Source: Emiliania huxleyi CCMP1516 (lineage: Eukaryota). From it: DNA of 64,000 nt. Positions 1 to 64,000 of this stretch are shown piece by piece. Where the stretch lies: NCBI RefSeq assembly GCF_000372725.1, contig NW_005201176.1, positions 62,001 to 126,000 on the forward strand, read 5' to 3'. The translations under genes were made by a program, and so were the position numbers. Positions within the stretch are counted from its first letter, which is position 1. Each line of letters begins with the position of its first letter. Under the pieces are notes generated by a model. The model ran no database searches and had not been told where the DNA came from. It was given only the letters and a program-made list of their open reading frames with translations.

Positions 1-87
1 GCCCACCGAGGGGCCGAGCTTGGTGCGGACTGTGGTGGCTGCTGCTTCACCTCTTGGCCGGTGCAAAGCGACGTGTTGCGAAATAGG

Positions 88-284
88 TTGAGTGGGGCGG
101 CTGCTTCTACATCTACCACGACATGTACGAGGACGGCCGCTATGGCGTGCTCTTGGCGCCGAGCATGCACAAACCATGGGAGTGCGACGGGTGCCGTGAA
201 CAGCGCCTGACTAACGTCGCGGTCTCTGTGAGCATAGGCACGGGCCATGGCGAACAGAGGAGGGACTTCACGTGCCAGACCTGA
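88..284 (+). CDS. Possible last exon of an unknown gene running in from the window edge
   Basis: After AATAG an open frame reads VEWGGCFYIYHDMYEDG...WECDGC...FTCQT then TGA. No family recognised; coordinates approximate. Confidence 0.25.
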
Positions 285-458
285 CGCGACACGCGACGGT
301 GATCCACATGCCGCGAGCCCGCGCAAGCGCGCTGCTCGGGCGCGCCGAGGCGGCTGGGAGGGGGAGAGAGGAGGACCAAAGGTGGCGCAAGAAAATAAGA
401 AAGTAGAACGGTCAAGCTATGGTGGAGACAGACGCACATACAGAGAGTGCGGTCAGTA

Positions 459-461
<3 letters not shown>

Positions 462-521
<60 letters not shown>
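462..521. repeat. (CT)n microsatellite
   Basis: About 60 bp of uninterrupted CT dinucleotide. Confidence 0.97.
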
Positions 522-523
<2 letters not shown>

Positions 524-565
524 GCCAGGCGGTCATCGGCGGCTTGAATCAATGTCCGCAGGGGG

Positions 566-1042
566 CTTAGGGGACCCCTAGGGTTCTGAGGGCCGGATTT
601 TTTGAAGACCTTTTAAAAGAAACGAGGAGGTTTGGGGGCTCAAGAGATTGCAGGCACGGGGGGTCCCTCGTTTAAGACCGTTTAAGAAAATCGGCCTCGC
701 CGGCATGCGTCGCTGGGTTTCGCGCCGTTTTCTCCAATACTGCCGTTATTAGGCACAAACCCGCCTCTGAAGTGTGAAGACACATCTGTAAGAGTCTGGT
801 GCACTGGCAGGAGCCATACTCGCATAGGGGACGCGTGCTAGCTGACTGTAGCCAGCTTCCCGGCCTCCGGCGTGTCTACCGGGAGCCTCCCGGACCATCG
901 ACCTCCCGCACCGTTTAAGCGTTTAAGACCGTTTGAGGAATTGGCGGCCCAGCAGCTCTTAAAACCGGCCTAGGCCGGTTTTAAGCCGTTTAAGCCGCAG
1001 GCGCCCCAGGGCCCACCCTTTTAAGCCTAGGGGTCCCCTAAG
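566..1042. mobile_element. Non-autonomous DNA transposon (MITE), 477 bp, 17-bp TIRs, 8-bp TSD
   Basis: CTTAGGGGACCCCTAGG (566-582) and its exact reverse complement (1026-1042). GCAGGGGG flanks both sides (558-565, 1043-1050). Repeated TTTAAG motifs inside. Confidence 0.9.
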
Positions 1043-1272
1043 GCAGGGGGGGAGGGGGGGGGGGGGGCAAAAGTGAACTCAAAGCGCTCCTTCCGAAACA
1101 ATGAACATTATTAAAACTGTGCTCTGCACACCGTGGCGCGAGCGAAGCTTCAGAACTGGCTTCAGCGGAAACGGGAAAGAACACTCAGATCTCGTGCGAC
1201 ATGCTTCAAATGTCCGTCGTGCGTCGATCGTCCTCGACCTGTCAGCTGGACTTCAACCCCCCCCCCCCCTTC

Positions 1273-2778
1273 TCACTCCCGCGACCACACCTCGATCTTC
1301 TTCGGCAGCAGCTGGTTCAACAGGTCCTCTCCGTGGCCTAGGCGGGCGTCTTCGCCCTCGCCACAGCTCCACACAGCGCCATCGGCGGTGAGGGCGAGGC
1401 TGTGGACTTCCCCTGCCGATACAGCCGCGACGCGCCGCCCCGCAAATGCCTCCACCTTCTTCGGCAGCGACTGGTTCAGCTGATTGCCGTGGCCCAGCTG
1501 GCCACAACGCCCCATGCCCCAGCTCCAGACGGCGCCATCGGCGGTGATTGCCATGCTGTGGCGATCTCCAGCCGACACAGCCACGACGCGCTGGCCAGCG
1601 AAGGCCTCGACCTTCTTCGGCAGCAGCTGGTACTGCTCGTCGCCGTGGCCCAGCTGGCCATAGGGTCCCCAGCCCCAGCTCCAGACGCTGCCGTCGGCGG
1701 TGAGGGCGATGCTATGGTCTGCTCCCGCCGACACGGCGACGGCCCGCTGATCAGCGAAGGCCTCGATCTTCTTGGGCAGCAGCTGGTGCTGCTCGTCGCC
1801 GTGGCCCAGCTTGCCAAAGGCTCCCCAGCCCCAGCTCCAAGCGGCGCCGTCAGCGGTGAGGGCGAGGCTGTGCTGACCTCCAGCCGAGACAGCGACGACA
1901 CGCCGCCCAGCAAAGGCCTCGATCTTCTTGGGCAGCAGATGGTTCTGCGTGTCGCCGTGGCCCAACTCGCCCGAGTCTGCATCGCCCCAGCTGCAGACGC
2001 TGCCGTCGGCGGTGATGGCGAGGCTGTGCACGCCTCCAGCCGACACAGCGACGACGCGCCGCCCAGCAAAGGCCTCGATCTTCTTCGGCTGCCACTGGTG
2101 CTCCTCGTCGCCGTGTCCCAGCTGGCCCTGCCAGCCGCAGCCCCAAGACCAAAGGGCGCCGTCCGCGGAGAGAGCGAGGCTGAAAAGTCCTGACGTCGCC
2201 ACACCAACCGCGCGCTCGCCTCCGAGGAGCGACGGGAGACGGGTTGGCGTCTTCAGCTGCAGCACGCCCTCGCCGTGGCCGAGAAGGCCTGGATCGCCGT
2301 GGCCGAGAGGGCCTGGCAGCTCCACCTCTTCGTCCTCCTCGTCCTCCTCGCCCTCCTCGTCCTCCGCTGACAAGCGGCGCCATCCTCCATTGCCGCACGA
2401 CGAGAGCCGCCCCTCGCCGTCGATGAAGATGCTGTGCCGTGCGCCTGCCGCCAGCCTCGCGGGCGGGTTGGACTCGCACAGCAGCGCAGCGAAGCACAGC
2501 CACCGCACGGCGCAGCTCTCGCCCTCTGGCTGCGCAGGCAGCTCGTAGCCGCGCTCTTGCGCCCAAAGGCGGATTCCCTCCACCGCAAGCGAGGCGTGGA
2601 AGAGAAGCGAGACGGCCGCGACGCGAGCGATGTCGACGGGGCTGTAGAAGTGAGAGAGGGCGCGGACGAGGAGCTCCGTGGGGAGGTCGAGGAGGCGGGT
2701 GGGCGGCGGCGTGTCTGGCGAGGGAGCGGCGGTGGAGGCGGAGGCGAGGCGGCGCGAGCGGCGCGGCGGGGCAGACAT
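1273..2778 (-). CDS. F-box-like + RCC1-repeat protein (intronless)
   Basis: ATG at 2778 (MSAPPRRS). F-box-like RLLDLPTELLVRALSHF, then repeated VSAG..HSLA.TADG.VWSWG....GQLGHG RCC1 units. Confidence 0.9.
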   Translation of the reverse strand: MSAPPRRSRRLASASTAAPSPDTPPPTRLLDLPTELLVRALSHFYSPVDIARVAAVSLLFHASLAVEGIRLWAQERGYELPAQPEGESCAVRWLCFAALLCESNPPARLAAGARHSIFIDGEGRLSSCGNGGWRRLSAEDEEGEEDEEDEEVELPGPLGHGDPGLLGHGEGVLQLKTPTRLPSLLGGERAVGVATSGLFSLALSADGALWSWGCGWQGQLGHGDEEHQWQPKKIEAFAGRRVVAVSAGGVHSLAITADGSVCSWGDADSGELGHGDTQNHLLPKKIEAFAGRRVVAVSAGGQHSLALTADGAAWSWGWGAFGKLGHGDEQHQLLPKKIEAFADQRAVAVSAGADHSIALTADGSVWSWGWGPYGQLGHGDEQYQLLPKKVEAFAGQRVVAVSAGDRHSMAITADGAVWSWGMGRCGQLGHGNQLNQSLPKKVEAFAGRRVAAVSAGEVHSLALTADGAVWSCGEGEDARLGHGEDLLNQLLPKKIEVWSRE

Positions 2779-2921
2779 CGCGAAGAAAAGAATTTCACCC
2801 CGGCTTCGTGCGTTATTTTTTGCGACACACATTTCCGCAGTTTCGAAACACCTGCGGACGCACGCTTTTCTTCTTCTCACATTTTTCCAACAACCGCACA
2901 GAGAGTTGTGCCATCGACGGA

Positions 2922-3506
2922 ATGCTCGCAACGTGGCTATTCGCTGCGCTGCCAGCCTCCTACCTGCCGGGCTACAAGGGCCTCTTCACTCGAGACGGCG
3001 ATCTCATCCGCGACTTGGATAAATACGTCCGCTCGGGTCAGCCGTGCTTCTCGCAGCTGCAGAACGAGGTGAAGAACCCGTTTGCATATGCCAAGACGAG
3101 GTACGGCAAAGAACCCAAGTTTGTTTACCACTATACCGACAATGAGAGCCTCAGGAAGATCTTGAAGTCTGGCGAAATCCTGCCGAGCCTCGAGCAGGAT
3201 GGAGATGCGAAAATGGGCGACGGCGTTTACATGACCACAATCCCTGAGTGGGCGAGCAAGAAGGTCATCCTCCGCAACAACTATGACGGTGCTGCGCTCA
3301 AGGACGAGTACAGCCGCCGCGCAGAGGCTTTCATCCGCATCCCATTCGAGGATCTGGACAATTACTTGGCCTGGGCGGATGGAGAGTTTCAGACTGACAA
3401 GCGCAGCGTCTTTTGCATCGGCGGCGCCCGCCCGTTGCGGCTGCGCTGGCGGCGTGGCAAGCTGACCTCGATCAAGGTGTACAAGTACGCATTCAGCGTT
3501 CACTGA
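2922..3506 (+). CDS. HYD1-type ADP-ribosyltransferase-fold protein (Tox-ART-HYD1-like), 194 aa
   Basis: ATG at 2922. Motifs VYHYT..ESLRKILKSGEILPS...DAKMGDGVYMT and NNYDG match the HYD1 ART pattern as recalled. Confidence 0.75.
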   Translation: MLATWLFAALPASYLPGYKGLFTRDGDLIRDLDKYVRSGQPCFSQLQNEVKNPFAYAKTRYGKEPKFVYHYTDNESLRKILKSGEILPSLEQDGDAKMGDGVYMTTIPEWASKKVILRNNYDGAALKDEYSRRAEAFIRIPFEDLDNYLAWADGEFQTDKRSVFCIGGARPLRLRWRRGKLTSIKVYKYAFSVH

Positions 3507-3830
3507 GCACGTCGCGCGCGCTCGCGCTGCTCATCCTCCGGTACACTGTATAACGGTCCCATTCCGCCTCACGTTCACCCGCACCTCCCGCCCGTTGAAG
3601 AATTTCGCCTGGCAGGAAGCCGTCGCCTGCGCCTTGTGTGCCTTTCTTTCTCGCGTGCAGTCTGGTGTTTTTCTTTTTTGCTGTCCGCATCTGCGAGCGG
3701 GTTCTTTACCAGGTTGCAACCCCTGTTCCGCACTGTGCTGTGAACGCTGCTGGTTGCCGCCGGTTGAGCAGCACCCCGTCCCCATCCTGGGGTTGTTGGT
3801 TGCTGCCCCAGGTCCCGCACTATGTAGGTG

Positions 3831-3916
3831 CACTGCTTCAGCAGCGTACACCTCGATCCTGTACCGTGTTTGTTATATAAACCCCCCCAATGAACACACC
3901 AGTGAGGGAGGGCGAG
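3831..3916 (+). mobile_element. Retroposon 3'-region fragment (AGTGCTCA-tail family), tail missing
   Basis: CACCTCGATCCTGTACCGTGTTTGTTAT...AATGAACACACCAGTGAGGGAGGGCGAG matches the copies at 13856, 38744, 44400, 46697, 51749 and 53365. Confidence 0.8.
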
Positions 3917-3988
3917 CGCACCGTGATATCCTCGTCGGCATCCGCGCGGGGGCGCCCTTCTGCTGGCCCCTGGCGGCCCGCCACGTAG

Positions 3989-4687
3989 GTGCGACGTGTC
4001 GCCGAAACATCGGTTCAAAACGACGTTCACAGCGCCAATTCGGCCCCAGCTCTTCGGCTCGCTCCCCTCGCCGGTGGCGTCGACATAAGCCTGGGGCTTC
4101 AACCCGGCCCGCGCGGGAGTTTGGTGTGGCTCGGCGGCTACAAGCGCAAGTGGGCAAACGCTTCCTTCTGGGCCTCCGAGCTGAATCGCGACAACTGGGG
4201 GTGGCGAATAGTGAGCGGCACTTGTGGCGGCCACGCCTTCAAGCTGGGGCGGGGCGGCTTTCGCAAGTGCGAGGAGCTCGAGATGGAGGTGCGGATGTCT
4301 AGCGCCACGTTTGAGGTCGGAAATTGGACCTTCACCGCGCTTGGAAACCACGTGTACAACCGTCTCTACGGCCCGCACCACCGCTTGGACCTGGAGATCA
4401 ATGCGAAGGGCGACGCGGCAGCCCGCTATTCTCCGCACGGCATCATCGGGCAGTCCTTCGCCCATCGGGAACCACGCAACGGCTCCGTCGATCACTATCC
4501 TGACGCGGGCGACTTTACGACCTCGGCTATGGCCGAAGGGGCCATCGAGGGCGAGGCCTCAGCTTACGAGGTTGCAACGGCGCACGCGACTCACTTTGCC
4601 TTCTCGCGGTTCGACTCGAACGTACAGGCTGTGTATCCCGAATCACAACGAGCGGGGGAGATCATCGATGCAGCGGCCGCAGAGTGA
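3989..4687 (+). pseudogene. 5'-truncated gene with a root-cap/VWD-like C-terminal domain
   Basis: RLDL...PHGIIGQSF...AEGAIEG..Y.V....FAFSRF resembles the Root_cap-type C-terminus. No proper ATG; the upstream part abuts the retroposon fragment. Confidence 0.5.
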
Positions 4688-5388
4688 GTGGCAGACTGGT
4701 AATGGTTCGTGCTCTCTCTGTTCCTTGAGTTGGCGATGAGAAAGGTTTTTCGCGTGCGGACTACTGGGCCTGCGGAGGCGTGGGCTGCCGCACGCTCGGC
4801 GAGCTGCGCGACTGCGTCGACGCGAGGCAGGCAGGCAGGTGAAAGCAGCGCAAGGCAGAAAGAAGAAAGGCTGTGCGTGAAGGCTTTGGGTGGGGGACCG
4901 GCTCACGATCCGGACCACCGATGCTGCGTGTGGCACTAGTGCACGACAGCACGTGACCCGAGTGTGCCACGCGCGAGGTGTCTCAGCAGGATCCAGCTCA
5001 CTGTGTGCATGACTCAATCCTCGGTGACTAGAGATCAAGGAATGCAACTTAAAATGCACAAAATTGCGTGGTGTGTGTGCACTGCGTTTTGCTTCTTTTC
5101 TGCCCATGCAAACAACCCACGCCAGGCCGGGGCCGTCTCTCCCAGCAACCACACGCGCCTAGTCGCGTGGTGGGCAGAGGCGAGAGATGCACACTGCAGT
5201 GCAACACGTGTCCCAGCGACCGGCGCGCGATCTCCACCTCGACGCTCGAGCGCCTCTGCGCGGGTGCGCCCGAAGAAGCTGCAGACCTCCATCGATGCGA
5301 GCCCAGCGCCTCGAACCCAGAAAACGAGAGTGCACACGCACACCCGCACCAGAGTCGCCCGCTCTCCCGGCGCACTGTCACGAAAGTG

Positions 5389-7351
5389 TCAGCTCCCGCC
5401 GCGTGCCTCGATAGTGGCAGCAAAGTGGAGCAGCTCCTCCTCGCTGTCGCTGCGGCTCGCGCCCGAGCAGTGAAAGGAGCACGCGCTGCTCGCGCGGGGC
5501 CCCTCGGCCGGCTGCGCCGCGAGTCGCGCCTCGAGCAGCGCCACGCCCCGCGCGAGGCAGGCCTGGCTCTCCCTGACCTGTGCGAGCAGCGCCATCACGT
5601 CGCCATCCGAGGACGAGGGTCGCAATGGCGGCGGGTCGAGCGCCGCGGCAGCGGCGACCCTCGACAGCGCCTCGCCTCGCACGGGCGGCTGTGCCGCCCC
5701 CTCCTCTGCAGTCTCCGAGATGGCGCTCACCGTCGAATGCGTCGGCGCCGGGGCGCCGTGCAGCGAGCTGAAGGTGCTGGAGCGCACCACCGTGACGGCG
5801 GGCGCGGCGGGGGTCGGAGGTATCCTTGGAAGGCACGGCGTGGTCTGGCTCGCACGCGGCGGGGCCCGGACCAGCAGCCGGCCGGGCGCGAGCGCCTCGG
5901 AGCGCGAGGCCTGCTTGAAGACGCCGATGCACCGCTTGTGCGCCGCCGGAGGGCCGAGACCGCCGGCGGCGCTCCGTCCCGAGTGCCGCAGTTCTGCCTT
6001 GTCGTTCCACCGGATCTGCTCCCGGTGGAATTCGCGGTCCGACGAGCGCAGGCGGCGCCGCTCCGGCGTGGCGAGGCGGCTGCCGGTGGGCGGCGCGCGG
6101 CTGCCGGCGGCGCCGAGGCTGAGCACGCCGTGCTCCGCGAGCCACTCGACGTCGAGGTCGGGGAAGATATGGTGGCAGTACTCGAAGAAGGTGATGCCGC
6201 CCGAGCGGCTCTCATCGAGCAGGCGGAAGAGGCGGCGTGCCTGCGAGGGACAGTGGAGGTGAGGGGCGGTGGGGGCGAGAGGGGCGGTGGAGGCGAGAGG
6301 GGAGGTGGAGGCGAGAGGGGCGGTGGGGGCGAGAGGGGCGGTGGAGGCGAGAGGGGAGGTGGAGGCGAGAGGGGCGGTGGAGGCGAGAGGGGCGGTGGAG
6401 GCGAGAGGGCGAATGCGACGTCGGGTCGAGAGCGGCGGAGATCGGGGCCAGTGTGCGTGAGGCCAGCCTCGCTCGCCTCAGAGGGTGAGTGATCCAGGCC
6501 GAGGTCCTCGCAAAAGCGGCGGAACTCGAGGTAGTCGAGGTAGCCCGAGCCGTGCGTGTCCGCCTCCTCGAACAGCACCTGAATGCCCGCGAGCGAGATG
6601 TTGCGGTCGATGCACTTGCGCTGCACCTGCAGCAGGCCAGCTCGGGTACATTCGTCCGTTGCTCGGTGGTCTCGGGTGCGCTCTAGGGGTAGTCTCGCCG
6701 CTGCACCTGCAGCACGAACTGCATCATCTCGCGCTCCTCCCAGGCCATCGAGAAGTTGTTGCCGACGATGGCGAGCGGCATCGCGAGCAGGATGATGCCC
6801 GTGATGATGGCCAGCGAGCAGACAACCTTGCCGAGGTGGCTCTCGGGCGAGACGTCGCCGTAACCCACCGTCGTGAAGGTGACGATCATGCACCTGCTCA
6901 CACCCGCATCCGTGAGGAGACGCTGTTCACACCACAGACGGCCGGCGTCGGTGACGACAATGCACCAGATCGCCTCGCCGAGGTCGTTGAAGGGCGTCTC
7001 GCCCGCCGGCGCCGTCCGGTTGTCGTTGGCCGGGACGACGACCAGCTCGATCCGCTCGAGATAGTAGATGACGGCGCCGAAGAAGAAGGCGCCGATGAGC
7101 AGGAATGTGAGAGGCACGAGCAGCGCGCGCATGGAGAGCGAGATCGCGCGGAAGATGACCGTGGTGTCGGGGTTGAGCCTCGCAATCTTGAGGATCCGGA
7201 CCACGCGGAAGCAGCGCAGCACCTCGCTCAGGACCTGCAGTGGGGGTGGTGGTGGCGGCGGCGGCGGCGTGGCGGTGGTGGCGGTGGAGCGGTGGGGATG
7301 GTGGTGGTGGCGGCGGCGTGGTCTCTCGCCACCACGGCGCATTCCTCTCTC

Positions 7352-7445
<94 letters not shown>

Positions 7446-8270
7446 CGCTCGCTCGCTCGCTCGCTCGCTCGCTCGCTCGCTCGCTCCCTCCCTCCCTCGC
7501 TCCCTCCCTCCCTCCCTCCCTCCCTCCCTCCCTCCCTCCCTCCCTCCCTCCCTCCCTCCCTCCCTCCCTCCCTCCCTCTCTCTCTCTCTCTCTCTGTCTG
7601 TCTGTCTGTCTGTCGCAACCTGCAGCACGTTGTCCGAGTCCCCAAGATGGTTGGCGCACTGGTTGACATGTGAGCTGCCCGCGGCGAGGTCGAGCGTCAG
7701 CACGACATAGTCGGGCACGACCGACACCACGTCAACCCACCAGTACGCAGAGAGGCACATCTCGCCCACAGACCGCTTTGAGATGGTCCGCAAGATCAGC
7801 TCGACGGTGAAGGCGCCCGTTAGAGCCCAGCCGGTCAGCCAGAGCGCACAGTCGTCCAGGCTGCGCAGCCCGAATGAGTTTGTCTCGAGCAGCATCATCA
7901 CCACCTGCGCAAAGATGGCCAGCGTCGCCGCCAGCGAGAAGAGGAAGGCGCCGAGCGACGACTGCCAGTCCTCGAGGAATAGCTGGAGGTGGAGCCGCCA
8001 GTCGCGGCTGTGCTTGGCGTACCGCGCCCAGGCGTAGTGCCGCGCTGCGGGCTGATAGTACTCCAAGTCGATGCGGTCGCCGCTCTGTAAGGACTCGCGC
8101 AGCCGGAGCGTGCTCGCCCGCCTCGTCTCGCCGGGCGCCTGCAGCGGCGAGCGCCGCCACTTGTAGGTGAAGGAGCCGTACGCGGCGACGCACGGCTCGC
8201 CTTTGGCTGCCGAACTCAACACGCGCCCTGATAGTCGTCCGCTGGGCGTGGCGTGGGCGAGCTCGACCAT
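5389..8270 (-). CDS. Voltage-gated K+ channel (6TM) with C-terminal EF-hands, multi-exon
   Basis: S1-S3 in the 7620-8270 exon, S4 LRCFRVVRILKIARL, pore TFTTVGYGDV, S6 LAMPLAIVGNNF. EF-hand loops DTHGSGYLDYLE and DESRSGGITFFE. Introns include 7234-7619 (approx.), 6894-6965 and 6627-6706. Start uncertain. Confidence 0.9.
6258..6410. repeat. 18-bp tandem repeat (GAGGGGCGGTGGAGGCGA)n, probably intronic
   Basis: About 8 near-identical units between the two EF-hand exons of the K+ channel. Confidence 0.85.
7354..7613. repeat. Compound microsatellite (CT)n-(CTCG)n-(CCCT)n-(CT)n-(CTGT)n in a K+ channel intron
   Basis: Directly visible. Confidence 0.95.
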
Positions 8271-8424
8271 ATGTGAGGAGCTCCTTCCCCGCTTATTGGA
8301 CGGTGCAACTTCAGCTGTTTTAGGGTCTCGAGGCCTCGAGGTTGATGCCCCGATCCACTGTTTTCTAAGAGCGTCCCGCTCCCCGAGCCCGAGTCCCTTC
8401 CAGCTACCGACGCGATTCTCAATG

Positions 8425-8711
8425 GCACGTCCGCCGCCTTCCGGAGGACCTCACGGACCCCATTCCCGAACCCGCCGAACGACTCGAACGGCAGCAGCTG
8501 CACGTCAACGTCCTTATCTTCCCTCCCTGGCGTAGCGATAGTCCCCACCATAGGACGGTATGCGGCGGTCGCCGCCCACCACCCTGCCCCCCCTGGTATG
8601 CCAGCGCCCGGTCCCTTGCCCTCTCTCGCCCTTGCTCTTCCTCTCCCCCTTCATCCATGCCGCTCCCCCCGTACCCCTCCCCCTCCCCCTCCACCTCTCG
8701 TCCTCCCCTCC
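8425..8711 (-). mobile_element. Fragment of an RLE-clade (CRE/NeSL/R2-like) non-LTR retrotransposon endonuclease region, copy 1
   Basis: Minus strand reads DVQLLPFESFGGFGNGVREVLRKAAD, like the P..FETFGG.G motif of RLE domains. Near-identical copy at 40787-41060. Confidence 0.6.
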
Positions 8712-9553
8712 NNNNNNNNNNNNNNNNNNNNNNNNNNNNNNNNNNNNNNNNNNNNNNNNNNNNNNNNNNNNNNNNNNNNNNNNNNNNNNNNNNNNNNNNN
8801 NNNNNNNNNNNATTCAAAAGATATAATTTGGCCCAATGAAAACTCCATTTTTTCCAAAAAGTGTAAACAAGTTTAAAATGAACCAACGTCTATACTCACA
8901 ATTGGCACGCACTGGCACTAACACAGGTACACCACAGGAACCGCTATGTGTGTGCCGTTTCCGTGCCTAGTAAAAAGAAATCCGCGCTGGCGGCGCCTGG
9001 CGGCGCTCGCCCGCGCTGGCGGCGCTCGCCCGCGCTGGCGGCGCGAGGCGCTGTCGCGCTGTCGCGGCAATCGCGGTGCTCACCGCGCCAGCGATGTGGT
9101 CGTTCAAGCACTGCCCTGCCCGGCACAACCAGGTTAGTGGCACGGCACCCGCGGCGCTCCTGTGCTCGCGACGTGCCCGCGCTGCGCGTCGGTCGCGACC
9201 TACGCGCCGGCGCTCGGCGCACCCAAGTCCAATCTGGAGTTGATCGTTGCTTCCCTTTCGCGAGGCGGTGCGGACTGCCGGAGGCCTCGGTCTCCCCTCT
9301 GCCCGTGCGACTTTCGCTAACTCCCTCAGCGTAGATCGTCTCTCTTCGGCGCGCTCGAGCACGTTTGGCACCAAGAGGCTTTGATTCTTACGACCCTCAC
9401 CCGCCAAGGCAGGTGTGCACTCTGCTAGTACTTGTGTACTCACACCACTACACTGTGGGGTGTGCCCGAGCATGATGTATGTGCGCGTCTGTGTGTGTGT
9501 GGGACAGACGTTGTTGTCCTATGCGCGGGGCTTCCCGCGGGGACCGAAGACGT

Positions 9554-9586
<33 letters not shown>

Positions 9587-9686
9587 AAGAAATCAAGCCA
9601 GAAAAAAGAAAATTAGAATCAATGCCGAAGAGTCGCCGAAAGCTGTTTGTCACGCCTTGTTAGGGCGGCTGCCTTCTGGTTGCTGC

Positions 9687-11884
9687 ATGGGTCTCACCGC
9701 CCGCCTGCCGCGCTCGTGCGTTGAGACCCTCGTGGGCTCCGTGCTCTGGCCAGCACTCTTTCCGATTGTGTTTCCATTATTCGTTCTCGTGTGGTCACCA
9801 TTTCTCGCGCTCGGCCTCTGCAGCTCCGACAGCGCTGTCGGCGTGCCTCCCGCCCTCCTCGCCTGGCGTCGCCTTCCATATCTGCTTCCGATGGTGCTCC
9901 TCGTCGACCTGCCGATTGCCATCTTATTCTTCGCGACAAATCTTATCGAGCAACTGATCCTCCGGAGCCCCCTCATCCTCGCCGTCTACAGCCTCTGCCG
10001 GCGCGCCTCACAGCTCCCGAACCGCGAGCCGACGCTCCCCGACACCGAGTCCGGTCATCACGCTCGCGAACGGCCGCACGCAAACACCAACGACGGCGCC
10101 CGCTATCGCGAGCACGACTCCGTCTGGGCTGCCCTCGAGGGCGACGGCGACAAGGTCCGGCCGGGCGATGTGAAGCTGATCAGTCTGAACTGGCTCATGG
10201 CGCTGGCAGAGCGGGGCGACGTACTCCCGCGGCGGCAGGACCTGCCAGAGGAGGCCTTCTTAAGCTCTGCTCAGCTGAGGCGGATCGAGCAAGGCGCCAG
10301 GCGCGGCTTTGACCTCGCCGACTTGGAGGAGGCCTTGGAGCGGAACATCAAGGAGCCCTCCCTCTCGTCCTGGCTCGGCTTTTCCGCGAGCTTGTTCTTC
10401 GGCCGCAAGCGCAACCCCGACGGGCTGCTCCCGATAATCTCCGTCTCCTACTGCTGGCTCGAGGCGGCGCATCCAGATCGTGAGGGCCGCCAGCTCCAGC
10501 TGCTCTCCCGCAAGCTGCGGGGCCTCTACGGCGGGCGCGGCCTGCTCGGCGCGTGCCGCGAATACGGCTTCTCGGACATGGTGAGCTGCCTCCCGCGCCT
10601 TGCCCATCGCCACTCCCTTCCTCACCGCCACTCTCTCCCTGGCTCGCGCAGGGCGTGTTTCTGGACTGGAGCTCGGGCTACCAGAAGGACCCAGCGCTGT
10701 TTGCCGAGCGGCGCGCGTATGAGGCGAGCCGATCGGCCGCGGAGAAGGCCGCCTTCGATCGCATGCTGGACAACACGATGGTGAGCACACGCCGACCCCC
10801 TCCTTCTTCCCCTGATAGCGTCACAACATGCACCGCTCTCACGGCACGTTGGCTTTACATTCCGCATTAGGACCTCTGGTACGCGCACGCCTCGATCACG
10901 GTCGTGCTGCTCACGCAGCTGCCCGACGAGCTGCCCGCCGGCTTTGACCGGAGCCGGACCTACGACGCTCGCGGCTGGACAACATTCGAGCGGTGCTCCG
11001 CGGAGCTGGGCGCAAAGCCCGCCTCGCTGGGCTTTGCCAAGTGGAAGCTCGTCATCGACGTCGCCAGCGACGACGGCGGCGCTCAGCGGCGGCTCCCCGC
11101 GACTCCGGAGCGCATGGCGAAGCTGCTCGCCGCTTGCCGCTTCACCAACGGCGCCGACTCGGCGACCGTACAGGCGCTCTACGAGAAGACGGCGAAGACC
11201 GTACTGGGAACGGTCGAGAAGCTCTACTACATCGGTCTGCCGCTCGTGCGTGGCGACGCGTGGACTAGCCCGGCGCTGCTGGCGGAGGCGCTAAACCATT
11301 GCGAGAGCCTCCGGACCCTCGCCCTAGCTGGGAATCGCCTCGACGACGAGGGCATGGCGGAGCTTGCGGCGGGGCTCGAGGACCGCGCGCTCCCGGCGCT
11401 TGAGTTCCTCATCCTACCGGCAAACCGCTTCGGCGCGCGCGGCGTCGGCGCGCTCTGCGGCGCGTTCCCTCGCGGCGTGGCGCCGACGCTGCAGATGCTC
11501 GGCGTCAGTCAGACACCTATTGGCGACGAGGGAGCAGTGGCGCTAGCTGCGGCGCTAGCGACGGGCAAGCCGTCGCATGCGCTGGACTTGTCGTACTGTG
11601 ATGTGGGCGACGAGGGCGCGATGACACTCGCGGCTGCCCTCCCGGCTGCAGCTCAGGGATGTCGCGTGATCGCCGCGAACAATCGGATCGGCCTCGCGGG
11701 CCAGGCGGCACTGCTAGATGCGCTCGAGGCGAAGCACGGGCCGCAGCTCCTGGGGCATGGCATGGCGGTCACTCAAATGAACTTGCTTCCCTGGTCGTAC
11801 TCGCTCATGCGCGCGTTGGGGCTGGCGCCGTGTGCTCGAGAGCGGCCGAGCCGCCGCCATGTAGCATGTAGGCACACCTTTTAA
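9687..11884 (+). CDS. Membrane-anchored HET-like domain + RI-type LRR protein, 3 exons
   Basis: ATG 9687; hydrophobic N-terminal helices. GT-AG introns 10581-10651 and 10781-10870. Motifs IISVSYCW, VFLDWSS.YQ, M.LWYAH, RGWTTFE, then LRRs (L.LAGNRLDDEG, IGDEGAVALA, VGDEGAMTLA). Confidence 0.75.
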
Positions 11885-12052
11885 TGTGTAAGGTGTAGTG
11901 CAAAAATAATCGGTTTGCAAGAAGAGAACTACCCAATCAAGACACCGGCACGCTTCCGTTTGGCTCACATGCCCCCTCCGCGCTGCCGCGCAACGCCCGC
12001 TCAAAGAGCTCGAGATAGCCCGCCTACTCCCCAGAAGAAGCCGCCATAGAAG

Positions 12053-12230
12053 CAAGCTGTATGCGGTGGGCGGTTACGCCGGCGGCCAGCTCATCAGCTC
12101 GGTGGAGCGGTACGACCCGGCCACCAACGCGTGGCAGGCGTTGGCGCCGATGGCGACGGCGCGGGCCTTTGCTGTCGCGCTCCTGATGTAGAGGTGGATT
12201 TAGAGGTGGAGAGGTGAAGAACAGTGTGTG
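12053..12230 (+). pseudogene. Orphan last Kelch repeat + 3' UTR fragment
   Basis: [45 protein letters not shown] closely matches the end of the Kelch gene at 13415-13578. Confidence 0.75.
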
Positions 12231-12403
12231 TACTTGTTACGTGAAAACCCGGACCCGGACGCCAGCACACACGGCTAGATTTCAGAAAGAAAGAAAGAAA
12301 GGAACCAGACAACCCAAGGGAGGGATGGGAGGACTAGATTTCAGCCCAGCAGATTTTCTCATTCTCCCACCGCCCCAGGCTTCAGCCCGCGCCACCCGCG
12401 CCG

Positions 12404-13550
12404 ATGGCCTCTCACCGCATCGGCGCGCGCGTCGCGGGCCTCTCGCCAGCGCAGCTGTGCGCCATCATCGAGGCGCAGGCGGGCGCGAGCGACGCCGCGC
12501 TGCGCGTGGCGGAGGAGCACGTCGCTCGCCTCGTGGAGCAGCCCGAGTGGGTCCTCTCCGAGGTCCTCCTCTCGCCGGACCTCGCTCCACACATCCTCGC
12601 CCAGCTGCCGACCACGGAGCACGCCGTCAAGGGGACGTGCCGCGCGTGGCGCCGCGGCTGGAAGGAGACGCTGCCGAAGCGCGAGAGGCCGCGCCTGCTC
12701 GTGATCGGCGGCTACGGTGAGGACAACGACGAGTTTGTCAACTCGCTGGAGCGGTACGACCCTTCAACAAACGAGTGGGAGGAGGAGGCTGTGGCGCCGA
12801 TGCCGACGGCACGAGATTTTGTTGGCACGGCGGTGATCGATGGCAAGCTCTACGCGGCGGGCGACAATAGTGAGGACGGCGCAACTTCCAATGGTGGAGC
12901 GGTACGACTTGGCTGCGAACGCGTGGGAGGCGGTGGCGCCGATGGTGACACCACGCGAGAACCACGACGTGGCGGTGCTCGACGGCAAGGTCTACGCTGT
13001 TGGCGGGTACATCGGCGACGACGACACCACCCTCAGCTCGGTGGAGCGGTACGACCTGGCTGCCAATTCGTGGGAGGCGGTGGCGCCGATGGCGACGGCG
13101 CGGGGCCATCACGCCGTGGCGGTGCTCGACGGCAAGCTGTACGCTGTTGGCGGGTACAGCGACGGCGGCGGCCGCCTCAGCTCGGTCGAGCGGTACGATC
13201 CGGCTGCCAATTCGTGGGAGGCGGTGGCGCCGATGGCGACGGCGCGGGCAGCTCCCACCGTGGCGGTGCTCGACGGCAAGCTGTACGCTGTGGGCGGATG
13301 GAACGGCGGCACCTTCAGCTCGGTCGAGCGGTACGACCCGGCGCTGGATGCGTGGGAGGCGGTGGCGCCGATGGCGACGGCTCGGTGCCATCACGCTGTG
13401 GTGGTGCTCGACGGCAAGCTCTATGCTGTGGGAGGCTACGACAACGGCTACCTCAGCTCGGTGGAGCGGTACGACCCGACCGCCAACGCGTGGCAGGCGG
13501 TGGCGCCGATGGCGACGGCGCGGGCCTTTGCTGTCGCGCTCCTGATGTAG
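12404..13550 (+). pseudogene. F-box-like + Kelch-repeat protein with one frameshift near 12892
   Basis: VLLSPDLAPHILAQL..TCRAWR, then repeated [27 protein letters not shown]. The frame switches between the two ORFs at about 12892 (real frameshift or sequencing error). Confidence 0.8.
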
Positions 13551-13686
13551 AGGTGGAAGAGGTGAAGAACAGTGTGTGAGAAAGAATTGTGCGTTCGATC
13601 TAGTGAGCGGTTTCCTTTGCTGCGCGAGATCGAGGAAAGTGTTTTTCGCTATTCTTTTTCGCACGCCCTCCCAGGCTGCTACCCAG

Positions 13687-13722
13687 GCGGAATCGACCTA
13701 TCAAGTGCTCAAGTGCTCAAGT
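13687..13722 (+). mobile_element. Very short 5'-truncated retroposon copy (tail only)
   Basis: GCGGAATCGACCTATCAAGTGCTCAAGTGCTCAAGT; duplicated at 19251-19286 and 38991-39026 on the minus strand. Confidence 0.75.
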
Positions 13723-13855
13723 CGGTAACCTCACACCCAGGCGTCGCCAAAAAGAAACGCGGAGCCCACCCTCACCCCCCCCCAAAAGCAGCTGGGCTAG
13801 GGCCTAGGCCTAGGGCTGGGCACCGGGACCTTCTCAAAAGTATCGAGTCAGTCGG

Positions 13856-13977
13856 TCGATCCTGTACCGTGTTTGTTATGACCCCCCTCAATGAACACTC
13901 CAGTGAGGGAGGGCGAGACGATCGAGGGGTCCCGTACCACGCGGAATCGACCCTATCCAGTGCTCAAGTGCTCAAGT
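13856..13977 (+). mobile_element. Non-LTR retroposon 3' end with (AGTGCTCA)n tail and TSD
   Basis: Flanked by AGTCAGTCGGTC at 13846-13857 and 13985-13996; ends CCAGTGCTCAAGTGCTCAAGT. Confidence 0.85.
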
Positions 13978-14026
13978 CATCGAAAGTCAGTCGGTCAGTC
14001 AAAGTGGCGCAGTAGTCATCTGTCCG

Positions 14027-15351
14027 ATGGAGGCTCATCTTGGTGGAACGCAGACGGCCGATCACGAGGCGAACGCTTCTGAGGATATTGCTAGGGATGT
14101 TGCCGGGGGGGGCCTCCGCGTGGCCAAACGCCCTTGGCAGCCCGCCGAGGATGACCGCCTCCTTGAGCTCGTGCAGCGGTTTGGTCCGCACCGGTGGGGC
14201 AAAATCGCGTCCCACCTCCCTGGCAGGATTGGCAAGCAATGCCGCGAAAGGTGTGAGCCCCGTGGCACACAGCACGGCTAGTTATCCGCCCAGCACCAGA
14301 ACCTCCCAGCCCGGAGCCGCCCCCCACCACCACCACCGCTGGTAGGTGGCACAACCAGCTCTGTCCGAGGGTGAACAAGGATGAATGGACCGTGGAGGAG
14401 GATGCGCTGATCTTGCACCTTGTGCAGGAGATGGGCACCAAGTGGTCCAAGATGACGACGCTGTTGCCCGGCCGTACGGACAATGCCATCAAGAATAGAT
14501 GGAATGCGAGGATGCGTCGCGAGAAGCGGCGGCAGAAGCGGTCGCCATCCCTCGCAAGACCCGAGGTGGACCCCATCGGGACGGGGAAGGCTGAGGAGGC
14601 CACAGGCAAGACCTCAGCCGACGAGGCGAAATCCTGCTCCCTGCCCGCACTGATCATCGACGACGGCACCTTCGCCACTGACCTTTTGGAGCGAAGTGCC
14701 TTTGCGATGGAGGAGCCTGTCTTCCCCTACCCCGTCGTCGCGACCGTTAAGGTGCCTGACGGCACCTTCGCCAATGACCTTTTGGACTCCCCCGTCATCA
14801 CGACCGTCGAGGCGGCGTCAACGATCGAGGCGCCGGCCTGCAAGTCGCCAACCAAACGCAACCGCGGCGCCGCTGGCTTTGCGAGCCCGGCCTGCTTCCG
14901 TCCACCTCCAGGCTGCAGCTCCATCTATGCGCTTGCTGCGCGCGCTGAGTCTCCCGAAGGCCCCCCCACCGACGTCGCCAACTACCTCACGCCGCCCGCC
15001 AAACGCGCAATGTCCAAGAAGAAGAAGGCGAAGGCTGCGGTTCCTTCATCTTGCACCTCGAGTTCATACGAAGAAGAAGAAGACGCTCTGTTGTCCTTTG
15101 AGTTGTTCGACCAGCTCTCTCTGAACCTCAACAACGAGCGCGTTGACGATCTCGCGCACCTTGGCGGGCTGCACGATGAGATGTGGGTCCGGTGCGGGCA
15201 TCTCGCGGACAGGTGGTTCGATGGATCGATCGTCGAAGCGCATACGCACTGGCAAGTGACTCAAGGAGACCAGGAGAGTTGCTCGACATGTGACCTCGTG
15301 GACCTGCCAGATTCGCCCGACCTGTCCGATCTCATCTCTGACCTGAGTTGA
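14027..15351 (+). CDS. R2R3-Myb transcription factor, copy 1
   Basis: KRPWQPAEDDRL...WGKIASHLPGRIGKQCRER|WHNQLCP.VNKDEWTVEED...WSKM...LPGRTDNAIKNRWN. GT-AG intron 14251-14345. Confidence 0.93.
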
Positions 15352-15922
15352 TCCGACCTGGCACCTGCCCAATGCAACGTAGTAGTAGCCCAACCTAGTT
15401 CAGACAGTGCAATGTCCTCGCCGTACACCAGGATAGATAGGCGCCTTGCTGGCCGGGACAAAAAGGTCATCGTCCTGTATCTCTACATATGCCATATCTG
15501 AGCAGGCAGGGGCCCAGGGCCCAGAGAGTAGGCACGCCGCACACGGAGGGGTTTTGTGCGGAGTCGCTTAGGCGGCTCCGGTGGTGTGCCTGTGATAGTG
15601 CTAGCACGCGCCAGTTCGCACCTGTGTCGAGCCTGTCTGCTGTGAGAGAGAGTTGTCCTATTTAAATTCTTTTGTACTTGCACTGTCCTCTTCGTGGCGG
15701 TGAGCCAGGATGGCGCCGGGTTCCACCTTTTAGATACATAATTTGTATCGCGCGCCTTACATAATTTCGAGTTTCGTAACACCCACACGACGAGAGATAG
15801 TATATACCCCGTACCTGGGGGAGGGGGCCGCTGGACGCGCTGGAGAGACGTCAAGCCACTCGCGTGCGCCACACAAACACAACACAACGCAATTCCCCAA
15901 GGTGCCTCACCGCAGAAAGCTG

Positions 15923-17637
15923 CTAGACGTTGCTCGCGTCGGTCTCGCTCGACGAGGTGCGCGCGAGGCGGCTGCTCGCCGCTCCGCGCGGCGCATCCGA
16001 CGAGGCGGCGCCGCCGTCGCCCTCGAGGTGCGCAAAGGCGTCCGCGAGGGCGTTCGCGCGCGCCTCGGAGGTGTTGTCCGCGTCGATGCCGGCGCAGTGC
16101 GTGATGGCGTAGGAGAGCTTGGCCTTTGCGATGTGGAGCGAGGTGTACTTTGGCCACTCGATGGAGAAGAAGCAGGTGTGCGCCACCGGCAAGTGCTGGT
16201 CGGGCGTGAGCGTCTCGAGGGCGTGGACCCGCATCGTCGCGTCGCCCCACTCTGCCTCGGTGAGCGGCAGCCTAGATGGGGGGAGGGGAGGCGGTCAAAA
16301 GGGAGGGGCGCGCCGCGCCACTCCGCCTCGGCCGAGGCGGCGGCCGGTTGCGCCCCCAGATGAACTTGAGGAAGGCGCGCCGCTGCTCGGGGGAGAAGGC
16401 CTGTTCACAGCGGCAGGTGTGAAGGCCGGCGGCGGCGTGCGGACCGGCCGCCCCGCCGGCGAGAAGAAGGGGGGGGAGGCCTCGAGCGCGCTCCAAAAGT
16501 GCTTGACGTGCGACTGCGACGGCGAGACGCCGACGCCGTACCGCGTGTGCCGTCGCAGCGCGGCGAGGTCGATGTCGGCGACGCCGCACGCCAGCCGCTC
16601 GAGCTCCTTTCCGGTGAGGAGGGCGAGCAGGCGGCCGCATGGGACGATGGAGGCGACGCCGGAGCGCATCGCCGCGTAGCCCGCGCGGCCCTCGGCCAGC
16701 CGCGCGGCGAGGGCGAGGCCGCAGTAGGCGTGCCGGTTGTGGAAGGTGACTGGCAGCGCCGCGCCGCCGTCACACAGCTCCACCAGCGAGCCGTCGGAGA
16801 GCTCCACCTCGAAGCAGTTGAAGAAGAGGTCGCCAAAGAGCGCCGCGTCCACGCCCTCGCGGTCGATGTGCCTCAGCGAGCGGAGCGAGTTTGCCGCCGC
16901 GTCGTCGAAGCCGGCGAGGTCGGCCTCGTCGAGGGGCGAGCCGACGAGCACCTTCCACACGTGCAGCTGTGAATAGTCCAGCTGTGAACAGTGCAGCTGT
17001 GAATAGGAGCACCTTCCACACGTGCAGCTGTGAATAGTCCAGCTGTGAACAGTGCAGCTGTGAATAGGAGCACCTTCCACACATGCTCGCACAGCTCGAG
17101 GTCGAGCACCGTGTCCCGCTGCAGCAGCGCGCAGCCGAGCAGCAGCCCGAGCATGCGCCACCCGTCGAGCGCTCGCGGAGAGCTCGCCGACGGGCGCGCC
17201 AAGAAGGAGGAGCGGTTGGAGCCGAGGCTGTGCTGCCCGTTCGGGCAGCGCTGCAGCAGCTCGGACGAGTCGGCCTGCAGCTCCGCGCACAAGTTGGTAA
17301 AGGCCTCGCGGTAGAGCCCGCCGTAGTCGTCGCCAGCCTCGCCCACAAACTTGACGCGGAACCCGCGGTCGCGCCGCCGCATCTTTGCCATGTCGGCGCC
17401 CCGCAGCCCGGTCAGCATCTGCGAGAAGAGCGTCCCGCTGTGCCTGTTCACAGCAGAGGGTGTGAAGAGACGCTGTGTTCACACCTCCTGGAGAAGAGCG
17501 TCCCGCTGTGCCCCGACTCGCGCCGCGCCGCAGGGGACCCCTCGCCGCCCCCCACCTCCACCGCTAGCGCCGACCCGCCGCCGCCGCTGCTCCCGCCCCC
17601 GCCGTCGCCGCCGCCGCCGCCGCCGCCGCGCCCTCCG

Positions 17638-17699
<62 letters not shown>

Positions 17700-19915
17700 C
17701 TCCCCGCCGCCTCCTTCCTCGCTGCCGCTGGCGCCGCCGCCCTCGTCGCCCTCGCCGCCCGCGGCGGGCGACGCCGAGCGCGATGCGCCGCCCGCCGCGC
17801 GCTGCATCGCCTCCTCCGCCTCGAAGCGGTTGAGGCGCACAACGACCGCCTCCTTGGACTTTTGGATGGGTGGCGTGTCGGCCGCCTTGTCGGGCAGCCC
17901 CCCCTCCCACGCGCGCATCTTGACGTCGTAAAAGACGAGGTGGCGCAGCGCAGACAGCCGCCCCCCCAGCGTGCCGGGCGCGGCGCACCAGCCGGTGAGT
18001 GCATACGGCAGCAGCGCCTCCGCCTCGTGGTTGAGCCGCACCTACTCCGGACGGGGGGGGGGGGCGCGTGAAGAGACGCCGTTCACAGCAGCGCCTCCGC
18101 CTCGTGGTTGAGCACCAGCAGGGCCCACCGCGCCGCGATGGGCGCCGTGTCGCTCTCTGCCGTCGGAGCGAGCGCGGCGAGGGAAGGGCAGCTGCCGCCG
18201 AGCTTGGCGAGCTCTGCGCGCGCCGCTCCGGGCCTCCACGGCGCGAGCAGCTCTGCCCGCGAGACGTCCCTCATCCTATTCACAGCTGCACTGTTCACAG
18301 CTGGACGATTCACAGCTCTGCCCGCGAGACGTCCCTCATCCTCCGCTCGCTCTTGCCGCGCGTGGCGAGGTAGCGCGCGTACGCGATCAGCTCGAGGTCG
18401 AGCTCCGCGCACCAAGCGCCCCACCCGTCCGGCGGCCAGCCCTCGCACCCCGGCCCCTCGTTGCAGTCCCGCATCCACCGACCAACCACGCGCCTCGCGG
18501 CCGACAGCACCGCGGGCGGTGGCAGCGCGGCGGCGGCGGCGGCGAGCGGCGCGCGCAGCCTCTCCTCGCTCGCGGCGGCGGCGGCGGCGTACCCGTCGAG
18601 GACGGCGACAAGCACCGCGCCGAGATCGGCCAGGCGGCGCAGCAGCTGCGCCTGCCGCGGGGGCATGCCCACCGCGCCCGCGCCGGCGCCCGCGCCGGCA
18701 CCCGCGCCGCCCGGTGCGGCCGCCGGCCCGAGAAGCGCGACGCGCGCCTCCACGGCGGCGCTGCGAGGCAGGTGCACCTCGGCGAGCGGGGAGAGGCCAG
18801 GCAGCGAGGCGAGCAGCTCGGAGTACAGCTGCGCGTGCAGCGGCAGCAGGTTGGAGGCGTCCCTGTCGGCGGCGTGCCACCGCACCGCGCGCGCGAGAGG
18901 CAGCAGCCGGGAGAGGCGCCAGCTCGCTCGCTGGTCCTCGTGGGGCGAGTGGGCGGCCGGCGGCGGCAGCTGCAGCAGCGCGAGCAGGATGGCGCACGCC
19001 TCGGGCTTGGAGCGGCCGAGCGGGTGCTGCAGCAGCGCGAGCAGGTCGTCGAAGACCTGGCGGGAGAGCAGCGCGGACGGCGCCTCGTCCAGGAGGAGCC
19101 TACCGCCCACCGAGACCGCCCGAGCTCACCCGAGCTCGCCCGAGCTCGNNNNNNNNNNNNNNNNNNNNNNNNNNNNNNNNNNNNNNNNNNNNNNNNNNNN
19201 NNNNNNNNNNNNNNNNNNNNNNNNNNNNNNNNNNNNNNNNNNNNNNNNCGACTTGAGCACTTGAGCACTTGATAGGTCGATTCCGCCTGGGTAGCAGCCT
19301 GGGAGGGCGTGCGAAAAAGAATAGCGAAAAACACTTTCCTCGATCTCGCGCAGCAAAGGAAACCGCTCACTAGATCGAACGCACAATTCTTTCTCACACA
19401 CTGTTCTTCACCTCTTCCACCTCTACATCAGGAGCGCGACAGGGAAGGCCGGGGCCGTCTCGATCGGCGCCGCCGCCTGACACGCGTTGGCGGTCGGGTC
19501 GTACCGCTCCACCGAGCTGAGGTAGCCGTTGTCGTAGCCTCCCACAGCATAGAGCTTGCCGTCGAGCACCACCACAGCGAGAGAAGGGAAGAGAGGGGGG
19601 AGAAGGGGAAGAGATGGGGGCGGCTCGTCCGCCTCGACGAGCAGCGCGGCGGCGCCCGGGATGTGCACTCTGCGAGGCGCGCTGCTCCGGCTACCCGCCG
19701 GGCGCCACTCTCCCCCGGAGAGTGAGACGGCGGCGGAGAGCCCGCGCCTGCTAAGTCACCATTCCGGATGACCCGAGGGGTGCCTCGCCATTGCCGGCGG
19801 CGGAGAGCCCGCGCCGCAGATCGGCGAGCGCGTCGTCGCGCAGCAGGCAGGTGAACTGCGCCGGAGCCCGCCCGAGGAGCGGCCCGAGCGATGCGAGCGC
19901 ACCGCGCGGCTTGTC

Positions 19916-19973
<58 letters not shown>

Positions 19974-22900
19974 TGCCCGCCGGCGGCGTGCGCGAGCTTG
20001 AGCAGCGCGAGCAGCTGCGGCGGGTCCGAGGCGACAGAGGCGACGGCGACCGACATCGGGTCGCTCCCCTCCTCGCCGCCGTCCGACGCGGCGGGAGCCG
20101 GCGGGCGCGAGAGAAGCAGCAGCGTCGCCTGCCGCATCGCGAGCCGCGCGAGGCCGAGCTGCAGCGGCATCACCGCCCGCCGGCAGAGGGTCGCCGCTGA
20201 GAGCGGCACACCGCCTAACGGATGGCCCACCGTGCTCGAGCATGAAGCCTTCGCCCGGCTCGCCGCTGAGAGAGCGGCACGCCGCCGTCGCCCGACGCCG
20301 GGGCGAGCCACGCCGTGGCAGCCGCCTCAGGCACCGACAGCTCCGCGGCAGACGCGCGCAGCAGCAGCGGCGCGTCGCTCGCCTCGCACTTTGTGAGCAG
20401 CGTGACCGCCGTGCCGTACCCCGCCTCCGCCTGCTCACGCGGCACGCAGCTGTGAAGAGGCGCCGCTCACACCGCGCACCGCACCAGCCGCGCCCCGCCC
20501 CAGCCTCGTCGGCGACGCCTTCGGCGGGCGCGTCCACCGCCACCACCAGCCCGACCTCCCCGCCCGGCAGGCGGAGGGGCGAGCCGGCGACCAGCTCGAG
20601 CGCCGACAGCGGCGGCAGATGCGCCGGCGCGCGAGGCGCCTCGCCCTCGCCGAGCTGCCGCGCCTCGCCGCCGCCCGCGCCAGCCACGTGCGATGCAAAC
20701 GCCCCCCCGCCGGAGGGGCTGCCGGACTGCAGCGGCTGCGGGCTGCTTCCGCCGCCGCCGCCCGCGCGGACGGCGGCGGAGGCGGCGGCGGCGGTGGCGG
20801 CGGCCTCGTACCCATAGTCCATGGCGGCCAGGTTCGCGGCCGGCACAAACTCGCCTACTCAACGGCGACTTCCTCCCACGTCTTCGAGCTGGTCGGAGAG
20901 TGCGTGGTGGACGAGGCCCGGGCGGGCTCGCCGATGCGGGCGGCGGCGCCGGCGGCGCCGGAAGGGAGGCCGCTGCTCTTGCTCGGCGCGGGGCGGGGCA
21001 CCTCCACGCGGAAGGACTGGCCCGGCCGGATCCCCTGAGGCAGCACGGTGCGGAAGCGCCGCCCCGCCTGGTCCTGCACGAGCACCGACTGGCCGGGCGC
21101 CACCGGAGCACCGCCCGCCGGCCAGGTCACGGAGAGGGTGATCGAGCCGCGCGGGGCGTCGGGCTGAGCGTCGCGCCCGGCCGGCGGCGGCATGAGGAAC
21201 CTGGGGAGGGGGCCGGGCAGCTCCTCACCAGAGTGGCTGGCGTGTGTGTCCTCGGCCGGCGGCGGGCGGACACTTCCTAGACACTTCCTAGACACTTCCT
21301 AGGCAACAGACCGCGCACTCGGCCGGCGGCCGTGAGTGCTCTGCCGACCGAGGCCGGTCGGCACCCCCCGTCCCGGAGTGTCTAGGAAGTGTCTAGGAAG
21401 TGTCTAGGAAGGTACCCACCAGCCGTCTGGGCCGACTGCGGGCGCCCCATCGAGCCTCGTTGCCGCCGCCAGCTCGCCGAGGCGGTCCGAGGTGAGCCCG
21501 CTCTCCCCCCCCGCCGCCTCCCCCTCCGCACCGCCCCCCTCCTCCCCACCCCCCTCCCCCTCCTCCTCTCCGTCACTGGCGGGCATCGGCGGCGGCTCCT
21601 CATCACCCGCCTCCTCCTCCCCCTCCGCCGCCGCCGCCGCCACGTCCATCAGCCAAGAGACGGCGGCGTCGGGGTTGCCGCGGCTCAAACGCAGGGCCTT
21701 GTTGGCTCACCGCGAAGCGTCGATGCCGAGAGGAGCCGGGAGGAGCCGACAGGAGCCGAGAGGAGCCGAGCGGAGCCGAGAGGAGGCGAGAGGAGCCGAG
21801 CGGAGCCGAGAGGAGGCGAGAGGAGCCGAGCGGAGCCGAGAGGAGGCGAGAGGAGGCGAGAGGAGGCGAGCGGCGGCGTGAGGCGTCGCCTTGTGGCACA
21901 CAGCTGGCGATGCGTCGATCCCGAGCTCTGCCACGTTCTGCGACAGCGCGTACGCCGCCTCCCACCTAGTCGCGTGCCCAGCCACACTACTCACCCACCA
22001 CCACCCAGCGGTGGGAGGACGCACGCAGCCGCGCGCCGCGATGACCGCCCGAGCCGCGGCGTCGGCGGCGGCGGCAGCGGCGGCGGCGGCGGAGAGGAGG
22101 GGAGCGCGGCGCCTGCGCCCTGCGGCGACGGCGGGGCGGCGACGGGGCGGGGCGGGGCGCCGTCGGCGCGGGTGGAGGACTCCATCGCGGCGACGAGGCG
22201 CGCGAAGCCCTCGTCCACCTCGTCCGGCGAGGAGCGGCGCCCGCTCGCCTCCCTGCCGCTGCCACTGCTCCTGCCGCTGCGCGTCGCCGACGACGTTGAA
22301 TCGAAGCTCGCCCGCTCCGCCTGCTCGCAGCTTGCCTGCGTGTGGCCGCTGCACCTCTCTCTTCCTCGCAAGGAGCCGCCCCTCGCCCCCTCCTCCGCCT
22401 GCGTCTCCTCCGCCGCCGACCCGTCCGCCGCGCCAGAGCCGCCCGACACAAGCGGGAGCGGCGGAGACTGCGAGCGGCCATCGAGCAAGAGAGCCGCCTG
22501 GGCGCGAGAGGAGCCCGAAGATGGACCGAGACTGTCCCGAGGTGAGGCATCCGAAGAGGAGGGCTGCGCCTGCGCGCGCGCGGAGGCGAGGAAGCCGCCA
22601 CCCTCCCGCAGCGGCGCCGCCCGCCGCCCGGCCAGCAGAGCCCGCAGCGACGCCTCCCCGGCGAGCGCCAAGGCCTAGGCTCGGAACAATCTCGGGTGGG
22701 TCTGCGGCGATCTCGGGCGGCGTGGGAGCCGCCCGGTGCGCGAGAAGGCAAGGGGCCTCGGCGGGCGGGCGGCGGGTGGCGGCGAGCTCGGAGACGGTCA
22801 GCTCTGCTGCGGCTAGCAGGCGGCCGCACTCGTCGCGCGAGAGCGGCGTCCGGTCGGGCGAGGAGCGGGTGGCGTCGGCGACGAGGAGGGGGACCAGCCC

Positions 22901-23587
22901 GGCCGCGGTGGCCGCGCGGGCGCCGTCCGCGGCGCCGCAGAGCCACGAGAGGGAGAGGAGGGCGCGGCACCGCAGCAGCGACCCCGCGGGCGTGGCGGCG
23001 GCGGCCGGCGGGAGCAGCGCCTTGTACACGCCCAGCAGCGCGGCGCGGGCCTCGTCGGCGGCGTCGGCGGCGCCGGCCGTGGAGGGAGGATGGGCCGGCC
23101 GGCCGCCCGCGTCGGAGGCGGCGGGGAAGAGCGCGGTCGGCGCGAGGGCTGCTAGGGGGTGGACCCGCACCGAGCCTGCCGCGGCGGTCGTCAAGTCACG
23201 CCACGCGTCGCCGTCGAGCCGGACCTGGGGCAGTCAACACGGGCGAACAGAGAAACTCACCGGCGGGCCGGCGGCGGTGCGGAGGGGCGAGGAGGAGTGT
23301 GTGGGGCCAGCCCAGGAGGAGGTGGTGAGTCAAGTCCGTGAACCATCAGGCCGCGCCGAGAGGTGCGAGCACATGCAGGGGGGGGGGGGGGGGGAGACCA
23401 GGTGCGTGTCCGCCGACGACGCGCCGCCCGCGCCCGGCTCCGCGCCAATCAGCGTGCCTCTGCGGGCCCCCTTCGCAGTGCCGACGGAGACGCGCGCGCC
23501 CGCATGCGCAACCCAAGTGTGCCCTCCAAGCACGCAGATCGCGCCGAGCGCCTCGGAGGCGGCCCTCCAAGGGAAAGCGGCGGAGGA

Positions 23588-23652
<65 letters not shown>

Positions 23653-24646
23653 CCCCCGGTATCGACGGGAGGATCGGCGGCAACGCCGCCAGCGCCGCCG
23701 CCGCCGCACGCAGCACCTCGGTCCGCCACGGCTCCCCCGACGCCAGGAGGCGGCGCAGCAGCGCGACGCAGCCGTCGCTCACAGTGCGCCACGCCGCCGC
23801 CGGCCGCCAGAGCGTGGGGAGAGGCCGCGGCAGCGGGGCGAGCGGCAGCAGCAGCTCGGAGCCGACCTGGCGAAGCAGCGCGACGGGAAGGCCCCCCTCT
23901 CCGGTCGCTCCGCCGGCGCTGCGGCGGCCGGCGGCCAGGCCTCCGCTGAGCATCGCCTGGAAGAGAGGACGGGCGGGCGGGCGGGCAGAGGGGGGGGGGG
24001 AGCATGAGGAAGGGCCCCGGGCGGTCTGCGGGCTGCCTCCCGCTGAGCTTCGCCTCGAGCGAGGCGAAGGCGCCGGCGTCGGCGTCGGCGTCTGCGGCGC
24101 TCGGCTGCGGCGCGAGTGAGCCTGGAACCGCCTCGGGCGGCGCAGACGGGAGGAGGAGGGCGAGAGCGCGCAGCGCGGCGGCGGCGCAGCGCGGGGACGC
24201 GTGACCCGCAAGGGAGAGCAAGCGCTCGAGCCAGCCCGCGCTACCGAGGGCCGTCCGGGAGCTCGCCGACTCGGCAGCGGCCGCGCAGACCACCGAGAGA
24301 GTGTTGTGCAGCGCCGCCTCCGCCTGCCGAGGTGGCGCCGAGGTGCGGCCGAGGAGCGGCCGAGGAGCGGCTACAGCCGAGATGCAGCCGAGGTGCAGCC
24401 GAGGTGCAACCGTGATCTAGCCGAAGTGCGGCCGAGAGGCGGCCGAGATTCGGCCGAGATCTAGCCGAAGTATTCCGAGGTGCAGCCGGGAGACGGCCGG
24501 AGGGCGTGCGAGGGGCAAGCAACCGCCTGCCGGGAGAGACTAGCCGCGCTCGCGCCGCCGTCAGTGCAGAGAGATCCGCCAAACGCGACCGCAGCGACGG
24601 CCGCCGGCGCCGCCCCGCCGCTCGACGCGACCGGCGGGGAGGCGGA

Positions 24647-24693
<47 letters not shown>

Positions 24694-27600
24694 ATAGCGC
24701 GTCGACAGCTTCGCCCAGCTGCGCGCACGCTAGCCTTGCGCCGGGCGGCGGGGGCGCCTTGCGGCCGTCGTGGGGCTGGAGGAGGCCGCCCAGCGAGGCG
24801 GCGCGCGCAAAGGCGGGGTTCGGCCCTTGAGGCCTAGGAAGCGTCGGCGAAGTGTCGGCGAGGTGTCGGCGAAGTGTCGACGACATGTCTAGGCGAGGTT
24901 CGGCCCTTGAGGCCCTGCGCTCGGGCTGGCCCGCAGGCTCGGAGGAGCGCTGCCTCCGAGCCCCGCGGCGGAGGCAGCGCCGTCGACGAGCCCCCTCGCC
25001 TGCCGCCCGAGGGAGGAGAAGGGGTGTGTGGAGGGGGGCGTGTGCGTGCAGCGGCGGAGAGGGGGAGGGGGGGGGGGGGGGAAAGGTACCCCCCTGCTGC
25101 CCGAGGGAGAGGGCGGCGGCGCAATAGTTGAGGTGCAGCAGGCGGGCGGCGCGTGCGACCGCGTCTCCGCCGCCGCCCTCGCCCGCTCCGCCGCCGCCGG
25201 CAGCGAGCGCCTGCAGCCGCCGCAGCACTCCGCACCGGAGGGCGAGCGGGGTGGCGTCGGCCGGCGCGGCCTGCAGCGCGCACATCGCCAGCCGCGCTGT
25301 CTGCTGCGGCGTCGCACTGTCTGGCTCGGCGGCAAGGTGCAGCACCACCGCGCTGAGGAGCCTCTCGTGCGCCTCCACCAGGGCCGGAGTGGTGCACGCC
25401 GACCAACCCTGCCTGCTGGCGGTGCGGCCGGCGCTCTCCGTTGCCTCGGCCGCCGCAACCTCCCACGCCTCCCGCAGCGCGCTCAGCACACGCGCCGCGG
25501 CCGCCGGGTGGGCGCCGTACACACGCAGCGCCCTGCCACACAGCCGCAAGCCGAGGGCACGCGTCGCGCCGCGCGCCGCGCGGGCGGCGAGGCAGTGTCG
25601 CATCTCTCGCGCCGACACGCGCGAGCGAACCCACTGAAGCACCTCGGCGCAATCTGCAGGCAAGCCCGAGTCGGCGTCCTCCGGGGCCGCCCCGCCGGCC
25701 AACGCCGCCGCAAACTTGGAGGAGGAGGAGGCGAGGCCGGCCGATGCGACCGACGGCGACCGCGCGGCGAGGGGGAGCATCTGTGGCCTCGCGCTGCCGC
25801 GGGAAGCGTGCCTACCAGGCATCGACGAGAAGCGTCTAGCGAGTGTCTAGGGAGTGTCTAGGGAGTGTCTAGGGAGTGTCTAGGGAGTGTCTAGGGAGTG
25901 TCTAGGGAGTGTCAACGAAGTGTCAACGAAGTGTCTAGGAAGTGTAAAGTCCGCCTACTCGTGATGAGCCACTCGCAGCTGGGGAGTGTAGAGAGTGTCT
26001 GGGAAAGTGTCTAGGAAGGCGCCATGCTCGCTCGAGCAGCAAGTCCGCCTGCTCCGCCAAGGCACCGCCCGGCTCGCCTCCTCCCACGACGTAGTCCTCG
26101 CCGCCCACTGACCTGCGGCGAGTGCCGTCGGCACCGCCGCTCGCGTCCGCCCCCTGCTTGGTGTGCTCTGCGAGCGCCGCCTCCCACAGCAGCCGCGCCT
26201 AGGAAGTGTCTAGGAAGTGTCAACGAAGTGTCAACGAGGTGTCTAGGAACCTCCCACAGCAGCCGCGCCTCTGACCATACCGCGGCGAGCGCCTCGACCG
26301 CCTTTGAAAGCTCATCTTGCACCTCCGTCTCGACGGACAAGCGGCCAGTCGCCGCCGCCTCCGCCGCCGCCTCCACCGCACCCTCCGACCTCTCCACCCC
26401 GCCCTGCACCTCCGCCTCCGCCTCCGCCGCCTCCGCCGCCACCTCCGCCTCCGCCTCCGCCTCCGCCTCCGCCGCCTCCGCCGCCACCTCCGCCTCCGCC
26501 TCCGCCGCCGCCGCCGCCGCCTCCGCCGCCGCCGCCGCCGCCTCCGCCGCCTCCGCCGCCGCCTCCGCCGCCACCTCCGCCTCCGCCTCCGCCGCCTCCG
26601 CCGCCACCTCAGCCTCCGCCGCCTCCGCCGCCTCCGCCGCCTCCGCCGCCTCCGCCGCCACCTCCGCCTCCGTCACCTCGACCGCCCCAGCTGCCGCCCC
26701 GCCCGCTGCATCCTCCTCCTCCACTGGCTCTGGCTCACCACCTGTCCCAGCCTCCGACCCTCCCACCTCCACCTCCGCCACCTCCGCCACCTCCGCCACC
26801 TCCGCCACCTCCGCCACCTCCGCCACCTCCTCTTCCTGCAGCTGTGCCGCCGCGGTGATCTCCGCCGCAATCTCCTCCACCCCCTCGGCTTTTGAGTCCG
26901 CGCCGTCGCCCTCGCCGCCGCCGCCGTCGCCGCCGTTGCCCTTGTCGCCGTCGCCCTTGCCGCCCAGCCCCCCCGCCCCTCCGTCCACCGGCACTGGGAT
27001 CAGAACCACAGCGGGCACCTCCCCCTCCGCGCCGCCGCCCTCGCGCGCAGCCACCTGCGCCGCCGCCTGCGCCGCCGACAGCGACTCGGCGGCGGCAGCG
27101 GCCTCCGCGACGCCGCCTCGCGCGATGAGGAGCCACGCAAAGAGCGTGCGCAGCGCGCGCGCCGCCGGAGCGGAGGAGGCGACGCCAACCCACTCACCCG
27201 CGTGGCGCACGCTGTCGCCGCCGTGTAGCCGTGACAGCAACTCCACCGCCTGGCCCTCGCCAGCCACCAGCGACGCGACCACACGCCGCTCGACGCCCTC
27301 GGCTGCCGCCGCAGCGGCGGCGGCGGCCTCGGCGGCGGCCCCGTGCGGCGGCGGCGGAGGCGGTGGCGCCAGCAGCGCCTCGAGCTCAGCCGTGGAGCCG
27401 CGCTGCTCGGAGCCTCCTCGCTCGCCCGACGAGGTCCGGTGCGGTCCCAGCGGGGCGCGCGCGCGCGGGTCGTCGCACGCCGCGGCGGGGAAGAGACGGG
27501 AGCCGTGCAGCCACCTCGCGTGGCGCAGCTCGGCGGCGGATGGAGGCTGCGCCAGCGCAAGCATCGCGCCATACCGAGCGAGGAGGTTCGAGACAGCGAG

Positions 27601-30175
27601 CGAGAGGCGCGGCACTGGAGATCCTCCGCCGCCACCTCCCCCTCGGGGCTCGACCGCCCTCACCTCGAGCCGCCACCCGTACACGTCAGGCCGGCGCGCC
27701 GCCTCCGCCGCGCCGCCCGCGGCCAAGGTCAGTCGCAAGTTGCCGGGTGCGTCGGTGCCCTCGGCCGCAACGCCGCCCGCCGCCGCCCCCGACACGTCGC
27801 CCGCCTCCGAGGACCCGCCCGCACGATGGCGCTGCGGATGCGGCGACGCGTCCTCCGCAACCGCGTGCAGCAGCAGCGGCGACGACGCCTCCCCCTTCTC
27901 CTCGAGCAGTGGCGGGGCGCCGCCCCCCCGCTCCGCGCGCCCCTCCGCCTCGCTCGCCGCACGGGCGATCAGAGGCCTCGCGCCGCCGCCGCCGCCGTCC
28001 TCGCCAGCCCGCGCCCCCCCCTCGCCTCCCGCGCCGGCGTCGTCCTCCGCCGCCTCGTCCTCGGCCTCTGCCGCCTCCGCCTCTACCTCCTCCCCGCCAC
28101 CCTTCGCCTCCGCCTCTACCTCCACGGCCGCCGCCTCCGCCGCCGCCGCCTCCGGCTCCGCCGCAGCCGGCTCCTCCGCACCGCGCGGCGCCCGCACGGC
28201 CGCCGTCGCCGCCGCCGCCTCCGCGTCGCCGCGGCGGAGGTAGAGCAGGGTGCAAGCGCCTCCTTCGATGACGACGTCGCGCCTCGGCCACCGCCCCGCC
28301 GGACCGCAAAGAAGGATCCGCCGCCCGCGCCGCTCGGTCGCGGCGGCTGCTGCCTCGGCGAGCAAGCTGCGCGCCTCGGCGCCGACCTCCTCCTGCAGCG
28401 GCCCGCTGTGCGCCTGTTCACAGCGAGAGCCGTGAAGAGGCGCGCCTCACCCTCCTCCTGCGCCGATCGGCTCCTCACCTCGACCATCTCCCGCACGGCG
28501 GCGGCGGCGACGGCCGGGTCGCCGAGCTGGCGCAGCTTGACGCGGGCAGCAGAGAGGAGAGCCGTCGCCCGGCGCGACGCGGCGTAGATGGCCATGTACA
28601 GCGAGTAGGCGGCGGCGCCGTTGCCCTCCGACTCCATGCGGGCCGCGCGTCGCTCGAGCGCCGCAGAGTCGCGGGCAGGGCCCCCGTAGATTGCAGCCTA
28701 CGAGATACGGGGAGATATGGGGAGATATGGGGAGATATGGGAGATATGGGGAGATATGGGCAGGCTACGAGGTGAATCCGCCAAGGTCTGGGCGAGACTA
28801 CGGCGGAGTGCGCGTCCTCTCGAGCGCTGGCTGGAAGACAGGAGCACGTCTTCCGCTTCTAGGGATGGCAGCCTCATCCGACAGGCACCAGCGGGGCGGC
28901 AGCGGAGGCGCGTCCAGCTGCAGGAGGATCGAGTCGCCCGGCGGAAGCTCGCAGCGAATGTCGCACCGAACCACCAGCTGCGACGCACCGTGCACCTCGA
29001 TGCGCCGTCGGAGCGACGCGCCACCGCCGCCTCCTCCGCCACCGCCTCCTGCGCCTACGCCGCCGCCGCCTCCTCCCCCGCCGCCATCCAACCGCGGCAG
29101 CGGATGCGCAGACTCCACCACGGTCGGCGCCGCCGCCGGGGCCGCCCCCGCGCCGCTATCTTCGCTGCTCCCCCGCTCAGCGCGCGAGCTGCTCGCGGCC
29201 GCGCGACCGGCGGCCGGCGTCCTCCCCTCTGCGGCGGCGGCGAGTCGGAGCTCCTCGAGCGAGTGCGAGAGGTCGCAGAGGGAGGGCGCGAGCGCCGCCG
29301 CCCACTTGAGCCGCGGCGCCGCCACCAGCAGGCAGTCCAGCAGCGGAGGCAGCAGCACCTGTTCTCATGATGAATGAGGGATGGGCGACGACCCACTCGC
29401 AACCGGTCGAGCAGCGGAGGCAGCAGCACCGAGAGGAAGGTGCCGCGCAAGGCAGTGTGCGGGTCGGCTCCGGCGGCGCGCGTCGCGTCGCACAGCGCGC
29501 GCGCCTCGGAGAGCAGCGCGACGGCAGTGCGTAGCAGCGCCGACGCGGCGGGGCGGTCGATTGGCGAGGTGCCGCGCCCGCTGTCGCCGCCGGGCCGCCT
29601 GCGCTGCCGCCTCCCCGCCCCGCCGAGGCCTTGGGCCCCGCCCGAGGGAGGGGGCGGGAAGAGCTCGCCGCCGCCGCCGCCCGCCTCCTCCTCCATCGCC
29701 TCTGCTACCTCGGAGAGCTCGCTCAGGTTGTCCTCCTCCTCCTCCGCCCACGCCACCTCCTCCGCCCCCCCCGCCACCATCGCCCTGCCCGCCGCGTCCG
29801 CGCCGGAAGGCGAGGCGGCGACCAAATTCACGCGCACAGACAGCTCGGTGAGCGACGCGGAGAGAAGGGCGAGCGCCGCCGGCGCCCCCTCTGGAGCGGC
29901 TTCCCCCGCCACCGCGGCGCGCGCGGCGACGACGACGGCGTCGACAGCGGCGACGAGGAGCTCCGCCTGCGGCTCTATCGTCGACACGTCGCCCTCGTGC
30001 CCCAAGAGCAGCGACCCGTCTTCTGCGCCGCCCTCGTCCTCCTCCTCGTCGTCTGGCAAACCATCGAGCGGAGCCAGCTCGGCGGGCAGCGGCACTAGCA
30101 GCTCGGAGCAACGCGGCGCGACGGCGGCGAGCTGCATCAGACCGCCGTGCAGCAGCGACACCGCGTCGTTGGCGT

Positions 30176-30214
<39 letters not shown>

Positions 30215-33200
30215 GCAAAACGCGGAGGGTGGCGGAGGCGGAGAGGAGCAGCTGGGCGAGCTCGGTGCGGCGCGAGAAGAAGAGTTCGTGGCCAGCAAAG
30301 AGGACGCAGACGGCCTCGCGCTGCACTGCACGCCACACCGCCTCTCCCCGCGCCCCGCCGGCCGCAGCCGAAGCCGGCACAGCCTCCGCCGCGACCAGAG
30401 CGAGCAACGGGCCGCGCAGCCGCCGCAGCGTCTGCGACCCCTCGCCTGTAGCTCCGCCGCCGCCACCAGCCGAGTCACCGCCGCCCCGCCCCACCGGGTA
30501 GGAGGCCGGGACGCGGCTGCCAGAGCGCAACAGACTGCGCCCGCTCGCAGCCTCCGGCGCCGCTTGCGCTCGACGCAGCAAGCAGTCGCGCGCCTCGCGA
30601 GCAGTCAGTGCGCCAGCGTGCCGCAGCGCCAGAAGATGGACCGTCAGCAGCCGCAGCGCACTCAGCGCAGCTCCGAGCGGGTACAGCGCGGCGCTACCAC
30701 CACCGCCACTGCCACCGCCCTCACCACCGCCGCCTCCACCGCCCTCGCCGCCGCCGCCTTCCTCTGCGTCGGCGGCGAGGGTGGCGTCGAGGGAGGGCGG
30801 CGGCGGCGGCCGGACGAGGGGCGAGCAGAGCTGGAGACAGACGGTGACCAATGTGCGGAGCGAGGCGGGGTCGCAATCGAGCGAGAGCGGCGAGAAGAGC
30901 AGAGGCGACGCGCCGCCGCCCCCTCCCCCGCCCCCGCCCCCTCCTCCCCCTCCTCCTCCCCCCCCTCCTCCGCCGCTGCCTCCGCCTCCGCCTCCGCCTC
31001 CTCCCATCACGCAGAGAGAGCTCACGAGCGCACGCACGTCGGCGCTTGATCGCAGCGGGCCGCACACGCCGCGCGCCGCGCCCTCCGCCTCAGCGGTAGC
31101 GGCAGCGGTGGCGGCAGCGGCAGCGGCAGCGGTGAAGAAAGGCTCGAGCGGCGCAGCGAAGGCGGCGCAAGACGCCAGCATCGCCGCGGCCGCCTGCTGC
31201 GGCGTGAGCTGCGGGGCGAGCTCCTATGGGGTTCATGAGTCCTCGTCACATCTCCAGGGTCCACTCTGTGCTTCGCTGCGGCAGCTGCGGGGCGAGCTCC
31301 GGGCTTGGCGGAGGGACGGAGCGGGAGGGCCTTCGCTGCGGCCCCGTGCTCCGCACGCTCCGCACCAGCAGCGCGGCCGGCGGCAGGCCGAGCGCCTGAA
31401 GGGGCGATGCGTGGGGATCACCAAGGAGGTGGGGAGGTGGGGGGGGCGGGCGGGNNNNNNNNNNNNNNNNNNNNNNNNNNNNNNNNNNNNNNNNNNNNNN
31501 NNNNNNNNNNNNNNNNNNNNNNNNNNNNNNNNNNNNNNNNNNNNNNNNNNNNNNGGGGGGGGAAAAGCGCAAGGGACTTCAACAATACCTGGAGAGATTC
31601 CGCAGGGACACGCTTGCTTAGGTTTGGGCAGCCAGGCCACCTAAGGTCTAGCCGATCTTAAGGAGGGGGGCAGAAGGGGGCGGTGCGGGCTCGTCGGGGT
31701 GCGAGGCGAGGCGGGGTCCGGGGAGAGGACGAGGCGGGACATGTCCGGGACACGTCCCGCCGCCGCCTCCGCCCCCGCGCCGCCGGTAGCGGCGGCGGCG
31801 GCGGCGGAGGCGGCGGAGGCGGCGGCGGCGGAGGCGGCGGCGGAGGTGGTGGCGGAGGTGGTGGCGGAGGTGGTGGCGGTGGCGGCCGCAGTGGAGGCTA
31901 GGGATCGCTGCAGCCTCGCCAGCCGGTAGGAGATGCCTGGTGCGGCGGCGGTGGCGGCGGCGGGCGGTGGCGGCGGTCCGGCGAGGAGGTGGGAGGCGGC
32001 GAGGAGGGGGTGACGCAAGCATCCCGCCGCCTCGCCCATCGCGAGGAGCGTCTGCAGCGCGGTCCACCAGTCCTCCCGTGCCGACTCCACAGCCGGGTCA
32101 AAGCTGTGGCCTGCTCCTCCGCCTCCTCCGCCTCCACCGCCACCACCACCGCCACCACCACCGCCACCGCCCGCCGCCGCCGCCCCTCCTCCTCCTCCCG
32201 CCGCGGGTGCGAGCCGCCGCAGCAGCATCCTCAGCTTGCGCTCGACCTCGTGGCAAACCGGCAGCAGGCCGTCGGCAGGGACGGGCGGGGGTGGGGCGAG
32301 GCCGAGCGTGCCGCGGCCCGGCACGCTGCGAGCGCGGAGGAACGGGAAGCCGACCGTCTCGATCCGGTCCTAGGGTCAGCGGCTCAACCGGTGCCGGTGG
32401 GTGGACGCACACTCGCCTCATCTCGGCTGTGCCTCGGCTGTGCCTCGGCTGTGCCTCGGCTGTGCCTCGGCTGTGCCTCGGCTGCCTCTCGGCTGCCTCT
32501 CGGCTGCCTCTCGGCTGCCTCTCGGCTGCCTCTCGGCTGCCTCTCGGCTGCCTCTCGGCTGCCTCTCGGCTGCCTCTCGGCTGCCTCTCGGCTGCCTCTC
32601 GGCTGCCTCTCGGCTTCCTCTCGGCTGCCTCTCGGCTATCTCTCGGCTGCCTCTCGGCTATCTCTCGGCTGCATCTCGGTTCGGCTATCTCCTTGAGGCG
32701 GACGAGGTGCGACATGCGCGGGCCGAAGAGTCCGGACGTGTACAGCTCGAGCAGCTCGCTCGCCGCCGCGTGGCGAAGGATCGAAGACAGAGCGTGCTCG
32801 TGCCAGCTCTCGCGTACCCAGCTGCTCGGGTCGTACTGAGCGCTATACGTCCGAAGCAGCGTCACACCTCCGCCTCCTCCTCCTCCGCCGCCTCCGCCTC
32901 CTCCGCTGCGCAGCCGGGCGCCTCCCGCGCGAGAAGACGTCCCCGCCTCGGCGGCAGGCGCCGCCGCCGCCGCCGCGTCAGGAGACGCTAGCAGCCGCCT
33001 CGCAACCGCCGCTAGCAGCCGCTGCCTCGCAGCGACGCCCTCTGCGGCGTCCGCGTCGGGCCTCGCTCCGTTGGCGGGAGGAGGGAGCATGAGCTCGCAC
33101 TCGAGCAGCGCCGAGATGCACCGGCGCAGCTCGCTCCCCGCCGACGCCAGCGCGTGCGCCTGCGTGCTGAGCAGGCTCAGCTGGTCGGCAGCCGCGTCGC

Positions 33201-33456
33201 GGGCTGCGGGACTCCACCCTCGAGCCTTGAGGGCGGCCCGCCGCTCCGAGCGCGGGTCGAGGGCGGTGTGCGAGCCGTGCCGGTCGACAAAGACCGTCCC
33301 GCGCGTCCCGACATCCAGCCGCTGGCCCCAGCCGAGAGGGAGCAGAGCCGCGTCGCCCTCGGGAAGCCTTGCCGGCGGCGCGCCTCCCAGCACCGCCGCC
33401 GCGTCCGCAGAGGGGTTCGAAGCGGCGCGTGCGTGGCCGGTGCCCTCGGGCAGCAT
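15923..33456 (-). CDS. Giant multi-exon HECT E3 ubiquitin ligase with a UBA-like domain
   Basis: HECT motifs GFRVKFVGEAGDDYGGLYREAF, FLKFIWGR.RLP and LPVAHTCFFSIEWPKY..LSYAITHC at 15923-17450. UBA-like KALRLSRGNPDAAVSWLM near 21650. Chained Ala/Gly-rich minus-strand exons run up to ATG 33456. The gene spans two gaps, so a single gene is inferred. Confidence 0.75.
19249..19577 (-). repeat. Inverted copy of the Kelch 3' end + UTR + retroposon tail (about 13397-13724) next to a gap
   Basis: Reverse complement of the Kelch gene end, with a local cluster of mismatches. Confidence 0.85.
21725..21870. repeat. 10-mer tandem repeat (GCCGAGAGGA-like), probably intronic
   Basis: About 14 degenerate units inside the HECT gene. 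Confidence 0.85.
24326..24490. repeat. 11-mer tandem repeat (GCCGAGGTGCA-like), probably intronic
   Basis: Degenerate units; same family as 32420-32690 in the opposite orientation. Confidence 0.75.
25833..26018. repeat. 11-mer tandem repeat (GTCTAGGRAGT)n family
   Basis: Related arrays at 21270-21303, 21377-21411, 24834-24895 and 26199-26250, in both orientations. Confidence 0.85.
28702..28760. repeat. 10-mer tandem repeat (GGGGAGATAT)n, probably intronic
   Basis: About 6 units. Confidence 0.85.
32420..32690. repeat. 11-mer tandem repeat (CTCGGCTGCCT / CTCGGCTGTGC)n, probably intronic
   Basis: About 24 units in the first inferred HECT intron. Confidence 0.9.
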
Positions 33457-34588
33457 TCGGCGCGGTTGACAGGCGCTTCACGAGATCGAGCGTCGGCGTT
33501 CGCGCGAGAGAGGGTTTGTCGGCCAAACCAGGACATGAAAAAAAGAATTTTACGAGCGCGAAGAACGCTGGGCACGGGACTGGCGACGAGAGTGGGACGG
33601 CCGCGAGGTGGCACGAAGGTTGAAGCGAGAATCGGAGAGAGACTGCGAAGAGAGATAGGAAGAGGCAGACTCCCTAGGGTAGGCGACGGCTAGCGCATCA
33701 CACTCCTCTCCTTAAAATCCCTGTGTGGTGGCGGCGTGCCGTTCTCCCATCCCTCCCTTGGGTTGTCTGTTTTCTTTCTTTCTTTTTTTTACGGGACTGG
33801 CGCGCACTGGCACTAACACAAAAAATACAGCAGACAAGCGCGTTGGTGTCCAGTCCGAGCCTGGCTGTTCTTCACCTTTCTACCTACCTCCCTAGACAGG
33901 CTCGACACAGGTCGGACTTAAAAGATGAAGAGAAATCTCTCTCTCTCTAAAAGATGCCACTGGGACGCACTGGCACTAACACAGGTACACCCAAAAAAGA
34001 ACATTGAGAAGAAGAAGCGGAGTTTTAAAAACAAGAACCGAAAGAAAGGAACAGAAATCGTGAGTAGAGACGGAGGAAGAAGCCCTCGCTAAGAAGCGCA
34101 ACGCATCGTCTGCCCTGAACAGGGCTCCAGGCCCCAAATGACGTGTGAGTGTTAGATTTGTTTGGTATTGCTAAAAATCTCTCTCGCGCTCTTCGACGGG
34201 GGCTCGGGGTACGGGTGGGATTCCTCTTCGGGGGGCGGCGCCTTCTTCTAGGTAGGCGCCCTTGACCCAACATAGAGGGCGTTGTGGGCCTAGCTTTTGG
34301 TATAATATAAAAAATCGGGCGCGCGGGAAGCACAGAGCCGATCACACATAGAAAAGAATTTTACAACAAAGCTCCCTCGCACAACACTGGGCACGGGACT
34401 GGCGCGCACTGGCACTAACACAGGTACACCACGGTTAAAACAACGAATTCTCGAAAAAAGGCATGTAAATCGGGACGCCGTGACAAGTCCGACAGAGATT
34501 GCCGAGTCGTTCTGCAAAAACTGACTCCTCTTCGACTCTCGTGCGGCGGTCGGTACCGTGCCTCCCACGCCTGCGCTCCGATCCCGCC

Positions 34589-35191
34589 ATGCTGGACGCT
34601 GACGGCTTGCGAGTCGAGCTTCAGCTCGCCGCGGCGGTGCTGATCCAGGTTCGCGTGCGGAAGGTGCAGCAGCGCCGACAGGAGTGCACCATCTGCCTCG
34701 AGCCGATGGAGAGGCCGACTCCCTGGCCTGCAGGCTGCGTGCATTACTTTTGCCACCACTGCGTGACGCGGTGCGCCCACGCCGACCGCTCGCTGCGCTG
34801 CCCCCTCTGCCGCAAGGCGCCGCCGCCTCCGGCCAAACCACCGCCGCTAAAATGGTACGTGGTCGCCACTCCGACTGGAGGGATGGTCGCCTGCCTTTGC
34901 CCGACAGAGCGGGATGGGCTGCAGGCAGCGAATGACACGTTTGACCACGAGTTCAGCCGGATGGTCGAGCTGACCACCGACGACTACTGGCGCCTCCTTC
35001 ATCGGCGTGGCCCGCCGCCGCGACTGAGGTTGCGCGATCGGGCGGTGGCGAGGCTCCGCCTGCCCGGGCGGCCAAGGCGGCCAGCGACGGTCCCCGCGTG
35101 GCGTTTTCGCGTCCCGCGCCCCGGACCGTTCGAGAGCGCGCTCATCTTTCTCGGGGAAGGCGTCGAAGAACTCCTGGAGCTCTTCGAATGA
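34589..35191 (+). CDS. C3HC4 RING-finger protein with an IQ-like N-terminal motif
   Basis: AAVLIQVRVR, then CTICLEPM...CVHYFCHHC...CPLCR. ATG at 34589. Confidence 0.8.
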   Translation: MLDADGLRVELQLAAAVLIQVRVRKVQQRRQECTICLEPMERPTPWPAGCVHYFCHHCVTRCAHADRSLRCPLCRKAPPPPAKPPPLKWYVVATPTGGMVACLCPTERDGLQAANDTFDHEFSRMVELTTDDYWRLLHRRGPPPRLRLRDRAVARLRLPGRPRRPATVPAWRFRVPRPGPFESALIFLGEGVEELLELFE

Positions 35192-35900
35192 CGCGGCGAG
35201 CGTTCCCCACGTGGGGGCGAGGCCGACGCTAGCCGTCGAGGCCCCGTCGCCTCGTTTGCAGAGCACTGCCACATGTTCTTTTGCTGCCGGCGTGCGCTTG
35301 GTTGGGGTCGGCGGCAGCAGCGGGCGCCATGGACTGTGAAAGAGATTTGTTTTGTTTTCGAGAGGCGATGTGCTAGTTTCGATTTCACGATGAATAATAA
35401 CTAAAGAATTTTCCCTCCGGGCAGCGTGTCGCGCAACTTTACCCTCCCATACGTGTTTGTCCTCGGACATCACCATTTTGGCTCGCCAACAAGCAAACAC
35501 GCCCTCCGCGCCCCCCCTCTCAGATTTATTTTTTCTGCCTTTGCTCGACTTTCTGACCAGCGTTACACGGATACGCCTCATGCGCCCGCCCGACTCCGGT
35601 CCCAGAGTCCTTGGAGCACTTCGATTGATTGATTGGTCGCCCAGTTTTTTGTTTTAGATCGCCCTCGTTGTTAATAGTACAAACCCAATGGTCCCTTGCG
35701 AGCGGTCCTTCGTTGCAGTCGCACACACGCACACGCCGCGCCGCACCGCGCGCCCGCCCACTGCCCCGCCCAGGCAGGAAAGAAGATGAGGAGATGGGAC
35801 AGCAAAGGAGGAGCCACGAACACGTATGGGGGGGGCGAATTCTTTTTTTTTTCTGCCTGCTCGCTTTGTCTGCTCCTCGCTCACCAAAAACGCCGGCCCG

Positions 35901-36703
35901 ATGCTCCGCTTCCTGCTCTGCCTGTCGATGGCCGCCGCACAGCAACCGTACCCCGCGGAGTGGGGCCTGCCGCCCGTCGCCCAAACCCGCGACCTCGTGC
36001 CCCTCCCCGGCGGGTACGGCATGGGCTCGTCCACTCTCGCCCGGTGGATTGGGCAGAAGCTCAAGGAAGGCGGCGGCGCGCAGCTGGGCGAGACGTGCGA
36101 GGGCTTCAACGAGATGACCGGCAAACAATTCCCCGCGTGCGCTAGTGGGCTCGTCTGTCAGTCCTCCGGTTTGCGCGCCCGCCCCTCCGTCTTCGCCTGC
36201 GGCGCTCGGGCCTGCGGGTGCCCTAAATAGCAGCCCACCCCCAGCGATGCCACCCACCAGGCGGCATCTCGATCCCCGGCGCGGGCAAGAAGTGCATCAA
36301 GCCGCCGCGCACCATGCCGGGCGGGCTGCGCTCGCTCGACCCCGCCGACGCGCGCCTCGCTGAGGTGGTCGCTGAGGTGTACCAGACACAGGCGCTGGAG
36401 CGCGCGACGCAGGCGAGCGGGCGGAACGGCATGCTGACCTCCCGACCGACGGTTGTCGAGGCGGCCTCCCAGGTGCTCCCCCCCCCCCCACCCCCCTCCT
36501 GGCGGGCCGGCGGACCGAGGTGGTCGCTCCTCACCGGATCTGCACGCGCCATGCAGGTGGTCGCCGGCACGAACTACTTTGTCAAGCTCCGCCTCGCCAG
36601 CGGCGAGTACGCGCACGCGCGCATCTACGACCACTTCGGCAGCGTGACCCTCACGGCGGTGCAGGTGGCAAAGAGCGAGGCGGACCCGCTCAAGTACTTT
36701 TAG
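35901..36703 (+). CDS. Secreted cystatin-domain protein with a Cys-rich N-terminal module, 3 exons
   Basis: Signal peptide MLRFLLCLSMAAAQQ. GT-AG introns 36169-36260 and 36473-36556 join the exons in frame and restore MPGGL...SQVVAGTNYFVK...DPLKYF (stefin/cystatin motifs). Confidence 0.85.
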
Positions 36704-37379
36704 CTAGCCGCTGTGCGGTGGTGACAGGGTGGTGATCGCTCTTCGTGTCGCGGTCGGAGGCGCGCAATGCGTGGGTGATGGACTGCAGTCTGCACCGCTT
36801 TGAGCGCGCCTGTGGGTTCAGGCTCAAAGCATCTCCATTGTTGGCAGGCGTCGGTGTGTTAAATAGTGCGCAATCGTTGCGAATGCTATGTGTACTTGTG
36901 AGTTGTTTGTGTGATATTTGAATTTGTGCATGTGCCCTTATATAGACAATAGAGCCCGGCCAAACGCGTTGGAGGAGGAGCTGAATTCAGTGTTGCTAGT
37001 TGTTAACAGTAACATACCTAAAACTCGATATGCACAAGCGGAGCGGTAGCACCTGAGCTCCCGGGCGGCTGCGCCGTTCTCTCTCACAGCAGACAGGCTC
37101 GACACAGGTGCGAACTGGCGCGTGCTAGCACTATCACAGGCACACCAGACCGGAGCCGCCTAAGCGACTCCGCACAAAACCTCTCCGTGTGCGGTGTGCC
37201 TACTCTCTGGACCCTGGGCCCCTGCCTGCTCAGATATGGCATATGTAGAGATACAGGACGATGACCTTTTTGTCCCGGCCAGCAAGGCGCCTATCTATCC
37301 TGGTGTACGGCGAGGACATTGCACTGTCTGAACTAGGTTGGGCTACTACTACGTTGCATTGGGCAGGTGCCAGGTCGGA

Positions 37380-38704
37380 TCAACTCAGGTCAGAGATGAG
37401 ATCGGACAGGTCGGGCGAATCTGGCAGGTCCACGAGGTCACATGTCGAGCAACTCTCCTGGTCTCCTTGAGTCACTTGCCAGTGCGTATGCGCTTCGACG
37501 ATCGATCCATCGAACCACCTGTCCGCGAGATGCCCGCACCGGACCCACATCTCATCGTGCAGCCCGCCAAGGTGCGCGAGATCGTCAACGCGCTCGTTGT
37601 TGAGGTTCAGAGAGAGCTGGTCGAACAACTCAAAGGACAACAGAGCGTCTTCTTCTTCTTCGTATGAACTCGAGGTGCAAGATGAAGGAACCGCAGCCTT
37701 CGCCTTCTTCTTCTTGGACATTGCGCGTTTGGCGGGCGGCGTGAGGTAGTTGGCGACGTCGGTGGGGGGGCCTTCGGGAGACTCAGCGCGCGCAGCAAGC
37801 GCATAGATGGAGCTGCAGCCTGGAGGTGGACGGAAGCAGGCCGGGCTCGCAAAGCCAGCGGCGCCGCGGTTGCGTTTGGTTGGCGACTTGCAGGCCGGCG
37901 CCTCGATCGTTGACGCCGCCTCGACGGTCGTGATGACGGGGGAGTCCAAAAGGTCATTGGCGAAGGTGCCGTCAGGCACCTTAACGGTCGCGACGACGGG
38001 GTAGGGGAAGACAGGCTCCTCCATCGCAAAGGCACTTCGCTCCAAAAGGTCAGTGGCGAAGGTGCCGTCGTCGATGATCAGTGCGGGCAGGGAGCAGGAT
38101 TTCGCCTCGTCGGCTGAGGTCTTGCCTGTGGCCTCCTCAGCCTTCCCCGTCCCGATGGGGTCCACCTCGGGTCTTGCGAGGGATGGCGACCGCTTCTGCC
38201 GCCGCTTCTCGCGACGCATCCTCGCATTCCATCTATTCTTGATGGCATTGTCCGTACGGCCGGGCAACAGCGTCGTCATCTTGGACCACTTGGTGCCCAT
38301 CTCCTGCACAAGGTGCAAGATCAGCGCATCCTCCTCCACGGTCCATTCATCCTTGTTCACCCTCGGACAGAGCTGGTTGTGCCACCTACCAGCGGTGGTG
38401 GTGGTGGGGGGCGGCTCCGGGCTGGGAGGTTCTGGTGCTGGGCGGATAACTAGCCGTGCTGTGTGCCACGGGGCTCACACCTTTCGCGGCATTGCTTGCC
38501 AATCCTGCCAGGGAGGTGGGACGCGATTTTGCCCCACCGGTGCGAACCGAACCGCTGCACGAGCTCAAGGAGGCGGTCATCCTCGGCGGGCTGCCAAGGG
38601 CGTTTGGCCACGCGGAGGCCCCCCCCGGCAACATCCCTAGCAATATCCTCAGAAGCGTTCGCCTCGTGATCGGCCGTCTGCGTTCCACCAAGATGAGCCT
38701 CCAT
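37380..38704 (-). CDS. R2R3-Myb transcription factor, copy 2
   Basis: Second exon translation identical to copy 1; GPHRW changed to GSHRW in exon 1. Confidence 0.93.
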
Positions 38705-38743
38705 CGGACAGATGACTACTGCGCCCCTTTGACTGACCGACTG

Positions 38744-38866
38744 ACTTGAGCACTTGAGCACTGGATAGGGTCGATTCCGCGTGGTACGGGACCCCTCGAT
38801 CGTCTCGCCCTCCCTCACTGGAGTGTTCATTTGGGGGGGGTCATAACAAACACGGTACAGGATCGA
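38744..38866 (-). mobile_element. Retroposon 3' end (duplicate of 13856-13977) with TSD directly abutting the tail
   Basis: GACCGACTGACT on both sides. Confidence 0.85.
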
Positions 38867-39206
38867 CCGACTGACTCGATACTTTTGAGAAGGTCCCGGT
38901 GCCCAGCCCTAGCCCAGCTGCTTTGCCTTTGGGGGGGGTGAGGTAAGGCTCCGCGTTTCTTTTTGGCGACGCCTGGGTGTGAGGTTACCGACTTGAGCAC
39001 TTGAGCACTTGATAGGTCGATTCCGCCTGGGTAGCAGCCTCATACTCATTTTGTAATCTTGAAAATGGGCTTGCCCAAGCCGGGTTGTTTTTTCTGTGTA
39101 TACTCCTCAGGTATACTCCGCGTTTTTGGTATTGCAAAGACTACGGCCCAGCCGGTCGCGGCTCTCCCTTCCTCGTCAAAGCGGCGATCCATCCCCCACC
39201 GGGTCG

Positions 39207-40088
39207 TCATGTGAGGTGCAGCCCTCCGTCCACGGGAATGAAGGCGCCGGTGATGAGGCCCGTCTGCTCGGCGGCGAGGTAGGCGATGGTCTGCGCAATC
39301 TCGGACGCGTCGGCCCAGCGGCGCATCGGCGAGCGCGAGAGCATCTTCTCGTCGAGCAGCTTCCTCCCCACCTCCATGTCGCCCCTCCCCATGCCGAGCC
39401 GCGCCTTGTCCCACTCCTTTGTGTCTGTGTAGCCCGGCGAGACGGCGTTGACGCAGAGGCCGCGGCCGGCGAGGCGGAGCGCGTACATGCGCACCAGCCA
39501 CTCCATCGTCGCCTTGGCCTGCCCCGGCATGTCGTAGTTCACGCGCGGTATCTGCATCGTGTTGCAGCCCGGGTTGCTCACGGCTACGATCCGGCCCTCA
39601 CCGTCGGCCATGCGCGGGATGCACTCCTCGGCGAAGGCGATGAGCGCCTTTGGGTAGATCGACTGGTACTCGTCGTACATCGCAAAGGCGTCCTGCATGC
39701 TGCCGTCGAGGTGCGTGCTCAGCAGCCCCTCGTGGAAGAAGCCCGCCGCGTGCACAAAGCTCGCCACGCGGCCGTCCAGCTCGCCGTCGACCGCGGCGAA
39801 GACGGAGGCGACCGTCGTCTCGCGGCCCGCGTCGGTCGTCAGGTCGCCGCCGACCGTGACCACGCGCACGCCGTGGGCAGACTGCAGCTCCTCGGCGGCA
39901 GCCGCCGCCCGCGCGTCGTCGGCGCCGTACGCCAGGACGAGGTCGCTCCCGCGGGCGGCGAGGAGCCGCGCCGTGGCCAGGCCGATGCCACCGGTCCCGC
40001 CGGTGACCACAGCGACGCCGCGCCCGCCAGCTACGCTCCCCGCCCACAGGAGGAGCAGCGTGGCGCGCGCGCGGCGCGGTCGGGACAT
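39207..40088 (-). CDS. Short-chain dehydrogenase/reductase (SDR)
   Basis: VVTGGTGGIG, VHAAG, YDMPGQAK, VNAVSPGYTDT, ITGAFIPVDGG. Hydrophobic N-terminus. Confidence 0.92.
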   Translation of the reverse strand: MSRPRRARATLLLLWAGSVAGGRGVAVVTGGTGGIGLATARLLAARGSDLVLAYGADDARAAAAAEELQSAHGVRVVTVGGDLTTDAGRETTVASVFAAVDGELDGRVASFVHAAGFFHEGLLSTHLDGSMQDAFAMYDEYQSIYPKALIAFAEECIPRMADGEGRIVAVSNPGCNTMQIPRVNYDMPGQAKATMEWLVRMYALRLAGRGLCVNAVSPGYTDTKEWDKARLGMGRGDMEVGRKLLDEKMLSRSPMRRWADASEIAQTIAYLAAEQTGLITGAFIPVDGGLHLT

Positions 40089-40426
40089 CGACGATCAGGC
40101 ACCCCAGGCACACAAAAAAGAATTTTACAATAAACTCCCTCGCACAAAAAAGAACATGCACAGCGAAGCGGAGTTTTAAAAACAAGAAGATCCCGCTCGT
40201 GCAGGACAGGATCCCGCTCGTGGGGACCCTGTCCTTAAACAAAATGAACTCGGGGGCACGGGACGCGGCACAAACGGGGCACAAACGCCAGGCTACAAAG
40301 ACGGGGAGGCACGTAGTGACGCAGGGGAGTGGGTCCTTCTCCCACCCCTCGTTTGGCGTGCCCGTTTTATTTATTTATTTATTTAAAAACAAGAACCGAA
40401 AAGAACAAGGAAAAGAAATCGCGGGT

Positions 40427-40788
40427 AAAGAATTTTAAACGCAAACTCAGACAAAAGAAAGGGATCTCCCATCCAACCAAACTCGATCGATCGATCTCTC
40501 CCCCGCGTCATGCCACCCACCTCCTCCCGGTCTAGGATCCACCTCCTCCCGGTCTAGGATCCACCTCCTCCCGGCCTAGGATGCTCACGCGACACCCCAT
40601 GCGCTGGCCCTCGAGTTGGCCCCCCAGTCGGCGATCGCGCCGAGCGCCCGCAGCTTCGTTGCACGCGTGCTAGCACTATCACAGGCACACCCCAGGCACA
40701 CAAAAAAGAATTTTAAACGCAAACTCAGACAAAAGAAAGGGATCTCCCATCCAACCAAACTCGATCGATCGATCTCTCCCCCGCGTCA
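40427..40788. repeat. ~84-bp direct repeat pair (40427-40510, 40706-40788) enclosing a 3x22-bp tandem
   Basis: AAAGAATTTTAAACGCAAACTCAGAC...CCCCGCGTCA occurs twice. CCACCTCCTCCCGGTCTAGGAT x3 at 40517-40582. Confidence 0.9.
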
Positions 40789-41060
40789 GCTTGTTCTGTA
40801 GCACGTCCGCCGCCTTCCGGAGGATCTCACGGACCCCCTTTCCGAACCCGCCGAACGATTCGAACAGCAGCAGCTGCACTTCGACGCCCTTGTCTTCCCT
40901 GGCGTAGCGATAGTCCCCGCCGTAGGACGGTATGCGGCGGTCGCCGCCCACCACCCTGCCCCCCCTGGTATGCCAGCGCCCGGTCCCTTGCCCTCTCTCG
41001 CCCTTGCTCTTCCTCTCCCCCTCCATGCCGCCCCCCCCGTACCCCTCCCCCTCCCCTCCC
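40787..41060 (-). mobile_element. RLE-clade non-LTR retrotransposon fragment, copy 2
   Basis: GDYRYAREDKGVEVQLLLFESFGGFGKGVREILRKAADVLQNKL. Confidence 0.6.
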
Positions 41061-42003
41061 CCCCTCCTCCTCTCCCCCCCCCTCTCCCTCCCCCCCCCTC
41101 CCCCCCTCCCCCTCCTCGCAGTAGGGCCCATGCCCCATGACCATGTTCCGGTAGAATGATTCAGTGTTGCCGAAAGCGACAAAAGCGCCCTTCCGACCGT
41201 GCTCCCCGCTGCTGCTGAGGGGACAGACGACCTTGACGAGAATTCAACCGAGAGGGGCGAGCTGGGCGGTCTCTCAGAGTCTCTTCTCAGACGCGCAGCC
41301 AGGCCGGGTCCAAAATAGAGGTCACCTACTCGCTGCCCCCGGAGAGGGACGACGGGTATCGACGCGGCCCCAGCAAGGTGTACGCCAAGGTTCCCCAGGG
41401 GACCGTGGCGACGACCGTCGCCTCGGACTGGCTCGCAAACGAGCTGGCCGAGTATGGAGAGATTGATGCGGCATGCCGCGACAGATTTGTGATGCACCTG
41501 ATGACGGCCGCCGGCGCCTCGGCGCCGGCCGACGCCGTGTTCAGGTTCACAGCCGGCGAGGCGATGCAGACCTCTCGCCCGACCTCCGCGTCGGGCGAGG
41601 ACGACGACGAGGACACCGGCTCCGAGGAGTCTTCCGACGACAGGGCGTCCGACTAGCTGGCTTCACCCATATCTTACCCCTTCTGCCCCCCCCTCCTCCG
41701 ACCCCCCAGGCTAGATGGAGTAGTCAGATGTAGATTCTGCCCCACACAGCCCCTTACCCCTTCACCCTCGCCTCACTGCTTGGTGTTTCTGAACACGTAG
41801 TCGTCCACGCTGTGGGGGTTGTGTGTGGGTCCTGTGTCTGGGAGGGAGGGAGTGGGGTGCAGGTTGCTCACCCACGGCACCGGGCCGGTGCTTGCACTTT
41901 GAATGCCGTGGGGCTCCTGCCCGTGTCCGGGCGTGGAGATGCGAGGGTCGCCCCCCCTTGCCCCACCACTTTGTGTGTGTGGAGACGTTTACCTTACCTT
42001 ACC

Positions 42004-42435
42004 TTACCTCTTCTCTGCAGCATGGGCTGCGTCTGCTACGCTAAGAGTCGCCTCGAGCGCCGCCATGACGTCGCCGAGCCCCGCTTGAACCGCCGCAAGG
42101 TTGGCATGCGCCGGCCACAGGTTTGGGTTCCCGCGTATAGCGGCGTCAAAGTGGTCGATCGCCGCGAGGACCTCGCCTCGACTCTCGAGCACCGCACGCC
42201 CGGCCGCGTACTCGCTGTTCGGCGAGAGCCCGCTCCACAGGAGCCCGCCCGGGAGACGCCCGAGCAGAGCCGCGCCGCTGTACGCAGCAGATTGCCGCGC
42301 GCGAGTTAGCATCACCACGGCCGTCGCTGGCTCGCCTTGCTCGAGCGCCAGCAGGCCGCTGCGCTCGAGGCGGGAGCCGCACAGCGAGAGAGCGGCCGGG
42401 AGAGACACGGCGACTAGCAGCGATGCGACAACATG
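42004..42435 (-). pseudogene. TPR-like protein fragment
   Basis: AAIDHFDAAIRGNPNLWPAHANLAAVQAGLGD is a TPR-like helix pair. No in-frame ATG; it ends at a (CTTAC)n run. Confidence 0.5.
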
Positions 42436-42544
42436 GCGACGGAGAGCGAAGACGGGCCATGGCGGCGGCGCGCTTTCTTTTTGCGCAGCGGTGAACGAGC
42501 GCGCATGGTGCGAAAAAAGAAAAAGACATTTTCACGCCGCCGCC

Positions 42545-44119
42545 ATTACTCCCTCGCCAGACACGCCGCCGCCCGCCCGCCTCCTCGACCTCCCCAGGGA
42601 GCTCCTCGTGCGAGCCCTCTCTCGCTGCGACCCCCCCGACATCGCTCGCGCCGCGGCCGTCTCGCTGCTCTTCCACGCCTCACTCGCGGAGGACGGCATC
42701 CGCTTGTGGGCGCAGGAGCGCGGCTTCGAGCTGCCGGCGCTGCCAGAGAGCGAGGGCTGCGCCGTGCGGTGGCTGTGCTATTCGGCGCTGCTGCGCGCGT
42801 CCAACCCGCCGGCGAGGCTGGCGGTAGGCTATCGGCACAGCCTCTTCATTGACGGCGAGGGGCGGCTCTCGTCGTGCGGCTCAGCGTATGTCGAGCCAGG
42901 GCTCCTCGGGCACGGTGAGGGCGTGAGGCGGCTCAACACGCCGACGCGTCTCCCGTCAACCCTGGGAGGCGAGCGCGCCGTGAGCGTGTCGGCAAGCGCA
43001 CTCCACAGCCTGGCCCTCACCACCGACGGCGCTGCCTGGAGCTGGGGCGATGGAGTTGGCCAGCTGGGCCACGGTGACGAGCAGACCCAGAAGATCGAGG
43101 CCTTGGCTGGGCAGCGCGTCGTCGCTGTGACGGCAGCTGACCAGCACAGCCTCGCCATCACCGCCGACGGAGCCGTTTGGAGCTGGGGCAATGGACGTTT
43201 TGGCCAGTTGGGCCACGGCGACAAGCAAAACCAGCTGCTGCCAAAGAAGGCTGAGGCATTCGCGGCGCATCGCGCCATCGCTGTGTCGGTTGGAGGCAGC
43301 CACAGCCTCGCCCTCACCGCCGACGGCGCTGTCTGGAGCTGGGGCAGTGGAACCCTCGGCCGGTTGGGCCACGGCGACCAGCAGCACCAGCTGCTGCCGA
43401 AGAAGATCGAGGCGTTGGCGGGAAGGCGCGTCGTCGCTGTGTCGGCTGGACGCGTCCGCAACCTCGCCCTCACCGCCGACGGCGCCGTCTGGAGCTGGGG
43501 CAGTGGACTCTTTGGCCGGCTGGGCCACGGCGACACGCAGGACCAGCTGCTGCCCAAGAAGATCGAGGCCTTTGCTGGCCAGCGCGTCGTCGCTGTCTCG
43601 GCTGGAGCCCGCCACAGCCTCATCCTCACCGCCGACGGCGCCCTCTGGAGCTGGGGCGATGGAAGCTTTGGCAAGCTCGGCCACGGCGACCGGCAGAGCC
43701 AGCTGCTGCCCAAGAAGATCGAGGCCTTTGCTGGCCAGCGCGTCGTCGCTGTCTCGGCGGGATGTCTGCACAACCTCGCCCTCACCACCGACGGCGCTGT
43801 ATGGAGCTGGGGCGATGGAGACTATGGCAGGCTGGGCCACGGCGACGAGCAGCGCCAGCTGCTGCCCAAGAAGATTGAGGCCTTGGCTGGCCAGCGCGTC
43901 GTCGCTCTGTCGACTGGAGATGGCCACAGCCTCGCCATCACCGACGATGGCGCTGTCTGGAGCTGGGGCAGTGGACGCGATGGCCAGCTAGGCCACCGCG
44001 ACCGGGAGCGCCAGCTCGAGCCCAAGAAGATCGAGGTGTGGGCAAGCCGGCCGCCCACGCCTGCTTCCTCTGACGGAGAGGACAGCAGCGAGGGAGACGA
44101 CATCGATTCGGACGAGTAG
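42545..44119 (+). CDS. F-box-like + RCC1-repeat protein, paralog of 1273-2778, with no ATG
   Basis: PSPDTPPPARLLDLPRELLVRALS followed by intact RCC1 repeats. The expected start position reads GCCGCC-ATT. Confidence 0.8.
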   Translation: MTPSPDTPPPARLLDLPRELLVRALSRCDPPDIARAAAVSLLFHASLAEDGIRLWAQERGFELPALPESEGCAVRWLCYSALLRASNPPARLAVGYRHSLFIDGEGRLSSCGSAYVEPGLLGHGEGVRRLNTPTRLPSTLGGERAVSVSASALHSLALTTDGAAWSWGDGVGQLGHGDEQTQKIEALAGQRVVAVTAADQHSLAITADGAVWSWGNGRFGQLGHGDKQNQLLPKKAEAFAAHRAIAVSVGGSHSLALTADGAVWSWGSGTLGRLGHGDQQHQLLPKKIEALAGRRVVAVSAGRVRNLALTADGAVWSWGSGLFGRLGHGDTQDQLLPKKIEAFAGQRVVAVSAGARHSLILTADGALWSWGDGSFGKLGHGDRQSQLLPKKIEAFAGQRVVAVSAGCLHNLALTTDGAVWSWGDGDYGRLGHGDEQRQLLPKKIEALAGQRVVALSTGDGHSLAITDDGAVWSWGSGRDGQLGHRDRERQLEPKKIEVWASRPPTPASSDGEDSSEGDDIDSDE

Positions 44120-44399
44120 GAAGCAAGTCGGCATTTTGTCCCGCTGGTGCTGCGGCTTGCTTGCATCTTGCACTGCTGCACCTCCCAGAACCTTTATGTG
44201 AGAGAGGACAGGCGCACCCCCCCCCCCCACCACACACACACACCCAACCGACTACCATGGCGCAACCAACCCGAGACGAGACCTCGACCCGCACGCAGAG
44301 GTTCTAGACCACGCCGCCATGCCTCGGGATAGCGTGGGGCGCTGCTAGAACACGCCGCCATGCCTCGGGATAGCAGCGGCACGAGTTCTTTTTTTTTGA

Positions 44400-44529
44400 G
44401 TGCACCTCGATCCTGTACCGTGTTTGTTATGACCCCCCCCAATGAACACACCAGTGAGGGAGGGCGAGACGATCGGAGGGGTCCCGTACCATGCGGAATC
44501 GACCCTATCAAGTGCTCAAGTGCTCAAGT
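44400..44529 (+). mobile_element. Retroposon 3' end with (AGTGCTCA)n tail
   Basis: Matches the family consensus through the tail. Confidence 0.85.
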
Positions 44530-44584
44530 AGATCTAGATCTTTCAATTGTGCAATGGCGTCCGCGGTCCCGAGATATTACGTAA

Positions 44585-45103
44585 CAAAGGTTCTCTGGAC
44601 GCTCCACAAACCCCATTGCCTTTGCTCTGGCAACGACCTTCCCTGCCAGCCTCACCTCCATCGGCAGAGGCGCCTTCGCCAGCTGCTCCTCGCTCGCCCA
44701 TGTCACCCTCCCAGCCGGCCTCACCTCCATCGGCGACGAAGCCTTCTTCGGCTGTTCCTCGCTCGTCTCCATCGACCTCCCTGCCAGCCTCACCTCCATC
44801 GGCGATCACGCCTTCTCCTTCGCCCTCGCCCGCGTCACCTTCCCCGCCGGCCTCACCTCCATCGGCGACTGTGCCTTCTGCAACTGCTCCTCCCTCGCCT
44901 CTGTCACGCTGCCGCTGCCCGATGGCCTCTCGATTGGCGACGATGCCTTCTTCGACTGCCCCCTCAACGACGAGGCGAAAGCAGCAGTTCGGGCCATCAA
45001 CTTTTGGGCGGTGCGCGGCTTCCGATCGACGCGCAGGGGCACGCCACACTGTGCCGGAGGGCATCACCCCTTCATGAACGCGCTTATGATCGAGGTACGG
45101 TAA
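44585..45103 (+). pseudogene. BspA-type (LRR_5) leucine-rich-repeat gene fragment
   Basis: A frame absent from the ORF track reads PASLTSIGRGAFASCSSLAHVTLPAGLTSIGDEAFFGCSSLVSIDLPASLTSIGDHAF... There is no in-frame ATG after the stop at 44582. Confidence 0.85.
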
Positions 45104-45272
45104 TATGATATTATTAGTACCGGTACTCGTGCCGACGAAAATGGTGTTACTCATCGCAAAGGCCATAACCCGGACACCAGAGACCACGCTATGCCTATGG
45201 GACGCGCGCAGCTTGCTTTTGCTCGGCAACATATGCGCCATGCAAAAGAATTCTTAGTACTTAGGAAACCTG

Positions 45273-46667
45273 TCAGCGGTGTGGGCAGTCGCCTGGGGGC
45301 ACTCCCAGTGAATTGGTGAAGGCGTCGCACGTGACTGCGCTCGTGTTGCTGGCCATAATGATCTCAGCTTCTTCGTGCACGACTGATTCATTGTGTGCAG
45401 GTGCTGTCCACGTTGCTGCATAGACCGTGCGGGAGTGTAGAGCGTGAGGGTGGCGCTCAAGGTTGCCAAGCTCCCACAGAGGCGGGACCACACTCAAGCG
45501 ATTAGCGACACCCCAACGAAGCAACGAAGTACAGTCAAACGTCGTAAATGGCATCAGCACTGGAGTCGGGACACTGGCCGACGCCAATTCCTGCTCTTTT
45601 GCCGACACCACATATTCGGCCGTTGCATTTAGAGAGGCCGTCACATGGCCAGCATCAGACTGGCACGCCACAAGCGCCGCCCAGCTCGGCAGGGGGCCTG
45701 CAAGAGGTAGGCTAACTGCCTCATGCTTGTAGGCACGGCTCAACATCTGCTCGAAGATGCGCTCGTACGTCGCCGCAACCTTTACAGGATGCAACCACAG
45801 CACATGAGGGCTCAAGTTTGGGTGAGTAAACTGGTGACCACTCAGCCGGGAGTGCCCACACGATCCGAGAGTAGCATCGAGTGTGCATTTACCCAAGGAT
45901 ACCACGCCCGGATGCGCGAGGATGAGGACATTGGGAAGCCTCATGATGATAGGCCAGTAGTTGTTCATGAAGGATACCGACGGGAGCGCACCCAGCGTGC
46001 CATCGCAAATTCGCTTCGAGCGAGGGCCTTTGGCAGCGAGCAGTGCCCTCGTGGCAGTCCCGGAGAAGAGCACCCAATTCTCATCCGGATGGAAAGCCGC
46101 TGCTCCGTATTGACTTCGAAGTCGCGCGTGTTCCTCTAGCGTTGTGCTTGCGCCCCTCCAGACAGTCGCACCAAACATGAAGAAGGTCTTCTCGATGACC
46201 GGCTCGAGTAGCTTGCTCAGCCGTAGCATGCTGCGCACATTCAGGATGCCATCCGTGTCGAGCTTCAGCAAAAGCTTGGGAGTAAAATGCTCCATGGAGA
46301 AGGCGAGAGCCTCGAGCCACTGTGCACTCTCATCCAAGTTCAGAGCTGTTGCCCCTGGCCCCTTGTGTATCGAGCCCCCTGTGCAGCGTGTTGCATTCAG
46401 AGCCACTACATCGTCGTCGTTGCGGAAATTGCTCAGCTTGATGGCTCGCTCTGTGAAGAAGCGGTGGCGTACCGCACGGCGTTCTTGAATGGGTGTGGCA
46501 CAAGCGCCGCCGGAATGTAACAGGCCGAGCCATGTTCGATGCAGTAGCTCATAGACGGCTCGTGGGAATGTGGGGCCGAGGAAGAGCACGACCAACAGGT
46601 CGGTTTGGCCGCACCCATCACAGTTTGGCGCACCGCGGACCATATTCAAGGGCAGTTCCGCCGACAC
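45273..46667 (-). CDS. GT31 (galactosyltransferase/Fringe)-like glycosyltransferase, possibly 5'-truncated
   Basis: LHRTW...RFF...LLLKLDTDGILNV (DxD motif)...LHPVK. Intronless and visibly less GC-rich than its neighbours. First ATG at 46643. Confidence 0.55.
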   Translation of the reverse strand: MSAELPLNMVRGAPNCDGCGQTDLLVVLFLGPTFPRAVYELLHRTWLGLLHSGGACATPIQERRAVRHRFFTERAIKLSNFRNDDDVVALNATRCTGGSIHKGPGATALNLDESAQWLEALAFSMEHFTPKLLLKLDTDGILNVRSMLRLSKLLEPVIEKTFFMFGATVWRGASTTLEEHARLRSQYGAAAFHPDENWVLFSGTATRALLAAKGPRSKRICDGTLGALPSVSFMNNYWPIIMRLPNVLILAHPGVVSLGKCTLDATLGSCGHSRLSGHQFTHPNLSPHVLWLHPVKVAATYERIFEQMLSRAYKHEAVSLPLAGPLPSWAALVACQSDAGHVTASLNATAEYVVSAKEQELASASVPTPVLMPFTTFDCTSLLRWGVANRLSVVPPLWELGNLERHPHALHSRTVYAATWTAPAHNESVVHEEAEIIMASNTSAVTCDAFTNSLGVPPGDCPHR

Positions 46668-46696
46668 TTCACCTACCTAGGTACCGGAGTTTTTGT

Positions 46697-46892
46697 TTGA
46701 GCACTTGAGCACTGGACCACTGGATAGGGTCGATTCCGCATGGTACGGGACCCCTCGATCGTCTCGCCCTCCCTCACTGGTGTGTTCATTGGGGGGGGTC
46801 ATAACAAACACGGTGCAGGATCGAGGTGCACGCTGCCGAAGCAGTGTCGTCCCCCCTCTCCCCGTCGGCGATGGCGGTGTGACCGATCGAGC
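46697..46892 (-). mobile_element. Longest retroposon copy (~196 bp) with tail
   Basis: Shares its 5' extension with the 51749-51885 copy. Tail CCAGTGGTCCAGTGCTCAAGTGCTCAA. Confidence 0.85.
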
Positions 46893-46944
46893 GTAAGAGA
46901 GCGCTAAGACGGACCGGTCGCCTCGCTCGAGCATCGCCACCGCC

Positions 46945-48950
46945 TCATCGCACGTCAGCTTCAGCCGGCAAGTCCTGTCGCCTCTTCATGATGACGGCGC
47001 CAGAGGCGTCGCGGCCGAGGAAAGCGTCCGAGGCGGGCGACGCCAGCCAGCTGCAGCGGAGCAGCCGCACCGAGCCGTCGCGCAACCGATCCGCAATCGA
47101 GCCGTCGATCTTGGAGTCGGCGGCGGAGAGAATGGCGGAGAGGTCGACGCGAGCGAGCGCACGCCGCATCTGCCGCAGCTGGCGGACCGAGTAGACGGCG
47201 CCGATGATGAGGCTGCCGAGAAGCACTGTCGCCATGAGCGCCTCGACGCTCACTCGCAGGGCGACGGGGTCGGCGGGCAGCGCGGTGTACACCATGGCGA
47301 GGGTGAGGAAGAGAGCGGTGGCGCCGTAGAGGCACGACTTGAGCGCGTTCTGGAAGCGGAAGGCGAAGGGGAGTGCGCGGCGGTGGAGGCGCCAAAAGAC
47401 GAGGGTGACGGCGATCGCGACGGTGGCGATGGCGTAGCGGACGGCGTCGAACGTCTCCTCTGCGGTGTCGAAATTATCTGTGGTCACAAAGACGACGTCG
47501 CTGATGTAGGCGAGGAGGAGGACAAGGAGCTGCCGGAGCCAAATGACGATTTGCCAGCGGGGAGCGTGGCGAGCGAAGCGGCCAACGAGGTAGGCAACTT
47601 GCCGCTCGAGCCGTCGGGGAGGGATGGGGCGGCCGAACGACTGAGACCGCTCGCTCGAGCGGCAAGCAAAGCACGGGTTCGTGGGGCGCCGCCACACCCC
47701 ACTGTTGACGCCGCGTTTGAATGCGAGGACGTTGCCGAAGAAGCGGATCAAGAGGACCAGCAGCAGCGCACCCAGCACCGGCTCCGTAAAGAAAGCCGGA
47801 GGAATACCCGTCACACAGGGCCTCTCGAAGCCGTCAACCTCGCATTCAAAGATCCTCTCGAAGTCGTCAACCGCGTAGGCCACGAACTCTAGCACGAGGC
47901 TCCACCCGAAGGTGAAGAGCAGCGAGTAGATCAGGCTCAGCACGAGCTCGGCGGTGTCGGCGATGTCGAGCCGGCGGCGGCAGAGGGCGACGTGCCTAAC
48001 GAGGATGGGCGCGAGCAGCAACAGGAGAATGGCAGAGGAGGCGGAGACTGCGTACGTATCGAACGGCGAATCCTCTCCCCCGACAAAGCAGCTCGCACTG
48101 GGCAGCATGAGCATATTGAGCTACTTGAGCGCGGAGGCGATCGCAACGAGGGACTGAGGCCACTCGAGGCGCATGCTTGCGATGATGCTGGCCGTCTGGG
48201 CGTGATTGATGAGGATGGCGGCGGTGGAGACCCACCTCTTGAGGGCCGCGGGGTGGCGGACGACAAGGCGGACGAAGGCGACGAGGGCGACGATGCCAAT
48301 GAGGATGCACACGCCGACGAGGACAAGACCGGCAGTCTGGTCGTCGCAGACCACGCACTTGTTGGGGTCGGTGAGAGACAGCTGCATTTCGACAAACGCG
48401 CTGCAGCCGTCAGGAGGGACGCCGAAGCATTCGGCACTTTCTGCGCCGCGGCAGATGTACTCGACGTTGCTGTACGCGAGTTGGTTGTTGCGCAGAAGGT
48501 CAAAGATAGGCCGCGAATTCGCTGGCGGAGCCGAAGAACTCGGTCGCGACCTCGGCAGCATCGCAGGGATGGCGCCCGAGAGGCGGTTGTTGCGCAAGCT
48601 AATTTACCACAGCCCCGAGATGTCGCCCAGTAGGGATGGTGCCCGACCGAGATGGAGTTGCCGTCCAGGTCAAGCCACTCCAGCTGCGAGATGTCGCCCT
48701 AGCCTCCACACGCTCCACGCTGGGTAGGACAGAATCACCCTGTGGTGCCTTTGTAGGTGCCGTCGCACAGAGACGTGCCGTACACGTGAGTAGGGCATCC
48801 GGAGGAGCAGTACCAGCTGTTGTTGCAAATCGTGCCCGCGGCCTCGCAGCGATTCGCCAGCAGGAGGAGCGCGAGCGGGACGAGGCGCGGCGCCGAGGAG
48901 GAGCAAACCGCCGCCAGCAGCTTAAGAGCGAGGGAGCTTGCCAGCGTCAT
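46945..48950 (-). pseudogene. Disrupted receptor-like gene: signal peptide, LRR remnants, multi-TM region, start of a HET-like domain
   Basis: ATG 48950 with a hydrophobic leader; LRNNRLSGAIP and LRNNQL; in-frame TAG at 48121; several TM helices. Ends VRLLRCSWL...RRQDLPAEA, matching VKLISLNWL...RRQDLPEEAF of the 9687 gene. Confidence 0.7.
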
Positions 48951-50645
48951 GGCGGGTAGAACAGGTGCTTTGCGGGAGGATGCAGGGCGCGATGAAACGG
49001 CTCCCCAGTCACCCGGAGGCTCGGCGAGGCGGCCACGCCCTCCTGGAACGAAAATCCCAATCTCGCAGTCTAGACTGCTCATGAACTCCCACTCGATACC
49101 TCCCAAGTCTCAGCCACAAGGACTATTTGCGCTATTGGGTGGAGACTCTCAAGCTCGCGGTGCAATTCGCTTCCCACTACGAGGCGAAGCCGAGTGCGCC
49201 GCGAAGAGGGTCTCTGCCGGCACCCCTTGGGTCCCCTCTAGTCGCGAAGCGGCTGTGCCGAGGGGCCCTCGCGCGTAACTGTGTCGCCCTTCGGACTGTA
49301 CCTGCCCTGTCTTATTGATTCGGTTTGGTTCGGTTCGGTTCGGTTCGGTTCGGTTCAGATCGGTCCTCTCCAATTATTAGTTCCATTTATTGGTTAGCAT
49401 TGATCCGGTAAGTCTCGATTCATTGCTGGTTAGTCGTCTGTTGAGTAAGTTCCGGTTAACTCGATCTACGAGATCCACGAGCGGTACCACCTCGACTCGG
49501 CCGGAGCCACGAACGGCATCGCGGCGCTCGACTTTGGCCATTGCGTGTTGGGCTTCGCGATCACGCGCGAGACGCAGTAGGGGAGTTGCAGTGGCTTCGC
49601 GCCCTCACGCTCACGGCCGACGGCGCTGTCTTTGAGTTGCGCGGACCGTGCTGCTGCACGCGGTGGCGAGCGAGGGAGAAGAGTAGAGCGCGAGGACTCA
49701 TGACGGGACGGACACTACCGCGCGGCTCCGTCGAGCTCGTCCCTTGGCAAGCTCGAGTTGCTGGCGCTGCAATGTTGGTGCTGGCTGCGTCGCATCCCCC
49801 TCGACAGCGTTGGCGCCGGGACGTGTGCCGGTGTGCATTCCATCGTCCCTGAAAAAGAAAAATCCGAACCACGCCACCACACGCGAAAAGAAAAAGATCC
49901 GATCCGGCCTCAAGCCGAGCATCCTGGAGGACTTCTTGGAGAGTGCAGCGATCGAAGGTTTTTCTTCTTCCTGGCGGCATGAGCGGCGCCATCCTGATAA
50001 ACTGAAAGTGAATGATACGCCGTCGCACGTCCACGGACCACGCCGAACCACGCCTGCGGCTCTCTCTCACAACACACGACTTCTAGGCACGGGACCATTG
50101 GCGCGCACCCCTTTTCGGCACTACCGAAACAACTGTAGAAAGAAGAAAGAATAAAAATCTCTCTCAACTGTATTGCAAAGACGGCGAAACATCGAAACTG
50201 CCCCGAAACAACTGTATTGCGAAAGACGGCGAAACCGCGAAACTGCTCACGGCCTGGCGAGGTACTCCCACGCCTCTCGGGGTTTTTGTCTGGCCGAGTC
50301 AACCCCGAGCCTTTCGTGGTCTCGCCGAGTGCTGGGGCGAGCCTCGGCGAGACTGCGTCAGCTGTTCCCACAGCAGGCTGGAAGTACCTCGCCAGCTCAC
50401 GGCTAGTGCCGTTCTCCCATCCCTCCCTTGGGTTGTCTGTTTTCTTTCTTTCTTTTAGGCTCCTTGGGTTGTGTGTTTTCTTTCTTTCTTTTAGCCGACA
50501 GGCTCGACACAGGTGCGAACTGATAAAAAAGAAGACTAGCCAGGCGGTACCGTACACGGAACTAACCCTCGGAGACCCGTGTTACTTTACGGCCCTTTCC
50601 CTGCGAACGCGCACCCCCGGGGCTAGGGCTCTCTAGCCCGTAACC

Positions 50646-51484
50646 ACTGGTTGGGTAGTAGTCTAAGTTCTGAGCCTCGCGGCTTAACGGGTCTAAGTGT
50701 GGCTAGCCACGCTGGAGTGCTTACGCGGTCTAAGATCAGCGGGAGCCTCTTACACCGGCTAAGTCGGCCATGGCACGCGATATACGGCGCTAGCGCCCAA
50801 ATTTTCTTCGCCTGCGGCGGGCGATCGATCCTCCTCATGCTCAGCAATCGCCGCCTCAGCATTCTCCTCTTCTGATTCTCGTTGCTGCTTCTTGAGCGCA
50901 CTTCGGCGACATCTAGCCAAATAGTTCTCACAAATAGCCTCAAGCTCAAACAAACGCATGTCAGAGAAGCCTGTGTATGCTGGTCCTCTTTGAACGATCC
51001 GCGCGTGAGGTAGCATAGGGCCTTGTTGGCAGCAGCCAGCTTGTTGCGCTGCTTCGTTGCGATGAGCTGATTGGGATCGCAGAAGTGCATGCCAAGCACC
51101 GCCACGATCTTGAAGCAGAACACATCGCAACCGCATCGTCCGCACTGCCATCGGCATGCGGCGCCCGCCGCTTCGCCGCAGCCGCCTTAAGGCACGCATA
51201 GCGTTGCGCGCCGCAAGTAGCGCACTGGCCCTGGGAGAAAGCGATATGGCGTCGTGCACGGCATAAGTTGGTCGGGACGCGTCCAGGTATTTTTCGGGTA
51301 AACCTGGACTTTTGCAGGTATACCCGGGTGTTACCCGGAGTTGGCCTCGTGTCGTCTAGTTCATGGCCCCCGGCCTTCCAGCGTCTAACGTCTGAGCCCG
51401 GCTCCGTGCGGGGGCTAAGTTGAGCGCTCGCTCGCTGCAGAGGCTAAGTGTAGAGCGACCCTCTAGCCCTACTACCCAACCATT
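50646..51484. mobile_element. Non-autonomous DNA transposon, 839 bp, 16-bp TIRs (1 mismatch), 8-bp TSD, copy 1
   Basis: ACTGGTTGGGTAGTAG ... CTACTACCCAACCATT. CCGTAACC at 50638-50645 and 51485-51492. Confidence 0.92.
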
Positions 51485-51748
51485 CCGTAACCCGACACCG
51501 ATCATCCGGCTCGCTGGGTGCGCTTCTCAGCTCCCCGGATGTGAGGTTAATGACTGCACTCCAAGTGCTCCAAGTGCGGAAGCCGTCAACAAACCCTTGA
51601 GACAGCATGTCTCTGCTCGTCTTCCTGCTCCTCGCTCGGCCGGGCGGTGGCACGGGTGGTGCGGAGGCGTCGCCGCCGCGCTTGCGCGCGCGCGGGGCGG
51701 CGCCGGAGCCCACCTGCTGGCACCGCCACGGCGCGACGCCCGGGGCGG

Positions 51749-51885
51749 CGATCGTCTCGCCCTCCCTCACTGATGTGTTCATTGGGGGGGGTCATAACAA
51801 ACACGGTACAGGATCGAGGTGCACGCTTCCAGAGCAGTGTCGTCCCCCCTCTCCCCGACGGCGATGGCGGTGTGACCGATCGAGC
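51749..51885 (-). mobile_element. Retroposon fragment lacking the tail
   Basis: Matches 46756-46892. Confidence 0.8.
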
Positions 51886-52337
51886 TACAAGACTCCCCTG
51901 CAGTTACGAGTTAGTGACTCGTTTGCTTTCCTCTGGTGAGAGAGAGTGTGGAGTGTACACAACGAGCGAGCGGGCAGAGTCGCAAACCAATGTCTGCGCA
52001 CCCGCGTGCCGAGGGCGGCACACGCAACCGAGAGAGGCCCTGTCACGCCGCCAGTAGCGTTCCGCACTCCCCACGCCACCACCGGGTGTGTTCGATCGTA
52101 AAAAATCGGCCATTTGGTCCCCAGGGGCCGCCCCTGGCCGCCGCCCGCGCGCACATAAAAATACTCCGCCGCCCCGAACGCCCCCAGAAAACAACATACT
52201 AGCCCCACAAGCGTCACGAGTTTACGAGAATTTCATCATGAGGCCCACCCAAGCAAAAGTAAAATACACCTGATTCCAGCGATTAATCCTACCTGGCGAG
52301 CGATCACCGAGCGAGATATTCGCGTATGTTATCGTCG

Positions 52338-53030
52338 TCACATCACCCTGGTTTTGACCGGCCAGTTGAGGGCCGCAGGGGCGGAGCTCGCCTCGCCGAC
52401 CGCCTCCTCCCGGCCAACATACCCGCCGAGTGCCGCGTACGTGGCGCCGGCGTCGCCGCTGGCCATCCCGGCTGCCGCCGGGCTCTCGTCGCCAGCCCTC
52501 GTGCTGCGCCGCTCCCTTGGCTGTGTCGGAGCGGGCTCGCAGGTCAGCAGCGCGTCCCCAGCCTCGTCGCCGTCCCCCTCGACGTCGCTCCCCTTGTCGC
52601 TGGTGGCGACCGCGCTGCCGCTGTCGGTCGCGCTGGCCGGCAGCGCGTCCGCAGCCTCGTCGCTGCCCTCGCCGTCGCTGTCCTCGCCGCTGGTGGGGGC
52701 CGCGCCGCCGGCGCCGAGCGTCACCCGCCTCCACGTCTCTTCCTCTAAGTTGATTCGGAAATCCTGGTCGGGGTAGCCGTCGTACTCGACCGCGTGCACG
52801 AGCCGGCCGTCCGAACCCTCCTCCCGCCCCGTGATGGTGCCCGGCCACCACCTCTGCTCGCCCAGGATCTCCACGTGCGTGCCAGTCTCGACTACAGCGT
52901 GCCCGGCGATCCTCGCCGCCGCGTCCACGCGCAGCCGTTTCCGCCGCGCCGTCTTAGACTCCGCGGCCTGCGGCAGGACGTAGTTCGGGCCGTACTCCGC
53001 GACGTTCGCGAGGGCCTCGGCCGCGCTCAC
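52338..53030 (-). CDS. Tudor-like domain fragment with an acidic tail
   Basis: GTHVEILGEQRWWPGTITG...HAVEYDGYPD..RINLEEETWR. No ATG start; upstream part unresolved. Confidence 0.5.
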   Translation of the reverse strand: MSAAEALANVAEYGPNYVLPQAAESKTARRKRLRVDAAARIAGHAVVETGTHVEILGEQRWWPGTITGREEGSDGRLVHAVEYDGYPDQDFRINLEEETWRRVTLGAGGAAPTSGEDSDGEGSDEAADALPASATDSGSAVATSDKGSDVEGDGDEAGDALLTCEPAPTQPRERRSTRAGDESPAAAGMASGDAGATYAALGGYVGREEAVGEASSAPAALNWPVKTRVM

Positions 53031-53364
53031 CGTCTCGACCGCGGCCTCGACCGGTGGAGGGGGGGCTCGACCCGTCGTTCGACCCGTCGTTCCGTGACCT
53101 CCCGCGCCAGCCGCTCGCCAGCGAGGGGCTCCTGATGCGCCGCCCGTCGGTCGACGCCCTCGCCCCTGCGCTCAGCCAACGACGCCGTCGCTGTCCTCGC
53201 TAACCAACGTGACCGTGATTCGAGGCGCCCATCCTCCATTGATGCCGTCCAACACCAAAGTCGTTCCCCCTCCAACACCAAAGTCGTCCCTCCCCCGTCC
53301 CCCTCGGACACGTCCCTCCCCTGTCCTCTCGACTGCTTCCCTCTTTTACATACATAATATGGTT

Positions 53365-53505
53365 ACTTGAGCACTTGAGCACTGGATAGGGCCGATTCCG
53401 CGTGGTACGGGACCCCTCGATCGTCTCGCCCTCCCTCGCTGGTGTGCTCATTGGGGGGGGTCATAACAAACACGGTGCAGGATTGAGGTGCACGCTGCCG
53501 AAGCA
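53365..53505 (-). mobile_element. Retroposon 3' end with tail
   Basis: Matches the family consensus. Confidence 0.85.
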
Positions 53506-53789
53506 TCGCCACGAAGCCAGTCTCGTAGCTTGCCCATGGAACAGAAACCAGAGGGCTGCAGGCCCACAAGCGGAGGAGCCAGCCGGGTCCTCGTGTCAGG
53601 AAGGCACGCGGGCGAAGGTCGGAGTTTCCGAGGAGCCGCGGGCCTCCACGCCTAGGCTAGGCATTCTCGCGGCTGGTTCACTCCCTAGCCACGTAAACGC
53701 ACAACCCTGGGCCCCGAGACTGCTCACACGCCTGGGTGCACTGCCAAACACTGCCCCCGGCACCAAGCCTGCGCTCACGCAAGTTGTGA

Positions 53790-55114
53790 ATGCTCTCCGC
53801 CGCTACGCAGTCGCTGTCAAGGACGGCGCGACGATGCAAGACGTGTGTGAGGTCCGCGCTGCCGGCCCTCCCGCGGTCAGCTGCGCTGCGCGCCCGTTCC
53901 CTCTGCACCAGCAGTGCGTGGCCGAGCTTTCTCGCCCCGCCGACCGCGACTGATGCGATCGACATCCTCTACGCCGAGTCGGAGGACATCCTGCTCAACC
54001 TCGCGACCGAGGAGTACCTCTTTGAGCACGTCGACATCCGCAACCCGCTGCTGCTGCTCTGGCGCAACAGGCCGTGCATCATCATAGGCAAGCACCAGAA
54101 TCCGTGGAAGGAGTGCCGCGTCCAGCTGCTGGAACAGGACGGTGTCACGCTCGCGAGACGCCCGACGGGCGGTGGCTGCGTCTACCGCGACCTCGGAGCC
54201 ACGCCTCGACCCACCCAACCTCCCCACATTGGCACGCAGCACCACTTGGCGGCGCCCGCAGGCGACTCGGGCTTCTCCTTCATCAACCCGCACGCCTCCG
54301 TCGAGGACCAGCGCGACTACAAGACGATGAACAACGGCGTGCTGCTCGAGGCGCTGGCGCGCTTCGGCCTCGGAGCAGAGATGAGCGGCCGCAACGACCT
54401 CACTGTCGATGGGCGCAAGGTCTCTGGCTCGGCGTACAAGCTGCGCCTTGGCAGCGCCGGCGGAGCGGGCAGGCGAGCCGACGCCGAGACTCAGCCTCCG
54501 CCTCAATCCGAGCCCAAGACCCCGCCTCTGCATCGTCATGCCAGCCGCCACCGCGTGCACCGCTAGTGTGTAGAAGCTACCTGCACCGCCTCGTGCAGGC
54601 GCTCGCTGCACCACGGCGCTCCTCGCGTTGCGCGCCTCCTCCGCAGCTCGGGCTGCAATCGCGCAACGCGTCCCGGCATGCGCGCCGTAGGCACGATGCT
54701 GCTCGACGTTGACCTCGCGGCGCTCGGGCGGTGATCGCCGGCCGCGGCACGCAGCTCGAGGCGTGTGAGAGGAGTGCGGACGCGCGGCGGCGGCACCTTA
54801 GGTACCTCACCGTCAACAAGTTGAAGATGCAGTCCAAGGGCGTGGCGTCGGTCGCGGCGCGCGTCCTCAACTTGCGAGAGCGCGTGCCGTCGATCTCACA
54901 CGATGCCTTCTGCGACGCGGCGGCGGCCGCCTTCGAAGCCAAGTGGGAGAGCCGCTCCGCCAGCCGGCGCCGCGTCACTCCGCAGCGGCCCGCGCCTCGG
55001 CGTGTCAGGTCCCAGTCCGGTGTGTGATTGGACATCGCTGTAGGCGGACGCTCTCCGTGAGCGAGCTGGATCGGATCCCGCAGCTGATGCAGATCTACGA
55101 GCGGTGACTCGAGC
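53790..55114 (+). CDS. lplA: Lipoate-protein ligase A, multi-exon, 3' end lost in the gap
   Basis: NLATEEYLF, LWRNRPCIIIGKHQNPWKE, RRPTGGGCVY.DLG, SGRNDL.VDGRKVSGSAY, LHHGTMLLDVD, YLTVNKLKMQSKGVASV. Transit-peptide-like N-terminus. Confidence 0.92.
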
Positions 55115-56300
55115 GCCCCCTTGCGCCCTCGTCGAGAGTGCAGCAATACCCGCTCGCCGGCCAAACTCAATCGCTCGCAAGCAATACCCGCACCGTGCGT
55201 GACTCCCCCCCCCCCCCANNNNNNNNNNNNNNNNNNNNNNNNNNNNNNNNNNNNNNNNNNNNNNNNNNNNNNNNNNNNNNNNNNNNNNNNNNNNNNNNNN
55301 NNNNNNNNNNNNNNNNNNNNNNNNNNNNNNNNNNNNNNNNNNNNNNNNNNNNNNNNNNNNNNNNNNNNNNNNNNNNNNNNNCCCCCCCCCCCCCCCGGGG
55401 GGGGGCCCCCCCCCCCCCCTTAATCCCTTTGGGGGGTAGACAGGCCCCCCAAAATTCCCCCAGAGAGCAGATTTTGGGTTTTCGCCCAAACCGCGTTCAT
55501 TTGCCGGTTGTGCCCAAAGAAAAAGCTTTTTGTTGTTGCGTGTGGGGGGGGTCCGGAACCCCCCCCCAGCAGGAGCCTTCTCCCTGGGGGGGGTGTTTTG
55601 CTGCGGGCATTTTTGTACAAACAGCAGCTTTAAGTACCATGTTTTCCAGGGGGGAGAATTTTTGGTGGCCCCCAAAATCAGGGGTTTCACCGGGGGGGGC
55701 CCTGCCTCTTATTGCCAACGGGGTTGGAAGGCGGGGTGAACACAACCCCCTGGAGGGTACGTTAAAACCCAACCCAAGGGTGGAGGGGGGGCGCCGCCAA
55801 AAAGGCGGAAAAACGGGGTCCGTGCCTTTTGCTGTGGGGGGGGTGGGGACCCCCCCCCCAGCAGCAGCGTTTTGGCTTTTGTTGTTGGGGGGGTGTCCCC
55901 CCCCCCCCCCCCAGCAGCAGCACTCTGCTGCTGGGGGGGTCAGACCCCCCCCCTAGCAGCAGGGATGGCTTTAGATGTGCAGGGGGGGTACCGAGCAATG
56001 TGCGGCCGCTCCGATGGTTTGCCCGAAAAGGTACATGGCGGCGTTTGGCGACAAAACAGCGCTGTGACCGCGAAGTGGCGGTGGACATGCTCCCATGTTG
56101 CCGTTACCTTACCTTACCTCACCCGATGCTGCTTCCCCGCGCCGCCTCCTTCTCGGCCCCCTTGGGCGTATTTTCTACTCCCACTGGGGTCCCGGGCCCC
56201 CGCCCCCCGGGCCCCCTCTTGTTTTCTGTTTTTCAAAACGCCCGCCCGCCCGCCACCCCGAGGCGGCCCCCCACAGGAGACCCAGAGATCAAAAACGCTC

Positions 56301-57633
56301 ACTGGTTGGGTAGTAGTCTAAGTTCTGAGCCTCGAGGCTGAGCGGGTCTAAGTGTGACTAGTCACGCTGGGGTGCTTACGCGGTCTAAGATCAGCGAGAG
56401 CCTCTTACATCGGCTAAGTCGGCCGTGGCACAGCCTGGGGCCAAGAGGCTCCCACCGTGATCAACGATACGGCGCTAGCCCCCAAATTTTCTTCGCCTGC
56501 GGCGGGCGCCTTCTAATCCGGATCGATCCTTCTCATGCTCAGCAATCGCCGCCTCAGCATCCTCCTCTTCCGATTCTCGTTGCTCTTCTTGAGCGCAATC
56601 TTCAAGCCAAACAGTTCTCACAAATAGCCTCAAGCTCAAACAAACGCATGTCAAGGAAGCCTGTGTATGCTGGTCCTCTTTGAACGATCCGCGCGTGAGG
56701 TAGATCTAGCATAGGGCCTTGTTGGCAGCAGCCAGCTTGTTGCGCTGCTTCGTTGCGATGAGCTGATTGGGATCGCAGAAGTGCATGCCAAGCACCGCCA
56801 CGATCTTGAAGCAGAACACATCGCAACCGCATCGTCCGCACTGCCATCGGCATGCCGCGCCCGCCGCTTCGCCGCAGCCGCCTTAAGACACGCATAGCGG
56901 CAGCACATGGTACGGTGCGCGTACTTGAGCAGGAGTTGCGCGCCGCAAGTAGCGCACTGGCCCTGGGACAAGGCGATATGGCGTCGTGCGCGGCATACGT
57001 TGGTCGGGACGCGTCCAGGTATTTTTCGGGTAAACCTGGACTTTTGCAGGTATACCCGGGTTTTACCCGGATTTGGCCTTGTGCCGTCTAAGTTCATGGC
57101 CCCCGACCATACAGCGTCTAAGTCCGAGCCCGGCTCCGTGCGGGGGCTAAGTTGAGCGCTCGCTCGCTGCAGAGGCTAAGTGTAGAGCGACCCTCTAGCC
57201 CTACTACCCCAGGTGGCGTTTATTTTTGCTTGGGCGGCACTCATGCCGGGGTAGGTAGGGTAGGTCTGGGCCCTCCCGTCGGGTTTTTCCCTCTCTTCAA
57301 GCTGGAATTTTCCCAGCAAAAAAAGAAATTTTCCGCGGAAATCACGATGTCAACCCTCCCCAAATGGGTGATCTGATGCTTGTAGGGCTTGAGAGTGGCC
57401 TCCCATGTCACAAGAAGGACTGTGGATGCAGGAGAGTACCACCAACCATCACTCTAGTTGGTATAGTACCCCACCTTCACCCATCGAGTGATTTCTTTTT
57501 TAGTTTCCCATAAGTAGGGTAGGTAGGTAGGTAGGTAGGTAGGGGCACCGCAGGGGCCGGCCAGGGTTTTTGCAGAATTTCAGCATGAGTGCCGCCCAAG
57601 CAAAAATAAACGCCACCTGACTACCCAACCATT
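56301..57633. mobile_element. Copy 2 of the ACTGGTTGGG-TIR transposon, with a nested MITE in its right TIR
   Basis: Same ends as copy 1; TSD AAACGCTC at 56293-56300 and 57634-57641. Confidence 0.92.
57210..57619. mobile_element. MITE, 410 bp, perfect 37-bp TIRs, 7-bp TSD
   Basis: CAGGTGGCGTTTATTTTTGCTTGGGCGGCACTCATGC (57210-57246) and its reverse complement (57583-57619). ACTACCC at 57203-57209 and 57620-57626. Confidence 0.95.
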
Positions 57634-57779
57634 AAACGCTCGGCCTCGTCGTCGATGGTCGAACCCTGCCACGAGTTTTTTATTTTTGATTTTTGACTGC
57701 TCAAGGGAGCTCTCGCGTGAACTGGTAGAGTAATGAGTATCTGTTTTGTTGGGGAAAATAAATGGGCAACCTCAGCCTC

Positions 57780-58421
57780 TCAAAAGTCGTCGTCCCCACC
57801 ATCCTCGTCTACGATGGCGGCGACGAAGCGGTCGATGGCGCGCTCGCCCTCCGAGATCTGGAGCAGCGCCAGCCGGCCCGCGCTGAGCAGCACCGCCGTC
57901 GCGATCAAGGCTACGATCCAGAAGGGCGAAGCCGGCAGCCGGTCCTGCAGCAGGCCCCTGCAGAAGCAGCCAGCCGGCACCGCGAGCGCCCACGCGGGAA
58001 GGAGGGGGAGCACGGCATCGCGCACCGTCCTGGCATTGGCAGGGAATGCACCAACGGCGGGGCTGACCGCAAACCACGCCAGCAGGAACGGGGCGGCGGT
58101 CGTCAGCACAGAGCCGTCGGCTGAGTTATGGTTGCCGCGGCCAATTGCGGCAAAGGTGAGCAGCGCCGCAGCGTCGGCCGCGCCGGTCCACAGCGCCGCA
58201 CCGACGGCCGAACGCGGGGAGAACGGCTGCTGCTCCGACGATAGCGCACCGGCCAGTCGCTCTGCGACGGGTGGTTCTCCGGGCTCCTGCCCGGGCCGCT
58301 GCTCGGACGACTGCACCACCACGGCGCGGCTGGCGGCGGGAGCGGGCTTCCCCAGCGGAGGAGCGAAGGCGACGGCACTGGTGACATAAAGGGTGGCAAG
58401 GCTCAAACCGAGCCTGCTCAT
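57780..58421 (-). CDS. DUF3054-like membrane protein, probably plastid-targeted
   Basis: Signal peptide ending AVAFAP plus a transit-like segment. AADAAALLTFAAIGRGNH...VLTTAAPFLLAWF and further TM helices. Confidence 0.75.
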   Translation of the reverse strand: MSRLGLSLATLYVTSAVAFAPPLGKPAPAASRAVVVQSSEQRPGQEPGEPPVAERLAGALSSEQQPFSPRSAVGAALWTGAADAAALLTFAAIGRGNHNSADGSVLTTAAPFLLAWFAVSPAVGAFPANARTVRDAVLPLLPAWALAVPAGCFCRGLLQDRLPASPFWIVALIATAVLLSAGRLALLQISEGERAIDRFVAAIVDEDGGDDDF

Positions 58422-61400
58422 CGTGGCACAGTGCCGGTTGGGAGCGGAAAGACTTCAAGGCGAAGCACCTGGTGGTGCGATGGGCTCCCTCGCGTGTAGT
58501 GTCAGCGCGCTTGGCCCCTCGAAGGTGCAAAGGAAGAAATTGGTGTGCTGTGTATCTCGAGACCTCGAGAGAAGGCCGCCCGCAGGCGCCCAAGTCAAGA
58601 AGTGGCTTTTGTTGGGCAAAGGAAGAAACACCTCTCGTCGAGAAACGAATAGCCCCGGGGGGGGCATGATAGGGTGGCGGAATGCCAGAGCACTCCGCCT
58701 TTCGTGAGCTCATCGAGGTCGAGGAGCCATGTGCCCGGAGGCCGATACCTGAGAACTCAGGCGTATCCTCAACCTCGGAACAAATTGCCCCGCGCTGCCG
58801 CAAAACGCTCCAGTGGCTCGCGTGCGTTCTGTTCCTCGCTTGTTCTGCCGCGCCTGTCGCGCTAGCTTTGAGATCCTGCTCAGAGCTCGAGTCCTGCTCA
58901 GAGACCATCGGGATGCTAAGTTCGTACATGAATGGCGGCGGCAGCCCACCTCGCCCACCGCCAAAGCTGCCGCCGCCGCCGCCGCGTATGCCGCCACCTC
59001 CATCAAGTCCGCCATCGCTGCCACCGCTGCCACAACCGCCTCCACCGGCGCCGCGCTTGCGTGATGCCATGCGCTGGCCAAACTGGATTCCGCGCTTCCC
59101 CAACGAGAGCCAGCGGTGCTTGGAGCATGCGCCAACGAAACACGTACTGCGAGCCGTCTAAAAGCTCATACAAAAGCTCGCGCAGCGGAGCGCACCCAGC
59201 GGGTTGCTTCTCACGAATAGGTGGTCTCCTGGCGGACCGGGTCGTCGCAGAGCACAGGGTCGCAGGGCGTGGAGCACAAAGTCTGCCCCTCCCTCGTCGA
59301 CCTGTCCCACTGCGAGGTCTGCTGCTCTGCTCACCCAACCTTCACTGGGCCTTGCAGCCGCTCGGAAAATGCCGCGATCGCCCGTGCCCGGCCTGTCTGG
59401 GTGTGGAGAGGGGAACAGAGGGACAGAGGGCTGCCCGCCCCTGCCCCACCACTTTGTGTGTTGCCAGTTGCCTGCCCCTTCCGACCTGGCCTTCACCTCA
59501 TTAGGCCGAGACGCAGAGGGTCGACCCGTACCAGCCACAGCGGTGCGAGTCCTTGTCTTGCTTGACAGCCTCCAGCACGGATCTAGACGGAGTAGTAACA
59601 CCCCCGCCGTCGTCAGCCCTCTCCTCGTCCTCCTTGTCCTCCCTTGGCCAAGAGAGCAGCGTGCCGGTCTCGCGGGCGAAAGTCCGTCTCTCTGACTGCT
59701 GTTTGTTCCAAGGAAAGGTGCGTGCCGACAGCGAGGGCGGTCAACGCGACGGAGCAGGTGTACGAGCGCGCCGGGTTGAGCGCCGACTGCTGCGGCTCGC
59801 TCAGTTTCGTCTGCCACGCCTACGAGCAGTGGAGAGAGCGCTGCGAACTGCTATGACCCGCTCCTCTCCTCTCTGCAACTCACTGGCTTTCCCCCTTGCA
59901 GCTGCGCTGCGTTGCGCCTCAAGAGAGGAGAGGAGAGCGGAGAAGGCTTGGGCACCTCTTTGACGTGTCTCACCACATACACACGTACATATACATGTAA
60001 GTATCTCACGGACGAGTCGCCGACCACACCCACAAAGAACCCCTGCACAAAGATCGCAAGGGCGGGGACCTGTTTCACACCTTTTTACCCAAATAAATAA
60101 ATAAATAAAACGGGCAAACTCTGAGACGAGATGGGATTTAGGGACATGTGTCCCCGCCCTGCACGATCTTGGTGTGAGGGATCTTCAATCCGTGTCCCCT
60201 CACCCCTCGTCACAACCCGACACGGAAGAGCGGCAAGAGTTGGGGCTGCGGCTACGGCTGCGGCTATGAGAGGGGCCGGGGTCGCGGGAGAGCCGCTGCG
60301 CCGCGTGGACCTTTTTACCCATCTTCTATTAGAGGTGTCCGTTTTTATTTATTTATTTAATGCGTAAGTATGGGCTATGGCTAGGATAGGCTATGCAGCT
60401 GCGCAGTCGTACCATAAGGCATATCACACTGGGCAAATCGGCCGATTTCCCTCCCGCTAAATCATCACGGCCCCGTATAACACCCGCTCCGCGCGCGGTC
60501 AAAGGCTTCCCAGGGCCGGTCCATGACATGAACCGATAGACACAAGCCAAAAAAAACGCACCTCTAAGCTTCTCGGGCACCCCGAGGCCCATACGGCGCC
60601 CCGGCGGGCCCCGGCGGGGGTCCGGCGCGGCGCTCCAAATCCGCACTTCGCGAGAGCTTCTACGGGCGTTCACGCGGCCTCTCCGCCTCGTGAGGCACAC
60701 CCCACACCCACCACGAGTCCTGGGGCCGTGGGCGGACCTTTGGCCGCGGCGTCCGGAAGTTTGGTCGTCGAACATCGGCCCCCAACTAGGCCGTCGAGCG
60801 AACGTGTCCGGAGAGGCTCTCGGATGGGTCCGGCAGCGGTCCCATGGACCCAGAAGCTCGCCCCGGCGGAGCACTCACGGCTCGGCCCCCGCCCCTGGTC
60901 ACCCAGACGTGCCCTTGGACAGGCGTAGGGGCTCGGATGACGACGTTGGCGCCCGCGACGACGCCCTTCCCGACGTCGCATCTGGCCGAGACTACTCGCA
61001 CCACGGGCGCGGCGGCGCGGATGATCACATGGTTTGGGACTCTGAGCGATGGCAGAGGCCTTTTATTGCAAACGAGGACGCCCCGCGAGGCCCCGTCGGC
61101 CGGGAGTGGTGAGTAGGACCATAAACAAGCACTATATCCCGTACCGCGACCAGCCCACACACAGCCCAAACCGCTGCCAAACCGGCCCTGGTCACGCCGG
61201 CCGGGAGGCTGCCGGGGCGCCCAAACAGTCCCTCACGAACGCCACACGGGCCACCACGGCCCGTCCGGCGGCCCGAGTGCCGCCCCACACCCGCCCGACG
61301 CCCTCGGCCAGCCAGCGCCCACTTTGAGAGGCTTCACCGCCGCCAGCGCGCCGAGCGCGCCGCCCTCTCCTCGCGCCACACGGGCCCCTGGCCGCACGCC

Positions 61401-61554
61401 CGAGAGGCGGCCCATAATTTGAGTCGAGACGCGCCGCCGGCCAGCCAGCAGCTCGCCCGCCACCCGCAGAGTGCCGCCGCCGCCCCCAGCCCGCACTGGA
61501 GAGGCTCTCCCGGCCGCTAGCCGCTGTCGCGTCGCCCGGCGGCTGCGCTGGCAG

Positions 61555-61871
61555 CGTGGCGGTGAGGGCGGTGGGGGAGATGGCGGCGGCGGGCTGGGCA
61601 ATGGCGGTGAGGGAAGTGGCGGCGACGGGGGCGGGGGTGACGGTGGCGGCGGGCTCGGTGGCGGCGGCGAGGGCGGCGGCGGCGAGGGCGGCGGCGGTGA
61701 GGGCGGAGGGGGAGAGGGCGGGGGAGGGCTCGGCGGTGGCGGAGACGGGGGTGGTGGCGAGGGCGGCGGAGGCGAGGGCGGGGGCGGGCTCGGAGGCGGT
61801 GGTGACGGGGGTGGCGGCGAGGGCGGCGGTGGCGAGGGAGGCGGCGGCGATGGCGGGGGCGGGCTGGGGGC
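61555..61871 (-). repeat. Ser-Pro4 (SPPPP)n coding-like repeat running into a gap
   Basis: A 15-bp degenerate repeat reads PPSPPPPSPPPP on the minus strand. No gene model could be built. Confidence 0.6.
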
Positions 61872-63349
61872 NNNNNNNNNNNNNNNNNNNNNNNNNNNNN
61901 NNNNNNNNNNNNNNNNNNNNNNNNNNNNNNNNNNNNNNNNNNNNNNNNNNNNNNNNNNNNNNNNNNNNNNNNNNNNNNNNNNNNNNNNNNNNNNNNNNNN
62001 NNNNNNNNNNNNNNNNNNNNNNNNNNNNNNNNNNNNNNNNNNNNNNNNNNNNNNNNNNNNNNNNNNNNNNNNNNNNNNNNNNNNNNNNNNNNNNNNNNNN
62101 NGGGCGAGGGCGGCGTGCTCGCGACGGCGGCGCCGAGTCGCCCCGAGCGGAGCACGGCCAAAGGTCTGAGACGCGGGGAGGGCGGGGCGAGAGGTCGTCG
62201 TGGGGGCGTGGAGGCGCGGAGGCGACGTGCGGGGAGGGGGGGTGTATCACCGCCGTATCAACCCCACACTTGCCGCCGAGGGGCCCGGCGGGCTGAGGCG
62301 CGCAAGGCGGCTTTTGCTCCCGCGGGGCGGCTCTATCCGTCTCATCACGGCGTCCCGAGGTGTAGCCGTGTACCTGGCGGCAGGGCCATCACTCACGCGC
62401 CTACTCGCGGCACGAGGGAAGGCGTGACGCGACCGCGAGAGGCGAGATGGGTGATGGCGAGACAGTCGTTTGGCCCGTTTGAGGCAGGAGTGGTGGCCGC
62501 AAACGATGAGGACGACGAGGCATCGCGCCTGCTTTGGACGCAAAGTCCAGACCCACTGGCCTGAGGGGAGGGGCCTGGAATCCTGCCAGCACCTCCGCGC
62601 CGAAAAGCGTGATTGAGGATTTTCTGACGCCAGCCGCCGCCGGCCGCCAAGCGGACACTAGGGAACTGCGCGACGACGACGACATTTCTGACCGGGAGCG
62701 ATCACCACCGCCCTTCTGGTGGTGTTTGCCGGTCGGGGGGGCGTCGGCACCACCGTCGTTCCGCGCGGATGTTGCAAACGGTGGCTCGGGGCGCCTATTT
62801 CGGCAGCCCCGGGGCGGGAGCCGAGGAGGGGCAGCCGTTGCGGTCCTGGCGCCATCGCAGCTCGGCGGCGCGTGGAGAGCCGAGCGGCTCCCAGCGATCC
62901 CGCGAGACAACGGCCCGCATCCGTCACGGATGCCGCGCCCACGCTGCGCGGCGCAAGCGCCATATGGGGGAAGCAGCTGGTCCGCGCCCCGTTTTCTGCA
63001 GTGTCGAGTACTTTACTTCGAAGGCGCAGAGAACTCTGCAGTCTGCTGGAAAGTGGAATTTAGTGGGTTGGCGAGAAGGGGGGGAGAGCCCAATGTGTTC
63101 TCCCCCCAGCCGAGACCCGCAGTGCGCAGACGGATTTAAGATGTAGAAGAGATGAAGTATACCAGACCATGCGGACAAGGACATGAGGTATGCAGTGTGT
63201 TGTGTGTCTGGAGTCTGCCTCCTGTACACCAGCCTCCCCACGAACACCGAGTCTGCGCCCGCCAAAACACGTACTACGGCCGCCTATGGTCGCACATGCA
63301 CGTTCGCGCAATGAGAGCTGCCTCAAAGAGCTGCCCCCCCCCCCCCTCC

Positions 63350-64000
63350 CTAGTACTTGATGCCCTTGGAGTCGAGCAGCTTGCCGAGCGGCGACTCGGG
63401 CTTGATGGGCGGCTTGAAGGGGTAGTACTTGCCCGGTGGTCCCGGGTTCTTGACCAGCTCCTCCTTGATGATGCCCTCGACCGTCTCGCGGAAGTGTGCA
63501 ATCTCGTACACCTTCTCGGCCGCCGCCGCGGGCACGACGACCACGCCGTCCTGGTCGCCGATGATGGCGTCGCCCGGGCGGACCACGACCGGGTTGGTCT
63601 GCCCCAGCTCGATCACGCCGTTGCACTCCCACGGCTGCATCGCCGCCGGGCCCTGCTTGGCGGTCGTCGAGTGCGAGAAGCAAGGGAAGCCGTACGACAG
63701 GATCTCGTCGGTGTCACGGACGGATCCGTCGGTGACGAGCCCGCCTAGGCCGAGCTGCTTTAGCCGCAGGAACTTGATGTCGCCGCCCACCGACTCCCAC
63801 GGCCCGACTGACGAGATGCAGAGCACCTCCTTCGGGCCACACAGCTCGAAGGCCTCGTACTCGGGCGAAATCTCGCCCGCCGGCTTGTCGGCGGCGATGT
63901 CGGGCCGCTGCGGGACCATGCGCAGCGTGATCGCGCGGCCCTTGCACTTTTGGCCCGGCTTCAGCCCGCGCGCACCCTCCACCATCGCCGGAGGCCAGCC
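63350..64000 (-). CDS. RraA / HMG-aldolase family protein, 5' end beyond the window
   Basis: GRAITLRMVP, GGLVTDGSVRDTDEI, VVVRPGDAIIGDQDGVVVVP. Confidence 0.88.
   Translation of the reverse strand, partial: GWPPAMVEGARGLKPGQKCKGRAITLRMVPQRPDIAADKPAGEISPEYEAFELCGPKEVLCISSVGPWESVGGDIKFLRLKQLGLGGLVTDGSVRDTDEILSYGFPCFSHSTTAKQGPAAMQPWECNGVIELGQTNPVVVRPGDAIIGDQDGVVVVPAAAAEKVYEIAHFRETVEGIIKEELVKNPGPPGKYYPFKPPIKPESPLGKLLDSKGIKY

What the first reader, a model, noticed from the sequence alone, without database searches (positions are those of the whole stretch)
6627..29429. About 13 short introns whose 5' end copies the start of the next exon: a candidate intron-generating system
Seen: inferred minus-strand introns 6627-6706, 6894-6965, 16272-16344, 16401-16480, 16952-17073, 17444-17511, 18042-18115, 18276-18340, 20431-20504, 24834-24913, 26199-26268, 28414-28463 and 29359-29429 (50-122 nt) begin with, or are flanked by, a 5-30 nt copy of the downstream exon start. 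Some copies are exact (17444: GCACAGCGGGACGCTCTTCTC; 26199: GCGCGGCTGCTGTGGGAGG; 29359: GTGCTGCTGCCTCCGCTGCT). Others are decayed (6894: GTGCATTGTCGTCACC vs GTGCATGATCGTCACC; 16272; 20431). Removal restores motifs such as IW|CMIVTFTTVGYGD and WGRNR|LP. Established: Introner-type elements create introns using splice sites from their ends or short TSDs. Inference: here a long, variable target duplication supplies the donor (GT, GC or GA), and unrelated fillers supply the AG. The gradient of decay suggests repeated intron gain over time, by insertion or break repair.
Basis: partly seen in the sequence, partly recalled or inferred. Interest (0 to 1): 0.9.

Follow-up and report, generated by a model that had tools for sequence, protein, structure and literature searches.

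The report
Introns seeded by copying neighbouring introns
In the bloom-forming alga Emiliania huxleyi, many short introns begin with a 12-36-base copy of the next exon and end in a piece that matches other, often nearby, introns, which likely means that DNA repair keeps making new introns by copying the tail ends of old ones into genes.

Summary
The window is coccolithophore DNA (Emiliania/Gephyrocapsa huxleyi complex). RNA contigs or transcript-derived proteins confirm six of the 13 introns; frame and homology support the GA-AG one; five remain untested. The 122-nt insert is missing from other strains' DNA, which keep one copy of its 15-nt repeat; its splicing is unproven. In 122 metagenome loci the same build recurs: a 12-36-nt copy of the next exon's start (donor GC>GT>GA) plus a filler, together about 60-80 nt. 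Best reading (0.6): repair of staggered breaks by template switching copies an existing intron's 3' half, so introns beget introns without a transposase. One intron position (6627) is old. Closest known: Daphnia break-repair introns (4-12-bp repeats) and Introners (3-9-bp fixed duplications). This scan noted a similar footprint before in another haptophyte (e1-2577349). Why such structures seem confined to exons is unexplained.

The parts
6627..6706 (-). GT-AG intron in a K+ channel/EF-hand gene; 16-nt repeat straddles both junctions; position appears old
   Evidence: joined in P0045, P0046, P0064, P0073; ORFs of three 62-67% homologues break at this site
6894..6965 (-). GT-AG intron, 16-nt decayed copy of next exon + family-E filler; lineage-specific position
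   Evidence: joined in P0045/P0046, read through in DNA-type P0047, site uninterrupted in P0049-P0051; E score 20
16272..16344 (-). GC-AG intron in HECT domain, decayed copy of about 28 nt
   Evidence: skipped in RNA contigs X13 and X1, kept in DNA runs X3 and X11
16401..16480 (-). GC-AG intron, weak copy (about 12 nt), family-E 3' end
   Evidence: skipped in X13; joined in MMETSP proteins
16952..17073 (-). strain-specific insert: two units of 15-nt target copy + 46-nt filler; filler is an inverted copy of the filler at 18276; AG|GT lies inside the target copy; splicing unproven
   Evidence: DNA run X11 skips all 122 nt while keeping the two neighbouring introns; P0001, P0015, P0018 are joined here but retain 16401; 42-nt inverted match with one mismatch
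17444..17511 (-). GC-AG intron, exact 21-nt copy + family-E filler; tandemly repeated in some populations
   Evidence: skipped in X1; filler at very high summed depth in DNA runs; tandem copies in L114, L094
18042..18115 (-). GT-AG intron, about 30-nt copy with a 3-nt deletion + family-E filler
   Evidence: spliced form in RNA run X14 (depth 603) beside the retained form (167)
18276..18340 (-). likely GA-AG intron, exact 28-nt copy + 15-mer filler; the 65-nt unit looks amplified as a tandem array in other strains
   Evidence: removal restores the homologous frame; unit loops back on itself at depth 5384 against 148 single-copy in X8
   Evidence: not tested against RNA
20215..20285 (-). further candidate (16-nt decayed copy)
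   Evidence: not tested against RNA
20431..20504 (-). candidate GC-AG intron, decayed copy + family-E filler
   Evidence: p=0.034, E score 17.5; not tested against RNA
24834..24913 (-). candidate GC-AG intron, 23-nt copy + 11-mer tandem filler
   Evidence: not tested against RNA
26199..26268 (-). candidate GC-AG intron, exact 19-nt copy + 11-mer tandem filler (same family at 21269-21411 and 25834-25945)
   Evidence: not tested against RNA
28414..28478 (-). candidate intron, likely 65 nt from a GTGAG donor rather than the 50 nt given; decayed 28-nt copy + family-E filler
   Evidence: not tested against RNA
29359..29429 (-). candidate GT-AG intron, 24-nt copy + unique filler
   Evidence: not tested against RNA
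31224..31299 (-). further candidate with GA start, exact 18-nt copy
   Evidence: not tested against RNA
15923..19098 (-). 3' part of a giant HECT E3 ligase gene; removing six segments gives one 897-codon open frame
5389..8270 (-). K+ channel/EF-hand gene (approximate ends); one exon is 100% identical to a named E. huxleyi protein

Best explanation
These are real spliceosomal introns built from a 12-36-nt duplicate of the next exon's start plus a 35-55-nt filler, and they likely arise when repair of a staggered DNA break switches template by microhomology and copies the 3' half of an existing, often nearby, intron before rejoining. Shown: the anatomy, the splicing of six window introns, filler families, local direct and inverted matches, an empty allele. 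Inferred: the duplicate's first G[C/T/A] after an exonic G becomes the donor (this alga tolerates GC and GA), the copied tail supplies branch region and AG, splicing restores the mRNA exactly, so only such events survive in exons; when the filler lands inverted, both sites can come from an AG|G inside the duplicate. Each new intron is a template for the next, so successful tails (family E, 10-11-mer arrays, AT-rich tails) spread without a transposase. The flanking repeats then recombine, giving tandem arrays of the unit or precise loss, until mutations in the intronic copy stabilise it. The enzyme (polymerase-theta-like) is inferred from the scar only.
For: Family E: 65 of 118 unique copies have a copy of their own downstream bases upstream (score>=10) against 0.3% of 3000 shuffled pairs; 90 of 134 exceed the null's 99th percentile. 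Unbiased repeat scan: 161 of 223 spaced repeats lie 59-82 nt apart and 78 of these 161 have AG|G[TCA] at the repeat start (next dinucleotide 24, inside-repeat control 21). Duplication length is variable, 12-36 nt. Many unrelated filler families share the build. 19 of 161 fillers match their own locus best, 2.5 expected; five of the 19 I read as parts of tandem arrays. Inverted local copies: L040 (44 of 44 nt, 70 nt away, in a transcript-confirmed intron), L001 (47 nt, 544 nt away, running through the donor's AG into its exon), L088, L108, and window 16952 from 18276. Fillers carry the end of another intron's duplicate in 8 of 22 testable cases against 0.6 in shuffles (about three are only fragments of E's own repeat unit); traced junctions show 2-4 shared bases (read by eye). 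Gain at new sites.
Against: Blind repair should leave more neutral, unspliceable duplication-plus-filler scars outside exons; only 11 of 161 lack any splice reading (about 29 expected if the 83 non-start cases were random) and window 33.5-64 kb holds none of this build. Most fillers (142 of 161) have no template within the 0.4-5 kb fetched. Family E has a fixed 3' end and hundreds of copies, as a mobile element would. Same-locus E copies are only slightly more alike overall than others (p=0.044, 14 pairs), and the commonest 11-mer family shows no local clustering (p=0.45). The 6627 position is old. A YTNAY branch motif is no commoner in non-E fillers than in their reverse complement (24 of 48 vs 25 of 48). 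The loci were picked by family E, so they over-represent such introns. No enzyme was tested.
Confidence: 0.6

Rival explanations
1. Family E and the other fillers are non-autonomous mobile elements (Introners) inserted by target-primed reverse transcription or an unknown integrase that makes an unusually long staggered cut.
For: High copy number, fixed 3' end and ragged 5' end of E, variable duplication as in LINE insertions; imperfect palindromic ends that read CTGT...ACAG both ways; a published survey lists five E. huxleyi Introner families.
Against: Many unrelated fillers, some AT-rich or telomere-like, share one build; inverted copies of neighbouring DNA, one including exon bases; no poly(A) tail, no Rfam match above chance in four loci, no stable hairpin (z -0.5 to -1.0 for E); no transposase or RT among 38 window ORFs scanned.
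Confidence: 0.2
2. The introns are old and only their 5' halves were rewritten: repair copied spliced mRNA or cDNA across the junction for about 25 nt and then returned to the old intron (aborted intron loss).
For: Explains why the copy starts exactly at the junction, why it is found in genes only, and the old 6627 position; copy at the 5' end 78 vs at the 3' end 13 of 161.
Against: Cannot give near-identical fillers in unrelated genes, inverted fillers or the empty 16952 allele; homologues with introns of their own run through these sites.
Confidence: 0.1
3. Partial reverse splicing of an excised intron into a transcript, then reverse transcription and recombination.
For: Would target exons at G|GY and end exactly at AG; sense fillers are the large majority.
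Against: Inverted fillers; L001 filler includes donor exon bases; L040 filler stops 3 nt short of the donor's AG.
Confidence: 0.07
4. Assembly artefact or chance.
For: The 16952 insert itself was seen only in the window; no laid contig bridges its junction.
Against: Independent DNA runs and assemblies hold the other introns; RNA removes them; statistics.
Confidence: 0.03

Closest known systems
Daphnia pulex neo-introns from staggered double-strand-break repair (Li et al. 2014, PMC4202315; abstract and passages read)
   Same: New introns with a direct repeat of adjacent exon bases at the boundary; presence/absence within a species; some AT-rich fillers.
   Different: Repeats there are 4-12 bp (33 cases) and the source of most inserts is unknown; here 12-36 nt, making up a third to half of the intron, and fillers trace to other introns, forming families.
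Introners / introner-like elements (Gozashti et al. 2022, PMC9860276, passages and supplement rows; Roy et al., bioRxiv 10.1101/2020.10.14.339549, abstract and first part of Results; Huff et al. 2016 recalled, not held)
   Same: Element carries the 3' site, donor (GT/GC/GA) is recruited from the duplicated target; both orientations possible; many copies. E. huxleyi is listed with 653 elements in five families of mean length 70, 70, 37, 37, 37 nt; family E may be among the 37-nt ones (inference; sequences not seen).
   Different: Published duplications are 3-9 nt and fixed per family; for E. huxleyi they are given as '?' (4 families) or 'N' (1). Here the length varies, the 5' boundary is ragged, and unrelated and inverted local fillers share the build.
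Polymerase-theta-mediated end joining with templated insertions and tandem duplications (PMC8654963, PMC12153051; passages read)
   Same: Microhomology, inserts copied from break-flanking DNA, patchwork repeats from repeated template switches, duplications.
   Different: Known as a mutational scar, not as a self-amplifying source of introns; dependence on the enzyme is untested here.
Tandem genomic duplication model of intron gain (Rogers 1989; as summarised in PMC3296678, passages)
   Same: Splice sites arise from duplicated exon sequence (AG|GT inside the repeat at 16952 and L040).
   Different: Here only part of the intron is duplicated exon; the rest is foreign filler (intron 3' ends match the upstream exon by <=2 nt in 11 of 13).

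Membership tests
Introner | Many similar introns at unrelated loci | tested here: met
Introner | End-to-end similarity with fixed ends | tested here: not met
   5' half is locus-specific; distance from duplicate end to E start ranges from -13 to +18
Introner | Short target duplication of fixed length (3-9 nt) or none | tested here: not met
   12-36 nt, median 23, in 53 clean cases
Introner | Terminal inverted repeats | tested here: inconclusive
   E ends are an imperfect 10-nt palindrome (8 of 10), also readable as direct repeats; folding not above shuffles; other fillers have none
Introner | Empty orthologous sites | tested here: met
   (except 6627)
Introner | Autonomous partner or transposase | not testable with these tools
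   no whole genome held; none among 38 window ORFs
Daphnia-type break-repair intron gain | Direct repeat of adjacent exon at the intron boundary | tested here: met
Daphnia-type break-repair intron gain | Repeat 4-12 bp, insert without a traceable source | tested here: not met
Polymerase-theta templated insertion | Insert copied from nearby DNA, direct or inverted | tested here: met
   19 of 161 vs 2.5 expected
Polymerase-theta templated insertion | Microhomology at junctions | tested here: inconclusive
   2-4 shared bases in the few traced pairs, read by eye; no formal control
Polymerase-theta templated insertion | Dependence on POLQ | not testable with these tools
   needs genetics
LINE/SINE retroposition | RNA template: sense copy ending at a transcript end, tail or Pol III promoter | tested here: not met
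   inverted copies of neighbouring DNA, one spanning an intron-exon junction; no tail; no Rfam family
Tandem genomic duplication | Whole intron is duplicated exon | tested here: not met

The most novel reading that the evidence does not exclude
Haptophytes run a transposase-free intron chain reaction: a repair process aimed at transcribed exons duplicates about 25 nt and pastes in the branch-and-acceptor half of a neighbouring intron, and this has produced a large share of all E. huxleyi introns (7 of 11 in one transcript-mapped gene, 6 of 6 in the HECT region), their GC/GA donors and their intronic minisatellites.
Probability: 0.35. Interest if true: 0.92.

Novelty: new variant of a known kind. 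Interest (0 to 1): 0.8.

Why it matters
Where new spliceosomal introns come from is a long-standing question: large-scale gain has been tied to transposons, and break-repair gain was known from small sets whose inserts had no traceable source. Here thousands of datable events are likely on record (each intron carries its own clock, the divergence of the two copies), donor and recipient can be paired, and the process is active among strains of a culturable, globally important alga. It also gives one origin for this genome's GC/GA donors and repeat-filled introns, and warns that the 30-nt repeats collapse or expand in short-read assemblies and mislead gene models.

Tried and rejected
No whole genome was held, so no genome-wide count. 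My first null was inflated by GCC repeats and my gapped control let the anchor slide; both were replaced. Viral contigs hold no family-E match. Contigs cannot show splicing of 18276 because the repeat equals the graph's overlap; 17857-17948 had no cover in the four runs. Folding of E is not above shuffles; no Rfam family for four loci, one with a tRNA-like filler. A nucleosome-linker idea (recalled; papers not held) got no support: 73 spacings between neighbouring duplications show no periodicity by eye. Branch-motif enrichment not found. Summed contig depths are no copy numbers; they are used only as signs of high copy or arrays. The 'goes back' joints may be graph paths and were not used. 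Ten literature searches returned no description of this build in E. huxleyi; passages of PMC2784329 and bioRxiv 2024.05.26.595999 do not mention it; PMC11782384 does not name haptophytes. The 2013 genome paper was not held, the Gozashti supplement was cut and showed no sequences, and bioRxiv supplements are closed, so an earlier mention may be unseen.
Full report
Organism and genes. The window is GC-rich eukaryotic DNA. An exon at 6968-7234 is 100% identical to a protein named EMIHUDRAFT_455390 of Emiliania huxleyi, and the best-studied metagenome locus clusters with named E. huxleyi proteins, so window and loci belong to the E./Gephyrocapsa huxleyi complex. Two introns lie in a K+ channel gene, eleven in a giant HECT ligase gene.

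Observation. All 13 segments are as described. With a fair control, 8 of 13 match the next exon strongly, 2 marginally, and 2 of the remaining 3 have a repeat that straddles the junctions. RNA contigs skip 16272-16344 (X13, X1), 16401-16480 (X13) and 17444-17511 (X1) while DNA runs keep them; X14 holds the spliced form of 18042-18115; X1 is RNA by guess only. Full-length proteins join across 6894 and 6627. The GA-AG segment at 18276 is not resolvable with contigs, but only its removal aligns the upstream frame with a paralogue (score 102 vs null max 54; retained 39). Five segments were not tested against RNA.

An empty allele. DNA run X11 keeps both neighbouring introns yet skips all 122 nt at 16952 with a single 15-nt repeat, and three database proteins are joined here while retaining the 16401 intron. 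The insert is two units of repeat plus a 46-nt filler, and that filler is an inverted copy of the filler at 18276 (42 nt, one mismatch). No laid contig bridges the insert's junction, so it is private to the window's source and its splicing is unshown.

A genome-wide build. Six window introns share a 40-nt tail (family E), which is at very high summed depth in DNA runs. Of 143 matches, 25 were dropped as duplicates or for short flanks; 65 of the remaining 118 have a copy of their own downstream bases upstream, against 0.3% of shuffled pairs. A scan that assumed nothing about ends found 223 unique spaced repeats, 161 of them 59-82 nt apart; 78 of 161 have AG|G[TCA] at the repeat start. Donors are GC 49, GT 11, GA 8 and the preceding base is G in 63 of 68 unambiguous cases. 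Clean duplicates run 12-36 nt. Besides E, fillers are 10-11-mer arrays in either orientation, AT-rich palindromic tracts, telomere-like repeats and unique sequence. In a conserved ETF-QO gene mapped with a transcript-derived protein, 7 of 11 introns carry a significant copy. The loci were chosen by E, so these shares are not genome averages.

Gain or old sites. An 81%-identical ETF-QO orthologue on a 10-kb contig has none of the 11 introns, and 80-83% relatives whose ORFs break elsewhere read through the first four sites. Three K+ channel homologues read through 6894 but break at 6627, so that position is old. A 50% HECT homologue on a 74-kb contig reads through four window sites; orthology is unproven. 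That these contigs are DNA is inferred from their length or ORF breaks.

Source of the fillers. 19 of 161 fillers match their own locus best, 2.5 expected; five I read as array parts. In L040 a transcript-confirmed intron holds an exact 44-nt inverted copy of the next intron's 3' part, 70 nt away, with both splice sites from the duplicate. In L001 an inverted 47-nt copy runs through the donor's AG into its exon, which an excised intron could not supply. Fillers carry the end of another intron's duplicate in 8 of 22 cases against 0.6. Against this, overall same-locus similarity of E is weak and one of four testable repeat families shows no clustering.

Instability. The repeat-filler unit expands: six of 118 E copies are followed by a near-whole copy of themselves, and the 65-nt unit at 18276 loops at about 36 times single-copy depth in X8. 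The same repeats would allow precise loss, so an empty allele can mean loss as well as gain.

Mechanism. Most likely (0.6, inferred) a staggered break is filled in, duplicating the target, while the 3' end switches by microhomology to a nearby intron tail and back. Tolerance of GC and GA donors makes many such products spliceable, and each becomes a new template. Rivals are an Introner with a long cut (0.2), rewriting of old introns' 5' halves from mRNA (0.1) and partial reverse splicing (0.07). Unexplained: nearly all such scars are intron-sized and spliceable, and none lies in window 33.5-64 kb, which hints at targeting to exons.

Comparison. It works like Daphnia break-repair gain (repeats 4-12 bp) and uses splice sites like Introners with 4-8-nt duplications, but fails their fixed-end and short-duplication tests. 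E. huxleyi Introner families are listed in a survey with duplications unresolved. I found no printed description of the long duplication or of local copying in ten searches, with the gaps named above.

Noticed in passing
window 18248-18342 in runs X8, X9: The 65-nt duplicate-plus-filler unit appears amplified about 30-fold as a tandem array: stacked introns with zero-length exons, which would need skipping or recursive splicing.
   Followed up: partly
L070:1768-1831, L100:144-216: Introns whose filler is telomere-like (CCCTAA-type) repeat, which contains a branch-like CTAAC; may be telomerase or telomere capture at a break.
   Followed up: no
L086, L116, L060, L040:168-237, L058: Fillers of about 20% GC, rich in TTAATTAA, in a 65% GC genome; three in one 400-nt stretch of L086.
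   Followed up: partly
L025:978-1180, L026, L101: A filler family with a T-loop-like GGATTCGA motif (SINE-like by eye); no Rfam match.
   Followed up: partly
window 14257-15351 (+) and 37380-38474 (-): Two near-identical Myb-domain ORFs of 364 codons in opposite orientation, flanking the giant gene region; possibly a mobile or duplicated unit.
   Followed up: no
window 1273-2985 (-) and 42089-44119 (+): Intron-less F-box/RCC1-repeat genes with 156-nt repeats, again in two copies.
   Followed up: no
window 19430-19620 and 12740-13550: A Kelch-repeat fragment beside the N gap interrupts the giant gene and matches the Kelch gene at 12.7-13.5 kb; insertion or misassembly.
   Followed up: no
window 2427-3506 (+): ORF with a weak Pfam hit (E 5e-6) to the HYD1 ADP-ribosyltransferase family.
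   Followed up: no
window 24999-25109 (-): Candidate intron with the 17-nt repeat at its 3' end (copy of the upstream exon end), the rarer polarity.
   Followed up: no
window 6894-6965: This 72-nt intron has no in-frame stop and is read through in a DNA-derived protein (P0047).
   Followed up: partly
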